This document shows positions 1 through 64,000 of a stretch of 64,000 bases of DNA, in pieces. Numbering within the stretch: the stretch's first letter is position 1; each line of letters starts with the position of its first letter. Under the pieces are notes generated by a model. The model was not told where the DNA came from. It did no database searches and was given only the letters and a program-made list of their open reading frames with translations. Where the stretch lies: the NCBI GenBank assembly GCA_963817615.1, contig CAWFPH010000002.1:1305959-1369958 (forward strand), in the 5' to 3' direction. A program made the translations under genes and the position numbers. The DNA is from an uncultured Gammaproteobacteria bacterium. Lineage in GTDB: Bacteria; Pseudomonadota; Gammaproteobacteria; Steroidobacterales; Rariloculaceae.

Positions 1-534
1 GTGCGGCGACCGTGACTCGAGCGCCACCGCGACTCCGTGGATCACGGCCGCGATGCGCACCGCGCTCTGCACGCCCGTTGCGCTGAGGCCCGCGTTGCGC
101 ACCGCTCGCTCGTGGGCCACGACGCAGGCACCGCAGCCGTTGATCGCCGACACCGCGAGCGCGTACAGCTCGAAATCCGCCTTGTCGACGCCGGGATTGG
201 CGAGCACGTTCATGCGCAGCCGCGCGGGCAATTTGCCGTATTCGTCGCTGCCGACGGCGTGCACGAATCGGTAGTAGACGTTGTTCATGCCCATGATCGC
301 TGCCGCGGCGCGCGCAGCCGTCGCCTGTGCCGGCTCGAGCCCGGGCAAGACCAGCGACTCGATCTCGTGCAGCAGCTCGGGATTGCGCGCGGCGATCGCC
401 GCGGCGAGCGCCGTGCCGAGAATCTGTCGCTCCTCGAGGCCGGGCGCGCCCTCGGCCGACAGCACCGCGCTCAGGTTGAGGCGCAGGTCCTTGGCGTGCT
501 CGGGAATCGCGTTCTTGAGATTCGTGAAATCCAT
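1..534 (-). CDS. ahpD: alkyl hydroperoxide reductase AhpD (3' end runs off the window)
   Basis: Own translation from ATG at 534: MDFTNLKNAIPEHAKDLRLNL...MGMNNVYYRF...LRMN...AVSAINGCGACVVAHE. AhpD CxxC motif. Directly downstream of ahpC. No stop before position 1. Confidence 0.93.
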   Translation of the reverse strand, partial: MDFTNLKNAIPEHAKDLRLNLSAVLSAEGAPGLEERQILGTALAAAIAARNPELLHEIESLVLPGLEPAQATAARAAAAIMGMNNVYYRFVHAVGSDEYGKLPARLRMNVLANPGVDKADFELYALAVSAINGCGACVVAHERAVRNAGLSATGVQSAVRIAAVIHGVAVALESRSPH

Positions 535-597
535 GCGGGCTCCTTTGTTGGGATGGCGGCGCGGCCGATGAGGGGTTCTCGGCCGCGCCGGACTGGG

Positions 598-1134
598 CTA
601 CGCGGCCTGCAAGGTGTCTTCGCCCCGCTGCCAATTGCAGGGACACAGCTCGTCCGTTTGCAGCGCGTCGAGCACGCGCAGCACCTCGTTGACGTTGCGG
701 CCCACGTTCATGTCGGTCACCGAAACGAAGCGGATCGTGCCCTCCGGGTCGACGAGGAACGTCGCTCGCTTCGCGACGCCTTCCTCGTCGAGCACGCCAA
801 GCGCGCTACTCAGGTCCTTGCGCAAATCCGCGAGCATCGGGAACGGCAGTCCGCGGAGGTCGGAGTGATCCTTGCGCCAGGCGAGGTGCACGAACTCGCT
901 GTCGACGGACGCTCCGAGCACCTGCGCGTCGCGTTCGGCGAAGTCCGAGCTCTTGCGGCCGAACTCGGCGATCTCGGTGGGACACACGAATGTGAAGTCC
1001 TTCGGCCAGAAGAACACCACGAGCCATTTGCCCGAGTAAGTGTCGTTCGAAATGGTTTCGAAGGCCGATTGCAGATCCTCGGACACGGTAGCTTTCAATG
1101 AGAAGCGCGGAAACTTATCGCCTACGGTCAGCAT
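598..1134 (-). CDS. ahpC: 2-Cys peroxiredoxin AhpC
   Basis: MLTVGDKFP start (ATG 1134, GGAG upstream). FWPKDFTFVCPTE peroxidatic motif and C-terminal ELCPCNW. Confidence 0.96.
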   Translation of the reverse strand: MLTVGDKFPRFSLKATVSEDLQSAFETISNDTYSGKWLVVFFWPKDFTFVCPTEIAEFGRKSSDFAERDAQVLGASVDSEFVHLAWRKDHSDLRGLPFPMLADLRKDLSSALGVLDEEGVAKRATFLVDPEGTIRFVSVTDMNVGRNVNEVLRVLDALQTDELCPCNWQRGEDTLQAA

Positions 1135-1188
1135 CGAATTGTTCTCCAGTCGGTTGCGATGGAGGCCATGGTAGGGGGTCGCACGAAG

Positions 1189-1225
1189 ATATGGCCAATG
1201 GATTAAGCTCATCGCAACGATCTAT
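1189..1225 (-). promoter_or_regulatory. putative OxyR binding site upstream of ahpCD
   Basis: Minus strand reads ATAG-N7-CGAT-N7-ATCC-N7-ATAT, matching the spacing of the OxyR consensus ATAG-N7-CTAT-N7-ATAG-N7-CTAT. About 55 nt upstream of ahpC. Confidence 0.7.
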
Positions 1226-1323
1226 AGAATCGAACAAGAGAGCCGGCGCCGTTGGCGTTCCGCCGGGCGACGGCTACCATGGCGCGGCGGCCGCCTCGGC
1301 CGAGGGCGTGGAAGCGTGCGCCG

Positions 1324-2361
1324 ATGGGTCATAAGTCGATTGGGCTGCTGGGAGCGATCGCGATGGCGAGTGCGGCGTGCGCGGACGAACAGCGCTGGCT
1401 CGGGCCGGAAGAGCACGGCCTGGTGACGGACGGCAAGGCCGTCGAATTCCCTCTGCCGCACGCGGGCAGCTTACCCTCGACCATTTCGATTGCGCCCGAC
1501 GGCACGCTCTGGTTCATCGAGAGCGGCGGCAATCGAATCGGCCGCATGAGGCCCGACGGTACGGGCCTGCTCGAGTACGATCTGCCGAATCCGGAGAGCT
1601 CGCCGCGGATCATCGCGATCGGTGGCGACGGCAACATTTGGTTCTCGGAGCACGCGGGCAACCGCATCGGCCGCATCACGCCGCGCGGCGAGCTCGCCGA
1701 GTTCCCGATCCCGACGCCCGCCAGCCAGCCGCGTGCGATTGCGCTCGGCGCCGACGGCAATATTTGGTTCGGGATGTTCGCGGCGGGCAAGATCGGACGC
1801 ATCACGCCGGCCGGTGCGATCACGGAGTTCCCGATTCCGACGGCGAACAGTGGGCCGCGCGCACTCGCCGCGGGACCTGACGGCAACATTTGGTTCTCGG
1901 AGTACCGCGCGAGCAGGATCGGCCGCATCACCCCGGCCGGCGCGATCGCGGAGTTTTCGCTGCCGCGACCGAATTCGGGACCGGGCGACATCACGACCGG
2001 CGTCGACGGCAACCTTTGGTTCGTCGAGCTTGCGGGCGGTGTGGACGGTGTCGCGACCGACGGCAATCGCGTGGGCCGCATGACCCCGTCGGGCGAGGTC
2101 ACGGAATTCAAGATTCCGAGCGCGGGCGGCTCGCCGATCAACATCGCTGTCGGGCCTGACCGCAACGTCTGGTACACGAAGGGCGGAGCGCTCGGGCGCG
2201 TTATGCCCGACGGGACGATCACGGAGTTTGCCGTCGGTCCCGGCTCGCGCGCGGTCGGCTTGACGGCCGGCAGCGACCGTCAGCCGCCCGACCGGCTGAG
2301 CAATCGGTTGTGGTTCGCGGACGGCACGGGGAACAAAATCAGCTACTTCGCGTTCCGCTAG
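1324..2361 (+). CDS. secreted Vgb (virginiamycin B lyase)-like beta-propeller protein
   Basis: Signal peptide-like N-terminus. Repeated P-x-x-I-x-x-G-x-DGNIWF-x-E...NRIGRITP-x-G-x-x-x-EF blades. Confidence 0.85.
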   Translation: MGHKSIGLLGAIAMASAACADEQRWLGPEEHGLVTDGKAVEFPLPHAGSLPSTISIAPDGTLWFIESGGNRIGRMRPDGTGLLEYDLPNPESSPRIIAIGGDGNIWFSEHAGNRIGRITPRGELAEFPIPTPASQPRAIALGADGNIWFGMFAAGKIGRITPAGAITEFPIPTANSGPRALAAGPDGNIWFSEYRASRIGRITPAGAIAEFSLPRPNSGPGDITTGVDGNLWFVELAGGVDGVATDGNRVGRMTPSGEVTEFKIPSAGGSPINIAVGPDRNVWYTKGGALGRVMPDGTITEFAVGPGSRAVGLTAGSDRQPPDRLSNRLWFADGTGNKISYFAFR

Positions 2362-2435
2362 TCCGCGATGGCAAACCCGAGTCTTTTCAGCTAGCGTGTC
2401 GCCCTTCGTGCCCGTGCGGGCACAAGGAGGTCTGC

Positions 2436-3104
2436 ATGCGCTTCGCTAAACCGGTCATCGCCGTGTCGCTGTGCCTGTGCGCCGCCGCGGCGGCGGCCCA
2501 AACGCTTTCCACCGAAGAGGACAAGACCCTGTATGCGGTCGGCCTCGCGCTCGGCCGCAACATCGAGAACTTCGGGCTCACGCCGGCCGAGCTCGCGCTC
2601 GTGACGTCGGGAATAAGCGACGCCGCGCTCAAGAAGAAGCCGAAGGTGGACCTCGACACTTACGGTCCGAAGATCCAGGGCTTGGCCCAGCAGCGTATGT
2701 CCGCGAATGCAACGGTCGAGAAAAAGGCCTCGGCGGCATTCCTCGAGCAAATGGCGAAACAGCCGGGCGCGCAGCGCGAAGCGAGCGGCGTGATCTACAT
2801 TCCCGAGAAGGAAGGCACCGGCGAGATGCCGACGGCAGAGAGCACCGTGAAAGTGAACTACCACGGCACGCTGCGCGACGGGACGGTTTTCGACAGCTCC
2901 GTGCAGCGCGGCCAGCCCGTCACGTTTCCGCTGAACCAGGTCATTTCGTGCTGGACCCAAGGCGTGCAGAAGATGAAGGTGGGCGGCAAGGCCAAGCTCG
3001 GCTGCCCGTCCGACACCGCTTACGGCGACACCGGTCAAGGCCCGATCCCGGGCGGCGCCGCACTGGTGTTCGAGGTCGAGCTGCTCGACATCGAGAAGCA
3101 ATAG
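2436..3104 (+). CDS. fkpA: FKBP-type peptidyl-prolyl isomerase (FkpA/Mip-like)
   Basis: Signal peptide, N-terminal dimerisation helices, VKVNYHGTLRDGTVFDSS, VISCWTQG, AYG, IPGGAALVFEVELL. AGGAGG RBS. Confidence 0.9.
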   Translation: MRFAKPVIAVSLCLCAAAAAAQTLSTEEDKTLYAVGLALGRNIENFGLTPAELALVTSGISDAALKKKPKVDLDTYGPKIQGLAQQRMSANATVEKKASAAFLEQMAKQPGAQREASGVIYIPEKEGTGEMPTAESTVKVNYHGTLRDGTVFDSSVQRGQPVTFPLNQVISCWTQGVQKMKVGGKAKLGCPSDTAYGDTGQGPIPGGAALVFEVELLDIEKQ

Positions 3105-3111
3105 GGCGGGC

Positions 3112-3142
3112 CCGAAGTCGTCGTGCGCGCCGACGACTTCGG
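3112..3142. terminator. inverted repeat between convergent genes (probable bidirectional terminator)
   Basis: CCGAAGTCGTCG-tgcgcgc-CGACGACTTCGG perfect 12-bp stem. No strong U-tract. Confidence 0.55.
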
Positions 3143-3164
3143 AGCGCGCCGTGTCGAACGCCCG

Positions 3165-3959
3165 TTACAGAAGCTCCGCCTGGATTTCGCGCAGCTTTGC
3201 TTTGATGATGCCGGCGTTCTCGGGCCCCATCCGGATCAATAGCTTCTGCCCCGCCGATAAATTCTCGAGCTTCGGGTCGGCGTACTTGTAGACCACGCTC
3301 GGCTGCACGAGCCGGATGGGCTCGTGCACGTCGGGCGTCTTGAGCAAGTGGTCGATGATCTCGAGCAGCCGCGTGTTGAAGAAGCCGTTCGGGTGCCCGA
3401 GGTCCTCGTACGCTTGTTGGAACAGCGGCTGCATGCCGCGGTAAAACGCCACGAGCGTCTTCGCATCGACCATCTTGACTGCCGTGACGAACGGATCGTA
3501 GCGCTTGTAGTTGTCCGGCGAGATCGTGAGCGAGCCCTCCGTGCCGGCCACCAGGAACTTGCCCGGAGCGCGCTTCACGGGCCGCTGCTGGACGGCCGCT
3601 TGCTCGCGCGACAGGTTGTCGATCGTCACGACAGCGTTGCGCACGATGCGCTCGGGGACCAAGAACTGGCTGATCGCGTCGTGGCCGACTACCTCGGCGA
3701 GCCCGCCCTGCACCTCGGAATCGCTCTGATCGAGCGGCGGCAGCGGCAGTGCGTGCTGCTCGGTCGGTGGAGCGACCTCGACGGGCCGCGGGGCCGGTGC
3801 GGCCGGGGCCGCGGTCGGCGCCGCGGCCGCCTCCGGGGGCTCGGTCGGCCTGATCGTATGCTCGTGCTGGTACCAGAATACGGCGACGGCCGCGCCGAGC
3901 AGCAGCACGGTGAGGCTGCCGCCCCAAATCCAAAAAGAATCCTGTTTTCTCATTGCCAT
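3165..3959 (-). CDS. DUF3014 domain membrane-anchored protein
   Basis: N-terminal TM, Pro/Ala linker, LPPLDQSD, NYKRYDPFV, PLFQQAYEDLG, YKYADPKLENLSAGQKLLIRMGPEN. Confidence 0.85.
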   Translation of the reverse strand: MAMRKQDSFWIWGGSLTVLLLGAAVAVFWYQHEHTIRPTEPPEAAAAPTAAPAAPAPRPVEVAPPTEQHALPLPPLDQSDSEVQGGLAEVVGHDAISQFLVPERIVRNAVVTIDNLSREQAAVQQRPVKRAPGKFLVAGTEGSLTISPDNYKRYDPFVTAVKMVDAKTLVAFYRGMQPLFQQAYEDLGHPNGFFNTRLLEIIDHLLKTPDVHEPIRLVQPSVVYKYADPKLENLSAGQKLLIRMGPENAGIIKAKLREIQAELL

Positions 3960-4078
3960 AGTTTCGCTCCTGCGGGATGCGCCCTGCGGCAGCGTCTTCC
4001 TGCATCTTACGCGCCGAGTGAAAGCGCGTCGCGCCGCGGCCGGGCCGTTAGGCCTTTTGCCGTTAGAATGCGCTCGCT

Positions 4079-5689
4079 GTGCAGGAGTTCGACTACATCG
4101 TCATCGGTGCCGGTACCGCGGGCTGTGTGCTGGCCAATCGGCTGTCGGCCGACCCGAGCGCGAGCGTGCTGCTGCTCGAGGCCGGCGGACGCGACGACTA
4201 CTTCTGGATCGACGTCCCCGTGGGCTATCTGTATACGATCGGCAACCCACGCACGGACTGGTGCTACACGATCGAGCCCGATCCGGGGCTGAACGGCCGC
4301 ACCGTCGGCTACGCGCGCGGCAAAGTGCTCGGCGGGTGCTCCTCGATCAACGCGATGATCTACATGCGCGGGCAGCGCAGCGATTACGACTATTGGGCGT
4401 CGCTCGGCTTGCGCGGCTGGTCGTGGGACGACGTGCTGCCCGTGTTCAAGCGCTCCGAGGACTATCAGCATGGCGGCGACGAGCTGCACGGCGCGGGCGG
4501 TGAGCTGCGCGTCGAGGAACGGCGGGTGAGCTGGGAGATCCTGGATGCCTGGCGGGACGCGGCCGAGGAGTGCGGCATCCCGAAGATCGCGGAGTTCAAT
4601 CGCGGCGACAACTTCGGCACGGCGTATTTCCAAATGAATCAGCGGCGCGGTGTGCGCTGGAGTGCGACGAAGGCGTTTTTGCGTCCCGTGCTGCACCGCC
4701 CGAATCTCACGGTGCGCACGCATGCGCACGTCGAGCGCATCGCGGTCGAGCCGCGCGACGGCGGACCGCGAGCGGTCGGCGTCGAGCTGCGCGAGAACGG
4801 CCATCCTCGGGAGGCCGTTCGCGCGAGGCGCGAGGTGCTGCTCGCCGCCGGGGCGATCGGCTCGCCGCAAATCCTGCAGCTCTCCGGCATCGGGCCGGGC
4901 GCCGTGCTCGAGGCCCACGGTATTGCGGTCGTGCACGACCTGCCCGGTGTCGGCGAGAACTTGCACGATCACTTGCAGATCCGTTCCATCTACAAAGTCC
5001 GCAACACCGTGACACTCAATCGCCGGGCGGGCTCCTGGCTCGGCAAGGCTGCAATGGCGCTCGAATACGCGCTGTTTCGCAGCGGCCCGCTCACGATGCC
5101 GCCGTCGCAGCTCGGGGCTTTTGCGCGAAGCGACCCGGAGCGTCCGGCCCCGAACATCGAGTGGCATGTGCAGCCCCTGTCGCTCGACAAATTCGGCTCT
5201 CCGCTGCACGCATTCGACGCGATCACGCCGTCGGTCTGCAATCTGCAGCCGACGAGCCGCGGCCACGTTCGCATCAAGAGCCCCGATGCCGCGGCGCATC
5301 CCGCGATCACACTGAATTATCTCGCGACGGAGGAGGATCGCGACGTCGCGGTCGCCGGCTTGAAGTTCACGCGGCGGATCATGGCCGCGAAAGCGCTCGC
5401 CCGGTTCGCGCCCGAGGAATGGCTGCCGGGACCCGCCGTCGCGACGGACGCGCAGCTCCGGCACGCGGCCGGCGATCTCGGCACGACCATCTACCATCCC
5501 GTCGGCACCTGCCGAATGGGGCGCGATGCGCTCGCCGTCGTCGACGATCGGCTGCGGCTGCACGGTGTGGCCGGGCTGCGCGTGATCGACGCATCGATCA
5601 TGCCGCGCATCACGTCGGGCAATACCAATGCGCCGACCGTGATGATCGCGGAGCAGGGCGCCGCGTTCATCAAGGCTGCCGCGCGCTGA
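4079..5689 (+). CDS. GMC family oxidoreductase (choline dehydrogenase-like)
   Basis: [23 protein letters not shown] motif, [43 protein letters not shown]. Confidence 0.93.
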
Positions 5690-5712
5690 GGGAGCTCGGC
5701 AGTCGCCCGCTG

Positions 5713-6594
5713 CTACAGAAAGAACTCGCCGAACCGATCGGGCGGCGGCATCTCGTCGAACCGCGGCGCGTCGTCCGTGATGTCGCACCACTCGGCTTTC
5801 GAGCCGACGTAGATGTGCACGGCCGGCAACGGCGCCAGCCGCGTATCGATTGCGCCGGCCGGAATCATTACGAGGTTGAAATCGGGCACGACGGTCGGCA
5901 CGAGACTGCCGCAGGTCGCGCAAAAGTCCGTTTCATACGTGCGCGGCGGGGGCAGCTTGAAGGTCCTGATCCGCTCGGCCCCGCCGCTGAAGCGAAAGCG
6001 CTCGGGCGAGGTGAAGAGCGTGCTCGCGAACGGTGCGCCCCGGCTGCGGCGGCACAACGAGCAATGGCAATGCACGATCCGCTGCAGCCCGCCGGCGATC
6101 TCGAACGCAACGCCGCCGCAGAGACAGCTGCCGACGATTGTGCCGTGGCGGCCCAGCGGCGGCGGCCGCTCGATGATCGGCAGCTCCACGCCGGAGGGAT
6201 ACGCCTCGAATTGCGGTAGCGCGTCGGCGATCGTGCAGAGCGACGACTTCGAGCCGGCGAAGATGTGCGCGCGCGGCTTCATCGCGAAGTCCGTATCGAG
6301 CGAGCCGGCCGGCACCACCAGAACTTCGGGCAGATGAGATTCGCCGGGCACCTTCGAGCCGCAGCGGCGACAGAACGGCCGCTCGAACGCCTCGCTCGCG
6401 CGGTAGTGGACGATCGAGTCCTCGCCCCGTTGCAGCGTGAATTGGGCGCGCTCCACGCCGAGCCCGCTGCCGTAGAGCGTGCCGTGCTGCTTGCGGCACA
6501 TCGAGCAGTGGCAGTTCGCGAACCATCGGTACGGTGGATCGACGGAGAAGCTCACCGCGCCGCAAAGGCACGCTCCGTGGGTCGCTTCGCTCAC
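5713..6594 (-). CDS. tandem double GFA/CENP-V (Mss4-like Zn) domain protein
   Basis: GTG start at 6594 overlapping the upstream stop (GTGA). Two copies of G-x-CLCG-x-V...CHCS-x-CR...FC-x-x-CGS...HI[FY]. Confidence 0.88.
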   Translation of the reverse strand: MSEATHGACLCGAVSFSVDPPYRWFANCHCSMCRKQHGTLYGSGLGVERAQFTLQRGEDSIVHYRASEAFERPFCRRCGSKVPGESHLPEVLVVPAGSLDTDFAMKPRAHIFAGSKSSLCTIADALPQFEAYPSGVELPIIERPPPLGRHGTIVGSCLCGGVAFEIAGGLQRIVHCHCSLCRRSRGAPFASTLFTSPERFRFSGGAERIRTFKLPPPRTYETDFCATCGSLVPTVVPDFNLVMIPAGAIDTRLAPLPAVHIYVGSKAEWCDITDDAPRFDEMPPPDRFGEFFL

Positions 6595-7376
6595 GCGGGC
6601 ACGGTCGCGAGCGGTGTGAGCTCGGCGTGCAGCCGCGGCGTAGCCGCGAGCAAGAACGAGCGAGTCGCGAGCGTCCACGGTCCGCCCGTATCGAGGTCGC
6701 TGACCGCGGCGCCCGCTTCCTCGGCGACGAGGCAGCCGGCCGCCGTGTGCACGGCCGGATTGGCGTCCGTGGCGGCGCTGTAGTGGACGATTGCCGCGAT
6801 GCGCCCGGCGGCGAGGTAGGCGTAACCGACGCTCGATGTGAAGGTCCACAGGTGCCAGCGGTCGGCCAGCCACATCCGCCGCGCGAGCTCGGCCATTCGC
6901 GCTCGGCGCCCGCCGATCCAGATCACGTGGCTCTCTTCGTTCGACGCGATCCGCCGGCCCGGCGGGTCGTCTGCGTGCTCGAGCAGCCGCGCACCGGCGC
7001 CGCGCTCTGCATACAGGATCTCGCCGGTCATGCCGATGCCGATCACGGCCGCCGTGACCGCGCCATTCTCGACGAGCGCGATGTTCGTGCAGTAGAGCGG
7101 CACATTGGACGCATAGCAGCGCGTGCCGCAGATCGGATCGACGAGCCAATGGGGGGCGCCGGCCGCCGCGTGGCCGCCGCGTTCCTCGCCGATCGTTGCG
7201 TGGGTCGGAAACGTGCGAGCGAGCGCGTCTCGGATCGCGTCCTCGCATGCGACGTCGGCCGCGGTCACGAGATCGATGCCGCCCTTGCTGCGAAGATCGT
7301 CGGCGCCGGCGCGCGAGTCCGCGATGCGCTGTGCGCGCCGAACTGCATCGATCGCGGCCGCCGTCTCGGCTCTCAT
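6591..7376 (-). CDS. inositol monophosphatase-fold protein (atypical active site)
   Basis: DLVTAAD, IGEE, WLVDPICGT (canonical DPIDGT), AYLAAGR, VHTAAG (canonical WDxAAG), EEAGAAVSDL. Confidence 0.85.
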   Translation of the reverse strand: MRAETAAAIDAVRRAQRIADSRAGADDLRSKGGIDLVTAADVACEDAIRDALARTFPTHATIGEERGGHAAAGAPHWLVDPICGTRCYASNVPLYCTNIALVENGAVTAAVIGIGMTGEILYAERGAGARLLEHADDPPGRRIASNEESHVIWIGGRRARMAELARRMWLADRWHLWTFTSSVGYAYLAAGRIAAIVHYSAATDANPAVHTAAGCLVAEEAGAAVSDLDTGGPWTLATRSFLLAATPRLHAELTPLATVPA

Positions 7377-7525
7377 CGGCGTGCGGCCGCCCGCATGCGG
7401 CGCCCGGCGCGCCCGAACTTTCGGGCCTCGGCAGCGGTCAGCAGAGGTGTCGGCGGAGCGATCGCAAGCGCAATGGGTGGCACCGGCACGAGGCCGCGCG
7501 CGTACAGCAGGCGGTGGATGGACAT
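7373..7525 (-). CDS. possible 50-aa small protein, translationally coupled to the IMPase-fold gene
   Basis: GGAG 7 nt before ATG 7525. MSIHRLLYARGLVPVPPIALAIAPPTPLLTAAEARKFGRAGRRMRAAARR. Stop overlaps the next start (ATGA). Confidence 0.35.
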   Translation of the reverse strand: MSIHRLLYARGLVPVPPIALAIAPPTPLLTAAEARKFGRAGRRMRAAARR

Positions 7526-7719
7526 CGGGAAGCTCCGATCGAAGGCCCGCACGGCCGCCCCGGGTCGACGGCGCGGCGCATTCTCCGCCGCACACGCCGA
7601 CAGGGTCAAGATGCTGACGTTGTGAGGCTTTCAGCAGCCGTTCAGGTAGCTCGAGTAGGATACTGAGCGTGTAATTTCGGCCGTCATGCTGGGCGGCAAC
7701 ACGATGGAGTGTGGCAGTC

Positions 7720-8169
7720 ATGCGAAGATGGATTGCGGCTTTGGCGGGCGCCGCTGCTCTGATCAGCCTGCCGGCGTACGCGGACCATCACCGCCACTAC
7801 GTCTCGAGGCCGTACGTGGGCTTCGGGTATGGCGTGGGTTACCCGTGGGGCTTTTATAGGCCGTTCTATTACGACCCGTTCTGGTACGGCCCGACCGTCG
7901 GGATCGGCGTCCGGGTCGACCGCAACGCCTCGCGCCGCGACCGCGCGGCCGACGAGCCGACGGAGCAGAGCGCGCTCAAGATGTACATCTATCCGGCGAA
8001 CGGTCAGAGCGAGGAGCAGACAGCGCAGGACCGCTACCAATGTCATGTTTGGGCGGTCGACCAGAGCGGCTACGATCCCACGCTCGGCACCGGCAGGCGC
8101 AGCGAGGCCGAGGACTACACGCGGGCATTCACGGCGTGCATGGAAGGGCGCAATTATGTCGTCAAGTAG
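7720..8169 (+). CDS. secreted Tyr/Gly-rich protein with a glycine-zipper-family-associated two-Cys domain
   Basis: Signal peptide (AYA/DHH), YG-rich segment, YIYPANGQSEEQTAQDRYQCHVWAVDQSG...YTRAFTACMEGRNYVVK. Confidence 0.75.
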   Translation: MRRWIAALAGAAALISLPAYADHHRHYVSRPYVGFGYGVGYPWGFYRPFYYDPFWYGPTVGIGVRVDRNASRRDRAADEPTEQSALKMYIYPANGQSEEQTAQDRYQCHVWAVDQSGYDPTLGTGRRSEAEDYTRAFTACMEGRNYVVK

Positions 8170-8692
8170 TCGCGCGGCGGCGTTGCTGGCCGCATTCTTA
8201 GCGAGCGGCTGCGCGGCCACGGGCCGCGCGGCCACCGGGGTCGATCTTGCGGCGTTGCAGGTCACGCCGCAGCGCGGACAGTCTGCCGATCAGGCTCGAC
8301 GCGACCGCTACGAGTGCCACAACTGGGCGGTCGAGCAAAGCGGTGAGGTGCCGCCGCCGCCGAGCGACGATAGTGCTGTGCGGCAAGACAGCGACCGCGA
8401 CAAACGCGAGGAGCGCGCGGATCGCGCAATCGCCGGCGCCGCGATCGGCGGAGTGCTCGGCGGCTTGTTCGGCGGCCGGGGTTGGCATGACCACAATCGA
8501 AACGTGCTCGCGGGCGCGGCCGTGGGCGCGGCCGTCGGGGCGGGCACGCAGAGCCGCGAGGCGCGCGACCACGAGGAAGCGGCCTCGGCGCCGCCTCAGA
8601 GCGGCTACTTGCGCGCATTGAGCGCCTGCCTCGAGGGGCGCGGCTACAGCGTTGCGCTGCCGCCGCCGCCTGCCAGGGCCGGACGCAGCTGA
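8156..8692 (+). CDS. glycine-zipper lipoprotein, paralogue of the upstream gene
   Basis: Lipobox LASGC. PQRGQSADQARRDRYECHNWAVEQSG, GAAIGGVLGGLFG/GAAVGAAVG zippers, YLRALSACLEGRGYSV. Confidence 0.78.
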   Translation: MSSSSRAAALLAAFLASGCAATGRAATGVDLAALQVTPQRGQSADQARRDRYECHNWAVEQSGEVPPPPSDDSAVRQDSDRDKREERADRAIAGAAIGGVLGGLFGGRGWHDHNRNVLAGAAVGAAVGAGTQSREARDHEEAASAPPQSGYLRALSACLEGRGYSVALPPPPARAGRS

Positions 8693-8714
8693 GAAATGGC
8701 CACCCCGCCGAGCG

Positions 8715-9617
8715 CTAGCGCGCCGGCAGCGGGATGAACTCGTCGTCTCCGGGCACTTTGCCGAAGCGTCCCTCCTGCCAGTCGAGCTTCGCGCGCTCCA
8801 TTCGCTCGAGCGAGCTCGACACGAAGTTCCACCAGATGTGTCGCGGCCCGACCGCGGCGCCGCCGAGCACCATGAGGCGGCTCGAGGCTGTGGCCTCGAG
8901 GGTGACCGCCGCATTCGGCCGCGCGATCGCCATCGCGCCTTCCTTGAACTCGCGGCCGTCGATCCGTACTGCGCCGCTCACCACGTAGACCGCGCGCTCC
9001 GCCGCCTCCGGCAACGCGAACCGGCCGCCGCTCGGCATCTGTAGCTCGAGATACAAGGTCGGCGAATAGGTTTCGACGGGTGACTCGCAGCCGTACGCCG
9101 CACCGAGGATCACGCGCACGGCGCAACCCTCGACATCGAGCGCGGGCAGCGTCTCGGCCGGATGATGGCTGAACTTCGGCTCGATCTCTTCCTTGTCGTC
9201 CGGCAGCGCGAGCCAGGACTGAATGCCGTGCAGCCGCGAGGTCGCCGCGAAGTCGTCGCTCGCGCGTTCCGAGTGCACGATGCCTCTGCCCGCGGTCATC
9301 AAGTTCACCGCGCCGGAGCGAATCAGCTGCACGCAGCCCAGGCTGTCGCGGTGCATGATCTCGCCCTCGAACAGGTACGTGATCGTCGCGAGCCCGATGT
9401 GCGGGTGCGGGCGCACCGCGATCCCGGTGCCCGGCGGAAAGACCGCGGGGCCCATGTGATCGAAAAAGATGAAGGGCCCGACCATGCGCCGCTCGGCCGC
9501 CGGCAGCACGCGGCGCACGTCGAGCTCGCCCAGGCTGCGCGTCCGTGCTTCGATATCGAGCTCGATTGCGCCGGCCGTTGCGATGCATTCGGCCGGATAG
9601 CTCGGCTGCACGCTCAT
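8715..9617 (-). CDS. pirin family protein
   Basis: VGPFIFFDHMGP, VRPHPHIGLATITYLFEG, HRDSLG, MTAGRGIVHSE, WWNFVSS. GGAG RBS. Confidence 0.94.
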   Translation of the reverse strand: MSVQPSYPAECIATAGAIELDIEARTRSLGELDVRRVLPAAERRMVGPFIFFDHMGPAVFPPGTGIAVRPHPHIGLATITYLFEGEIMHRDSLGCVQLIRSGAVNLMTAGRGIVHSERASDDFAATSRLHGIQSWLALPDDKEEIEPKFSHHPAETLPALDVEGCAVRVILGAAYGCESPVETYSPTLYLELQMPSGGRFALPEAAERAVYVVSGAVRIDGREFKEGAMAIARPNAAVTLEATASSRLMVLGGAAVGPRHIWWNFVSSSLERMERAKLDWQEGRFGKVPGDDEFIPLPAR

Positions 9618-9803
9618 CTGTCGTCTCCGTTCGCGGTGGTTTACGCCAATTGCGACCGTAGCACGGCCGCCGGCCGGTGTGCCTACGCTCGGGCAGGCGC
9701 GGGGCCTCGACATCGCGGCGCGTCCACCTACACTAAGCTCCCGGGGGTGGCCGCCGGCAACGCGCGGCGCGGGCCGCGGGACGAATGACGGGAGCGGCGG
9801 ACC

Positions 9804-10121
9804 ATGAGGCGAATCATCTATGCGATGGCCGGAGTCTGGGGCGCATTGATCGTCGCGTCGTTTCTGGTCTTCCAGATCGTGGAGCCTACCGGCGACGGTT
9901 TCGCGAACGATCTCAACCGGTTGAGCTCTTTTCTGACTTGGCAGGCTGCCGCCTTCGTGTTCGCGATCGTGCTCGCGCTCGTCACGCGCCAAGCGGTCGC
10001 GCGCGGCGTCGTGCAGGTGAAGCTCGCGGGTTACGTGCCGCTCGCGGCAAGTCTGTTCTTGATAGGCTCGCTGATCGCGATCATCGCGATCCGCGTGTTC
10101 GTCGAGCCGCTGTTCAAGTAG
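9804..10121 (+). CDS. small membrane protein, 3 TM, unknown function
   Basis: Hydrophobic helices, EPTGDGF-x-x-x-LNR-x-x-x-FL-x-WQ loop motif, GGAG upstream. Confidence 0.7.
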   Translation: MRRIIYAMAGVWGALIVASFLVFQIVEPTGDGFANDLNRLSSFLTWQAAAFVFAIVLALVTRQAVARGVVQVKLAGYVPLAASLFLIGSLIAIIAIRVFVEPLFK

Positions 10122-10163
10122 CGCGCGCCCTCGCACGGCGCAACGCGACGTCGCGACGGGCGG

Positions 10164-10643
10164 TCACGCTTGAGTGGTGCCGGGCTGGCCGACCGGACCC
10201 TTGTTCGCCGGGTCGACGAAGATGCGCGTGATGTGGCGCTCGGAGATCCGCCAGCACCCGTCTGCGCCGCGCGCGTAGACGTCGTCGAAGTCGGCGACGA
10301 GCGTCGGAATCGCCGGCGCGAGCGGCGGCTCGCCGTTCTGGCCGAACGTCATGCACACGCACGTGCCCCGCGCTCGCGTCGCGCTTTCGATCGTGAGCTT
10401 GAGCCCCGAGTACAAGTGGCGCGAGGTGCGCGGCGACGACGAAGTACGGCTGCGAAAGACGCGCTCCAGGTCGCCCTTGCCCCGCGAGCGGCGCGTGCCG
10501 TGCGTGTAGTACACGTCGTCGGTGAAGAGCTCGAGCAGCGCTTCCACCTCGTTGTGGTCGAGGTGATAGCAGAACGCCGTGTTCAAGTCTTCGAGCGCGA
10601 CACGGATGGTGAGCCGCTCGAGATCGTCTAGGTCAGCCGCCAC
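10164..10643 (-). CDS. SnoaL-like / NTF2-fold protein
   Basis: GTG start with GGAG RBS, overlapping the FAH gene end. LNTAFCYHLDH...LELFTDD...RTSRHLYS...ADFDDVY...WRISERHI. Confidence 0.82.
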   Translation of the reverse strand: MAADLDDLERLTIRVALEDLNTAFCYHLDHNEVEALLELFTDDVYYTHGTRRSRGKGDLERVFRSRTSSSPRTSRHLYSGLKLTIESATRARGTCVCMTFGQNGEPPLAPAIPTLVADFDDVYARGADGCWRISERHITRIFVDPANKGPVGQPGTTQA

Positions 10644-11617
10644 TGGCCTATCTCCCGTCGTTCGACGATGACCGGGCTCACCTGCGTCCCGAGCCCTTCG
10701 ATGTCGATCTCGATCGGGCCAGCGACGATTTGCAGGTTCGCATGGTGGATCGATTTGCGCGTCGCGCCGGGCTTGAACGCGGTGCCGAGCGACACCACGT
10801 CGCCGGGCTCGAGCGTCTGGAATTGGCTGATGAAGCTCACGACCTCCGCGACCTTGTAGTTGTAATAGCGCGTGCTGTCTTCGGCGATCAGCTCGCCGCC
10901 GACCTTGCACTTGACCGTGAGGTCGTCGGGGTTCGCGATCTCGTCGGCCGTGACGAGCCACGGACCCATCGCACCGAACGAGTCGCTGCCCTTGTAGCGG
11001 CCGGCGTACGACAAATGCTGCTCGACGCGCTCCGTTTCGTTCGGATTGTCCTTCTTCGCATACACGGCGTAGTAATGAAACCGATCCTCGGCGCGCATCC
11101 CGTTGCCCGTGATGTCGTCGAAGATCGTGTAGCCGAACACTGCATCCAGTGCCTCGTGCGGGGCGACGTCGCGCGTCGGTCGGCCGATCACGAGCGCGAG
11201 CTCGGGCTCCGGGTGCACGCTGCCGTAGTAGCTGCGAATGCGAATCGGGTCGCCGTGGCCGACGAGGCAAGACGCCGGCTTCAAGAAGAACGCGGGGTGC
11301 TCGGGTGCGCTGATCTTGCGGGCGTTGCTCGCCGAGTTGTTCATCGCGACCGCACAGATTTTGCCGGGCCGCACGGGCGGCAGCCACGCCACGTCGGCGG
11401 CTGCGATGCGCTCTACCGAGAGGTCGGCGCGAGCGGCTCGCAGAGCGCCTTCGAGCGCCGTGCGTACGTGAGTGCCGCCGCGAATCAGGTCGAGCATGTC
11501 GTGCGGCGCGGTTTGACCCGCCGCCGCGAGCAGCCGCTCGACGTCGACGAGCGCGCCGTCCGTCACTTCCGCGACGACGAGGTCGCGGTCTTCGAATCTC
11601 ACCGTTGCGAGCTTCAT
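10628..11617 (-). CDS. fumarylacetoacetate hydrolase family protein
   Basis: PPVRPGKICAVAMN, PAFFLKP, HPEPELALVIG, GYTIFDDIT, KGSDSFGAMGPWLVT, TLEPGDVVSLGT. Confidence 0.9.
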   Translation of the reverse strand: MKLATVRFEDRDLVVAEVTDGALVDVERLLAAAGQTAPHDMLDLIRGGTHVRTALEGALRAARADLSVERIAAADVAWLPPVRPGKICAVAMNNSASNARKISAPEHPAFFLKPASCLVGHGDPIRIRSYYGSVHPEPELALVIGRPTRDVAPHEALDAVFGYTIFDDITGNGMRAEDRFHYYAVYAKKDNPNETERVEQHLSYAGRYKGSDSFGAMGPWLVTADEIANPDDLTVKCKVGGELIAEDSTRYYNYKVAEVVSFISQFQTLEPGDVVSLGTAFKPGATRKSIHHANLQIVAGPIEIDIEGLGTQVSPVIVERREIGQWRLT

Positions 11618-11659
11618 GTCGAAAAACCGATTTGAGTCTGATTCGGAAGGAACTAGGCG

Positions 11660-13213
11660 TCAGCCGTGCGTAGGCATCGTGAACTCCGGGCCCTTGCTGC
11701 CCGCGTCGGGCCAGCGCTGCATCACGGACTTGTACCGCGTGTAGAAGCGCACGCCCTCTTCGCCGTAGATATGGTGATCGCCGAACAGGCTCCGTTTCCA
11801 GCCGCCGAACGAATGGAACGCAGCCGGCACCGGCAGCGGCACGTTGATGCCGACCATTCCGGCCTGCACGCGGCGCGCGAATTCTCGGGCGACTCCGCCG
11901 TCGCTCGTGTAGCAGGCTGCGCCGTTGCCGTACTCGTGGGCGTTCACGAGCTCGAGCGCCGCTGCAAAGTCGCGGACGCGCACGATCGATAGCACGGGGC
12001 CGAAGATCTCCTCGCGATAAATGCGCATCGCGGGCGTCACGTGATCGAAGAGCGTGGGTCCGAGGAAGAACCCGCGCTCGCGGCCCGCGACCACGAGCCC
12101 GCGGCCGTCGACGGCGAGCTTGGCGCCGGCCGCGATGCCATCGTCGATGTAGGCTCGCACCTTGTCGCGATGTGCGGCCGTGACGAGAGGGCCCATGTCG
12201 GCGTTCGGATCGGTGCCGTCGCGCACCCGCAGCCGCTCGATGCGTTCGGCGATCTTCGCGGCGAGCGCATCGCCGCAGTCGCCGACCGCTACGGCGACCG
12301 CGATCGCCATGCAGCGCTCCCCCGCCGAGCCGTAACCCGCGCCGACGAGCGCGTCGGCGGCCTGATCGAGATCCGCGTCGGGCATCACGACGAGGTGATT
12401 CTTCGCGCCGCCGAGCGCCTGCACGCGCTTGCCGTGCTGCGTGCCGAGTCGGTAAACGTGCTCGGCGATCGCGGTCGAGCCGACGAAGCTGATCGCGGCC
12501 ACGTCCGGGTGCTCGAGCAGCGCGTCGACCGCTTCCTTGTCCCCCTGCACCACGTTCAGCACGCCGGGCGGGGCACCCGCGCGCTCGACCATTTCCGCGA
12601 GCGCGAGCGATGCGCTCGGGTCGCGCTCGCTCGGCTTGAGCACGAACGTGTTGCCGCAGGCGAGCGCCACCGGAAACATCCAGAGAGGCACCATCGCTGG
12701 AAAATTGAACGGCGTGATGCCGGCGCAGACGCCGAGCGGCTGGCGCATCGACCAGTTGTCGATGCCGGTGCCCGCGTTGTCGCTGTGCGCGCCCTTGAGC
12801 AGCTGCGGGATGCCGCACGCGAACTCGACGACCTCGATGCCCCGCGCGACTTCGCCCTTCGCGTCGGACAGCACCTTGCCGTGCTCGCGCGTGATCAACG
12901 CCGCGAGGTCCCCGTGGCGCGCGTCGAGCTCTGCCTTCAGCTTGAACAGCACGCGCGCGCGCTTGAGCGGCGGCGTGTCGCGCCAGGCGGGCCAAGCAGC
13001 GTTAGCCGCGGCGACCGCGCGGTCGACTTCCGCGCGGGAGCCGAGCGCGACTTCGGCGATCGGTGCACCGGCGGCGGGGTCGAACACCGGCGCCCGGCGA
13101 GTGCCGCCCGCATCAGGGCGCCCCGCGATGTGGTGGCCGATCAAGGACGCCCCGCGCTCGGCGCGCGGCCGCCCGGTCGGTGCACCGCGCGCTTCTTTCA
13201 GATCGACGCTCAT
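11660..13213 (-). CDS. mmsA: CoA-acylating (methyl)malonate-semialdehyde dehydrogenase
   Basis: [71 protein letters not shown]. Confidence 0.93.
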
Positions 13214-13307
13214 GCGAGCGATCTTACTCCAGTGCGCGCCGCAAGAGGCCGGCACGCCCGCCCGGCCAGGGGGAGAGCGACGGTAGGCGAGCGTGCCGGC
13301 TTTGCGC

Positions 13308-13939
13308 TTACAAGGAGTCGAGGAACGCGAGCAGCAGCGCGCGGTCGGCCGCGCCGAGTCCCTTGTACTTGGTGGTTACGCCCCTCGCTTGTCCCGCGTG
13401 CCGCAGGATCGCTTCATTGTTCGTGAACGTGAGCCCGTCGTGCATCAGCCGGTTGCGGGTGCGTAGTCCCCAGAGCGGCGCTGTGCGCACCTTATTGGCG
13501 GTGGCCGGCAAGTCGGGTGTCACCGGAATACCGTCACCCGTGCCGATGTCGTGCACCAGGAAGTCGCTGTACGGGTGGAATACCCTATTGCCGATCGCGG
13601 CCGGCACCGTGTAAGTGCCGCCGTTGATCGGAGTGCCGGGCGGCACGGTGTGCGACGTATCGGTGTGGCACACGGCGCAGCCGATGCCCTTGAAGATCGT
13701 CTCGCCCGCGAGCACGTCGGCCGTGATCTTGGCGCGCCGGTGCTTTCGTCGAGCGCGTTCGTGACGTTGTCGAAACCGGTGGGCGCTTCGCTGAACGTGC
13801 GCGCCGGGGTCGTCGGCTCTTCGGTCGCCGTGCTGCCCTTCGGCGTCAGACGTTCGCGCAGCGTTTGCGCGTAGGTGGGAGCGGTTGCGATGGCCGAGCC
13901 GAGCAGCGCGGCGAACGCAACGGTTCGATGGGTAGACAT
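13308..13939 (-). pseudogene. di-heme oxidoreductase (DHOR)-family gene remnant with internal deletion and frameshifts
   Basis: GGAGGAG RBS and signal peptide...EAPTGFDNVTN in frame A, RSTKAPAR in frame B, KITADVLAGETIF-x-x-IGCAVCH...YSDFLVHDIG...RTAPLWGLR...MHDG...AILRHAG...LLAFLDSL in frame C. Confidence 0.8.
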
Positions 13940-14255
13940 GATCTCCTCCCTGATGTGAGCGACGTGGCGTCGTTCTCTAGTAGTAGTCTTGGCGAGCCGG
14001 CCGCGATTGCACTCGTCCGCTCGCTGTGAGTGCCGCAGAGCAAGGTTCGTACCAATCGGCACGCCGAGTGCCGAAACAATCGCTTAGCTCACTCAAGCAA
14101 GCAGCGGGAGGCGCGTGATTGTCTGTATTGCGCGACGTTCGTATGCGCGCGGTTCGGTAGCCTGCGCTGCGAGCACGCCGCGAACCCGCGCGGCCGTTAC
14201 GTTCGCATTACGATTGCGCGGGGAATGCGCCGCGTCGGCGATCGCCGACGCGCCT

Positions 14256-15407
14256 TTAGTGCTGATGCGACTTGAAGATTCGAATTTGCGCGTTGAAGTC
14301 GGCGGCGGCTTGGTCCATGAGGCCGACGATGCGGTTGTGCTCGCCGATTGCCGCGTTGCGGTCCGCCGTCTTGCGATCTTTGTCGTCGGCGACGCGATCC
14401 ACACATGCGATGTACGCCTCGCCTGCGGCGACGAACTCGCGCACCTTCTTTTGGCCCGCGAGCATCTCGACCTCGCTCGCCGTGCTGCCGTCGATCGGTC
14501 CCGGCGGCTTCGGAGCGGCACAATCGTCGACTTGTTGCGCGACGGCCGCCTCGGCCTGCGGCTCGGTTTGCTTCAAGAGCGCCTGTGCTGCGGCATAGTC
14601 CGGCGCGTTCGGCGCATTCACGGCGAAGTACTCGTCGAGCACGTAGCGCGCGCGCTGGGGGCGGCCGAGCGCGAGCGCGGCTTTCGCCTCGAGCAGGACG
14701 ACTTGGGGGTCCGGCGCGCCGCAAATCGCGCGATAGAGCTCGACCGCTTGCAGCGCGTCGGCGAAGTGCTCGTTCTCCGTCGCTTCGCGCATTCGGCGGA
14801 CGAGCTCGGCGGAACGGCCCTCCTTCGGCAGCGTGTCCAGGGCCGTTTCGTCGAGCCGCACGATCGAGGTGATGGCAATGAGCGGCATCGGCACGTCGGC
14901 CTTGAGCGGTCCCGCCGCTCCTGTCGGCAAGGCCCCGATCCGATCGACGGCGCTCATCCCGTCCTTCACGCGGCCGAACACGGTGTAGCCCGTCAACGCG
15001 CCGCTCGTGTCGAGATCCGCGTTGTCTTCTAGGTTCACGAAGAACTGCGCGGTGGCCGAGTCCGGATCGTTCGCGGTGCGTGCGGCTGCGACGGTCGTAC
15101 GCCGGTTGCTCAGACCGTTGCTCGACTCGTTAGCGACCGGCGGCAGAGTGGCCCGTCCCTCGAGCTTGCGGTCGAAGCCTCCGCCCTGGACGACGAATCC
15201 TTTTACTACGCGATGGAACACGGTGCCCGCGTAGTAGCCCATGTCCACATAGCGCAGGAAGTTTTGAACCTGCAGCGGCGCCTGCTCGTCGGCAAGCTCG
15301 ATCACGAAGCGGCCTGCGTCGGTGCAGACCGCGACATCCGTGGCGCGTGCGCCGCTCGACCACACGAGCGCGAGCAATACTGCGCCTACGGCGATTTTCT
15401 GTCCCAT
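14256..15407 (-). CDS. periplasmic cyclophilin-type PPIase with C-terminal helical extension
   Basis: Signal peptide, APLQVQNFLRYV, FHRVVKGFVVQGGG, ARTANDPDSATAQFFVNL, GYTVFGRV, then about 190 aa extra. Confidence 0.88.
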   Translation of the reverse strand: MGQKIAVGAVLLALVWSSGARATDVAVCTDAGRFVIELADEQAPLQVQNFLRYVDMGYYAGTVFHRVVKGFVVQGGGFDRKLEGRATLPPVANESSNGLSNRRTTVAAARTANDPDSATAQFFVNLEDNADLDTSGALTGYTVFGRVKDGMSAVDRIGALPTGAAGPLKADVPMPLIAITSIVRLDETALDTLPKEGRSAELVRRMREATENEHFADALQAVELYRAICGAPDPQVVLLEAKAALALGRPQRARYVLDEYFAVNAPNAPDYAAAQALLKQTEPQAEAAVAQQVDDCAAPKPPGPIDGSTASEVEMLAGQKKVREFVAAGEAYIACVDRVADDKDRKTADRNAAIGEHNRIVGLMDQAAADFNAQIRIFKSHQH

Positions 15408-15554
15408 CGCTCGATGTTCCCGCGGAGGTGCTGCGATTTTCCCCGGAGCATACCATCCGCTCCGACGAGGGCGCGGCGTCGGCTCAACGTCGGCTCGTGC
15501 ATGCGTCGCCGATGAGCGACCGTTCGGCCGCAATTGGCATTTGGATAAGGAGAC

Positions 15555-16163
15555 TCAGCCGGCGGACTGCTCGAGCAGCAGCTCGGCGATCTCGCGCGCG
15601 CAGCGTGCGGCGTCGCGATCCCCTTCGGCCGCTGCGACGATGCAGCCTTTCATCAAGATGTGCCATTTGCGCGCGAGCTGCGGTGCGCCCTCGATGCCGC
15701 ATTCGGCCGCGAGCTCGGCGATGAAATCGCGGATCCGCTCGAGATGCGCGATGCTCGCCTCCCGCACGGCGCTGCCGGGCTCACTCTCGAGCATCACGTT
15801 GATGAACGCACAGCCTTCGAACTCCTCGCGGCGAAACCACTCGTCGAACACGTCGAAGATCGCGAGCAGGCGGCCCGGGCCGGGCGTTGCGCGCCGTTCC
15901 ACCTCGGCCCTGAGCCAGCTCGTGGTCCAGAGCGCGGCCCGCATCTCGAGATACTCGATCACGAGCTGCTCTTTCGAGGTGAAATGGCGATAGAGCGTCA
16001 TCCGGGCCACGCCCGAATGAGCGATGATCGCGTCGATGCCGACCGCGCGGATGCCTTGCCGGGAGAACAGGTCGTACGCCGCGGCGAGGATCCTCTGCCG
16101 TGCGCTGCCCCCCGGCGGCGCGAACGGGGCCGACAGCAATGGGCTGGCGGGGTTCGTGCTCAT
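15555..16163 (-). CDS. TetR/AcrR family transcriptional regulator
   Basis: RQRILAAAYDLFSRQGIRAVGIDAIIAHSGVARMTLYRHFTSKEQL HTH and GCAFIN. Confidence 0.93.
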   Translation of the reverse strand: MSTNPASPLLSAPFAPPGGSARQRILAAAYDLFSRQGIRAVGIDAIIAHSGVARMTLYRHFTSKEQLVIEYLEMRAALWTTSWLRAEVERRATPGPGRLLAIFDVFDEWFRREEFEGCAFINVMLESEPGSAVREASIAHLERIRDFIAELAAECGIEGAPQLARKWHILMKGCIVAAAEGDRDAARCAREIAELLLEQSAG

Positions 16164-16274
16164 GGTATCGGGGATCATACCAAGGTCCGACGACCGATAG
16201 TGACCGTTCGGGGAACTGCGCTAAGATCCGGTATCGGTGATGCGGCGTAAATGGTCGCAAGTTCGGGGGATTCG

Positions 16275-16667
16275 ATGGCAACCCAATGGCGCGTGCGACT
16301 CGCGCTGATGGCGGCGTTCGCGGCGATGGCCGGGTCGGCTGCGGCGCACCACTCGGTCGCGGGCGAGTTCGACCAAAGCAAGCGCGCGACTTTGACCGGC
16401 ACGATATCCAAGATCGACTGGATCAACCCGCACATTTACGTTTACCTCGACGTGCCGGACGAGCACGGGCAGGTCACGACTTGGCGGCTCGAGACATTGC
16501 CGACGGCGATGATGCGCAAGGCCGGGCTCAATCCTGAGCTGCTGATGGCCGGCGGCAGCAATGTCTCCGCCAAGACGATGCCCGCGCGCGACGGCACGAA
16601 GCACCTAGGTTATTTGATCAAGCTCACCTACGAGGACGGTCACTACTACCAGCTCGCGGCCGATTGA
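16275..16667 (+). CDS. DUF6152-type secreted protein (module component A, copy 1)
   Basis: Signal peptide ending AAA/HHSVAGEFD, TGTISKIDWINPH, WRLE, MRKAG. Confidence 0.85.
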   Translation: MATQWRVRLALMAAFAAMAGSAAAHHSVAGEFDQSKRATLTGTISKIDWINPHIYVYLDVPDEHGQVTTWRLETLPTAMMRKAGLNPELLMAGGSNVSAKTMPARDGTKHLGYLIKLTYEDGHYYQLAAD

Positions 16668-16700
16668 CGCGGCGCACGAGCGGTTGAACGGGGGCGTTCC

Positions 16701-17552
16701 ATGAATTCATTCGAGAGATTCAACTTGCGAAAGGCAGCGGCTGCCGCGGCGTTGGCGCTCACGTTCGGCGCCTTCATGCCGGTCGGCGTGCAGGCTCAGT
16801 CAGGGGCGGCGGCCGTGCCGCACACCGCGGACGGCCACGTGGACTTGAACGGCATCTGGGACAACGGCGCGGGCATCGACTTCGTTCAGCCGCAGCAGCG
16901 CGGCGCATCGATCTGCGTGGTCGGCTGTAAGCCCGCGGCGCCGGCCGCGGAGACGACGGCTGCATCCGCCCCGGCGCGTGCCGCTCCGGCGCCGCCGAGC
17001 AAGCCGCGCTATCGGCCCGAGTTCGCCGCGAAGGTGGCCGACCTTGCGCAGCGTCAGGTCGAGACCGACCCGGTGCTGCGCTGCTTCTCGCCCGGTCTGC
17101 CGCGCATCGGGCCGCCGGACCAGATCGTCCAGCAGCCGAGCCAGGTCGTGTTCCTGTACGACGACGTCACCGGCAATTATTTCCGCGTCGTGCCGACCGA
17201 CGGCAAGCCGCGGCCGAACGACGGCGAGCCGAAATTCCTGGGCGACGCGATCGGCCACTGGGAAGGCGACACGCTCGTCGTCGAGACGACGAACTTCAAT
17301 GATCAAACCTGGCTCACCGACGACGGCGCGTTCCACACGAAGGATCTGCGGGTCGTCGAGCGACTCAAGCGCAACGGCGACACGCTCGAGTGGGACGCTA
17401 CGGCGTACGACCCGGCCGTGCTCACTGAGCCTTGGCGGGTGACGACGCGGATCGCGCAGCGCACGGACGAGAAGGTGGCGGAAGCCGCACCGTGCCTCGA
17501 GCGCGATCTATCGCACATCGTCGACGGCTCGCATCACCCGAACGCACGCTGA
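16701..17552 (+). CDS. secreted DUF6152-partner protein (module component B, copy 1)
   Basis: Signal peptide, DLNGIW, DPVLRCFSPGLPR, GDAIGHWEGDTLVVETTNF, VVERL, DPAVLTEPW, C-terminal PCLE. Confidence 0.85.
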   Translation: MNSFERFNLRKAAAAAALALTFGAFMPVGVQAQSGAAAVPHTADGHVDLNGIWDNGAGIDFVQPQQRGASICVVGCKPAAPAAETTAASAPARAAPAPPSKPRYRPEFAAKVADLAQRQVETDPVLRCFSPGLPRIGPPDQIVQQPSQVVFLYDDVTGNYFRVVPTDGKPRPNDGEPKFLGDAIGHWEGDTLVVETTNFNDQTWLTDDGAFHTKDLRVVERLKRNGDTLEWDATAYDPAVLTEPWRVTTRIAQRTDEKVAEAAPCLERDLSHIVDGSHHPNAR

Positions 17553-17584
17553 CGGCGCAAGACGCGCGGCGCGGTGGAGCCGCG

Positions 17585-18859
17585 TCATTGCGCGCCGATC
17601 GCGCTGAAGCGCAGATCGAAGCGCAGTTGCAGCTGTGTCTCCGTCGCGCGCGTCGGTAGCCCTGAGTACGCCCACGCCGGGTGCCACGAGCGAATCCGCA
17701 GCCATTCGGCGCCGAGGGACCACCGCGCGGAATGTTCGTAGCGGTAGGCGAGCGTCCACGCGCGGCCGGAGTCCGCGTTGTCGTCGCCCGGTACGCGGTC
17801 GCGGTCGGTGATGTCGAACGCGTCGCGGCGCAGCGTCACGCGGTGCGCTCCGAACGGTCTCGTCGCGAGCAGGTAAGCGGCGCGGTAGTCCGCGTCGACC
17901 GCGTGAGCGGGCCCGAGCAAGGGCCCCATCGCCGTGTCGCCGCGCATCGATTGCGCAAGCAAGCCGACCTGCGCCGGCAGCGCGAGCTCGAGCCCGAGCT
18001 GCTGGAAGCGCGTGTGCCAGGCGTACTGCCCGTCCTCGAGCTGCGTTGGATCGCCGCGATTGTCGTAGTGCGCGAGCCTGAGCTCCGCACGGCGCGCATA
18101 GCGCCACTCGGCGCCCGCATAGAATCCCGCGCGGCCGTCGATCTCGCGCCAAGGGGCGACATACGGAGCCTGCTGCGCAAACATCGCGGCCGGTTGCAGC
18201 AGCGGCAGCGGCGCAAGCGGCAGCTCGTCGCCGAGACGGCTCTGCCGATCGTGCAGCGACCAGCCGCGCCATGCGAGCAACGAGCCCGCGGGATCGTTGC
18301 CGACGAATCCGGCCGCGTGCACGCTGAATTGCTGAATCGCCCTGGCGCCGATTCGCTGGGTTCGGGACCACTCGGCGCCGAGCGGCCGGATCTCCTCGCC
18401 GAGCCATGTGTTCACCGCCGAGGCCGACAACGTGAGTGGCGTGCTCCAGGCGGGCCCGAAATTCTCGAGCGACCAAGGCCCTTGAAAGAATCCGACCTTC
18501 AACCGCTGGCGGCCGGGTCGAACCGGTCGCGCGCGCCATTCCACGTACGCCTCGGTCAGGCCGAGGCCGCTCGACGCGTCGTCCACCGCATCCACGGTCG
18601 CGTGCACGCTCCAGGCGTCGCCGAGTCGCCCGGCGTATTCGCCGTACCAGCGCGAGGCGGTGAGCATGCGGTCGTCGGCGGAGCGGCGGAGCCTGCCGAC
18701 GCCGCCGTCGACCCAGCTTGGTAGATCGGTCGCCGCGGACGCGAGACCGAGCTCCAGCCCGATCGTCCAGCGATGAGCGTCGGAGGTGCGATCAGCGGCC
18801 GCGGCGCCGCCGGAGGCGGCGGTCAATACGACTGCGACGATGATCGACCGCCTCGTCAT
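17585..18859 (-). CDS. predicted outer-membrane beta-barrel protein, unknown function
   Basis: Signal peptide, alternating-residue strands, GLTEAYVEWR, SAVNTWLGEEIR, NDPAGSLLAWRGWSLHDRQ, YDNRGDP, terminal QLQLRFDLRF. Confidence 0.72.
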   Translation of the reverse strand: MTRRSIIVAVVLTAASGGAAAADRTSDAHRWTIGLELGLASAATDLPSWVDGGVGRLRRSADDRMLTASRWYGEYAGRLGDAWSVHATVDAVDDASSGLGLTEAYVEWRARPVRPGRQRLKVGFFQGPWSLENFGPAWSTPLTLSASAVNTWLGEEIRPLGAEWSRTQRIGARAIQQFSVHAAGFVGNDPAGSLLAWRGWSLHDRQSRLGDELPLAPLPLLQPAAMFAQQAPYVAPWREIDGRAGFYAGAEWRYARRAELRLAHYDNRGDPTQLEDGQYAWHTRFQQLGLELALPAQVGLLAQSMRGDTAMGPLLGPAHAVDADYRAAYLLATRPFGAHRVTLRRDAFDITDRDRVPGDDNADSGRAWTLAYRYEHSARWSLGAEWLRIRSWHPAWAYSGLPTRATETQLQLRFDLRFSAIGAQ

Positions 18860-18979
18860 GAGCGCGTCTCGTGCGAGCGAAACCACGGGCGAGGCTAATG
18901 CGCGCCTCCTGCGATGTCCGTGACTCGTCGCACAGCTCGAGGCGAGCCGCGAGCGGCAGTCCGCCGGTCGAGCGGCCGG

Positions 18980-20809
<1,830 letters not shown>

Positions 20810-20832
20810 GACGCGGGGGGCGGGGCCGAGAA

Positions 20833-20845
20833 GGCGCGCATTATA
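20833..20845 (-). promoter_or_regulatory. typA promoter: -10 TATAAT with GC-rich discriminator
   Basis: Minus strand TATAAT-GCGCGCC about 30 nt upstream of ATG, typical of stringently controlled sigma70 promoters. -35 weak. Confidence 0.6.
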
Positions 20846-20910
20846 CGGCTGCGCGTGCCAGAAGCGAGTGCGTGTGCCGACAGCGGCCGGCGGCGCGGGC
20901 TCCAGGCCGG

Positions 20911-21753
20911 TTAGTTGATCGCGATGTCGACGACGTCCGCCACCGGCTCGTACCCGATGCGCCGGTAAATCGCGTTGGACGCGTCGTTCGCGAGATCCGC
21001 GTATAGAAAGCAGCTGCGCCGGCCGCTCTCGAGAAGCTGGCGGCTGAGCGCCGCCACGGCCGTCGTCGCGTAGCCGCGGCCTCGGTGGCGGGGCGGCGTA
21101 TAGACCGCCGCGATGCCGGTGGAGCTCGGCGAATCGCGTACCGCGCCGAGCATGCAGCGCGGCTCGCCGTCCACCCAAAAGTAGAGACGCTCGTCGCGGA
21201 TCAGCCGCTCGGCGGCCGCCGTGGTGACGTGGCGCACGCCCGTATCCTTGATGAAGCCCGCGACCCAGGCGCGCGCGACCGGCAGGTCGGCCGGCAGTGC
21301 CCGCCGTAACGCGCCGGCCGCGGGAGCCCCCGGCCACTGCACGGCCGAGAGGGAATAGAGCCGCTGGCGGTGCAGCACGTAGCGATCGCCGCCGAAGCGC
21401 TCGGTCCACGCAGCGGCGACCGACGTCGCAGCGCGCTCGGGGCCGCTGACGCCCGGCAGCGACCGGTAGACCTCGTGCAGGCTTCGGACGAGCGGCTCCG
21501 CGGCGGCCTCCGGCAGCGAAGTGACGCCCAAGTGATGGGGCGGCGTGCGAAACGCGCAACCGACGATTGGTTGCCGTGCGGCGTCGTCCTCGATCGTTGC
21601 CCAGTAGAGCGGTGGCCGGTAGTGCAATGCCCCCGCCAGCACCTCGTTCGCGACACCGAGCAACAAGCCGTGCTCGCGCTCGGTGCGCGTGAGCCAGGGC
21701 CCGGCGCGCTCGAGGAACGCATGCACATCGGCGTGAAGGCGGACGTCGAGCAT
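20911..21753 (-). CDS. GNAT family N-acetyltransferase (C-terminal FR47-like domain)
   Basis: [13 protein letters not shown] acetyl-CoA motif and [20 protein letters not shown]. Confidence 0.9.
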
Positions 21754-21837
21754 CCCTCAAGTGTAACCGCCCGACGGCGGAACCGACGTCGCAGGGCGAG
21801 GACCAAAATGCTGCGGAGTCGAGCCAAGGAGGACGGC

Positions 21838-22224
21838 ATGCCACGAAACAGTGACCTCGTAGTGACATTCCTGAACGCGTTCATGTCGGGCGATACCGAG
21901 ACGGCCGAACGGCTCGTCGGCGACGACTTCTCGTTTCGAGCGTCGTTGCGCGAAGGGGTTGGCGACCGAGCAGCCTATTTCGCGGGCGCAAAGGCCAAGG
22001 CGAAGTACATCGAGGATTTTCGCGTGCTCCGGCAGTGGGAGGACGGCGACGACGTGTCCACGCTCTATGAGCTCGATATCCGGACGCCGCAAGGCTCGGC
22101 GACCGTGCCGATGAGCGAGTGGCATACCGTGCGCGACGGCAAGATCGGGTCGACGTTCATGGTGTTCGACGGCGACGCGAAAGCCGTGCACCTGATGCGC
22201 GACGCGCTGCGCGACCGCAGTTGA
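21838..22224 (+). CDS. SnoaL-like / NTF2-fold protein
   Basis: AAGGAGG RBS. FLNAFMSGD...LVGDDFSF...EDGDDV...EWHTVRDGKI...FD. Confidence 0.82.
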   Translation: MPRNSDLVVTFLNAFMSGDTETAERLVGDDFSFRASLREGVGDRAAYFAGAKAKAKYIEDFRVLRQWEDGDDVSTLYELDIRTPQGSATVPMSEWHTVRDGKIGSTFMVFDGDAKAVHLMRDALRDRS

Positions 22225-22272
22225 GCGTCGCGTTCCGGTCGCGCGCTCGCGCACGGGCGTCCGCGCAATCGG

Positions 22273-23340
22273 CTACAGCACTGCGCGATTACGCACGAAC
22301 TGCGAGACGATCCACTTCTCGCCCGCGCGCGGGGAGCGACCCGCGTGCAGCGTGCGCTCGTCCGCGCGGCCACCGCGCGCGTTGACGAAGTAGAGCCCTT
22401 CGCCGCGGCGGCCCTTGTGCTCGATGCCGAGCCGCGGGAACGCCGTCTCGCCGCCGCCATAGTCGTCGTTCAGATAGACCAGGAAGGTCACGATCCTGTC
22501 GCCGCGCTGCGCAAGATCGTCGGCATAGCTCGGGATGTTGGGATCGATGAAATCGAAGTGGTCGGTGATCTCCTCGCCCTCGTCGTAGTGGAGCACCGTG
22601 ATGGCCTCGAATTGCCGCAGCGGCACGCCGAGGCATGCGGACATCTTGAGCTGGGTGAGCACCAGCACGAGATCGGTTTCGAGCAGGTTGAACGGTGCAG
22701 CCGTATTCGTGCGCGTTGGCCGCACCGTGACTTCCTTGCTCAGCGCCTCGTAGACCAGCGCGCGCGACAGCCGCCCGCGCGCGCGGTCGATCAGCCAGCG
22801 GCAGGTCGCTTCGCTCACGAACTCGGGATACGAACGGATCAGCGGGCTGGTGCTCAGGTCGAGCGAGGCGGGCGCGCTGCGCCAGGCGTCGAGGTCGATA
22901 CGTCGGGCGACTTGCCGCCAATCGTCTGCGCCGGTCGCCGCCGCCTCCGCCTCCACCTCCGCGAGCACCTGCAGCTGCGCGCGCGCACCCGGCCAGCCTC
23001 GTTCGGCCGCGGCGATGAGGCTCGCGAGCGCATCGTCGAGCGTGTGCCGCGCGCTCGCGCCGACTGCGTAGAGCACGGCGAGCAGCGCGGCTGCCTCTGC
23101 GCCGCCGCGCGCGCTCGCGTCGCCGATCAGCCCCGCACCATCCTTCGGTAGGCACGGCGCGCGGTCGCCGACGAGCAGCCGCTTGCCGAGCCGCGTTGTC
23201 GCTTCGACGTCCTTCTTCCGAGCGCCCGCGGCGAGATGCTCGATGGCCTCGGTGTGCCGGCCGGCCGCGTCGCTTTGCTCGGCGCGCTCGACGTCTGCGG
23301 ATAGGGGCCGGCCGATCGAGGCGGGATCTTGGCAGGACAT
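22273..23340 (-). CDS. prolyl-4-hydroxylase-like 2OG-Fe(II) oxygenase with N-terminal Sel1/TPR-like helices
   Basis: RTN, VLHY, HFD (HxD), RIVTFLVYLNDDYGGGETAFP, TLHAG, GEKW (P4H-type Lys). Confidence 0.88.
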   Translation of the reverse strand: MSCQDPASIGRPLSADVERAEQSDAAGRHTEAIEHLAAGARKKDVEATTRLGKRLLVGDRAPCLPKDGAGLIGDASARGGAEAAALLAVLYAVGASARHTLDDALASLIAAAERGWPGARAQLQVLAEVEAEAAATGADDWRQVARRIDLDAWRSAPASLDLSTSPLIRSYPEFVSEATCRWLIDRARGRLSRALVYEALSKEVTVRPTRTNTAAPFNLLETDLVLVLTQLKMSACLGVPLRQFEAITVLHYDEGEEITDHFDFIDPNIPSYADDLAQRGDRIVTFLVYLNDDYGGGETAFPRLGIEHKGRRGEGLYFVNARGGRADERTLHAGRSPRAGEKWIVSQFVRNRAVL

Positions 23341-23455
23341 TTCGCTGCGTCCTTCGGCGGTGCGCGCTGCAAATCGGGATTATGGGCCAAACGCGTGCGA
23401 TCGACCTACCACCCGCCGCGCCCTCGGTGGAACATGCGCGCAACGCGGACGCCCG

Positions 23456-23489
23456 AAAAGGCAACGGCGAGCACGAGGCTCGCCGTTGC
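23456..23489 (-). terminator. Rho-independent terminator after the TonB-dependent receptor
   Basis: Minus strand GCAACGGCGAGC-ctcgt-GCTCGCCGTTGC followed by CTTTT, 25 nt after the stop. Confidence 0.7.
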
Positions 23490-23514
23490 GTTGGACTCGA
23501 GCTCAGTAAGCGTT

Positions 23515-26500
23515 CTAGAAGCTCACCTTCACACCCACGTAGAAGCTTCGACCCAGGATGTCGTAGAAGCCGGCTTCCGTCTCGCCGCCGCACGGAGCTG
23601 GATGCGGGTCCGCCGCGCTGCGACCGCCCGTACAGACCGCCAGACTGTCGAACAGATTGTCGACTCCATAGCGGAGGCTCGTCCTCTCGCTGAGGTTGTA
23701 ACCGCCGGACAGGTCGAACACGTCGTACGACTCCTGTGCCCCCAACGTCGTCGCGGGTGGCGTGTTTGCCGGAACCGTGCCAGCTTTGATGTTGGCGTTG
23801 ATGGCCGCCTGAGCGGCATCGATGGCGGTCGGCAAATGACGCCAGCGCAGCGCCAAATTCCAGTCGCCGCGCCCATAGTTGATCGTCGTGAATGTTCGGT
23901 AGTCGTAAGCGCCGTTGTTCAGAGAGGTGTTTGCCGTCGGGCCAAGGCTGCCCTTCCATTCGACCACCGGTGCGCTCACGGTGTCCTGCGTCTTCTCGGT
24001 CAGCAGCGACGAGATCAGAAAGTTCACGCCGAACGTGCCGCCCGCGAGCTTCGTCCGCCAGTCCGCGGTGACGTCGACGCCCGACACCTGCGCGAATGCA
24101 GAGTTGACGTACGAGACTGTCGTCGTGGTAGCGGTGCCCGTCACCGGGTTGCGATGGATCTTGAGACATGCCGGATTCTGAGGATCGAAGGTCGGATTGG
24201 AGGTGGCGCTGAGGCACTTCTCGTATACGTTGAGCGCCCCCTCGACCGAGATCATGTCCGAGATCTTGATGTCGTAATAGTCGACCGTGAGATTGAGTCC
24301 ATTCAATCTCTCGTGACTCGTGTTCGGGCTCCAAACGATGCCCGCGGTCAGCGTCTTCGCTTCCTCGGGGTTGACTTGCGGATTGCCGGTCGCATCCACG
24401 AACGGCAACCATACGACCGGGTTGATCTGGGCCTGCTGCGTCGGCGAATAATACTGGGCCGCCACCGAACCAATGATCTGAGAGCACAGCTGCTGTACGG
24501 CCGCGGCGTTTGGATTCACCGCCGGATTGGCGCCGAATGGGATTCCGATATTGTTGGTCGAGCAGGGCTCGCCGCCGATCGTGACCGACCACGATTGCGT
24601 GTTCGACTGGAACAGCTCTGCGATGTTGGGCGCTCGGGTCGCCAGCTGCCGACCGCCGCGGAAACGCAGCGTGTCCGTGATACCCCAGTCGATCAACGCC
24701 TTGTAGGTGCCAACGCCGCCCTGCAAATCGTAGTCGGAGTAGCGATAGCCGAGCTCGAGATTCAGGTGCTTTGCGCCGGGCTTGCCTTCCAGCAACGGCA
24801 ACAGCATCTCGCCATATACCTCTTTGACGGCGGTCTCGCCCTTCGTGTTGTCGGCGGGGAACCCCTCCGGATTGTCGTTGAACGAGTTTTCCGTCTGCAG
24901 AGGGTCGAAAATGTAGTAGTACGAATTCGTGCGCGAATGCACGCCCGCCGAGAAGCGAGCTTCCCCTGCGGGCATGTTGAAGGCGCGACCCTGCAAGTTG
25001 GCCTCGACGAACTTCTGGTCCATCTCGGACTGGTGGTTCAGGGTGACGTACATCGCATTGAGACAGTCCTGGCTGATATCGCCGTGATTGGCGCCGAAGA
25101 CGGGCACACCACTGGTGCACGTTGCGATACCACCCGAGAAGCCGCCGCCCGGAGGCTGGGAGTTGCCTTGCGCAAAGAATCCCTGGCCCCAGTTCGGCGA
25201 ACCCAGCACGGTTCGAACGCGGGTCAATGAGGCGTAGCCTTCGAGGTGGATGTCGAGCTTGGCCTGGCCTTTCGACGCAACGACATCCCAGGTGCCGTCG
25301 ATGCCCTCCAGCTTGCCCTTCAGCCCGAAGGACAGTTGATTGGTTCGCGTTTCGCTGAAAACCGAGCGATACAGATTGCCGGGGGCGCCAAAGTCGCCGA
25401 AATCCATGCCGTAATTGAAGCTCCAATTCGCTTCGGGATCGGGTCGCGAGTCGAGCAGGGCCGCGAGCTCGGGCGAAACGGGAAACGCTTCGGACTTCGA
25501 GCAACCGCCCATCGGGGCGCAGTTCAAACCGTACTGGCCTCCGGGCAGGTACGCGGCGTTCGTGGTCCCGTCGGAGTTCAACGACGGCGCGTAGACGCCA
25601 TTGCCGTGCAGGGCAATGAGGCCCCAGCCGCCGATCGCCGGAGAATCCGTGAAATATCGTCTCGTCTTGGATGAGACGGACAGCACCTGAGCATACGCAC
25701 TGATGTTGTCCGACATGTCGTACGAAGCTCGTCCGAATACCGAGCTGCGGTCGAGCGGGATGTTGGCCTCGAACGGCAAGATGTGCTGGACGATCTCGCC
25801 TTCGTTGTTGATGTAGCGGAAGGGGTAGTCACCCGGAACGTTCGCGTTGGTCCTCGACGTATACGTCGGGCCGTTGTAGCGGTACGCGCCTGCCGCGCCT
25901 CCGGGGGACGTGTTGTTGCTGAACGATGCGCCGCCCGTGTACAGCGTGCCGTCCTCGTTCCAGTAGAAGTTGCTGCCCCCTGCCACGGCGCTGGCTCCGC
26001 CTCCTCCGACGACGCCCGCCGGAGCCTGGTTGAAGATGGCATCGACGGCGGCCCGACTCGGCGCGTTGGCTCCGTCAGTCGTGTAGTAGGGGCCGGTGTA
26101 GATGAGCTGCGTCGGGTAGGTGGTCCCGTCGCGCAAAGCGTTATGCCAGAACTCGGTGTCGTCCGCATGGACCGGATCGCGCCTCGCGAGCTCCAGGCCC
26201 ACCATGATGTTGCCTTTCTTGTCTCCGCTCGAGACGCCGAATAGAGCCGACGCGCGTGACTCCGCGCCGGCGCCGTTTTGCATCGAACCCGTCTGAACGT
26301 CGAGGTCGAGGCCCTCGAAGTCCTTCTTCAAAATGAAGTTGACGACGCCCGCCACCGCGTCGGCCCCGTACACCGACGATGCGCCGCCCGTGATCACTTC
26401 GACGCGTTCGATCGCCGCGGCAGGAATCGAGTTCAGGTCGACCGCCATCGTCGCGTTGACCGGCGTCGCGCGGTAACCGTCGAGCAGCACGAGGTTGCGG

Positions 26501-26922
26501 TTCGCGCCGAGGCCGCGCAGGCTGATCGTCGACGCACCTGCGGTGAGCGTCGTGAAGTTGTCCGTCATCTGGCTCTGATCCTGCAGCTGCGTCATGCCCT
26601 GAGCGGCGGGCACGAACTGCGGCAGATCGTTCAGCACCGTCTCGAGCGCGATCGAGTTCTGCTGCTCGAACGCGCCGCGATCGACGGTCTGCAGCGGGCT
26701 GTTCGCGTCGTAGTCGCGCCGTACGATGCGCGAGCCCGTGACGACGACTTCCTCCGGCTGCTGCTGTTGTTGCTGCGCCGATACCTGTTGCGCTGACGCC
26801 GTTCGCACACCGATCACCGGCAGCGCGAGCGCTGCTGCGACTGCAATGGCGACCTTCTTGCGCTCGAGAGAAACGACGGGACGTGGAGCGCGCACCGAGG
26901 CGCCCCGCTTGTTGGATGGCAT
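23515..26922 (-). CDS. TonB-dependent outer-membrane receptor
   Basis: Signal peptide, TonB box EEVVVTGSRI, plug LRGLGANRNLVLLDG / VDLNSIP / ERVEVITGGASSVYGADAVAGVVNFI, RAPNIAELF, terminal GVKVSF. Confidence 0.96.
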   Translation of the reverse strand: MPSNKRGASVRAPRPVVSLERKKVAIAVAAALALPVIGVRTASAQQVSAQQQQQQPEEVVVTGSRIVRRDYDANSPLQTVDRGAFEQQNSIALETVLNDLPQFVPAAQGMTQLQDQSQMTDNFTTLTAGASTISLRGLGANRNLVLLDGYRATPVNATMAVDLNSIPAAAIERVEVITGGASSVYGADAVAGVVNFILKKDFEGLDLDVQTGSMQNGAGAESRASALFGVSSGDKKGNIMVGLELARRDPVHADDTEFWHNALRDGTTYPTQLIYTGPYYTTDGANAPSRAAVDAIFNQAPAGVVGGGGASAVAGGSNFYWNEDGTLYTGGASFSNNTSPGGAAGAYRYNGPTYTSRTNANVPGDYPFRYINNEGEIVQHILPFEANIPLDRSSVFGRASYDMSDNISAYAQVLSVSSKTRRYFTDSPAIGGWGLIALHGNGVYAPSLNSDGTTNAAYLPGGQYGLNCAPMGGCSKSEAFPVSPELAALLDSRPDPEANWSFNYGMDFGDFGAPGNLYRSVFSETRTNQLSFGLKGKLEGIDGTWDVVASKGQAKLDIHLEGYASLTRVRTVLGSPNWGQGFFAQGNSQPPGGGFSGGIATCTSGVPVFGANHGDISQDCLNAMYVTLNHQSEMDQKFVEANLQGRAFNMPAGEARFSAGVHSRTNSYYYIFDPLQTENSFNDNPEGFPADNTKGETAVKEVYGEMLLPLLEGKPGAKHLNLELGYRYSDYDLQGGVGTYKALIDWGITDTLRFRGGRQLATRAPNIAELFQSNTQSWSVTIGGEPCSTNNIGIPFGANPAVNPNAAAVQQLCSQIIGSVAAQYYSPTQQAQINPVVWLPFVDATGNPQVNPEEAKTLTAGIVWSPNTSHERLNGLNLTVDYYDIKISDMISVEGALNVYEKCLSATSNPTFDPQNPACLKIHRNPVTGTATTTTVSYVNSAFAQVSGVDVTADWRTKLAGGTFGVNFLISSLLTEKTQDTVSAPVVEWKGSLGPTANTSLNNGAYDYRTFTTINYGRGDWNLALRWRHLPTAIDAAQAAINANIKAGTVPANTPPATTLGAQESYDVFDLSGGYNLSERTSLRYGVDNLFDSLAVCTGGRSAADPHPAPCGGETEAGFYDILGRSFYVGVKVSF

Positions 26923-27073
26923 CTGTTTGATCCCCCTGAGGTTGTTATGGATCCAAGCTCGCTTCGTAATATCCCCGCGTTGCTACGAGGCTGCCTGGAG
27001 TGTCGGGGGCGATCTTAACAATGTAGGGCGTTGAGCGAACGGAGTCCCTGAGCGTTCCCTTATTGCGGGTGAT

Positions 27074-27104
27074 AGTGTAATCTGTACTAGGTATAACGTT
27101 GCAA
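27074..27104 (-). promoter_or_regulatory. possible sigma70 promoter in the AT-rich region upstream of the TonB receptor
   Basis: TTGCAA-N19-TACACT on the minus strand within a conspicuously AT-rich patch. Spacer is long. Confidence 0.3.
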
Positions 27105-27198
27105 TTACGCTACATCCGCAACCGAGGCGGTCCAGCGGCGCGCGCCGCTGCCGGTCGCTGGGCGCGGGCGCCGCGTGCAGCCGCTGCGCGCTGCGGGC

Positions 27199-28452
27199 TC
27201 AGAACAGCGACGAGTGCGGCAGGCCGAGTCGGGCCTTTGCGACCTCGACGTAGGCCCAGTCGTTATTCGCGGTGTTGAAGTGGCTCCAGCCGATCGCCAT
27301 GTCGCGCAGCACGCGCTCGAGCTTGGCGCCCCGCTTGCCCGCGCTCGAGCCTGCGTAGCGGAAGATCCAGGTTTGAAACGTCTGCCACGCGTCGGAGTAT
27401 GCGTCGCGCGCAATCGCGCCGACGAGCTGATCGTCGCCGAACGTATAGGGTCTGCCGTCCTCGACGGTCGCGCGCCCGTACTCCATCTGCAGCGCGGCCG
27501 CTTCGACGGTTGCGATCTCGGCGATCTTGAGCTTCGTGATCGCGATCCCGAACCAGCGTTGATGGTCCGGATCTTCCGACCATGGGACGAAAGGTGCGCG
27601 GATCGTCTTGCGGGCTTTCAAGATCTTTTCGAACTCGTCGAGCGCGCCGAGCGCGGCGCCCACCATCACGGCGCCGACCGTCATCGTGAAGAAGCCGAGG
27701 CCGCGCGTCGCATACATCGGGTTGCCGTGCAGACGCGATCCGATCGTGCCGCCCGACACCTCGACGTCGGCCATGTGCGTGTTCTCGAGCACCCAATGCG
27801 CGGGCACGACGGCCTTGTCGAACACGATGCTGTTCGAGCCGCTGCCGATCATGCCGGTGAGCGCGCCCCAGTCGTCGAGGATTTTGAAAGCGCTGCGCGG
27901 CGCAACGAACAAGAGCGGCGGGCCGGGCGGACCGCCCTTTTGCGCGGGCTCGGGCAACGCCTGGCCGATGTAGTGAGTCGAGTAAGGAATCCCCGAGCAG
28001 TACGAAACTTTGCCGTTGAGCTCCCAGCCGTCGTCGACGCGGCGCGCGAAGCCCGTCAGCGGCGCGGCCACCGAGGCCGCCTTGAAGTCCGCGTTGCGGC
28101 CGAAAACCTCGTCCTGTGCGCGCTCGGGCCACCAGGAGCCGAGCTGCAGCGCATGGTTCGCCGCGAGACAACCGCACCACGCTGCCGATGGATCGGCGCG
28201 CGCGATCTCCATCCAGACCTTCACGTAGGTCGGTAGATCGGTCTCGAGGCCGCCGTAGCGCTTCGGCATCAGCATCCGATAGAAACCCGCCTCGTCGAAG
28301 CGGCGGTGCAAATCCTCGGGAATGCGCGTCAGCCGCTCCGTTTCCTCGGCCCGCTCCTCGACCAGCGGGCGCAGCGCACGGGCCCGCTCGAGCAGCTGCT
28401 CGGGCGTGATCGGCTCGCCGACGCGCCGCGATTTGTCGCTTGCAGTTGCCAC
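27199..28452 (-). CDS. acyl-CoA dehydrogenase-fold flavin-dependent monooxygenase (HsaA/HpaH-C2/DszC-like oxygenase component)
   Basis: AAGGAG then GTG. RAEETERLTRIP, GFYRMLMPKRYGG, DPSAAW, YCSG, DDW...GMIGSGSNS, LERVLRD...H. Confidence 0.86.
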   Translation of the reverse strand: MATASDKSRRVGEPITPEQLLERARALRPLVEERAEETERLTRIPEDLHRRFDEAGFYRMLMPKRYGGLETDLPTYVKVWMEIARADPSAAWCGCLAANHALQLGSWWPERAQDEVFGRNADFKAASVAAPLTGFARRVDDGWELNGKVSYCSGIPYSTHYIGQALPEPAQKGGPPGPPLLFVAPRSAFKILDDWGALTGMIGSGSNSIVFDKAVVPAHWVLENTHMADVEVSGGTIGSRLHGNPMYATRGLGFFTMTVGAVMVGAALGALDEFEKILKARKTIRAPFVPWSEDPDHQRWFGIAITKLKIAEIATVEAAALQMEYGRATVEDGRPYTFGDDQLVGAIARDAYSDAWQTFQTWIFRYAGSSAGKRGAKLERVLRDMAIGWSHFNTANNDWAYVEVAKARLGLPHSSLF

Positions 28453-28515
28453 GGCATGTCTCCTTCTCGCGTCGCTCTCGCTCGAGGATACCACCGGGCG
28501 GCGAGGCTTCGTCTG

Positions 28516-29181
28516 CTAGCTTCGCTTCCGCAGCAGCGTGAGCCCCTCGCCGATCGTGACGAGCGCGAAATCGACGCGCGCATCGCGCCGAACGGTTTCG
28601 TTGAACGCGCGCAGCGCGGTCGCGCTCGACGTCGTTTGATGCAGGATCGGCGCGCCCGCCACCGCGAGCGTGTTGTCCACCGCAATCAGCCCGCCGGGTC
28701 GAACCAGCACGAGCAGCTTCTCGAAGTACGCCGGATAATTTTGCTTGTCGGCGTCGAGGAACGCGAAGTCGAACGTGCCGGCGGCGCCGCCGTCGAGCAG
28801 CGCGTCGAGCGTCTCGAGCGCGGGGCGAATCCTGAGATCGATGCGCGATTCGACACCCGCTTCGCGCCAGAAAGGCACGCCGACCGCCGTCCAGTCGCTG
28901 TTCACGTCGCAGGTCAAGAGCAGGCCGTCGTCAGGCAAAGCGAGCGCAACCGCAAGTGCGGAGTAGCCGGTATACGTGCCGATCTCGAGACAGCGCCGCG
29001 CGCCGATCAGCTTCACGAGCAGCGCCAAGAGGCGGCCCTGATCGGGGCCGACCTGCATCTCGCTGTGCGGGATCGCGGCGGTTGCGTGCCGCAATCGAGC
29101 GAGCACGTCGTGCTCGGGCGGCGATACCGCGAGCGCGTAGTCGTAGACGTCTTGCTCGACGAGCAGTGTTCGGTTCGTCAT
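28516..29181 (-). CDS. caffeoyl-CoA/catechol-type SAM-dependent O-methyltransferase
   Basis: MQVGPDQG, LEIGTYTGYSAL, FDFAFLDADK, GGLIAVDN. Confidence 0.92.
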   Translation of the reverse strand: MTNRTLLVEQDVYDYALAVSPPEHDVLARLRHATAAIPHSEMQVGPDQGRLLALLVKLIGARRCLEIGTYTGYSALAVALALPDDGLLLTCDVNSDWTAVGVPFWREAGVESRIDLRIRPALETLDALLDGGAAGTFDFAFLDADKQNYPAYFEKLLVLVRPGGLIAVDNTLAVAGAPILHQTTSSATALRAFNETVRRDARVDFALVTIGEGLTLLRKRS

Positions 29182-29228
29182 CTGCGCGACTCTAGCAAAA
29201 GCGCGCGAGCGGGTCGGAGGTCGCTTGC

Positions 29229-29627
29229 TCAGGCGGGCAGCCGCTTGACCGCAATCGCTTCGATTTCGATCAGCAGCTCGGGAGCTGCGAGCCCCGCCAC
29301 GTAAACGGTCGTCGACGTGGGTCGATGCGTGCCGAAATGCCGCTCGCGCGCTGCGCGCAGTTGTGCGAAGTCCTGCCCCGGGAGCAGGAAGACCGAGAGC
29401 TTCACGACCGCGTCGATGTCGAGCTGTTGCGCTTCGAGGCAGCGGCGTAGATTTTCGAACGCGACGTCCGCTTGCTCGGCGAACGCCGCGGGGACGGACC
29501 CGTCCGCACGCATCCCGACTTGTCCCGAGACGAACACGAGCGCGGTGCCGGCCGGCACTACGGCCGTGTGCGAGTAAGGGCCTGCCGGCGCGTGCACGCT
29601 GGCGGGATCGATGAATGTCGCTGCCAT
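29229..29627 (-). CDS. RidA/YjgF family protein
   Basis: GPYSH, VFVSGQVG, AARERHFG, PTST, LLIEIEAIA. Confidence 0.9.
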   Translation of the reverse strand: MAATFIDPASVHAPAGPYSHTAVVPAGTALVFVSGQVGMRADGSVPAAFAEQADVAFENLRRCLEAQQLDIDAVVKLSVFLLPGQDFAQLRAARERHFGTHRPTSTTVYVAGLAAPELLIEIEAIAVKRLPA

Positions 29628-29768
29628 GTTTTCCCCTGCGACGTTCGACGTTGCGGCCCGAGGCGTCGACGCGGGTCACGCCGCTGCATCATGGCGACTC
29701 GGAGTGGCCTTGTCATGCGCGGGGGCCAAATGCATGGAGTCCGACCGTCCGGACTATGGGTGGCCGCG

Positions 29769-30191
29769 TCAGCCTGCGGCGAGCGCTCGGCCGCGGCCTA
29801 CGACGCCGCGCGCAAGCCGGCCGCCGCAGAGCACGGCCGGCGCCGCGGGCAGCGCGACCGCCAGGTTGTACCACCACGGCAGATTCGACCATTCGGCGTA
29901 GAGGTGCTGGTAGGCGAGGTAGAGGCCGATCAGCGCGGCGAGCGCCCACGATGCCTCGAGCCGCTTCCCGACGACGGCGCTCAACCAACCGGCGCAGATC
30001 TCGGCAAGCGCCCAGAACAGCGCATTGAGCACCGACATCGGCGCCGAGAACGAGTAGATGTGCGCGTTGAACCATTCGCGGCCGTGAACGGCATAGTCGG
30101 GCCATGCGCGTGCGAGCAGAATTCCAAGCGCAAGGAACGTCGCCATCCAGACCGCCGCACCGATCACGACTCCGAACGCGCTGCGCAGCAT
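29769..30191 (-). CDS. 4-TM membrane protein, unknown function
   Basis: AGGAG RBS, four hydrophobic segments, P-x-WY motif before the last helix. Confidence 0.7.
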   Translation of the reverse strand: MLRSAFGVVIGAAVWMATFLALGILLARAWPDYAVHGREWFNAHIYSFSAPMSVLNALFWALAEICAGWLSAVVGKRLEASWALAALIGLYLAYQHLYAEWSNLPWWYNLAVALPAAPAVLCGGRLARGVVGRGRALAAG

Positions 30192-30292
30192 CGCTTACTC
30201 CTACGCTGGACCTTCCGGCCGCCGCTCATCGTGCAAGGGCTCGAGCCGTTCAGTTGGATGCCGTGACCGTGCACGCTCGTCTCGACGCGCAG

Positions 30293-31072
30293 TCAACGGA
30301 ACAGCCGTCGGCCGAACCGCTTTACCGGCACGAACCAAACTTCATCTTTGATGGAGCGATACCATCGCGACTGCAATATTCGACTCAGGGCGGCCTTCCT
30401 CGGATCGCTCAACAAAGCCACGCGATGTCCCGACATCTCCCGGAACGCAACGAATGCGCGGCTGCGCGAAAGTGCCGCCAGGTAGCCGGACGCGTCGGCG
30501 TTCGTGAGCAGCAATTTGCCCGGTGCGATGGCGAACGGCAGGAGGTTGCGCGCCGACATGGCGCGGTTCGCGCCCACCGACACGTCGGGCCAATGCTCGT
30601 TGAAGTAGTCATCGAGAACGATCACGCCTCCCGGCTCGAGCACATCCGCGGCGAGGCAAAGATCGTGCTCCGTCATGGCCGCCGTGTGCGAACCGTCCAC
30701 GCTGAACAGGCGGATCGGCGGCAGCTCGGTGGCGGAGACCAGCGCCGAGTCGCGCTGAATCACGGAATAGCGACCGCCAAGGCGGTCGACGTTCCGCTCG
30801 AAGAGCACCCTATCGCCGTCGCCGGAGTGATCGACGTTGAGCGCCGAGTCGAACACGTCGATTGCGTAGGCATGGTCGCACAACAGGCTGAGCAGAATGA
30901 ACAGCTTGCCGTGGTGCACGCCGATCTCCGCCGCGTTACCACCGTCGCCGAGCATCGCGATAGCATCCGCCGCGACCGGGTGGAGCCACCCGTCCACGGA
31001 CGCCATTCCCCTTGCGAGGTATGCCTGGACGCTCGGCTTGCGCGCGCCGCGCGTGTCGACTGCATCTTGCAC
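30293..31072 (-). CDS. class I SAM-dependent methyltransferase (Methyltransf_24-like)
   Basis: GGAG then GTG. VDGWL, AEIGVHHGK, AIDVF, RLFSVDGSH, GGVIVLDDYFNEHWPDV. Confidence 0.83.
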   Translation of the reverse strand: MQDAVDTRGARKPSVQAYLARGMASVDGWLHPVAADAIAMLGDGGNAAEIGVHHGKLFILLSLLCDHAYAIDVFDSALNVDHSGDGDRVLFERNVDRLGGRYSVIQRDSALVSATELPPIRLFSVDGSHTAAMTEHDLCLAADVLEPGGVIVLDDYFNEHWPDVSVGANRAMSARNLLPFAIAPGKLLLTNADASGYLAALSRSRAFVAFREMSGHRVALLSDPRKAALSRILQSRWYRSIKDEVWFVPVKRFGRRLFR

Positions 31073-31342
31073 GTTTTCTCCGCGGCAGGCGCCGCTCCCG
31101 GCATTCCGATGCATGCAGCGACGGGCTCCGGGCCGCGGTGACGCCGACAGTACGCTCAGGGCACGCAGCGCATACTGCCACGAGCATATGTCGTGACCAA
31201 GCTCATTGCGGTAGTCGGCAGGGCTCGCCGCGGCGAGGGTGTCGGCGCCGAGCGCGGCCGGTCTCGCGAGGCGCGGTTTGCATTCGCGTGCGGTGCTGCG
31301 GTAGGAGTAGCCGTGCACTCCGTATCGAACGAGGACGAGCTC

Positions 31343-32521
31343 ATGAGTAAGCAGTCGCACGATGTCGGCAGCGCGATGATCAAGCGTCGCGAATTCCTCG
31401 CGTCCGCGGCATTGCCTCTGGCGGCGGCGCTCGCACCGGGCGCGTTGTCCGCGCAACCGCGCCGGCGCTCGAGTAGTGCGGGGCGCGCCAGGATCCGCGT
31501 CGGCATCGTCGGCGCGGGCGGCATCGTGGGTACGGTGCACATTCCCGGTCTGCGCAAGATGCCCGGTGTCGAGATCGTGGCGGTTGCAAACCGCTCGCTC
31601 GAGTCGAGCCGGCGGGCCGCCCAGGAGTTCGGGATTCCGCACGCGTACTCGGACTGGCAGCAGCTGCTAGCGGCCGACGGCATCGACGCGATCTTGATCG
31701 GCACGTGGCCGTACATGCATCGGACCGTGACGCTCGCCGCGCTCGACAGCGGCCGTCACGTGCTTTGCCAAGCGCGCATGGCGAACGATGCGGCGGAGGC
31801 GCGCGACATGTTGGCTGCATCGAAGCGCCACTCGCAGCTCGTCTGTCAGCTAGTGCCGACATCGGGTAGCTACCGCATCGACCGCGTGCTTCAGGGCCTG
31901 CTCGCGGATGGCCGGATCGGCGACGTGCTGTCGGTGGAGGTGCAGATGCTGCAGCGCTCCTTCGCGGACTTCGGCGGCGAGATGGATTGGCGCCACGATC
32001 CGGAGTACAGCGGCATCAACGTGCTGAACGTCGGCGGCACGTACGAGTCCGCGATGCGTTGGCTCGGGCCGGGCGACCGCGTGATGGGCATGACGCGTGT
32101 GCAGATTCCGACGCGCCGCGACGAGCGCGGCGCGGAGAGACGCGCCGTGATCCCCGATCACGTCGAAGTGCTCTACGAGCTCGGCAACGGTGCGCCGGTG
32201 CACATGAAATTCAGCGAGACGACGGGCCTGTCGCGCGGCAACGAGATCTGGATCTACGGCAGCGAGGGCACGATCCGCGTCGACGACCGGCAGAACGTGT
32301 TCTTCGGCAAGCGCGGCGATCAGGCGCTCGCGGAGTATCCGAATCCGCCCGCGTCGCAGGCGCACCACCGCGTGGAAGAGGAGTTCGTGAACGCGATCCG
32401 CGGCATCGAGCCGGTGAAGATGAATACGTTCGAGATCGGCGTGCAGTACATGGAGTGGACCGAAGCGATCTATCGCAGCGCCGAGTCGGGCGCGGCCGTG
32501 AAGCTGCCTCCGGCGGCCTGA
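31343..32521 (+). CDS. Gfo/Idh/MocA family oxidoreductase with Tat signal
   Basis: KRREFL twin-arginine signal, RVGIVGAG Rossmann motif, IDAILIGTWPYMH, HVLCQARMA (canonical CEKP), IYGSEG. Confidence 0.88.
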   Translation: MSKQSHDVGSAMIKRREFLASAALPLAAALAPGALSAQPRRRSSSAGRARIRVGIVGAGGIVGTVHIPGLRKMPGVEIVAVANRSLESSRRAAQEFGIPHAYSDWQQLLAADGIDAILIGTWPYMHRTVTLAALDSGRHVLCQARMANDAAEARDMLAASKRHSQLVCQLVPTSGSYRIDRVLQGLLADGRIGDVLSVEVQMLQRSFADFGGEMDWRHDPEYSGINVLNVGGTYESAMRWLGPGDRVMGMTRVQIPTRRDERGAERRAVIPDHVEVLYELGNGAPVHMKFSETTGLSRGNEIWIYGSEGTIRVDDRQNVFFGKRGDQALAEYPNPPASQAHHRVEEEFVNAIRGIEPVKMNTFEIGVQYMEWTEAIYRSAESGAAVKLPPAA

Positions 32522-32666
32522 GCCGGCGGACGGCGGCGCGTGCGATACGCGGCGGGCGGCTCGGCAACGAACGTCCCGTTCACGTAACGATCGAGCTCGC
32601 GGCTCGAGTCGGGCGGCACGGCGTCGCTGTCACGGCGAGGTCGAGCAGCGGATCGGTCACCGCTGC

Positions 32667-33842
32667 TCAGCGTTTCCAGAGCCGCCGGCTCGCGAGCGCT
32701 GCGCCCTCGGCCAGCGCGTCGAGCTTCGCCCACACGACGTCGACCTGCTGGCGCGCCAGCCCCGCGCCCTGGGCGAAACCGCAGTCGCTGCTCGCCATCA
32801 CGTTCTCGCGGCCGACGAGATTCGCGAGCCGCACGAGCCGCTGTGCGATCAGCTCCGGATGCTCGACGTGCGTGATCGCATGGCTGATGCAGCCCGGCAG
32901 CAAGATTTTGCCGTCCGGCAGCTGCGTCGTTTCCCACACCGTCCACTCGTGCTCGTGGCGCGGATTCGCGGCTTCGATCGAGTAGCCCTGGGCATGGATC
33001 GTGAGCAACAGATCCGCGATCTCGGCGAGCGGCACGTCGCTCACGTGCGGCCCCGTCCAGCTGCCCCAGCACAAGTGATAGCGCACGCGATCCTCGGGGA
33101 TGCCGCGCAACGCGTGGTTCAGAGCCGCGATGTTGAGCTCGACCCACTTCCGATAGTCGCGGCCGCTGTCCACGACTGCGTCGTGGAAATTCGTGAGGAT
33201 CGCGTCGTCGACCTGCAGCAGTAGCCCGGCGTCGACGATGATTCGGTACTCCTCGTGCTGCGCGTCGGCGAGCGCGAACAAGAACGCCTCTTCGGACTGG
33301 TAGTACTCGTTCGCGTAGCTCGGTGCGATGCTGCACGGCGCAGCTACGGGCAGGAACGCATCCTGCACCGCTCGACCGCGGATCGCCGCCGCGAGATTGG
33401 CCGCGTCGCGCCGCATCGCCGCGCGGCCTTCGTCGGTGTACCCGATCGGGCCGACGCACACCCATTGCTTCAGCGGAAAGGTACGAGCCATCCTGTTGCG
33501 CAGGGCACCGAGACTTTCCTCGTAGTAGTGGCGGAATCGCTCGCGGTCGTGGCCGAGAAACTTCGTGAAGTCGGGGTCGTCGCGCAGCTCGAAGCCCGTG
33601 AGCCGGTTCAGGGAATAGCCGGTCCACGACACCTTGCCGAACTCGCCGTCGCTCACGACGTCGACTCCGTGCGCTACCTGGTCGCCGACGACGTTTGCAA
33701 CCTCGTCGCGGAGGGTCTTCTCGTACGCCGCCGTGTCGACCGTTTCACCGGCTGCGAGCGCCGGACCGTAGGACAGGACGCTCTGCGGGCGAATCAGGCT
33801 GCCGACGTGGGTCGTGAGGATACGCTCGGTGCTGCGTTGCAT
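32667..33842 (-). CDS. cobalamin-independent methionine synthase II family (single-barrel, Zn thiol alkyl/methyltransferase)
   Basis: RILTTHVGSL, VSDGEFGK, LQVDD, YHLCWGS (HxC), IEAANPRHEHEW, SSDCGF. Confidence 0.9.
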   Translation of the reverse strand: MQRSTERILTTHVGSLIRPQSVLSYGPALAAGETVDTAAYEKTLRDEVANVVGDQVAHGVDVVSDGEFGKVSWTGYSLNRLTGFELRDDPDFTKFLGHDRERFRHYYEESLGALRNRMARTFPLKQWVCVGPIGYTDEGRAAMRRDAANLAAAIRGRAVQDAFLPVAAPCSIAPSYANEYYQSEEAFLFALADAQHEEYRIIVDAGLLLQVDDAILTNFHDAVVDSGRDYRKWVELNIAALNHALRGIPEDRVRYHLCWGSWTGPHVSDVPLAEIADLLLTIHAQGYSIEAANPRHEHEWTVWETTQLPDGKILLPGCISHAITHVEHPELIAQRLVRLANLVGRENVMASSDCGFAQGAGLARQQVDVVWAKLDALAEGAALASRRLWKR

Positions 33843-34265
33843 GGCCTTCCCTCTCTCGGTCTTCGTCTCGAATCGCCGCGGCGTGCAATCGCCGCACTCG
33901 GCAAGGCGTTGCGCGTCGTGGTCGACGCTCGGCGCGAGCGATCCTACACCGCCGCCGTCGCGCGCTCGACGCGTACTTGCGGCGAGCACGACCCCTGGGC
34001 GACGATGCTCGCTCGCCACGATTCGGCGGGGAGTGGGCCATTCGAACGACATCGGTCGTTTCCGCAATAGCACTGGCGGCACTCGCCAACGTCGGCTTCG
34101 CGCGGCTCACCGGCATCACGCCCGGGATCATCGGCACGAGCCGCCGCTCGAAGGCGCGCCGCGCCGACACGCCCGCGAAGCGGCACGGGTGATGGTCGTG
34201 CCGCCGCCGCGGGGCGGGCACCGCGCGAGAGAATCGGCTCGTCGCGCGTCTTAGGGGGAGGCGCC

Positions 34266-35363
34266 ATGCCTAGTTCGCATCGTCGTGTTGCCGGCATCGC
34301 AGCCGGCGCGATCTTCGGCCTGCTCGGTCCCGCGCTTGCGCTCGCGCATCACTCGACGGCCGAGTACGACGCGAAGACGATCGTGGAGGCGCGCGGTGAG
34401 GTCGTCGCGGTGCTCTGGCGAAATCCCCACGTGCGCTTTCAAGTCAGCACGAAAAAGATCGACGGCAACGATCGGCTCTGGGAGATCGAGAGCGCCGATC
34501 TCACGCGGCTCGACCGCGCGGGTTTGCCGCGCGACATCTTGAAGGTCGGCGACGTCGTCACGTTCGCCGGCAATCCATCGAAGCGAACCGAGCGCCGCCT
34601 GTACGTGACCAACTTGCTGGTTCCCGACGGCCGCGAGATCCTGCTGCGCGGCAACGTCCAGGCGCGCTGGGCGCCCGACCGCGTCGTGAACACCGATCCC
34701 GCACCGCAGCCGCGCGCGACCGCAGCGGCCGCCGCATCGAGCGCGCCGCAGGACGGCTTCCTCGATAGAGTCTTCGTGCCGATGCGCGCGGGCAAGGCGC
34801 CGGCGTGGGTCGCCCAACCGCCGCTCACGGCCGCGGCTCGCGAGAAGCAAGCGGCCTACGACGAGGTCGTCGACGATCCGGTGCTCGGCTGCGTTTCGCC
34901 CGGCATGCCGCGCGTCATGCTGCGCAGCGGCCCATATGCGATCCGATTCATCCGGCGCGGCCCCGACCTCGTGCTGCAGAACGAGTGGTTCGAGATCGAT
35001 CGGCTGATCCACATGGACGGCCGGGAGCCGGCCGCCGGCGCGCCGTACACGCCGCTCGGCTATTCGGTAGGCCGTTGGGACGGCGCCGCGCTCGTCGTCA
35101 CGACCACTCACATCGATTGGCCGTACTTCGAGCTCTACGGGCTCGTGGGCGTCCCGCAGAGCCGTGCGATGCGCATCGTGGAGCGGTTCACGCCGAGCGA
35201 CGGCGGCGCCACCCTGCAATACGACTTCGCCGCGACCGACCCGGCCGCGTTCACGGAGACGGTCGCGTATGACGACTACGCGACGTTCCGCTGGCAGCCC
35301 GCGCTCGAGTTCCTGCCGTACGACTGCATCGAGACGGAGCGCAAGGCGCGAAGTCCGCGCTGA
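34266..35363 (+). CDS. DUF6152 plus partner-domain fusion protein (module A+B fused)
   Basis: ALA/HHSTAEYD...WRNPH...WEIE...RAGL, then DDPVLGCVSPGMPR, GYSVGRWDGAALVVTT, IVERF, DPAAFTE, YDCIE. Confidence 0.86.
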   Translation: MPSSHRRVAGIAAGAIFGLLGPALALAHHSTAEYDAKTIVEARGEVVAVLWRNPHVRFQVSTKKIDGNDRLWEIESADLTRLDRAGLPRDILKVGDVVTFAGNPSKRTERRLYVTNLLVPDGREILLRGNVQARWAPDRVVNTDPAPQPRATAAAAASSAPQDGFLDRVFVPMRAGKAPAWVAQPPLTAAAREKQAAYDEVVDDPVLGCVSPGMPRVMLRSGPYAIRFIRRGPDLVLQNEWFEIDRLIHMDGREPAAGAPYTPLGYSVGRWDGAALVVTTTHIDWPYFELYGLVGVPQSRAMRIVERFTPSDGGATLQYDFAATDPAAFTETVAYDDYATFRWQPALEFLPYDCIETERKARSPR

Positions 35364-35563
35364 GCTCGCTCCGTCGCCGCCACTGCCGGGCCGCATGCCG
35401 CCGCGTAGGCGTGGCTCGTCACGTTCTCGATAGATCGACGCGGCTGTCTCCACGACCGGCTCTCGCAGCTGCCGCCGGACGCCGGTCGGTCGACGTCCGG
35501 AAAGCGATCCTTCGGGCGCCGCGACGTCGTGGGGCCGCCTCAGCGACGAGAAGCTCGTCGGTG

Positions 35564-35590
35564 TGTCGATTTCGGCCGGGCTGGTTCGAC
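35564..35590 (+). promoter_or_regulatory. ECF42-type sigma promoter upstream of the DGPF/YciI gene
   Basis: TGTCGA-N17-CGAC, 40 nt upstream of ATG. Matches the reported ECF42 motif (TGTCGA / CG[AT]C) found before DGPF-protein genes. Confidence 0.7.
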
Positions 35591-35629
35591 GACTACACGA
35601 AATCCACTCAACTCCAGGGGAGTCAGGCC

Positions 35630-36001
35630 ATGCGATACATGATGTTCATCAAGCACACCGAGGATTACCGCCACGAAGAAGTACCCGCGGCGTTGTTCGA
35701 GGCCATGGGCGCGTTCGTCGGGGAAGCGATGAAGAGCGGCGCGATCGTCGACACGGCCGGCTTGCAGCCGACCGCGAAGGGCAAGCGCGTGCGGCTCGCG
35801 CGCGGCAAGATCACCGTGATCGACGGGCCGTTCACCGAGTCGAAGGAAGTGATCGGCGGATACGCCCTGGTCGAGGCGAGCTCACAGGCCGAGGCGCTTT
35901 CGCTCGCGCAGCGGTTCATGGATTTGCACCGCATCCACTGGCCGAAGTTCGAAGGCGAATGCGAGGTTCGGCCGCTCGAAGCGATGGAGCCCGCTCAGTA
36001 G
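35630..36001 (+). CDS. YciI/DGPF-domain protein
   Basis: MRYMMF, GLQPT, VIDGPFTESKEVIGGY, EVRP. Confidence 0.92.
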   Translation: MRYMMFIKHTEDYRHEEVPAALFEAMGAFVGEAMKSGAIVDTAGLQPTAKGKRVRLARGKITVIDGPFTESKEVIGGYALVEASSQAEALSLAQRFMDLHRIHWPKFEGECEVRPLEAMEPAQ

Positions 36002-36067
36002 CGCGCTGCGGCGGGCGGTGCGCACGGCAGGTGCGCTCCGCCTACCGCTTCCCGCGCGCAGCGGCCG

Positions 36068-36877
36068 TCAAGATCCGGCGACGGTTGCGATCGGAACGAG
36101 CACGGTGAGCTTCAAGTCACCGCCGTGCGCGACGCGCAGCGTGAATTGCTCGTAGGCGATGCGGCCGCGCCGCGGGTGCTCGAACTCACGCCGGCCGCCG
36201 TCACGGGACAGCACGCTATGCGAGCGCCACGCGTTCGCGAACTCGGCGCTCGCCGCGGCGAGCTCCCGCACGAGCCCCTGCCGCACGCGATCGTCCCGCG
36301 CGCCGGCCGTGTCGGCCCGGTACTCCGCCACGAGCCGATGCGCGCGCTCGGACCAGTTGACGATGAATGCCTGCGCACGCGGTGCGAGGAACACGAAGCG
36401 TAATAGATTGCGCTCCACGGGCGCGCCGTCGTGGGCGCGGCCGAGCCAGTCCGTGAACAACGCGGCCGCGCCGCGGTTCCAGGCGACCGCATCCCAGTGC
36501 CGATCGAGCACGTAGGCCGGCGTGCGTACCGCGGCGACGAGCCGCTCGAGCGGCTCCCGAGCCGCGTGCTGCACCGCGGGCGGCGCGGGATCCGCGCGCG
36601 CGGCGAGCTCGAACAGATACGCCCGCTCCGCTCGCGACAAGCGTAAGCCGCGCGCGATCGCCGCGAGCGTGGGCACCGACACCGAGGTGGTGCGGCCTTG
36701 CTCGATCCACGTGAACCACGTCGGGCTGATGCCGCAGAGCTGCGCGGCTTCTTCGCGCCTGAGCCCCGGCGCTCGGCGCCGCCGGCCGGTCGGCAAGCCG
36801 AAGTCCTCCGGCCGCAGCCGGTCGCGGTGCGCACGCAGGAACTCGCCGAGCGGTCGCCGTTCGTTGGGGGCTGGCAT
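36068..36877 (-). CDS. XRE-HTH / MmyB-like transcriptional regulator
   Basis: LGEFLRAHRDRL-x-PEDFGLP-x-GRRRRAPGLRREEAAQL, TWIEQGR, PAYVLDRHWD, NLLR. Confidence 0.93.
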   Translation of the reverse strand: MPAPNERRPLGEFLRAHRDRLRPEDFGLPTGRRRRAPGLRREEAAQLCGISPTWFTWIEQGRTTSVSVPTLAAIARGLRLSRAERAYLFELAARADPAPPAVQHAAREPLERLVAAVRTPAYVLDRHWDAVAWNRGAAALFTDWLGRAHDGAPVERNLLRFVFLAPRAQAFIVNWSERAHRLVAEYRADTAGARDDRVRQGLVRELAAASAEFANAWRSHSVLSRDGGRREFEHPRRGRIAYEQFTLRVAHGGDLKLTVLVPIATVAGS

Positions 36878-36959
36878 GGGCTAATAGGATAACTGCCTAA
36901 CTGGTACCAGGATAATAGTCCGAGCAGCCTATCCGTCCCGATCACGAGGAGACGCCACT

Positions 36960-37739
36960 ATGCGCTCGCACGACCGCGCCGTTCTGGAGCAATTCGATCC
37001 CCGCGCCGCCGCGTATCTCGCGAGCGCGGTGCATGCCGCCGGTCCCGATCTCGAGCGGGCGCGGACCCTCGTGCAACAGGCTTTACCGTCCACGGCGGCG
37101 CTGCTCGACGTCGGCTGCGGTGCCGGCCACTTGAGCTTCGCAGTGGCCCCGTCGCTCGCCCGCGTCGTCGCGGCGGACCCGTCGCCTGCGATGCTCGCGA
37201 CGACCGAGGCAGCGGCGCGGCAGCGCGGGCTCGGGAACATCGAGGCGGTGCGCACGGGCGCGGGGGCGCTACCGTTTCCGGAGGCGGCATTCTGCACCGT
37301 TGCGAGCCGCTACAGCGCCCATCATTGGAACGACGTGCCGGCGGCGCTGCGCGAGATGCGCCGCGTCGTGAAGCCCAACGGCTATCTGCTGCTGATCGAC
37401 CTGCTCGGCGTCGAGTCGCCGCTCGTCGACACGCACCTGCAGGCGATGGAGCTGCTGCGCGACCCGAGCCACGTGCGCGATCTCACGCCGACCGAGTGGC
37501 GCGCGCTGATCGAGCGCGCCGGGTTCGAGCTGATCGAGCATCGAGTTTGGCCGACTCGGATCGAGTTCCGGCCGTGGATCGAACGCATGCGAACGCCGCC
37601 GGAGACGGTCGCGGCGATCAGGCGTCTCCAAGAGGCCGCGCCGCGGGAGGTGTGGGACGCGCTTGCATTCGAGCCAGACGGCACGTTCACCGCGCAGACG
37701 GGGCTGTTCTGGGCACGTGCCCCAAGCCGCGGTCCGTGA
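36960..37739 (+). CDS. class I SAM-dependent methyltransferase (YafE/UbiE-like), divergent from the MmyB regulator
   Basis: AYLASAVHAAG, LDVGCGAGH, LPF, SRYSAHHW, ELLRDPSHVR, WIERM. Confidence 0.9.
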   Translation: MRSHDRAVLEQFDPRAAAYLASAVHAAGPDLERARTLVQQALPSTAALLDVGCGAGHLSFAVAPSLARVVAADPSPAMLATTEAAARQRGLGNIEAVRTGAGALPFPEAAFCTVASRYSAHHWNDVPAALREMRRVVKPNGYLLLIDLLGVESPLVDTHLQAMELLRDPSHVRDLTPTEWRALIERAGFELIEHRVWPTRIEFRPWIERMRTPPETVAAIRRLQEAAPREVWDALAFEPDGTFTAQTGLFWARAPSRGP

Positions 37740-37783
37740 ACGTGCTCGGCCGAGCCTACTAGCGCACGGTCGCCGAACGCGGC

Positions 37784-40213
37784 CTAGTCGTGGCGCAGCG
37801 TCACGAGCGCATCGACGCGCAGCGCAGCACGCATCGGCAGCCAGCAGCCGAGCCCGCCCGCGATCGCCAGCACCGCCGCGGCCGCGGCGAGCGTCAACGG
37901 GTCGGCCGGCGATACCTGCACGAGCTGCGCTTCGAGCAAACGATTCACGGCGGCGGCCGCCGCGAGCCCCGCCATGAGGCCGACGCCGAGCGGCACCGCG
38001 CCCTGGCGCAGCACGAGCCGTCGGATATCGCCTGCGGTCGCACCGATCGCGATGCGAATGCCGATCTCCTGCGTGCGACGACTCACGAGGAACGCGACGA
38101 CCGCGTACAGGCCGAGCGCGGCAAGCAGCACCGCGGTCGATGCGAGCACGATGAACGCCGCGCCGGTCACGCCGCGGTACAGATAGGCGTCGGCCATCCC
38201 CTCGGTGAGCGGCATCGGGCCGAGCGCGACGGGCAGTGCCGGGTCGACGTCTTGAACCGCGCGTCTGAACGCCTCGGTGAGCGCGGCGGGCGGCACGGCC
38301 GTGCGGGCCATGACCCAGAGGTCCGTGCCGGGCCGCTGCCGATAGGGGAGATAGACGATCGGCTCCGGCCCGTCGCCGACCGTGCGGCTTTGACGGATGT
38401 TCGGCGCGACGCCGACGACGGTGAGCCAGGCGCCCGGCGCTCCTTGCCGCACGAGCCGCAGCCTTTTCCCGACCGCGCTTTGTCCGGGCCATTGCTCCGC
38501 GGCGAAGCGCTCGTTGACGATTGCGGTCGCAGCGCTTCGCGCGTCGTCCGAATCTCGGAATTCCCGGCCGCGCGACAGCGTGCGGCCGAGCGTGCGGAAA
38601 TAGTCGGGTCCGGCGATCACGGCCGCGGCGACCGGGAGCGTCTCGCTCGGCGCGGCGACCTGGCCCGAGATCTCGAACGGCAAATGCGCCGAGCCTTGGC
38701 CGGGGACGGTGTCGGCGAGGGCGACCGCTTCCACGCCGGGCAGTCCCTCGACGCGGGCGGTGAGCCGGTCATAGAACGAGATCCGCGCCTCCGGGCTCGA
38801 GTGCCGCGCAGCCGGCAACGCGATGAGGCCCGTGAGGATGCGGTCTGCTTGGAGGCCCGAGTCGGCTCGGTAGACGTTCAGGAAGCTGCGCGTCGTGACA
38901 CCGGCGCCGGCGAGCAGCACGATCGCGAGCGCCATCTCGGTTGCAACGAGCACCGTGAAGAAGCCGCTGCGCGGGCCGCCGACGGGCCCGCCTTGCTTCA
39001 GCGCCGTATGGGGATCGAGGCGTGCGAGGCCGATGCCGGGGGCGAGGCCGAACACGAGTCCGGCACCGATCGACATCGCGACGAGGTACGCGATCACGCG
39101 ATAGTCCATCGAGTAGTCGAGCACGCGGTCGAACCAACCGCCGGGCGTTGCGTCGGAGATCACCGAGCCGCTCGCGAATCGTGCGTAGATGCCGACGCCC
39201 CAGGCGCCGAGCACACCGCCGAGGGCGCCGCCGAGCAACGACAACGTGAGGCTCTCGGCTAGCAGCTGCCGCACGATTCGCCAGCGGCCCGCGCCGAGCG
39301 CAATGCGCAGCGACATTTCGCGCGATCGCGCGGCTGCGCGCGCGAGCATCAGGCTCGCGAGGTTCGCGCACGCGATCAGCAGCACGAAGCCGACGCCGCC
39401 CCACGCGAGCTCGTAGACTCGAGTTGCGTTCGGTCCGATGAAGAACTCGTCGAAGTCGACGACGCGCGGTACCGAGTTTGCGCCGCCGTTCGTGCGCGGG
39501 TGCTCCGCGGCAAGCCTGTGGCCGACGGTCGCCATTTCCGCGCGCGCCGCCGCGAGCGTCACGCCCGGCTTCAAGCGGCCGAACACGAACCAGGTGTCGC
39601 GGTTGTCGCGCCGCAGCACGTCGGGCGTCGGCACGAACGCCGTCCACAGATCCTGGTTCTGAGGGAACGAGAATCCGTCGGGCATCACGCCGATGATGGT
39701 CGTCGGGATCCCGTTGATCTCGACCACGCGCCCGATCACGGCCGGATCGCCGCCGTAGCGCCGCTGCCACAGGCCGTAGCGCAGGATCGCCGTGCGCGCC
39801 GCGCTCGGCGCGTCGTCGGCGGCGTCGAAGTCGCGTCCGACGACGGGTGCGACGCCCGCGAGCTTGAACGTTCCGGAGCTCACTTCCGTCGCTGTGTACG
39901 TTTCCGGAAAGCCCGCGCCGTCCCGCAGCGTGACGCGGAACCCGTGCACGATCGCCATGTCCTCGAACGACTTCGCCGCCGCGCGCCAGTCCGCGAAATC
40001 CGGATACGAGACGCAGCAGTTGATCCCCGTCGTGAGATAAGCGATGCGGCGGTTGTCCTTGACGAGCGGAAACGCTTTGAACAGCGTCCCGTTCGTCACC
40101 GTGAACACGACCGCGTTGATGCCGATGCCGAGCGCGAGCATTGCGATCGCACTCAGCGCAAAGCGGGGGCTCTTGCCGAGACGGCGGAGCGCGATGCGCA
40201 CGTCGTTGAACAT
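37784..40213 (-). CDS. duplicated MacB/FtsX-type ABC permease (ADOP-like)
   Basis: DVRIALRRL...LALGIGIN, SYPDFADWR, VLLIACANLA, RIALGAGRWRIVRQLLAESL, RRTQEIGIRIAIGA, terminal LRHD. Confidence 0.9.
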   Translation of the reverse strand: MFNDVRIALRRLGKSPRFALSAIAMLALGIGINAVVFTVTNGTLFKAFPLVKDNRRIAYLTTGINCCVSYPDFADWRAAAKSFEDMAIVHGFRVTLRDGAGFPETYTATEVSSGTFKLAGVAPVVGRDFDAADDAPSAARTAILRYGLWQRRYGGDPAVIGRVVEINGIPTTIIGVMPDGFSFPQNQDLWTAFVPTPDVLRRDNRDTWFVFGRLKPGVTLAAARAEMATVGHRLAAEHPRTNGGANSVPRVVDFDEFFIGPNATRVYELAWGGVGFVLLIACANLASLMLARAAARSREMSLRIALGAGRWRIVRQLLAESLTLSLLGGALGGVLGAWGVGIYARFASGSVISDATPGGWFDRVLDYSMDYRVIAYLVAMSIGAGLVFGLAPGIGLARLDPHTALKQGGPVGGPRSGFFTVLVATEMALAIVLLAGAGVTTRSFLNVYRADSGLQADRILTGLIALPAARHSSPEARISFYDRLTARVEGLPGVEAVALADTVPGQGSAHLPFEISGQVAAPSETLPVAAAVIAGPDYFRTLGRTLSRGREFRDSDDARSAATAIVNERFAAEQWPGQSAVGKRLRLVRQGAPGAWLTVVGVAPNIRQSRTVGDGPEPIVYLPYRQRPGTDLWVMARTAVPPAALTEAFRRAVQDVDPALPVALGPMPLTEGMADAYLYRGVTGAAFIVLASTAVLLAALGLYAVVAFLVSRRTQEIGIRIAIGATAGDIRRLVLRQGAVPLGVGLMAGLAAAAAVNRLLEAQLVQVSPADPLTLAAAAAVLAIAGGLGCWLPMRAALRVDALVTLRHD

Positions 40214-40231
40214 CGTAGCCCGAGTCGGGGC

Positions 40232-40256
40232 CGCGGGGACCGTTGCGGTCCCCGCG
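40232..40256. repeat. GC-rich inverted repeat between the hydrolase and permease genes
   Basis: CGCGGGGACCG-ttg-CGGTCCCCGCG perfect 11-bp stem, no U tract. Confidence 0.5.
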
Positions 40257-40269
40257 CCCGGGGAGGGAG

Positions 40270-41115
40270 CTAGGCGAGCGCCTTGCCGAACAGCGCGAGC
40301 ATGCGGCTCCACGCCTTCTCGGCCTGATCGTGGTCGTAGACCTGGGTGTCGGGCGGGCACCAGCCGTGTGCGGCCGGATAGACCTCGACCTCGGCCGGCA
40401 GCTTCGCCTTCGCGAACGAGTCTTTCAGCACGTTCTTCGCGTCCGGCTCGCGCATGTCGTCGTTCTCGGCGATCGCGCACAAGAACTGCGCCTTCATCTT
40501 AGGGATCAGCAAATGCGGGCTGTCCGGGTTCTTCGTGACGAGGCCGCCGCCGTGGAAGGTGCAGGCCGCGCCGACGCGGTTCGGCACCGTGGCCGCCGTG
40601 CGCATCACCATCGGTCCGCCCATGCAGTAGCCGATCGTGCCCATCTTCTTGTTCTTGGCGACTTCGGGCCGCGAGTCGAGCCACGCGGTGAATGCTTTCG
40701 CGTCCGTGACCTGAACGTCGGGCGTCAACGACTGCGCGAGCGGCAGCACCTCCGGAATCGGGGTCTTCGCGCCGTTCGAGGCAGTCGGCGCTTTCATCTT
40801 GCGGTAAAAGGGGTTGATCACGAGCACGCTGTAGCCGGATTCCGCGAGCCGCTTGCCCATTTGGCGGAACGCGGGGCGTAGGCCGAAGATATCCGGCCAC
40901 ACGAGCACCGCGGGATGCGCGCCGCTCTCGGGCGAGACGAAGTACGCGTCGCACTCGCCGTCGGGTGTCTTGACGGTCACGTCGCCGTCTTTCGTGTCGA
41001 GCGCGTTCGCCGCGCGCGGCAGCATCATCACGACGCCGACCGCAGCCGCGAGCGTGCCCACGTCGCGGCGGCTGTACTTCTTCAGGTCTTCTTCAAAGTG
41101 GTCTTGATCGCACAT
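40270..41115 (-). CDS. dienelactone hydrolase family protein with Tat-like leader
   Basis: GAGGGAGG RBS. MCDQDH...SRRDVG leader, WPDIFGLRP, GYCMGG nucleophile elbow, AENDD, AHGWC. Confidence 0.9.
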   Translation of the reverse strand: MCDQDHFEEDLKKYSRRDVGTLAAAVGVVMMLPRAANALDTKDGDVTVKTPDGECDAYFVSPESGAHPAVLVWPDIFGLRPAFRQMGKRLAESGYSVLVINPFYRKMKAPTASNGAKTPIPEVLPLAQSLTPDVQVTDAKAFTAWLDSRPEVAKNKKMGTIGYCMGGPMVMRTAATVPNRVGAACTFHGGGLVTKNPDSPHLLIPKMKAQFLCAIAENDDMREPDAKNVLKDSFAKAKLPAEVEVYPAAHGWCPPDTQVYDHDQAEKAWSRMLALFGKALA

Positions 41116-41348
41116 GAGCGTGCCTCCCTCCGGTTCTTGATTGTGGGACGCCGTTCGTCGGGGCGTCTGGCCGCGAATATACCGCTTCCGCGAGGCCGTG
41201 TGCCGCTCGATCGGCTCGCTGCCGAGCCGGAGCAGTCGAGCGGCGGATTGGGAAACCGCCCGTTCGGGCCATCGGAGGCCGCGGATTCGAAGCGTTTCGC
41301 CTAAGATGAACGGACACTGGGCTCGAGCCATTCGAGCGGGGAGGGGCT

Positions 41349-42866
41349 ATGCGCAACCGGCGAGCGAGTCGTGTTTTTTGGGTGCGAGTCCTCTCGAGCG
41401 CCGCGGCGCCGCTCGCTGTGTCGGTCGGCCTCGGCCAAGCCGTTGCCGATTCGCCGCCCGGCACGTATGCGGCCGTCGTCGACATGCGGCTCGTCGGCCG
41501 CGACGATCTGCAGGGCCGCTCCGCCTACCAGCCCGTGATCCATGCCTACGGCGAACGCCGCATCCTGTTCGTGGGTCATCACGCGGGCAAGGCACTGAAT
41601 CCGCTGACGGGCAACGTCGAGGTCAACGGTCTGTCGATCGTGGACGTGACCGATCCGAAGGCGCCGCGCTACCTCGTGCATGTCCCGCCGACCGGCTCCG
41701 AAGCGAGCGGCACGCAGCACGTGCAGGTCTGCGACGGCCGGGCGCTGCCCAATGCGGATCGCAGCAAGGTCTACGCGATCAGGACGAACGGCCTGCTGAG
41801 CTACGAGGTGCTCGACGTCACGGACCCGTCGCGCCCGAAGGTCCTGACGACGATCGCCGAAACAGGGCGCTCGTCGCGCCCCGATTCGGAGCGCGGCGAC
41901 CGCGAAACGCACAAGTTTCAGTGGGACTGCGCGACCGGCATCGCCTACCTGAACGGCACGGCCGCGGGCTGGCGCGTCACGCGCGTGCTGCAAGCGTTCG
42001 ACCTCGGCAACCCCGAAAAGCCGAGGCACATCCGCGATTTCGCTCTCGCGGGCTACGAGCCGACGGCGCAGGGGCCATTCCCCAAACGCGAGATCGCGGG
42101 ATTGCACCAGCCTTTCGTCGTCGGCAATCGCATGTACTTGGGCTACAACAGCGGCGGCGACGGCGTGCTGCAGATCTTGGACACGCAGAGGTTCCTGCGC
42201 GGCGACCCGAGTGCGGAGGATCCGTTTGCGCCGACGCCTGCGAACCTCGCCTATCCCGAGATCGCGCGACTCGACTTTCCGAGCTACTGGGGCGTGCATA
42301 CGGCGAAGCCGATCTACGGCGTGCCGATCCCGGACTACGCCGACGACCGCGACGCGCGCTCACGCGATTTGTTGATCGTATCGTCCGAGTCGGAAACGTT
42401 CCGCTGCCAGACCGCGCGCGACGTGCTGTTCATCCTCGACATCACCGAGGAGCGCACGCCGATTCCGATCTCGACGTTCCAAGTGCCCGAGGAGCCCGGC
42501 GACTTCTGCCACCGGGGCGGCCGCTTCGGGCCGCACTCGATGGCCGACGCCTACAACCCCGACTTCGACAAGAAGCTCGTCGTGCTCGCGTACTTCAACG
42601 CGGGCATACGCGTCGTCGACATCCGCAATCCGTTCCAGCCGAAAGAGGTTGCGCGTTTCATTCCGCAGGTCACCGACAAGACCACCGAGTCGTGCATCAC
42701 GATCGACGGCGCGAAGCATTGCGACAAGGTGATCCAGACGAACAACGTGAACGTCGACGACCGCGGCTATATCTATGCGCTCGACCGCGCGTCGACGGGT
42801 CTGCACATCGTGGAGCTCACGGGCGCCGCACGCGCAATCGCGGGGCTGCCCGCGCTCGAGCGGTAG
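41349..42866 (+). CDS. secreted LVIVD-repeat beta-propeller protein
   Basis: DLQGRSAYQP, GLSIVDVTDP, YEVLDVTDP, GVLQILD, LFILDIT, GGRFGPH, YFNAGIRVVDIRNP, GLHIVEL. Confidence 0.82.
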   Translation: MRNRRASRVFWVRVLSSAAAPLAVSVGLGQAVADSPPGTYAAVVDMRLVGRDDLQGRSAYQPVIHAYGERRILFVGHHAGKALNPLTGNVEVNGLSIVDVTDPKAPRYLVHVPPTGSEASGTQHVQVCDGRALPNADRSKVYAIRTNGLLSYEVLDVTDPSRPKVLTTIAETGRSSRPDSERGDRETHKFQWDCATGIAYLNGTAAGWRVTRVLQAFDLGNPEKPRHIRDFALAGYEPTAQGPFPKREIAGLHQPFVVGNRMYLGYNSGGDGVLQILDTQRFLRGDPSAEDPFAPTPANLAYPEIARLDFPSYWGVHTAKPIYGVPIPDYADDRDARSRDLLIVSSESETFRCQTARDVLFILDITEERTPIPISTFQVPEEPGDFCHRGGRFGPHSMADAYNPDFDKKLVVLAYFNAGIRVVDIRNPFQPKEVARFIPQVTDKTTESCITIDGAKHCDKVIQTNNVNVDDRGYIYALDRASTGLHIVELTGAARAIAGLPALER

Positions 42867-43002
42867 CGATTCCTCGCCGCCGGCGGGTCGCGGCTCGTCG
42901 CTCGCGCCGTAGGCGCGGCCGAAACCGGCCCCGCTTCTCTCACCCGCGTCATCGACGCGCGCTAAACTCGCCCGTCATTCGATTTTTCCGTATCGCTGAT
43001 CC

Positions 43003-43821
43003 ATGCATTCGCGGCAGCGGCTCGTCGAGGATCTCCGCACGCTCGGCGTTCGGCCCGGCGACGTGGTCATGGCGCATGCATCGGTGCGTGCGGTCGGCGA
43101 AGTGGCCGGCGGGCCGGATGAGATTCATCTCGCGCTCAGCGACGCCGTCGGACCGAGCGGCACGCTGCTCATGTACGCCGGCTGTCCGCGCTACGTCGAC
43201 GAGGTCGGACGCGGCAATCTCGGCGCGGAGGAAGAAGCCGAGGTGCTCGAGAAGCTTCCGCCGTTCGACGCACGAACGGCTCGGTCGGCGCGCGATCATG
43301 GAATCCTCGTCGAGTTCTTCCGCACGTCGGCCGGGACGCGCGTGAATTCGCATCCGGCTCGCTTCGTCGCCCGCGGGCCGCATACGAACGAATTGTTCGC
43401 GACGCAGCCCTGGAACTACCCGTATGGGCCGGGCTCGCCGCTCGAGCGGTTCGCCGCGGTCGACGGCAGAATTCTGCTACTGGGCTCGGATCGTGACGCG
43501 GTGACTTTTCTGCACCACGTCGAGCACGTCGCCGACATTCCGAACCGGCGCATCGCGAGGTTCAAGGTGCCGGTGCTCGAGCACGGCGTGCGCGTGTGGC
43601 GCGACACGGAGGAGTACGACACGTCGGGCGCCGGCGCGCACGAGAATTGGCCCGATCGGTTCTTCGCGAAAATCGTCGACGCGTATCTCGCACGCACGAG
43701 CAACGCGGGCGGCACGGTCGGCAACGCGGCGAGCGTTCTTTTTTCGGCGCGAGGCCTGCTCGCGTTCGCGCGACCGGTGATGGAGCGCGTTGCCCGCGAG
43801 GGCGCCGCCGCGGGCCCGTAG
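43003..43821 (+). CDS. aminoglycoside 3-N-acetyltransferase (AAC(3)/YokD) family protein
   Basis: DLRTLGVRPGDVVMAHASVRAVG, GTLLM, PFD, GILVEFFRT, SHP, YGPGSPL, ILLLG, TFLHHVEH, YDT. Confidence 0.9.
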   Translation: MHSRQRLVEDLRTLGVRPGDVVMAHASVRAVGEVAGGPDEIHLALSDAVGPSGTLLMYAGCPRYVDEVGRGNLGAEEEAEVLEKLPPFDARTARSARDHGILVEFFRTSAGTRVNSHPARFVARGPHTNELFATQPWNYPYGPGSPLERFAAVDGRILLLGSDRDAVTFLHHVEHVADIPNRRIARFKVPVLEHGVRVWRDTEEYDTSGAGAHENWPDRFFAKIVDAYLARTSNAGGTVGNAASVLFSARGLLAFARPVMERVAREGAAAGP

Positions 43822-43840
43822 AGCGTGACGTCGGCCCGGC

Positions 43841-44638
43841 TCAGCGCTTCTGGCAACGCGGGCAATAGTACGCGCTGCGGCCGGGAAAACGCAGCACGTC
43901 GATCGGCCCGCCGCAGCGCGGGCAATGCGCGCCTTTGTCGCGATGCGGCAGAAACCAGCTCTTCGGCAGCCGGTCGATGAACGCGTCGTCGCCGGCACCG
44001 CGCGCGATCGCCTGCCGCAGCGTGCTGCGCATGGTCCGATAAAGCTTGCCGATGCGCGCCGCATCGAGGCGCGCGACCGCTGCCTTCGGGTGGATCCGCG
44101 CCCGGAACAGAATTTCGTCGGAGAAGAGGTTGCCGATGCCCGCGATCAGCGACTGATCCATGAGCGCGGCCTTGATGGTGCCCTTGCGGCCGGCGAGGAG
44201 CGCGCGAAAGCGCGCCAGCGTGAGCACGCCGTCGAGCGCGTCCGGCCCGAGCTTCTCCGCAGCGATGAACGACTCCGCGTCCTGCGCGGTTCCCGCCTTA
44301 CCGAAGCGCCGCGGATCGATGAGGCCGAGGTGCGTGCCATTCGCGAAGTCGAAGCGCAATCGATCGTGAGGCGGCCCGTCGCCCTTGAAGTACGCAAGCG
44401 ACCCGGTCATGCCGAAATGCAGCGTGACCCATCCGCCGTCATCGAGCCGTGCGAGCAAGTGCTTGCCGTGGCGGCGAACTTCGACGAAGCACCGGCCGGT
44501 CACGCGCCGGCGGAGCCGGGCCGGCGGGAGCTTGCGCAGCACGCGTTTGTCGGAAACGCCGACGTTCTCGATCACCTGTCCGAGCGCGTGCTCGCGGAAG
44601 TAGCGGCCATAGTTCTCGACATCGGGCAGCTCTGGCAT
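43841..44638 (-). CDS. Fpg/Nei family DNA glycosylase/AP lyase
   Basis: MPELPDVE, RHGKHL, HFGMTG, DPRRFG, LGPDAL, LMDQ-x-x-IAGIGN, CPRC...CPRCQ zinc finger. Confidence 0.93.
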   Translation of the reverse strand: MPELPDVENYGRYFREHALGQVIENVGVSDKRVLRKLPPARLRRRVTGRCFVEVRRHGKHLLARLDDGGWVTLHFGMTGSLAYFKGDGPPHDRLRFDFANGTHLGLIDPRRFGKAGTAQDAESFIAAEKLGPDALDGVLTLARFRALLAGRKGTIKAALMDQSLIAGIGNLFSDEILFRARIHPKAAVARLDAARIGKLYRTMRSTLRQAIARGAGDDAFIDRLPKSWFLPHRDKGAHCPRCGGPIDVLRFPGRSAYYCPRCQKR

Positions 44639-44847
44639 GCGCGGTTCTCCGCCGCTGTGACGGGTCGAAGGTCGGGGCGATCATGCCACGGCGGGCAGCG
44701 CGTCACACCGCGGTGCGCACTGCCGGCGTGGGCGCCGGGCGCGCAATCGCGCTACTCTCTAAACGGACCGGCGCGGCTGCGCTCCCAACGCAGCCTTGCT
44801 CTCGCGGGGCTCGGTCCCGCGGCATCGAACACGAACCGGGGAAGACG

Positions 44848-46905
44848 ATGAAAAAGCTGCTCGCGATCGCCTGCGTCCTGCTGTCCTTCGCCTACACGGC
44901 CGCGGCCGACGAAGGCATGTGGACCTTCGACAACTTCCCCGCGGCGGCGGTCAAGAGCAAGTACGGCGTCACCATCGACCAGGCGTGGCTCGACCGCGTC
45001 CGCGGCGCGGCCGTGCGGCTCTCCTCCGGGTGCTCCGCGTCGCTCGTGACGGCCGATGGTCTCGTGCTCACCAATCACCACTGCGTGCGCGATTGCGCGC
45101 AAAGCCTTTCGACCCCGACGGACGACTACGTGAAGGACGGCTTCGCCGCCGCGCGGCGCGACGACGAGCGGCTGTGTCCGGGCATGCAGGCGGAGATCCT
45201 CACGGCCATCGGCGACGTGACCGATCGCGTCAACACGGCCGCGGCCGGCAAGGCGGGCGGCGACTACGTCAAGGCGCGCGACGCGGCGATCGCCGCGCTC
45301 GAGAAGGAAGGCTGCGCGGGACGCGAGTCGCAGTTCCGCTGTCAGGTCGTCACGCTGTATCAGGGCGGACGCTACGCCCTCTATACGTACCGCAAATACT
45401 CGGACGTGCGGCTCGTGCTCGCGCCCGAGCTCACCACGGCGTTCTTCGGCGGCGACCCCGACAACTTCAACTTTCCGCGCTACGACCTCGACTTCTCGTT
45501 CGTGCGGCTCTACGAGAACGATCGGCCGATCGCGTCGCGCGACCATCTGCGTTGGAGCGCCGCTCCGCCGAAAGAAGGCGAGCTCGTATTCGTAGTCGGC
45601 AATCCCGGCTCGACGCAGCGGCTGCTCACGGCCGATCAGCTCGAAACCGTGCGCGATCTGAGCCTCCCTGAAACGCTGATCATGCTGTCGGAGCTGCGCG
45701 GCCGGCTGATCCGCTTCAGCGAGGAGAGCGCCGAGCACGCGCGGATCGCCGACGACACGCTGTTCGGCACCGAGAACACGCTCAAGCTGTATCGCGGCGA
45801 GTGGAAGGCGTTGGTCGAGCCCGGCTTCGTCGCCGCAAAGCGCCGTGCCGACGAGAAGCTCAAAGCCGCCGTCGACGCGGATCCGAAGCTCGCGGCGGCG
45901 ACGGGCGATCCGTGGGGCGAGATCGCGGCCGCGCAGCGCGATCGCAGGGCGCTGTACATGAGCGAGACCTACCTCGAGTCGTTCGCCGGACGGTCGAGCC
46001 TCTTCGGCTATGCGCGTGCGCTCGTGCGTGCGGCCGAGGAGCGAGCGAAACCGAACGGCGAGCGGCTGCCCGAGTACACGGACAGCCGGCTGCCGCTGCT
46101 CGAGAAGCGCTTGCTCGACGCGCGGCCGGTCTATCCCGAGCTCGAGCAGCTCGAGCTCGAGTTCTGGCTCTCGAAGCTGCGCGAGAATCTCACGGCCGAT
46201 GCGCCGGCCACCCGGCTGTTCCTCGGCAAGGAGTCGCCCGAGGGTCTCGCGGCGAGGCTCGCGAAGTCCAAGCTCGGCGACGCGGCGTACCGCAAGACGC
46301 TCTGGGACGGCGGCGAGGCCGCCGTCAAAGCGTCGGACGACCCGCTGATCGAGTTCGTGCTGGCCACCGACGCCGCGTCGCGCGCCGTGCGCAAGGACTA
46401 CGAAGCGCGGGTCGAGGGTCCGACGGATCGCGCACTCGAGCGGATCGCGCGTGCGCGGTTCGCGGTCTACGGCACGAGCGTGTACCCGGATGCGACGTTC
46501 ACGCTGCGAATTTCCTACGGCAAGGTTGCCGGCTGGACCGACAACGGCGTGACGGTCGCGCCGTTCACCTACTTTCGCGGATTGTGGGCGCGGGCCACGG
46601 GCCAGCCGCCGTTTGCGCTCGCGCCGAAGTGGGTTGCCGCGCAAGGCGTCGTCGACGACGGCACCGTCTTCGATCTCGTGAGCGACAACGACATCATCGG
46701 CGGCAACTCGGGCTCGCCGCTGATCGACGCGCAGCAGCGGGTCGTCGGCGCGGTCTTCGACGGCAACATCGAAAGCCTCGGCGGCACGTTCGGTTTCGAC
46801 GCCACCGTGAATCGCGCGGTCTCGGTCTCGACCGCGGCGATCACGGAGGCGTTGCGCAAGGTCTATCGTGAGGATGCGCTCGTGAAGGAGCTGCTCGCGC
46901 CGTAG
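44848..46905 (+). CDS. S46 family dipeptidyl peptidase (DPP7/DPP11-like)
   Basis: Signal peptide, ADEGMW, GCSAS, TNHHC, FGGDPDNF, GNPGST, YPDATFTLR, DIIGGNSGSP, FDGN. Confidence 0.94.
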   Translation: MKKLLAIACVLLSFAYTAAADEGMWTFDNFPAAAVKSKYGVTIDQAWLDRVRGAAVRLSSGCSASLVTADGLVLTNHHCVRDCAQSLSTPTDDYVKDGFAAARRDDERLCPGMQAEILTAIGDVTDRVNTAAAGKAGGDYVKARDAAIAALEKEGCAGRESQFRCQVVTLYQGGRYALYTYRKYSDVRLVLAPELTTAFFGGDPDNFNFPRYDLDFSFVRLYENDRPIASRDHLRWSAAPPKEGELVFVVGNPGSTQRLLTADQLETVRDLSLPETLIMLSELRGRLIRFSEESAEHARIADDTLFGTENTLKLYRGEWKALVEPGFVAAKRRADEKLKAAVDADPKLAAATGDPWGEIAAAQRDRRALYMSETYLESFAGRSSLFGYARALVRAAEERAKPNGERLPEYTDSRLPLLEKRLLDARPVYPELEQLELEFWLSKLRENLTADAPATRLFLGKESPEGLAARLAKSKLGDAAYRKTLWDGGEAAVKASDDPLIEFVLATDAASRAVRKDYEARVEGPTDRALERIARARFAVYGTSVYPDATFTLRISYGKVAGWTDNGVTVAPFTYFRGLWARATGQPPFALAPKWVAAQGVVDDGTVFDLVSDNDIIGGNSGSPLIDAQQRVVGAVFDGNIESLGGTFGFDATVNRAVSVSTAAITEALRKVYREDALVKELLAP

Positions 46906-46943
46906 GGCCGCGCGGACGCACGGCGCAAGCGCGGAGGTTCGCC

Positions 46944-47534
46944 ATGTCGACACGCATCGATCGGGTCCGTGCCGCCGCAGCGGCGAGACGCACGCTGACG
47001 GCTCGCGTTTCGTTGCCGCTTCTGCTCGCGGCTCTTTTCGTGACCGCCTCGGCCCGGGCGCAATCGAATACGACCAGCACGGCGACGGTCTCGAGCGGCG
47101 GCCTCTGCATACCGAGCGGGCGCGTGAAGCCGACCTGCGACAAGCCGGAGAGAGTCGTCGTTCGCACGACGGATCAGCATACGATCACGGTCTCGCTGCC
47201 GCCGCCCGAGAGCGCCGCCTGCAACGCAACGCTCGAGATCGAATACGCGCAGTGGGGCGCGGTCGCGAAGGTCGAGGGCACCATCGAGACCCCGGACTGC
47301 GCAGCGTGCAGCGGCGACTATACGATCGCGGTCCGTGTTCGGAGCGAGAGCGGCGAGGTGAAGACGCTTCAATTCCACGAATCATGGGCCCGCACGGACG
47401 ACCGACCGCTGAAGTTCACGTCGGAGTATCCGATCGGTGCGAACGTCGACCTGCTCGGTGCGCGAGCGAGCCGCGTGCGTTGCGTCTGTGCCGATGCACC
47501 GAGCGGAGCCGGAGCCCCGGCCGGTCGCGACTAG
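46944..47534 (+). CDS. Cys-rich secreted protein, unknown function
   Basis: GGAGG RBS, signal peptide (ARA/Q), 7 Cys including CAAC and CVC, beta-rich. Confidence 0.62.
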   Translation: MSTRIDRVRAAAAARRTLTARVSLPLLLAALFVTASARAQSNTTSTATVSSGGLCIPSGRVKPTCDKPERVVVRTTDQHTITVSLPPPESAACNATLEIEYAQWGAVAKVEGTIETPDCAACSGDYTIAVRVRSESGEVKTLQFHESWARTDDRPLKFTSEYPIGANVDLLGARASRVRCVCADAPSGAGAPAGRD

Positions 47535-47565
47535 CAGCGGCTTCTGCGCGAGCCGCGTGCGGTCT

Positions 47566-48366
47566 TCAGCGGGCCGTCACGCCGCTCTCGTGCTGCGGGA
47601 AACCGCTCGCGTCGATCGTCTCGAGGTAGCCGTGCCACGATGCGTGTCCGATCACGGGCAGGATCACGGCGAGCCCGACGAAGGCGGTTGCGACGCCGAG
47701 GGCGATGCCGAGCACGATCAGCACGAGCCAGAGCAGCATCGCGGGCTTGTTCCTGAGCACCGCGTTGATCGATGTCACGACGGCCGTGACCGCGTCGACC
47801 CTGCGGTGCACGATCATCGGCAGCGAGAACGCGCTGACCGAGAAGGTGAGCGTCGCGAAAACCGCGCCGACGACGGTGCCGATCGACAGATACTCGACGA
47901 GATCGCGCAGCGCAGGGTGGCCGTCGGGCGGCAGGAAGATGCTGAGCACGGTCGCAGCTCTGGCCCAGACGAGGAACACGACGAGCAGCACGAGCGTGAA
48001 CACGAGCTCGTTGCCGATGTATTGCTTCATGCCTGCTTCGACGGCTCGCACGAGCGAGGGCCGCTCGCCGCGCTCGAGCTGCGCGCTCAGCACGTAGAGC
48101 CCGGTGCAGACGAGCGGCGCGAGAAACACGAAGCCGCCGAGCATCGCGAGCATGAACCAGTAGCTGCCGTAGCGCCACGCGAGCCAGCAGACGACCGCGA
48201 TCGGCGCCGCCATGAAGATCCCATAGCAGACGCTTTGCGGCCAGGCCCGAGCGAAATCGGCGAGACCGCGTTCCAGCCAGCCGAACGGCGCGGTGAACGC
48301 GAGGCTGCGGCACGGTGCGACGAACGGCAACGCGTCGAGCTCTTCCGGTCTCGGTTCCGCGCTCAT
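47566..48366 (-). CDS. DUF2189 family membrane protein
   Basis: APFGWLERGLADF, GFVFLAPL-x-x-x-GLY-x-LS, WARAA, SAFSLPMI, PVIGHASWHGY. Confidence 0.86.
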   Translation of the reverse strand: MSAEPRPEELDALPFVAPCRSLAFTAPFGWLERGLADFARAWPQSVCYGIFMAAPIAVVCWLAWRYGSYWFMLAMLGGFVFLAPLVCTGLYVLSAQLERGERPSLVRAVEAGMKQYIGNELVFTLVLLVVFLVWARAATVLSIFLPPDGHPALRDLVEYLSIGTVVGAVFATLTFSVSAFSLPMIVHRRVDAVTAVVTSINAVLRNKPAMLLWLVLIVLGIALGVATAFVGLAVILPVIGHASWHGYLETIDASGFPQHESGVTAR

Positions 48367-48410
48367 GACCTCCCCGAGCGGCCGAATCGGTGCCTACCGA
48401 GTCGAGACGG

Positions 48411-49892
48411 TCACTCCGGCCGCGGCTCCTCCGCGTAGGCGCTCCACACGTCCGCCTTGCTCTGCGGCGCCATCGATGCGTGCACGTTGATGTAGCGCCC
48501 GAAGTCGACGAGGCCGATCTTCTTCAGCGCCGGCACGAGCGCGCGCACGTGCTCGTTCGCGGGCTCGCCGGGGTTTACCGAGAAGTCGCCCTGGAACAGC
48601 ACTTTCTCCTTCGGGAGGTAAGCGATGAGCAAGCCGTTAGAGTGCGGCGCGGGGTAGATATGGTAGATCTCCACCGTGCGAGTGCCGTCGGAGTACACCT
48701 TCTTCTCGTCGACCGCCTCCACCTTCGCGCGCTTCGGGTTCTTCGCGAGGACGTCGTCGAGCAGCGTGCGCGGCGTGTTGAGCGCACCCTCGAGGAAAGC
48801 CTTGTTGTTCGCCTGGGTGATGATGGTCGCGCCCTCGGCCACGAGCGCGGGCAGGCCGCCCGTATGGTCCGCGTGCGGGTGCGTGTTCATCACGTAGCGG
48901 ATCGGCTTGCCGGGAAACAGCTTCTTCGTCGCGGCGACATAGGCCTCGCCGCGCGCAATGCTCTGGCCGGCCTCGAGCATCATCACGTAGCTCTTGAACT
49001 CGACGATTACGGAGTCGTAGCTGCCGGGGCCCGTCGTGAGGCGGTAGAGACCGTCGCCGAGCTTCTCGGGGGTGACGTCGAGCGACGGCGGTCGGCCGCC
49101 GCCGGGCGGGCCGCCGGGCCGATTCGCGGGTGCGGGCGCGAGCGCCGCGAGGTCGGACGGATTCGCCTTCGCGTTCGTCACGTCGACCTCGAAGAACGGC
49201 CAGCCGCCCCGCGTCTGCACGATCTCGACCGGCGCCATCACGCCGCCGAAGTCGCGCCAGTCCGAATACGTCGCGACGATGTGCATGTCGCCCATGATGT
49301 TCTCGCCGAGCCAGGTCTCGACGCGGTCGATTAGATTGTCGTCGCCGACGTAGGCGTTCACGACGTAACTTTTGCCCGACGGCGCTTTGACCTTCGGGCT
49401 CCAGGTGAGCACCGTGTAGCGCTTGCCGTCGACGGTCCGCGCGCTCGCGGTCGTCTCGCTCTCGGCCGCGCCCTTGAGGAAGCCCCACGGCGTGATGTAG
49501 AGCTCGAGCGAGCCTGCCCATGGCTGCGACAGATCGGCCTGCTGCGGGGTGACCTGCTGGAAGAACGTGCCCGGCCTGACCGCGGTGGAGCCACCCGGTC
49601 CGATGTTCATCGTGTTACCCGTGTGCCGCGAGGTCGGCGCGCCGAGATCGATCACGCGCACGTAGCCCATGATCGGCCGCATCGGGTCGTGCGTGCCGTG
49701 GCAGATCATCGCGCCCGCGTTTGCGCCGCACTGCTGGAACGCGACGTCGCGCGCGGATCCGGAGTACGTGATGGAGCGAACGTTGCCGAGCGCCTTCTCG
49801 GCATTGGCGATCACGGTCTTGGCGTCCTGCGCCGCCGCGGTCGTGCACACGCACAACGCACAGAGCGCCGCGAGTCCCAGCTTCTTCACCAT
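48411..49892 (-). CDS. secreted protein with C-terminal metallo-beta-lactamase-fold domain
   Basis: Signal peptide, ITPWGFL, PGKPIRYVMNTHPHADHTGG (HxHxDH), PHS, LFQGD, VH. Confidence 0.86.
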   Translation of the reverse strand: MVKKLGLAALCALCVCTTAAAQDAKTVIANAEKALGNVRSITYSGSARDVAFQQCGANAGAMICHGTHDPMRPIMGYVRVIDLGAPTSRHTGNTMNIGPGGSTAVRPGTFFQQVTPQQADLSQPWAGSLELYITPWGFLKGAAESETTASARTVDGKRYTVLTWSPKVKAPSGKSYVVNAYVGDDNLIDRVETWLGENIMGDMHIVATYSDWRDFGGVMAPVEIVQTRGGWPFFEVDVTNAKANPSDLAALAPAPANRPGGPPGGGRPPSLDVTPEKLGDGLYRLTTGPGSYDSVIVEFKSYVMMLEAGQSIARGEAYVAATKKLFPGKPIRYVMNTHPHADHTGGLPALVAEGATIITQANNKAFLEGALNTPRTLLDDVLAKNPKRAKVEAVDEKKVYSDGTRTVEIYHIYPAPHSNGLLIAYLPKEKVLFQGDFSVNPGEPANEHVRALVPALKKIGLVDFGRYINVHASMAPQSKADVWSAYAEEPRPE

Positions 49893-49997
49893 AGCTATCC
49901 CCCCGTCCAGGTTCAGCAGCGAGATTCAGGCAACGATTCTACATGCGGGTTCGGCGGCGCGCGCCGAATTCGGCGGCCGGGGTGGCCCGGCGGCCGC

Positions 49998-50396
49998 TCA
50001 ACCGCCTTGCCAATGGCGCGCGATGCCGACCGCCGCACCGATGAAGAGCAAGATGCATGCGCTCGACTGCACGAAGAACCCCGGGAACCGCTTGGCCGCT
50101 TCGCGGCGATAGCCGGCGTAGTACCACGCGCGACCGAGAATCCAGACCGCGCCGAGCGCCGCGGCGCCCGCGTCGCTCAGATAGAGCGCGCATAGCCACA
50201 GCGGCGCCAGGAAGGTCGGCATCCATTCGAGCGTGTTCATGTGCGCGCGGAAGACTCGCTCGAAATCGGGATTGCCGCTGGTCGCCGGCAGCTTCACGCC
50301 GAATCGGACGTGCGCGACGGCGACCCGCGTCGCGATGAAGAGGTAGAGCGCAATCGCGAGCAACGTAACGACGGCGGTGTAGCGAGGCATCGTCAT
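49998..50396 (-). CDS. MAPEG family membrane protein
   Basis: PATSGNPDFERVFRAHMNTLE, WILGR, GY...KRFPGF. Confidence 0.9.
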   Translation of the reverse strand: MTMPRYTAVVTLLAIALYLFIATRVAVAHVRFGVKLPATSGNPDFERVFRAHMNTLEWMPTFLAPLWLCALYLSDAGAAALGAVWILGRAWYYAGYRREAAKRFPGFFVQSSACILLFIGAAVGIARHWQGG

Positions 50397-50563
50397 GAAT
50401 TTCTCCGGGGGGCAGCGAACCGAGCTCACGCGCCGCAGCCGATTGCGAGCCCGGCGACGGCCCATCGATTTGCGGGACGCGGCAAGTCGTGGCTTGCGCA
50501 GCGGCGGCGTCTCCGCATCTACTAGCACGTGCATGGAATTCGGCGCAATCGGAGGCGCGACTC

Positions 50564-51043
50564 GTGAAGCAAGTGACCCACGACGATCTCGCGCGGCTTA
50601 CGTCGCAGGCCGCCGCGGCGGCGCGCCGGCGCGCGCACCTGAACGTCCACGCCGCGCTCGAGGAGCCCGTGCAGCGGTTGTTCATCGCGTTCGAGCCGGG
50701 CACCTACGTGCGCCCGCACCGCCATCCGGAGCCGAACAAGTGGGAGCTCGTGGTGCTGATCTCGGGCGCGATCGATCTGCTCACGTTCGACGACGATGGC
50801 CGGCTCGAGGCGCGCGTCGCAATGAGCGCCGAGCGCGCTCGCGCGGCGGAGATACCGCCGAGCACATGGCACTCCTACGTCGCGCACGACTCGGGCACGG
50901 TGCTGCTCGAGGTCAAGGAGGGTCCGTACATCGCCTCGACGCCCGCGAATTTCGCGGCCTGGGCGCCGGCCGAGAACGACGCGGCCGCGGTCGCGCCGTA
51001 TCTCGAGCGGCTGCGCACCGCGCAACCGGGCGGCCGGCCCTGA
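50564..51043 (+). CDS. WbuC family cupin metalloprotein
   Basis: GGAGG then GTG. RRRAHLNVH, VQRL, EPGTYVRPHRH, WE, WHS, EVKEGPY, FAAWAP. Confidence 0.9.
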   Translation: MKQVTHDDLARLTSQAAAAARRRAHLNVHAALEEPVQRLFIAFEPGTYVRPHRHPEPNKWELVVLISGAIDLLTFDDDGRLEARVAMSAERARAAEIPPSTWHSYVAHDSGTVLLEVKEGPYIASTPANFAAWAPAENDAAAVAPYLERLRTAQPGGRP

Positions 51044-51146
51044 CATCGGGCGCTTGCGGGCGCGCCGTGAATGTCGAGCAAACCGCGTGCGGGCTCGCAA
51101 TAATACGGACCACGACACGGCTCACAATGAGCTTTGGGGGACGACG

Positions 51147-52235
51147 ATGAGAACAACGATCGCCTACGCGGTACTGCTCGGCTGCGCCGCGGCCACCGCG
51201 GCCGCACAGCAACCCTCCTCCGCGTTCGACCGCGGTCACAGCATGCAGTCCTGGCAGAACCCGGGGCTCGCGGCGGAGCTCGCGAAATGCAAGAGCCCGC
51301 CGAAGCCGTTCTCGATCGGCGGTGGGCGCGCCGCGTCGGCCGACACTTCCGCGCCGCCGCCCGAGCCGGCCGCGCCGCCGCCGTCGACCGCGATCCCCGG
51401 CGTGATCGCGGCCGGCCAGACCTGGAAGGTCGTCTGGCAGTGGGAGGGCAACAATGCCGACGGCCCGATCGCGGGGCCCGACGGCACGATCCTGTTCGCG
51501 AACAACGACGCGAGCAACGTGCTGAAGGTCGATCCCGCCACCGGTCTTGCCACGGAGCTCTACAAGGACACGAATACCGGCGGTGCGTTGTCGCGCAGCA
51601 AGAACGGCGCGCTGTTCCTCGCGGTGCGCGGGCTGGGATCGGGCATCGAGCAGCTGGAGCCGCAGCGCAGGATGTTCGCGAGCACGTTCAACGGCGAGCC
51701 GCTCGACTGCGCGGGCGGCGTCATGAACGACCTCGTGGCCGATGCGCGCGGCGGCGTCTATTTCGCGGTGAGCGGCGGCGGTCTCTTCTATGCGAATCCT
51801 CGAGGCGTCGTATCGAAATACGGCGAGGGTGTGGACGCTGCGAACGGCATCATCCTGAGCCCGGACGAGAAGACGCTGTACGTCACGAACGGCCCCGTCG
51901 TGCTCGCGTTCGACGTGGGCGCCGATGGCGCGCTCGCGCACCAGCGCGAGCTCGGCAAGCTGCGGGGCGGGCAGGGCGGCGACGGCTCGGCCGTCGACTC
52001 CGAAGGCCGCGTATACGTGGCGACCGGGGCGTCGGCGGACGTGTTTGCGCCGAGCGGCGAGTTCCTGGGCTCCATCAAAGGCCCGCAAGGCATGCACGGC
52101 GTCGCATTCGGCGGCAAGGACAAGAAGACGTTGTTCGGCATCGTGTTCTACGGCGGCTGGGGCACGCCGAGCGCGCGTAACCGCGTGGTCGCGATTCCGA
52201 TGATCGCGCAAGGCTATCTCGGCCGCGCGAAATAG
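51147..52235 (+). CDS. secreted SMP-30/gluconolactonase family protein
   Basis: Signal peptide, NADGP, MNDLVAD, ANGIILSPDEKTLYV, GDGSAVDSEGRVYV, VAFGG. Confidence 0.87.
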   Translation: MRTTIAYAVLLGCAAATAAAQQPSSAFDRGHSMQSWQNPGLAAELAKCKSPPKPFSIGGGRAASADTSAPPPEPAAPPPSTAIPGVIAAGQTWKVVWQWEGNNADGPIAGPDGTILFANNDASNVLKVDPATGLATELYKDTNTGGALSRSKNGALFLAVRGLGSGIEQLEPQRRMFASTFNGEPLDCAGGVMNDLVADARGGVYFAVSGGGLFYANPRGVVSKYGEGVDAANGIILSPDEKTLYVTNGPVVLAFDVGADGALAHQRELGKLRGGQGGDGSAVDSEGRVYVATGASADVFAPSGEFLGSIKGPQGMHGVAFGGKDKKTLFGIVFYGGWGTPSARNRVVAIPMIAQGYLGRAK

Positions 52236-52289
52236 CGCGGCACGGCGGGCAAGCGACGCGGCTGTGGCGCCGAGCACGCGTTCGATCCC

Positions 52290-53120
52290 ATGAGCGCCAC
52301 GCCGCTGGAACGTTTCATGGCTCGTCACCGGCGGCTGTTCGTGCTGACCGGCGCCGGCTGCAGCACGGAATCCGGCATCCCCGACTATCGCGACGCCGCG
52401 GGCGAATGGAAGCGTGCGCGGCCCGTGATGCTCGCGGACTTTCTCGGGGACGAGCACGTGCGCAAACGGTACTGGGGGCGCAGCCTGGTCGGTTGGCGAC
52501 GCATGCGTTCGGCCCGGCCGAACGATGCGCATCGCTCGCTCGCGGTGCTCGAGACGCAGGGCCGCATCGAGCAGCTCGTCACGCAGAACGTCGACGGTCT
52601 GCACCAAGCCGCCGGCAGCGTGAACGTGATCGATCTGCACGGCCGGATCGACGCGGCGCTGTGCATGAGTTGCGGAACGCGTTCATCGCGCGAGCGGCTG
52701 CAGTCGGAGCTGTCGCTGCGCAATCCCGCGTTCGCGCAGCTCGCTGCGTCGGCAGCGCCCGACGGCGACGCCGATCTGGACGGCGTCGATTTCGGACCGT
52801 TCGATGTGCCGGAGTGCGCAGCCTGCGGCGGATTGCTCAAGCCCGACGTCGTGTTCTTCGGCGAGAGCGTTCCGCACGAGCGCGTGCGCCGCGCGCTGGC
52901 CGCCGCGGAGCGAGCGGACGCGATGCTCGTGGTCGGCTCGTCGCTGATGGTGTATTCGGGCTACCGATTCGTCCGCGCCATGGCGCAAGCCGGCAAGCCG
53001 GTCGCGGCCGTCAACCTGGGCCGCACGCGTGCGGACGACCTGCTGACGCTCAAGATCGCCGAGCGCTGTGCGAGCGCGCTCGCTTTCGCGATCCGCGGCG
53101 ACGCATCGAGTGCCGCGTAG
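52290..53120 (+). CDS. NAD-dependent protein deacylase, Sir2 class II
   Basis: LTGAGCSTESGIPDYR, TQNVDGLH, DLHG, CxxC...CxxC, APDGDAD, KPDVVFFGE, GSSLMVYSG. Confidence 0.94.
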   Translation: MSATPLERFMARHRRLFVLTGAGCSTESGIPDYRDAAGEWKRARPVMLADFLGDEHVRKRYWGRSLVGWRRMRSARPNDAHRSLAVLETQGRIEQLVTQNVDGLHQAAGSVNVIDLHGRIDAALCMSCGTRSSRERLQSELSLRNPAFAQLAASAAPDGDADLDGVDFGPFDVPECAACGGLLKPDVVFFGESVPHERVRRALAAAERADAMLVVGSSLMVYSGYRFVRAMAQAGKPVAAVNLGRTRADDLLTLKIAERCASALAFAIRGDASSAA

Positions 53121-53196
53121 CGCTGCGGGGATCGAACCGCAAAGCGGTCTTACGGCGAATCATCCTGGGACTTCGCGTCGACGGACGACTCCGCGG

Positions 53197-55110
53197 CTAC
53201 TTTGCGAGCAGCTCCCACTGCCGATCCGCGCGCTCGAGCACGGCCGGCAGGTCCTCGGCGAGCAGATAGCGGTCCGCGATCAGCGTCTCGCCGGCGGCAC
53301 GCACCGCATCCAGATAGACCTGCTTCGAGGCGTAGCGCTCCGCGATCGCCGCGCGCGGATCCTTTGCCGCCGCGCGCGCCGCGGCCGTCGCCGGGAACGG
53401 AATGTACGAGCCGAGCAGCGGATAGAGCTGGTCGGATGCGCCGATGCGCGCGTTCCTGAAGTTCCACCCGGTATAGGTCGCGAGCGGCACCGCGATCGCG
53501 GGCAGCCGCACGCCCGCGAGCTCGAGGCCGTCGCGGTCGGTCTGCGGTACGAGGTAGGGCAGCGGCGCGCCGGGCGCGCCGTCGTGCGGAAGCAACGGAT
53601 TCGCAGCGCGCAGGCCCGCCGGCAACCCGTTCGGCGCATGCACGCCGGGCAGCGCGGGGAACGCGACCTTGCTCGCGCGCACGAGCGTGCGATCGTCGAG
53701 GCGCGGATAGCGGCTCGGCGGCGGCGCGGCGCCCGTGCGCAGCCAGTCGTTCATCGCGACGAGCAGCGCGCGCATCGCGAGCCAGTAGTCGTTGGGATTC
53801 TGCGGCTGTGCGCCGTTGCGCGGCTCGCCGGGCGGAAAGCGCGCCGGCCCGTGCTGGGAGCCCGTCAGGAAGTACACGCGCTCGTTGTCCGGCAGCTTCA
53901 AGTCCGCCGCGCCGTCGGGCGTCGTGTGCACGAGCGCGGCCGAGCGGGCGCCGCCCCAATATTCGACGCCGGTGTTCGTGTAGAAGATCTTCGGCTTGAA
54001 GTCGCGCGCGCGCGGGTTGTCGAGCTCGCCGTCCTCGTCGTGGGTGACCGGGTCGCGTAGCGCCGTGTCCGCGAACGGGAACGCGGTCGCGTTGAACTGG
54101 CCCAAGTTCGTAGGCGTCGCCCAGCGCCGATTCAGATCGAGCCGCGAGGCGCCCGCGATGTGCGCGATCACGCCGTCGAATACCTGCCGGCCGCGCTCGT
54201 CGGCGTTGAAGCCCAAGTACAGGAACGTGCGCAGGAACCGGCCGCTTTGCGACAAGCCGAAGGCCAGCGCGCGGTCGACCTTCGCCGGCGAGTCGGACGC
54301 GTGCCTGAGCCATGCGGCCGTGTCGCGCACCGCCGCGAAGCCGAGCCCGGCGACCGGAGGATCCGCGGCGTCGTACTCGAGCTCGTAGGTGCGTCCGGCC
54401 GTGAAGCCGCCCTCCAGCGTCACGCTGTTGCCATCGAGCTTGAAGCGGCTGCGCGCGATCGGCGTCGCCTTGCCGAGCGGGCCGTCGCGCACGGCGAGCG
54501 TGGCGCTCGCTGCGTCGGGATCGCTCGGCGCGTAGACCACGAGGTCGGCGAACCGCAGCGTCGCGGTCGCGGCGCTCGCAGTGACCGCCGCGTGGACGCG
54601 GCCCCGGACGCCGGCCGCGACCGGCACGTCGATGCGTAACGCGTCGTCGCGCTCCGGCACGTCGAACTCCCAGCCGACCCAGACGAGCGTGAAGCCGCGG
54701 CGCAGCAGGAAGCCGTCGCCGAGGCTGCCGCGCAGCGCGTGGTCGAAGCTCGTGAGCAGCGTCGCGTTGCCGCGGTTCACGACGTCGAGCAGTAGCGTGC
54801 CATTGCCCTTGGCGGCGTCCTTCGGCCGCATGATCGCGAGATCGGCCGACAGCTCGACCTTGCCTGCCGTGTTGTGCGGCGCCTTGTCGAGGTCGACGAT
54901 GACTCGGTTGCGGGCATTCGCGGGATCGACCGCGAAGTGCACGCGACCGGTCAAGAACTCGTATGCGCCCGTGTCGCCGAATGGTGCGCCGTCGTCGACA
55001 TCGACGCGCGAGTCGATGTCGACGCCGGTGACCTCGGCGCGCGCGAGCGCTGCGGACGCGCAGAGCGCGACATAGGCCACGAGCGACGGAAGCGAAGCCG
55101 CCCTGAGCAT
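53197..55110 (-). CDS. secreted alpha/beta-hydrolase-domain protein
   Basis: Signal peptide, FGDTGAYE, VVNRGN, GLGFAAVRD, GLSQSGRFL (GxSxxG), NTGVEYW, GSQH, VPLATYTGWN. Confidence 0.84.
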   Translation of the reverse strand: MLRAASLPSLVAYVALCASAALARAEVTGVDIDSRVDVDDGAPFGDTGAYEFLTGRVHFAVDPANARNRVIVDLDKAPHNTAGKVELSADLAIMRPKDAAKGNGTLLLDVVNRGNATLLTSFDHALRGSLGDGFLLRRGFTLVWVGWEFDVPERDDALRIDVPVAAGVRGRVHAAVTASAATATLRFADLVVYAPSDPDAASATLAVRDGPLGKATPIARSRFKLDGNSVTLEGGFTAGRTYELEYDAADPPVAGLGFAAVRDTAAWLRHASDSPAKVDRALAFGLSQSGRFLRTFLYLGFNADERGRQVFDGVIAHIAGASRLDLNRRWATPTNLGQFNATAFPFADTALRDPVTHDEDGELDNPRARDFKPKIFYTNTGVEYWGGARSAALVHTTPDGAADLKLPDNERVYFLTGSQHGPARFPPGEPRNGAQPQNPNDYWLAMRALLVAMNDWLRTGAAPPPSRYPRLDDRTLVRASKVAFPALPGVHAPNGLPAGLRAANPLLPHDGAPGAPLPYLVPQTDRDGLELAGVRLPAIAVPLATYTGWNFRNARIGASDQLYPLLGSYIPFPATAAARAAAKDPRAAIAERYASKQVYLDAVRAAGETLIADRYLLAEDLPAVLERADRQWELLAK

Positions 55111-55220
55111 AGAACCTCCCCCTTCCCGGAGCCGAGCGGCTCCGAGGCCGACGTACCTGGACCCCGCCGTAGTGTAGCGGACTGGCCTTCGAATTCTGCT
55201 GCGTTTACAGTCCTCGCGGC

Positions 55221-57887
55221 ATGCATGCGCGCTGCATCAGCTCGCCGCGATATCCGGCGCTTCGCTTGCTGGTTGCGCTTGCGGCACTCGGCACGGGCGG
55301 TTGCGAGCCGCAGCTCGCCAAGACGGATTGCCCGCCGGCAGTCGGCCAACAGCGGCCGTGGCTCGATGGGGCTCGTGCCCCGCGGTGCCGCGCCGCGGAC
55401 GTCCTCGCGACGCTCACGACGCTCGACGCGAAGCTCGCGTTTCTCGAAGGCGGCGGCTTCGGCTCCTCGACCGGAATGACGCAGCTCGGCCTCGATACGG
55501 GCCGTACGCAGGACGGCCCCGCGGGCTTCAACGGCGGCACGGCATGGCCCACGCCGCTCGCGCTGGCGGCGAGCTACGATCCCGAGCTCGCCGAGCGCTT
55601 CGGCGTTGCGCTCGGGCGCGAGTTCCACGACTCCGGCCGCAGCGGCATTCTCGGACCCGCGATGGACACGACTCGCACATGGCATTTCGGCCGTTCGACC
55701 GAGAGCTACGGCGAGGATCCGTATCTCGCGGCGCGCATGGCTGCACGCGAGGTCGCCGGTATCCAATCGCAGCACGTGCTCACGACGATCAAGCACTACG
55801 CGGCCTATACGCAGGAGCAAGGACGGCTCGGCGACAACCCGACCGGCGAGCGTCCGGCCGTCGATCAGGTCGTGTCGGCGCGTGCGCTGCACGAGATTTA
55901 CCTGCGCTCGTTTCACGCAGCGGTCGTCGAGGGCGGCGCGGGCGGCGTGATGTGCTCGTTCCCGCAAATCAACGGCACCTACGCGTGCGAGCACGCCGAG
56001 CTGCTCGACGCCGTCTTGAAGCGCGGCTGGGGCTTCGACGGCGCGGTGTTCCCCGACTTCCCGGTGGCGCAGCGCAGCATCGCGAACGCGTTCGCCGCCG
56101 GCCTCGATGCGGGCGTGATGGAGCCGGCCGCGGGCGGCGCCGCGGACGCCGAGGGCGCGGGCCGCTTCGCGGGTGACATCGGTCTGCGCGAGGCCGTCGC
56201 CCGCGGCGTCGTTCCGGAGCACCGCATCGACGATCTCGTGCTGCGCCGGCTCGTGCCGGGATTTCGGATAGGCACGTTCGACCATCCGGCGAAAGCCGTG
56301 CGTGACGAGCCGAGCACGCCCGAGGCGCGCGCGCTCGCGGCCGCGATGGCCGAGGCGGGCGCCGTGCTGCTCAAGAACGACGGCGTATTGCCGCTCGAGC
56401 GCTCGGTGCGGCGCATCGCGCTGATCGGCCCGCAGGCCGGCGTCGACCCCGTGGTGGTCGAGCAGGGGTCGGCCTACGTCGAGCCGCGGCACCTCGTGAC
56501 CGCGTTCGACGGTTTGCAGGCGCGCGCGCCGGACGGGGTTCGCATCGACACGGCGCTCGGCGGCCCCGACTTGCACCCATTGCCGAGCCCGGCAGAGGAG
56601 TCGTTCACGGCGCCCGACGGCGCGCCGGGGTTTCGCGCCGAATACTTCGCAAGCCCCGACCTCCGGCTGCCCAGCCCCAGCTTCACGAGCCGCACGGAGC
56701 GTGCGGTCGACGTGAGCGGCGTGCCGGACGTGGCGGGCTTGCCCGCCGATAAGCAATGGGCGGTGCGCTACACGAGCCGCTTCACCGCGCGTGCGAGCGG
56801 CCGGCATCGGTTCACGCTGGACGGTTCCGGCTCGGCCGAGCTTTTCATCGACGGCAAGCTCGAGGATGCGTTCTACAACTCCGATTTCGGCGCAATCGCA
56901 TATGCGAGCGTCGATCTCGACGCGGGGCGGGCGGTCGACGTCGAGATCCGCTACTCGCCGCGCACCACGCTCGGCACCGCGCCGCGCAGGCAGTTCGCAA
57001 CGGTGCTCGGCGTCGCGCTGCGCTTGGGCTACGCGCCGCCCGACGACGGCCTCGCGCGTGCCGTGCAGGCGGCGGCAGACGCCGACGTCGCGGTCGTGCT
57101 CGCGGGGCACATCGTCGGCGAAGGGATGGATCGTACGCATCTCGCGTTGCCGGCCGATCAGGACCGGTTGATCGCCGCGGTCGCGCGCGCGAATCCGCAC
57201 ACGGTCGTCGTGCTCGTCACGGGCGGCGCGGTCGCGATGCCGTGGCTCGACGCGGTCGCGGGCGTGCTCGAGCTCTGGCTGCCGGGCGACGCCTACGGTA
57301 CCGCGCTTGCCGCGCTGCTGTACGGCGACGCGGATCCGGGCGGACGCTTGCCGGTCACGTTTCCGGCGGACGAGACGCAGGGGCCCGGCACGACGCAGCG
57401 CACGTATCCGGGCGAGCTCTCGCCGAGCGGCGCGCTGCAGCGAGTGCGCTACGACGAGGGGCTTGCGATCGGCTATCGCTATTGGGACGCGCACGCGCAG
57501 CGGCCGCTTTTCCCTTTCGGCCATGGGCTTTCGTACGCGACGTTTGCAATCGAGGGTTTGAGCGCGGAGGCGACGCCGAGCGGCGGCGCGCAGGTCCGAG
57601 CGCGCGTCTCCAATGCCTCGGCGCGCGCCGGCACGGAAGTGCTGCAAGTCTACGTGGGCTTCCCGGCCGCGTCGGGGGAGCCGCCGCGCCAGCTCAAAGG
57701 CATCGCGAAGGTCGCGCTCGGCCCGGGCGAGCGCCGCGAGGTCACGATCGCGCTCGATCGCGCCGCGTTCGAGATCTGGGACGAGCGTGCCGCTCGCTGG
57801 ACCGTGCCGCCCGGCTCGTTCGACCTCATGCTCGCGCGCTCGTCGCGGGATGTCGTTCGAACGTTCGCGCTGACGCCGCTGCGCTGA
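55221..57887 (+). CDS. glycoside hydrolase family 3 with PA14 and Fn3-like domains, probable lipoprotein
   Basis: TGGC lipobox-like, DGPAG, ESYGEDP, IKHY, VFPDF nucleophile, VLLKNDG, EGMDR, YDEG-x-x-IGYR, PLFPFGHGLSY. Confidence 0.9.
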   Translation: MHARCISSPRYPALRLLVALAALGTGGCEPQLAKTDCPPAVGQQRPWLDGARAPRCRAADVLATLTTLDAKLAFLEGGGFGSSTGMTQLGLDTGRTQDGPAGFNGGTAWPTPLALAASYDPELAERFGVALGREFHDSGRSGILGPAMDTTRTWHFGRSTESYGEDPYLAARMAAREVAGIQSQHVLTTIKHYAAYTQEQGRLGDNPTGERPAVDQVVSARALHEIYLRSFHAAVVEGGAGGVMCSFPQINGTYACEHAELLDAVLKRGWGFDGAVFPDFPVAQRSIANAFAAGLDAGVMEPAAGGAADAEGAGRFAGDIGLREAVARGVVPEHRIDDLVLRRLVPGFRIGTFDHPAKAVRDEPSTPEARALAAAMAEAGAVLLKNDGVLPLERSVRRIALIGPQAGVDPVVVEQGSAYVEPRHLVTAFDGLQARAPDGVRIDTALGGPDLHPLPSPAEESFTAPDGAPGFRAEYFASPDLRLPSPSFTSRTERAVDVSGVPDVAGLPADKQWAVRYTSRFTARASGRHRFTLDGSGSAELFIDGKLEDAFYNSDFGAIAYASVDLDAGRAVDVEIRYSPRTTLGTAPRRQFATVLGVALRLGYAPPDDGLARAVQAAADADVAVVLAGHIVGEGMDRTHLALPADQDRLIAAVARANPHTVVVLVTGGAVAMPWLDAVAGVLELWLPGDAYGTALAALLYGDADPGGRLPVTFPADETQGPGTTQRTYPGELSPSGALQRVRYDEGLAIGYRYWDAHAQRPLFPFGHGLSYATFAIEGLSAEATPSGGAQVRARVSNASARAGTEVLQVYVGFPAASGEPPRQLKGIAKVALGPGERREVTIALDRAAFEIWDERAARWTVPPGSFDLMLARSSRDVVRTFALTPLR

Positions 57888-57902
57888 AGCGTGCTCCGCG
57901 AG

Positions 57903-59546
57903 TTAGGCGCGCGCGAAGGTCTCGGCGGAGGCGAGCGGCCAATAGAGCGAATACACGTTGTGCGGCCAGGGACTGCGCCCGCCGATCGCTTCCAGCAGCT
58001 CGCCGGGCTCGAGCAGCGGCAACAGGTTCGAGAGCAGGCGCACCTCGCCGTGCAGGGAGCGGCGCACGATGTGCGTCGGCCGAAACTCGTTCGGGTGCGA
58101 CAGGCCGGCAGCCTGCGTGAGCTCGCGCAACGCGTCGAGCGTGTGCCGGTGAAATTGGTACACGCGCTCCTGCTTGTTCGTCACCGCGAGAGCCTGCTGC
58201 CGCAGCGGGTCCTGCGTGGCGATGCCGGTGGGGCAGTTGCCGGTGTGACACGTTTGCGCCTGCAGGCAACCGAGCGCGAACATGAAGCCGCGCGCCGAGT
58301 TGCACCAGTCAGCGCCCAGCGCCAGCACGCGCGCGACGTCGAACGCGCTCACGATCTTGCCCGCCGCGCCGATCTTGATGCGGCCGCGCAGATTGAGTCC
58401 CACGAGCGTGTTGTGCACGAGCACCAACGCTTCTTGGAGCGGCGTGCCCACGTGGTCGGCGAACTCGAGCGGCGCTGCGCCCGTGCCGCCTTCGGAGCCG
58501 TCGACCACCACGAAATCCGGCGTCAAATCGGTCTCGAGCATCGCCTTGCAAATCGCAAACCACTCCCACGGGTGGCCGATACAGAGCTTGAAGCCGGTCG
58601 GCTTGCCGCCCGAGAGCCGGCGCAGCCGCTCGACGAACGTGAGCAACTCGACCGGCGTGGTGAACGCGCTGTGCCGCGCGGGGCTCACACAATCGACGCC
58701 GGCCGGAACGCCGCGCGCGGCCGCGATCTCCTCCGTGACCTTCGGGCCGGGCAGCACGCCGCCATGACCCGGCTTCGCGCCCTGGCTCAGCTTGATCTCG
58801 ATGACCTTCACCTGACCGTCGCTCGCGTTCGCGACGAAGCGCTCCTCGCTGAAGCGGCCGTTCGCGTCGCGGCAGCCGAAGTAGCCGGATGCGATCTCCC
58901 AAATCAGATCGCCGCCGTGCACGCGGTGGTAGCGGCTGATCGAGCCTTCGCCGGTGTCGTGGGCGAAGGCGCCCTTCTTCGCGCCGCCATTGAGCGCGAG
59001 GATCGCGTTCGCCGAGAGCGCGCCGAAGCTCATCGCGGAGATGTTGAAGATGCTGGCGTCGTAGGGCTGGGTGCAGCTCTCGCTCGAGCCGATCGTCGTG
59101 CGAAAGTCCGCCGACGCGATCTCGGTCGGCATCAGCGAATGGTTGATCCACTCGTAGCCCGCGGCCTGCAGATCGAGCTGCGTGCCGAACGGCCGCTTGT
59201 CGGGCTCGCCCTTCGCGCGCTGATAGACGATCGAGCGCTGCACGCGGGAGAACGGCGTGCGCTCGTTGTCGCTCTCGATGAAGTACTGCCGAATCTCCGG
59301 CCGCACGAACTCGAGCAGGAAGCGCAGATGCCCGATCACCGGATAGTTGCGCAGGATCGAGTGCTGGCGTTGCAGCGAATCCCGCGCGCCGAGACCGACG
59401 AGGCCCAAGCACACGATCATCGCGATGCCGCCGCTCTGCGTCTGCGACCAGTACAGCCCGAACGCGGCCGCGAGCAGGAAGCTCAGGGCCCAGGCGCTGT
59501 AGCGAACCGGGAAATAGCGATCGATCTTGCCAAGCCAGGCGTGCAC
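57903..59546 (-). CDS. FMN-binding glutamate synthase family protein (stand-alone, membrane-anchored)
   Basis: Two N-terminal TMs, RNYPVIGH, ISAMSFGALS, HDTGEG, EIKLSQGAKPGHGG, DGSEGGTGAAP, GCLQAQTCHTGNCP. Confidence 0.93.
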   Translation of the reverse strand: MHAWLGKIDRYFPVRYSAWALSFLLAAAFGLYWSQTQSGGIAMIVCLGLVGLGARDSLQRQHSILRNYPVIGHLRFLLEFVRPEIRQYFIESDNERTPFSRVQRSIVYQRAKGEPDKRPFGTQLDLQAAGYEWINHSLMPTEIASADFRTTIGSSESCTQPYDASIFNISAMSFGALSANAILALNGGAKKGAFAHDTGEGSISRYHRVHGGDLIWEIASGYFGCRDANGRFSEERFVANASDGQVKVIEIKLSQGAKPGHGGVLPGPKVTEEIAAARGVPAGVDCVSPARHSAFTTPVELLTFVERLRRLSGGKPTGFKLCIGHPWEWFAICKAMLETDLTPDFVVVDGSEGGTGAAPLEFADHVGTPLQEALVLVHNTLVGLNLRGRIKIGAAGKIVSAFDVARVLALGADWCNSARGFMFALGCLQAQTCHTGNCPTGIATQDPLRQQALAVTNKQERVYQFHRHTLDALRELTQAAGLSHPNEFRPTHIVRRSLHGEVRLLSNLLPLLEPGELLEAIGGRSPWPHNVYSLYWPLASAETFARA

Positions 59547-59689
59547 GCCACTCCCTCGCCGCCCCGCGACGTGTGCCTATCGTCGGCTCGGACGCCCGTA
59601 TCTTGAGGAAGAGCGTCGCAAAACGCGAATGGCGGCGGCTTCGCACGCTCGGGCGGCGCAACGGCAAAGGCCGCCGCGCCGCCGGCAGA

Positions 59690-61039
59690 TCAGCGCGAAT
59701 AGGAGATGCGGTAGATCACGTTGCCGTCGTCGTCGCCGAGCAAGAGCGAGCCGTCGTTCGTCTCGACGATCTCCGACGGCCGCGCCCACGGCTTGCCGTC
59801 CGGGCCGATGAAGCCGACCAGGAAGTCGACGTATTGGCCGGTCGGCTTGCCGTTCTCGATCGGTACCCGGACGACCTTGTGGCCCGTGCGGCTCGAGCGG
59901 TTCCACGATCCATGGAATACCGCGAACGCGTCGCCGACGTATTCCGACGGGAACGCCGAGCTGCCCGACTTCGCGGTATAGAACGTAAAGCCGACGGATG
60001 CGGAGTGCGCTTGGTAGGGCACGTCGGGCGTGATCGTCTTGCCCGCTAGGTCCGGACGCTCGCCTTTGTGCCGCGGGTCCTCGTGGTTGCCCATGTAGTA
60101 CCAGGGCCAGCCGTAGAACCCGCCTTCCTTCACGCTCGTCGAATAGTCCGGCACGAGGTTGTCGCCGAGCGCGTCGCGCTCGTTGACCGTGCACCAAAGA
60201 TCGCCCGTGCCGGGCTGCACCGCCAGCGCGACGCAATTGCGGATGCCGGTCGCGTACGGCTTGCCGGGCTGGTTCGAGCCGACGTCGAACACGAGCACGT
60301 CGGCGCGATTCGTCTCGCCGCCCCAGGCGGCGCCGAGGCCGTGCTCGGCCTCCCACGATTTGATCTCGGCCGGGCTCTTCTTAGGCATGTCCTCGGCCAC
60401 GTTCGAGCCGGAGCCGACCGAGACGAACATACGCTTGCCGTCGGGCGAGAACGCGAGGTCGCGCGTGTAGTGGCCCATGCCGGAGGACGGCGCGAGCTGC
60501 TGGACGACGACCTCGGGATCGGCCGACGCCTTGTTGTCGCCGACCTTGTACTTGAACCGCACGACGCGGTTGTTCTCCGCGACGTACAGCCACTGCGGGT
60601 TGTCACCGGCCGGGTAGAACTGCAGCCCGAACGGTCGGTCGAGCCCCTGCGTGAAGACGCTCGAGCTCGCGACGCTCGTGCCGTCCGCCGACGGATGCAG
60701 CACCTTGACGCGGCCCGCTTGCGTCTCGGACAGGAAGATGTCGCCGTTCGGCGCGATGCGCATGATGCGCGGCTTCTCGACGTCGCGCGTGAATACCGCG
60801 AGCTTGAACCCGGGCGGTAGCTTCACCTGCGCATCGTCGGGTTTCGGAACGATCCGCGGAAAATCCGCCGACGACTGCGATGGCGCGGGCAGCGCCGCAA
60901 CGTCGATGCGATGCTCGCGGCCCGGTGCGTCGTTTTTCCAATTCTGCGCGTTGTCGCTCGCCGCTTGCGCCCCCGCCCCTTCCGAGAAGAAAACCGCTGC
61001 CGCCAGCGTAACGCCGGCGATGAGAAATCGAGTCGCCAT
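59690..61039 (-). CDS. secreted glucose/sorbosone dehydrogenase family (PQQ-type) protein
   Basis: Signal peptide, LPPGFK, APNGD, PFGL, GHYTR, SVGSGSN, GIRN, NERDALGDNLVPDY, YGWP, HGSWNR, DDDGNVIYRI. Confidence 0.9.
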   Translation of the reverse strand: MATRFLIAGVTLAAAVFFSEGAGAQAASDNAQNWKNDAPGREHRIDVAALPAPSQSSADFPRIVPKPDDAQVKLPPGFKLAVFTRDVEKPRIMRIAPNGDIFLSETQAGRVKVLHPSADGTSVASSSVFTQGLDRPFGLQFYPAGDNPQWLYVAENNRVVRFKYKVGDNKASADPEVVVQQLAPSSGMGHYTRDLAFSPDGKRMFVSVGSGSNVAEDMPKKSPAEIKSWEAEHGLGAAWGGETNRADVLVFDVGSNQPGKPYATGIRNCVALAVQPGTGDLWCTVNERDALGDNLVPDYSTSVKEGGFYGWPWYYMGNHEDPRHKGERPDLAGKTITPDVPYQAHSASVGFTFYTAKSGSSAFPSEYVGDAFAVFHGSWNRSSRTGHKVVRVPIENGKPTGQYVDFLVGFIGPDGKPWARPSEIVETNDGSLLLGDDDGNVIYRISYSR

Positions 61040-61176
61040 GTCGTGGCCCCCCTGTCGTCGTTCTGTTCGGTACATTCTGACATATCCGTTGCGGCGAGAT
61101 GGGACCGTCGCGGCCGCTCAGGGTGCCGCTTCGGCAGCCGCGCTCACGCCGCCGCAGTGCCGCTGCGCCGCGCCGC

Positions 61177-62166
61177 TCAGGGCACCGCCGCCTCGACGAG
61201 ACCCGTGAAGCCGAGCGGCGCCGCTCGGAGGAATTGGAAGCCCGCCGCGTCCACCACGTTGCGCCACTGCGCTTCGGTGCGCTCGCGACCCGCCGCGAAC
61301 ACCAGCATCTCGATGTCGAGGTCGATCGGAAAGCCGCCGAGCGCGTTCTCGTCGACGACTGCTTCGATCAGAAGGAGCCTGGCACCGCTCGGCGCGCTCG
61401 CCTTCAGATTCCGCAGAATCTTCACGGCATCTGCGTCCGACCAATCGTGGATCACGGTCATCATCACGTACAGATCGCAGGCCGGAATCGGATCCTTGAA
61501 GAAGTCGCCGCCGAAGTAGGTGATGCGCGGATGGGCGGCGGCCTTCGCTTGCGCGATCACCTCCGGCAGCTCGAACAGCACGCCCTTCGCGGCCGGCGCC
61601 GCGTTCAAGATGGCGCCGAGCAGATGCCCCATGCCGCCGCCGATGTCGCCGATCGTCTTGAAGCCGCTGAAGTCATAGGCGCCGAGCGCGGGGCCGATCT
61701 GCGCGAACGATTTGCCGACCATCGCCTCGTTGAAGATGCGGCCGTCGTCGGGATGCGTGCGCAAGTGCTCGAACAGGCCGCCCGGCACCACCGCATCGGT
61801 CGCCGACTCGCCGGTTTTCAGGCTATGCGCGAGATCGCGGAAGACGTCCCAATGGAGCGGGAGTCCCATCATGCGCGCGAGCGAGCGCATCGAGGCCGGG
61901 TCGTTGCTGCGCAGCAGGCGCGAGGCCGGGTTGTGCAAGAAGCGGCCGTTGCGCAACGCGAAAACGCCGTGATTCGCGAGCGCGCGCAGGATCCTGTGCA
62001 GCGCATCGGCGTTGGTGCCGGTCTTCGCGGCGAGCGCGGCGGCGGTCTGCGGCTCGTCCCCGAGCGCATCGGCGATGCCGAAGTCGGCGACCGCGTGCAG
62101 ACAGCGCGACGCCCAATAAGCCGTGGACAAGCCGAGAATCGTTTCGGCGGGATGGCGTTCGGTCAT
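61177..62166 (-). CDS. O-methyltransferase, Methyltransf_2 type with dimerisation domain
   Basis: LHRILRAL, FNEAM, YDFSGF, DIGGGMG, ELPEV, GDFF, IHDWSD, ERT. Confidence 0.92.
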   Translation of the reverse strand: MTERHPAETILGLSTAYWASRCLHAVADFGIADALGDEPQTAAALAAKTGTNADALHRILRALANHGVFALRNGRFLHNPASRLLRSNDPASMRSLARMMGLPLHWDVFRDLAHSLKTGESATDAVVPGGLFEHLRTHPDDGRIFNEAMVGKSFAQIGPALGAYDFSGFKTIGDIGGGMGHLLGAILNAAPAAKGVLFELPEVIAQAKAAAHPRITYFGGDFFKDPIPACDLYVMMTVIHDWSDADAVKILRNLKASAPSGARLLLIEAVVDENALGGFPIDLDIEMLVFAAGRERTEAQWRNVVDAAGFQFLRAAPLGFTGLVEAAVP

Positions 62167-62363
62167 TTCTTCAATCTCCCAGAGTTTTTTTGAGTTTTCT
62201 TGAGCCGGCGGCCGGGACGAAACGCGTAGTATGCAACGAGCTGGGTCTCGTTCGACCGACGGTCTCGCCGGCGGTCCGATTATTCGTGCTCCGGCTCGGT
62301 TGCTCGGTTCGGGCGGTATCATTGTCGAACGTCATCGCGCCGAACATTTCGGGGGAAAAAGTG

Positions 62364-63164
62364 ATGCAAAACGTACGGGTGCTTTGCAAAGTCGTCGCTT
62401 CTGCCGCCGCGATCGTCGCGTGCGCGACGCTGTCGGCCGCGGAGCCCGAGCATCCGGATCTCACGGGCGTCTGGACGATGCACCGCGAGCCGGGGCAGCG
62501 CGGCTTTTCGGGATTCGGCGGGCCGCGGGCCGATCTGCCGCTCACCGAGGAAGGTCGGCGGCGGCTCGAGGAATACCGCAAGCTGCTCGGTCCGGAGAAC
62601 GCGAACCCGGCCGCTTACTGCGTGGACTACGGCATGCCGACGATGATGGAGCAGCCCGGAGCCTACCCGCTCGAGTTCATTCAGAAGCCCGACCAAATCA
62701 CCATCATCTACGAGGTCGAGAGTGAGATGCGGCGCATCTATCTCGGCGATCGCCATCTGCCGTCCGACCGCCGGTTGCCGAGCCGCGACGGCTATTCCGA
62801 AGGCCATTGGGAAGGCAACACCCTGGTCGTGAAGACCACGGACCTCGAGGACGGCCAGGATCAGAACGCCCATCCGCACAGTGATCAGGCGACGATCGAG
62901 GAGCGGTTCACGCTCGGCAAGGACGACAGCGGCAAGAAGCTCATCAGTTACGAGGCGTCGCTCATCGATCCCGTCTACTACACCGCGCCCGTGAAGATCT
63001 CGCGCAAGTGGGAGCCGTTGCCGAACGGCTTCATCATTCCGTATCACTGCCCGGACGAGTTTTGGTACGCGCTGCTCGACCTGCGGCGCAAGCAGTTGAA
63101 GGAAGGCAAGCCCGTCACCGCGCGCATGAGCGACGTCTACAAGGCGCGCGAAGCGAAGGAATGA
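62364..63164 (+). CDS. secreted DUF6152-partner protein (module component B)
   Basis: Signal peptide, PDLTGVW, PLT, NPAAYCVDYGMP, RRIYL, GYSEGHWEGNTLVVKT, HSD, EERF, DPVYYTAP, YHC. Confidence 0.85.
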   Translation: MQNVRVLCKVVASAAAIVACATLSAAEPEHPDLTGVWTMHREPGQRGFSGFGGPRADLPLTEEGRRRLEEYRKLLGPENANPAAYCVDYGMPTMMEQPGAYPLEFIQKPDQITIIYEVESEMRRIYLGDRHLPSDRRLPSRDGYSEGHWEGNTLVVKTTDLEDGQDQNAHPHSDQATIEERFTLGKDDSGKKLISYEASLIDPVYYTAPVKISRKWEPLPNGFIIPYHCPDEFWYALLDLRRKQLKEGKPVTARMSDVYKAREAKE

Positions 63165-63222
63165 TTCGAAGGTTCAACCCGCGTGCGCGGATAGCTGCAC
63201 GCGCGAAGCGAGGAGATTGAAA

Positions 63223-63663
63223 ATGTCCATCATGAGAAAGTTCGTCGTCGCAGTGAGCGCCCCGGCGCTCGTGCTTTGCGCCATGGCGGCGTCGGCGCAT
63301 CATTCCGCCGCGCAGTTCGACTTCAGCAAGAAGGTCACGATCCACGGCATCGTCAAGGAGTTCAACGTGATCAACCCGCACACCGAGGCGGTGGTCGAGG
63401 TGACGGACGACAAGGGCACGCGCGACGTTTCGTTCGAAGGCCACAGCGCGAGCAACTTTTATCGCGCGGGCTATACGCGCGACATGGTGCACGCGGGCGA
63501 CAAGATCGACATATTGATCGCGCCGCGCCACGACGGCCAGGACGGCGGCTTCATTCAAGCGTTCACGGTGAACGGCCGCACGGTCGGGTTCGGCGGGCTC
63601 TCGCCGACCGGCCAACCCCTCGAGAAGGGCGGGGCATCCGGCACGGCCACGTCGTCGAACTGA
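63223..63663 (+). CDS. DUF6152-type secreted protein (module component A)
   Basis: AGGAG RBS. ASA/HHSAAQFD, HGIVKEF-x-x-INPH, FEG, RAGY, GDKI, PRHDG. Confidence 0.86.
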   Translation: MSIMRKFVVAVSAPALVLCAMAASAHHSAAQFDFSKKVTIHGIVKEFNVINPHTEAVVEVTDDKGTRDVSFEGHSASNFYRAGYTRDMVHAGDKIDILIAPRHDGQDGGFIQAFTVNGRTVGFGGLSPTGQPLEKGGASGTATSSN

Positions 63664-63690
63664 GGCACGGGTCTTCGGACGCAGGCATGT

Positions 63691-63718
63691 GCCGCCGCGC
63701 TAGTAGTCGCGCGGCGGC
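63691..63718. terminator. inverted repeat between convergent genes
   Basis: GCCGCCGCGC-tagtagtc-GCGCGGCGGC 10-bp stem after the stop at 63663. Confidence 0.5.
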
Positions 63719-63767
63719 CGCTCTCTAGGCCGCCCCGAGCCCCGCGGCATGCGGCCGCTGCGAAGGC

Positions 63768-64000
63768 TTACAAATTGCAGTGATGCGCGTCGGCGACCTT
63801 CGCGAGCTCCACGCCGCGCATGAACTGCGGCGATGCGGCGAGCTGATTCACCGTCGCATTCAGTAATTGCGGATTGGCCGCCTGAGCCTGTGCGGCGGCA
63901 TGACTGGCGCCGCCGAGCCCCAGACCCTTGCCGATTCCCTTGAAGAAACCGCCATGCCTCTTCGCGTGCTCGGCGGAGGCAGCGCCGGCCGTGGTTGCAA
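63768..64000 (-). CDS. 3' end of a hypothetical protein entering from the right edge
   Basis: Own translation: ...ATTAGAASAEHAKRHGGFFKGIGKGLGLGG...FMRGVELAKVADAHHCNL-stop(63768). GC-rich third codon positions. Confidence 0.55.
   Translation of the reverse strand, partial: ATTAGAASAEHAKRHGGFFKGIGKGLGLGGASHAAAQAQAANPQLLNATVNQLAASPQFMRGVELAKVADAHHCNL

Follow-up and report, generated by a model that had tools for sequence, protein, structure and literature searches.

Secreted DUF6152 proteins and a cysteine-bearing barrel partner: a recurrent and massively expanded pair that may form a periplasmic heterodimer

Two secreted components, here called A and B, recur in three different arrangements within the window (the whole 64-kb stretch of DNA that was analysed): as A1-B1, as a fused AB and as B3-A3. 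What do these two proteins do together, and how far does their association extend? All five open reading frames reported by a sequence-only reading of this DNA were found where it had placed them:

16275..16667, plus strand: A1, secreted DUF6152 protein, 130 residues (PF19649, E 1.1e-23); leader, residues 1-24 (16275-16346); mature start, His25-His26 (16347-16352); NPH, residues 51-53; conserved Glu, residue 73
16701..17552, plus strand: B1, secreted, 283 residues, without a Pfam or NCBIfam family; helical segments with DP-x3-C128, followed by a predicted 10-stranded barrel and, close to the C-terminus, C265
34266..35363, plus strand: fused AB, 365 residues (PF19649 on residues 24-109, E 1e-18); leader, residues 1-27; His28-His29 (34347-34352); A (OB) domain to about residue 125, linker, B barrel at about 160-345
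62364..63164, plus strand: B3, secreted, 266 residues from the ATG at 62364, without a Pfam or NCBIfam family; frame open from a TTG at 62190
63217..63663, plus strand: A3, secreted DUF6152 protein, 148 residues (PF19649, E 3e-22); leader, residues 1-27; His28-His29 (63298-63303)

Each separately encoded component opens with a leader that is basic at first and hydrophobic thereafter, in agreement with the signal peptides that had been claimed; these calls were made by eye and with a simple rule rather than a dedicated predictor. The leader of B3 also matches a lipobox-like pattern (IVAC).

By its profile matches, A is a member of Pfam DUF6152 (PF19649). The scores of A1 (83.6 bits), the fusion (67.6) and A3 (79.0) exceed the gathering cut-off of 27 bits. 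The Pfam entry describes neither a function nor a structure, and a literature search on the family name found nothing. When A was compared by sequence with solved structures, chance-level matches alone were obtained (best E 0.023). The fused AB was modelled with AF2 (pLDDT 84.6, pTM 0.78), with the leader included and the N-terminal residues at pLDDT below 50. The predicted fold of A is an OB fold: the model contains the five-stranded OB barrel, Foldseek matches had E-values of 6.5e-5 to 1e-3, and structural alignment with SSB gave Z 9.1 and an rmsd of 2.5 Å over 79 residues (model residues 37-123). Since A is secreted, it is unlikely to share the nucleic-acid function of OB binders such as SSB and tRNA-synthetase N-domains, and the likeness in the model appears to be one of fold only.

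The motifs described earlier in A (HH, D, G, NPH, E and R-x-G) are present in the window proteins and kept across paralogs genome-wide. H26, P52 and H53 are conserved in all 73 paralogues compared, N51 in 69 and E73 in 65, and H25, H26, N51, P52 and H53 are invariant across 33 A1 orthologues. An AxA-type signal-peptidase site directly precedes His-His in 79 of 79 A domains of the genome, with cleavage there deduced from the -3/-1 rule and not from a dedicated predictor; His-His lies 24-26 residues ahead of PH in 75 of the 79. The same leader and His-His pattern was found in 65 of 67 A ORFs from other genomes, the two exceptions belonging to one frameshifted locus. This invariant His-His/NPH/Glu set suggests a putative metal site.

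A parallel is the histidine brace. The brace is described as one copper held in a T shape by the amino group and N-pi of His1 and the N-tau of a second His, and as being unmasked by signal-peptide cleavage (PMC10952591). Histidine-brace proteins (LPMOs, PmoB, CopC/PmoF1, YcnI and X325/Bim1) share with A secretion, a His as residue 1 after cleavage and a further invariant His, and the carboxylate near the putative site of A parallels the CopC, YcnI and X325 variants (PMC10952591). By the -3/-1 rule, each of the 79 A domains would carry an N-terminal His after cleavage. The candidate for the second brace His is H53, which is invariant and lies in the same predicted interface patch as residues 30-31. 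The folds of brace proteins are immunoglobulin- or cupredoxin-like. A differs from them in its predicted OB fold, in the invariant His that also occupies residue 2 and in having a separate barrel subunit as partner. None of the five window proteins matched the Pfam models of known brace families (LPMO, CopC, YcnI/DUF1775) at E<=0.1, and no literature joining the histidine brace to an OB fold was found.

For B1 and B3, a Pfam search at E<=0.1 gave no family, and the five window proteins have no match in NCBIfam. The three B copies of the window are homologous by BLASTP (B1 versus B3, E 2e-11; B1 versus the fusion, E 7e-15), with aligned identities of 29-37%. The motifs that had been reported ([DN]P-x3-C-x3-G-x-P, G-x3-G-x-W-[ED]-G-x-x-LVV-x-T, ER, DP and a terminal Cys) are present and kept across paralogs. 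A label of "DUF2147 family" is attached in JGI to some B1 orthologues (4 of 120 listed relatives). The corresponding profile, PF09917, matched none of the five proteins at E<=0.1 and nothing in the genome at E<=1, so B is not to be filed there.

The models of B (fused AB, and B1 with pLDDT 82.3) contain 10 strands and resemble FABP-like barrels. The best structural matches (CRBP IV, nanoKAZ, bile-acid-binding protein, LBP-8 and SAHS) have Z 8.0-8.9, a middling score given the method's stated background of 7-8; CRBP IV leads with Z 8.9 at 3.4 Å over 117 residues, and UnaG and nitrobindin are further matches. Across the FABP, CRBP, bile-acid-binding protein, UnaG and nitrobindin comparisons, the predicted barrel aligns over 92-117 residues with Z 7-8.9, slightly above background. 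Foldseek with B alone returned nothing at E<=0.001, a PDB profile search by sequence gave chance-level matches (best E 0.0058), lipocalin and FABP profiles did not match the window proteins in Pfam at E<=0.1, and an ESM Atlas search with B1 found unnamed clusters only. B differs from FABP-like calycins in being secreted, in its length, roughly double theirs, and in N-terminal helices that hold one of its two conserved Cys. It also has an invariant set of its own (R, E-R, D-P and G-x-W-x-G).

Conservation in B is strong. Among 97 paralogues, R130 is kept in 95, E188 in 96, D207 in 90, W156 in 89 and C93 in 84, and C209 and C354 of the fused AB are invariant among 40 fused proteins. The invariant residues are retained with or without an adjacent A, and B's invariant polar set could be structural rather than catalytic. 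An A domain within 400 bp on the same strand is lacking for 46 of the 109 B domains in the genome. The solo B domains and the retained residues indicate a role of B that is independent of A. A Pfam domain was found in none of 10 long solo-B proteins scanned, and an ESM Atlas search with the N-terminal extension of one long B protein gave weak leads only, to LolA-like families.

Are A and B nevertheless a pair? The earlier proposal of an obligate heterodimer stands as to the pair and falls as to the word obligate. The genome holds 60 clean A/B pairs, of which 20 are fused, 19 are ordered A-B and 21 are ordered B-A. In other genomes, A adjoins B at 29 of 29 loci in Pseudomonadota and at 21 of 50 in Acidobacteriota. 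A and B have diversified in step with each other (Mantel r 0.456; maximum of 2000 permutations, 0.126). On the B tree, the fusion state has changed at least 5 times, with at least 3 changes forced by well-supported branches, and gene order has changed at least 5-9 times. These results, with the binding model below, support A and B as a functional pair. Independent occurrence was also seen: besides the solo B domains, the 3-kb flanks contain no A at 19 of 50 B loci in Acidobacteriota, and no B was detectable in five nearly complete genomes that carry A. Adjacent A and B recur in two phyla. In the B-less genomes, a small membrane protein follows A in all four whose A locus was examined; this adjoining protein is DUF6644, on which a literature search found nothing.

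An interface between cognate A1 and B1 was looked for by complex modelling and was predicted. The ipSAE score, which is the model's own confidence, was 0.77 for A1-B1 and 0.02 for the best of three controls. Of 80 solved complexes, 58 attain this mark, as do 2 of 110 mismatched pairs; the counts apply only roughly, since our own alignments were used. At least 84% of contacts are shared among the three runs, with a partner pLDDT of at least 87. The predicted interface comprises residues 30-31, 48-53, 55, 73, 75-85 and 121-130 of A1 and residues 57-76, 119-128, 154-158 and 260-268 of B1. The NPH motif, E73, the R-x-G helix, C128 and C265 thus all lie within it. In the model, the invariant NPH/Glu face of A1 rests on the Cys-bearing segments of B1. 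Part of the contact depends on an insert at residues 57-76 of B1 that is missing from B3 and the fusion.

The claim of a large paralogous family was borne out and proved an understatement. In the genome (5.298 Mb), 114 loci hold 79 A domains, all PF19649 matches, and 109 B domains, encoded in about 168 A/B ORFs. Three copies in 64 kb, which had been taken for a high density, are ordinary in this genome, where about 1.4 are expected per 64 kb. Copy numbers of DUF6152 reach 53-151 per genome in Steroidobacteraceae-like Gammaproteobacteria and in Acidobacteriota, and both phyla with high copy number are widespread in soil metagenomes. Match counts from the family-wide search (E<=1e-30, 51 candidates scored per genome) are lower bounds. 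A class-wide search for B, with 6 candidates scored per genome, gave at least 4 of 399; it missed a B in one genome that was later found adjoining A. Median identity among paralogues is 27-30%, and the orthologues that B1 and the fused protein have in other species show identities of 58-81%. B1 has 3089 relatives at E<=0.001 among 8000 candidates scored, and the B family comprises 14,433 clusters at 50% identity.

What, then, might the pair do? That A and B form a cognate periplasmic complex diversified for different small ligands is probable. The fuller proposal, that this complex is a metal-dependent enzyme, a substrate-diversified heterodimer of metal centre and ligand barrel, is our tentative working reading. 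A and B would be the halves of a periplasmic heterodimer, joined in a single chain in some copies. Signal-peptidase cleavage would leave His-His as the first two residues of A, and a putative metal site of the histidine-brace or 2/3-His-1-carboxylate type would be formed by the free N-terminal amine together with the His residues and the Glu. The two Cys of B may form a disulfide that staples the helices to the barrel, and the barrel may hold a small, largely hydrophobic organic molecule, on which the pair would act, most likely by oxidising it. Substrate would vary among the dozens of paralogues, each of which is conserved across species, and the small DUF6644 inner-membrane protein may tie the system to the membrane as a route for electrons or metal. 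The near-invariant Glu counts against an enzyme, as it brings A closer to the copper-carrier brace of CopC and YcnI than to the catalytic one of LPMOs, a comparison that draws on the cited source and partly on general background. A bolder version is unlikely: DUF6152 as a new OB-fold N-terminal-histidine Cu/Fe centre that, docked on a calycin barrel presenting small hydrophobic substrates, makes a hitherto unrecognised family of periplasmic oxygenases or oxidases fed with electrons by DUF6644, its 50-150 paralogues per genome being a substrate-diversified, P450-like arsenal that abundant soil-dwelling Gammaproteobacteria and Acidobacteriota turn on complex organic matter.

The surroundings of the loci bear on these readings. 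Tight operon partners number 70 for the 114 loci, and 54 of them are singletons; the A/B loci are self-contained units. A dedicated TetR regulator of A1-B1 was considered and rejected, with a TetR neighbour recurring at only 2 of 80 related loci. Within three genes of the loci, redox and hydrolytic enzymes of the periplasm are over-represented; 13 of 34 PQQ quinohaemoprotein dehydrogenases, for instance, fall within this distance, compared with 12.7% of called genes. It is possible, if doubtful, that A-B is instead a non-catalytic carrier or solute receptor, which binds small hydrophobic or carboxylated molecules, hands them to periplasmic enzymes or transporters and owes its expansion to whatever drove that of other orphan periplasmic receptor families or of odorant-binding lipocalins in animals. 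The predicted fold of B is that of lipid, retinoid and bile-acid carriers, the paralogous family is very large with conserved orthologues, and the loci are scattered, mostly without fixed enzyme partners, often near genes for periplasmic dehydrogenases, esterases, MFS and ABC proteins. A pure carrier, however, has no need of a processed His-His/NPH/Glu cluster kept in all 73 paralogues compared, and no transporter was found to be consistently linked to the loci.

Metal handling, in which A would be a CopC/YcnI- or CusF-like periplasmic carrier of Cu, Zn or Ni that gives metal to DUF6644, with B as an accessory, is quite improbable. Such a role would fit the N-terminal His and carboxylate pattern of A and the membrane protein after A in the B-less genomes, and carboxylate-bearing brace variants are mostly tied to copper transport (PMC10952591). 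Yet metal homeostasis can hardly account for 50-150 copies per genome, no genes for metal transport or resistance were found recurring beside the loci, and at E<=0.1 none of the five window proteins is related in sequence to CopC, YcnI, CusF or ZinT.

The E. coli protein NlpE (CutF) is a single-copy outer-membrane lipoprotein that combines a lipocalin-like domain with an OB domain. That A-B is an NlpE-like protein with a sensing or structural role in the envelope, or else a family serving the cell surface or adhesion, is highly improbable: both fold types do meet in one envelope protein, and conserved Cys, implicated in NlpE too, could report redox state, but the domain order is opposite, A and B are usually separate genes and massively expanded, their copy number is too high for such a role, no NlpE Pfam match was found, and most are not lipoproteins (lipobox-like motif in 6 of 89 stand-alone B ORFs).

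The earlier statement that no characterised function is known agrees with the structure-by-sequence and literature searches, which found no characterised relative. The A-B pairing, the OB fold, the universal processed His-His and the copy numbers were recorded for PF19649 in no source searched, and B is a large family for which no Pfam or NCBIfam model, solved structure or literature was found. Should the pair prove to be a metal-dependent enzyme, it would provide metal centres with an N-terminal histidine on a new protein scaffold, together with a large and unexplored repertoire of periplasmic catalysts in soil carbon turnover. Should it prove to be a carrier family, it would represent a new kind of bacterial solute receptor. 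On either reading, B merits a family definition and the A-B pair merits a structure. A family so large and so well conserved is probably central to the way of life of these organisms.

The two-part module of the window combines A, a secreted protein or domain of DUF6152 (PF19649) whose mature end is His-His, with B, a secreted partner with two conserved cysteines and a predicted barrel. The five ORFs proposed by the sequence-only reading are all present on the forward strand where it had placed them, and every A and B motif that it listed was recovered when the window copies were aligned:

16275-16667, forward strand: A1, ORF; PF19649 (DUF6152), E 1.1e-23
16701-17552, forward strand: B1, ORF; no Pfam family
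34266-35363, forward strand: fused AB, ORF (one chain); first third is PF19649, E 1e-18
62364-63164, forward strand: B3, ORF; no Pfam family
63217-63663, forward strand: A3, ORF; PF19649, E 3e-22

DUF6152, to which A belongs, is a named family without known function. B is outside every described family: Pfam at E ≤ 0.1 gave no family for B1 or B3, and NCBIfam had no match for any of the five window proteins. The B copies are diverged yet homologous, with 29-37% identity in the alignment and BLASTP E-values of 2e-11 (B1 and B3) and 7e-15 (B1 and fused AB). A DUF2147 label found on 4 of the 120 B1 orthologues listed was rejected, having no profile support in the window proteins or the genome. 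An insert at residues 57-76, bearing two further cysteines (C71 and C75), sets B1 and its orthologues apart from B3 and fused AB, which lack it.

The copies of the window (C2:1305959-1369958) belong to a much larger set in this genome of 5,298,476 bases and 7 contigs. Profiles built from the three window copies were searched against 39,425 six-frame ORFs (E ≤ 1e-3), giving the genome-wide count of copies and pairing: 79 A and 109 B domains in 114 loci. Pfam's PF19649 model likewise counts 79 A. The loci include 19 fused A=B, 19 B-A, 16 A-B, 38 solo B and 12 solo A, and a few are arrays such as A-B-B and B-B-A. With 114 loci genome-wide, about 1.4 would be expected per 64 kb, so the window's three copies are near the average and the local density emphasized earlier is not high for this genome. 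A/B is an expansion across the whole genome, not a local cluster. Median identity between paralogues is 27-30%, whereas B1 orthologues are 58-77% and fused AB orthologues 71-81% identical; this marks the paralogues as old lineages, each maintained in its own right.

Two subgroups of solo B have an N-terminal extension of 200-340 residues after the leader, with the motif PPPYTP or VGRGWP. Examples from the genome are the following loci:

L119 (C1:198340-200085), L121, L125, L127, L135: long solo B, 578-611 aa
L117, L126, L129, L131-L134: long solo B, 460-497 aa

These are B1's closest paralogues in the genome (31-38% identity). A Pfam domain was found in 0 of 10 long proteins scanned, and for the extension the Atlas gives weak leads only, to LolA-like families. 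At three related loci from MAGs (L074, L063 and L052), A and/or B matches are spread over several frames, which may reflect frameshifted copies or assembly errors.

Within the genus, each of 18 other sampled species has 52-113 DUF6152 matches and at least 79 B matches, where no more than 86 were scored. At family level, a match was found in at least 79 of 84 other genomes and in 14 of 14 genera (E ≤ 1e-30; 6-253 first-look candidates per genome). Across the order, 12 genomes from 12 other families yielded a single weak A in one and B in none. In the class, A occurs in 10 of 400 other genomes at 1-3 copies each (9 of 399 once G325, marked as unpublished, is set aside). Among these ten, B accompanies A in G390, as a fused AB plus an A-B pair, and in G412, as a B-A pair. 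The closest related loci come from Steroidobacteraceae, Candidatus Rariloculaceae or Gammaproteobacteria MAGs, and more distant B loci from Acidobacteriota (Bryobacterales, Vicinamibacterales, Terriglobia and Solibacteraceae). One 5.9-Mb gammaproteobacterial chromosome carries 151 DUF6152 copies, and four Acidobacteriota genomes carry 70 (Vicinamibacterales), 61 (Terriglobia), 53 and 4 (both Bryobacterales). At 50% identity the B family forms 14,433 clusters (E ≤ 1e-3), 8,115 (E ≤ 1e-10) or 342 (E ≤ 1e-30), and tandem B-B and fused AB forms are included.

Four lines of evidence indicate that A and B work together. The genome's 60 clean pairs comprise 21 B-A, 20 fused and 19 A-B. On the B-domain tree, at least 5 changes separate fused from split forms, and well-supported branches force at least 3 of these; gene order in split pairs needs at least 9. 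The arrangement labels are clustered, needing 13 changes in total where shuffled labels average about 29. Distances between A domains follow those between their partner B domains (Mantel r 0.456 over 60 pairs; 2000 permutations gave mean 0, sd 0.038 and maximum 0.126), and the pairs have therefore been inherited and diversified as units. The nearest paralogue is the same for A and B in 17 of 60 pairs. For mature A1 with mature B1, a complex predictor returned a score of 0.77, against 0.02 for the best of 3 controls; 58 of 80 solved complexes and 2 of 110 mismatched pairs attained that mark, a rough guide here, where our own alignments were used. Runs share at least 84% of contacts and partner pLDDT is at least 87. 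The model supports binding of A1 to B1.

In the modelled interface, A (numbered by the A1 precursor) would contribute residues 30-31, 48-53 (NPH), 55 and 73 (Glu), as well as its C-terminal strand and the R-x-G helix (75-85). B1 would contribute the N-terminal insert 57-76, residues 154-158 and the stretches that hold C128 and C265. This insert, confined to the B1 group, pairs with the C-terminal strand of A1, so part of the modelled contact would be specific to that subgroup.

Pairing in varied architectures, as proposed from the sequence, is thus upheld by recurring A-B, B-A and fused forms, coupled distances and the predicted complex. The partnership had also been called obligate, and this goes too far. 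When a pair must lie on the same strand within 400 bp, 63 of the 109 B qualify and the other 46 count as solo. A adjoins the searched-for B in 29 of 29 Pseudomonadota loci versus 21 of 50 in Acidobacteriota; of the remaining 29 Acidobacteriota loci, 19 lack A throughout the 3-kb flank, 9 carry it there without adjoining B, and 1 falls outside the counting window. Conversely, scoring every candidate turned up no B at E ≤ 0.01 in five genomes (95-100% complete, one DUF6152 gene each). Independent occurrence of the two parts, named beforehand among the observations that would speak against a module, is therefore real in part: solo B and B-less genomes occur, but pairing recurs in two phyla.

The A locus was inspected in four B-less gammaproteobacterial genomes (G126, G311, G149 and G333). 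In 4 of 4, a four-helix membrane protein of about 155 aa comes directly after A on the same strand, and its homologues in the window's own genome are DUF6644 (PF20349) proteins (pairwise E 4e-8). There the DUF6644 genes are mostly tandem pairs, and several adjoin A or A/B loci. Copies in this genome and at other loci are as follows:

C3:1323799-1324865: DUF6644, own genome, beside a divergent solo A
C4:251629-252108: DUF6644, own genome, beside another divergent solo A
C6:10484-11458: DUF6644, own genome, near an A-B pair
C4:31638-32648; C3:1253536-1254475; C3:295844-296824: DUF6644-type, own genome
L140:5046-5507; L141:7091-7555; L142:3511-3977: DUF6644-type, other loci

Five Acidobacteriota loci likewise have DUF6644-type genes next to A/B; the 64-kb window holds none. 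Across 21 aligned copies, one His of the first helix is invariant, and a few further positions are also kept. A literature search found no paper naming DUF6644. Its position next to A hints at communication between A and the inner membrane, with DUF6644 as a possible third component.

All three A/B units of the window stand alone. On one side of A1-B1 is a divergent TetR gene, which recurs in only 2 of 80 related loci, and on the other a convergent 433-aa protein. Fused AB sits between a YCII gene and a MetE-like gene, the latter divergent, with an MmyB-like regulator adjacent. B3-A3 adjoins a GSDH-like gene and an O-methyltransferase gene that is divergent. Two of these neighbors are located as follows:

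17585-18886, reverse strand: 433-aa ORF with a leader and a terminal aromatic residue, resembling an outer-membrane barrel protein; no Pfam match
32667-34082, reverse strand: short MetE-like (Meth_synt_2) gene adjoining fused AB

Another MetE-like gene (L139:1549-2745, reverse strand) lies directly downstream of the B-A pair in the unrelated gammaproteobacterial genome G412; its presence beside A/B in both genomes may be coincidence. Crude gene calls gave 70 tight operon partners for the 114 loci, 54 of them singletons, the commonest being a PQQ dehydrogenase (5 cases). PQQ quinohaemoprotein dehydrogenases lie within three genes of A/B in 13 of 34 cases, versus 12.7% of called genes. Also recurrent at this distance are GSDH, metallo-beta-lactamase-fold, carboxylesterase, tannase, amidohydrolase, SnoaL-like, MFS, MacB/ABC/HlyD and PSD/PSCyt cytochrome proteins. 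The setting of A/B is periplasmic catabolism of small organic compounds, and no fixed partner is needed. The quinohaemoprotein dehydrogenases (PQQ propeller plus cytochrome c domain) themselves number about 34-37 paralogues, for example at L020 (C1:231384-233777). In G390, a solo DUF6152 gene sits in a context unlike all others, between adenylate/guanylate cyclase and HEAT-repeat genes on the same strand (L138:4651-8346, reverse strand).

An AxA-type site directly precedes His-His in 79 of 79 A domains of the genome, and the same pattern holds in 65 of 67 A ORFs from other genomes, the two exceptions being one frameshifted locus. In the 75 regular A copies HH stands 24-26 residues ahead of the PH of NPH, and the third mature residue is Ser (60), Gly (9), Ala (5) or Pro (1). 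Among A paralogues, H26, P52, H53 and G93 are kept in 73/73, G42 and G84 in 72/73, N51 in 69/73 and E73 in 65/73. A simple rule found a leader in 79 of 89 stand-alone B ORFs, and 6 of 89 have a lipobox-like motif. B paralogues keep G150 and E188 (96/97), R130 (95/97), D207 (90/97), W156 (89/97) and C93 (84/97), and 108 of 109 B end in a tail with Cys. Conservation in solo B matches that in paired B except at the Arg following E188 (27/46 in solo versus 55/63 in paired B).

Fused AB was folded with an alignment of 20 paralogues and 20 orthologues (pLDDT 84.6, pTM 0.78). Foldseek matched the A domain to lysyl-tRNA-synthetase N-domains and SSBs (E 6.5e-5 to 1e-3), and VIA-align to an SSB (Z 9.1, rmsd 2.5 Å, 79 residues); A is likely an OB fold. 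The B barrel of this model gave Z 8.6 to SAHS and 8.3 to nanoKAZ. B1 folded alone (pLDDT 82.3) best matched CRBP IV (Z 8.9, 3.4 Å, 117 residues), followed by nanoKAZ (8.8), bile-acid-binding protein (8.3), LBP-8 (8.3), SAHS (8.0), UnaG (7.8) and nitrobindin (7.1). Foldseek with B alone gave nothing better than E 1.4e-3. An FABP-like barrel is likely for B; the Z values are little above the tool's stated background, so the fold class is likely, not certain.

These features lead us to propose, tentatively, that A-B may be a metal-dependent, probably oxidative, two-part periplasmic enzyme. The two secreted parts would bind with their conserved faces meeting at the interface; the free amine, histidines and Glu of A would form a metal site, and the barrel of B would hold a small hydrophobic ligand, as its structural neighbors do, the ligand differing between paralogues. 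According to a review of the histidine brace, every known class has a leader, the removal of which frees the N-terminal amine to bind copper; LPMOs, pMMO/pAMO, X325/Bim1, CopC/PmoF1 and YcnI are listed (PMC10952591). A resembles brace proteins in motif only, and its sequence placed it in none of these families. We know of no OB-fold protein among the listed classes.

Two features call for caution about catalysis, namely the near-invariant Glu of A and B's autonomy. The main rival is a carrier that only binds its ligand; the invariant His cluster of A speaks against it, and we consider it somewhat unlikely. Metal trafficking would also employ a metal site in A, but the number of copies makes metal homeostasis improbable. 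An NlpE-like sensor or structural role is very improbable: NlpE is alike at the level of fold, and the window proteins did not belong to it by sequence.

B resembles FABP-like calycins in fold only, with no membership by sequence, and searches of the literature and of solved structures found no paper or structure for A/B. Since B falls in no family, A has no known function and the likenesses are of motif or predicted fold only, we would rate A/B as lying outside known kinds of system.
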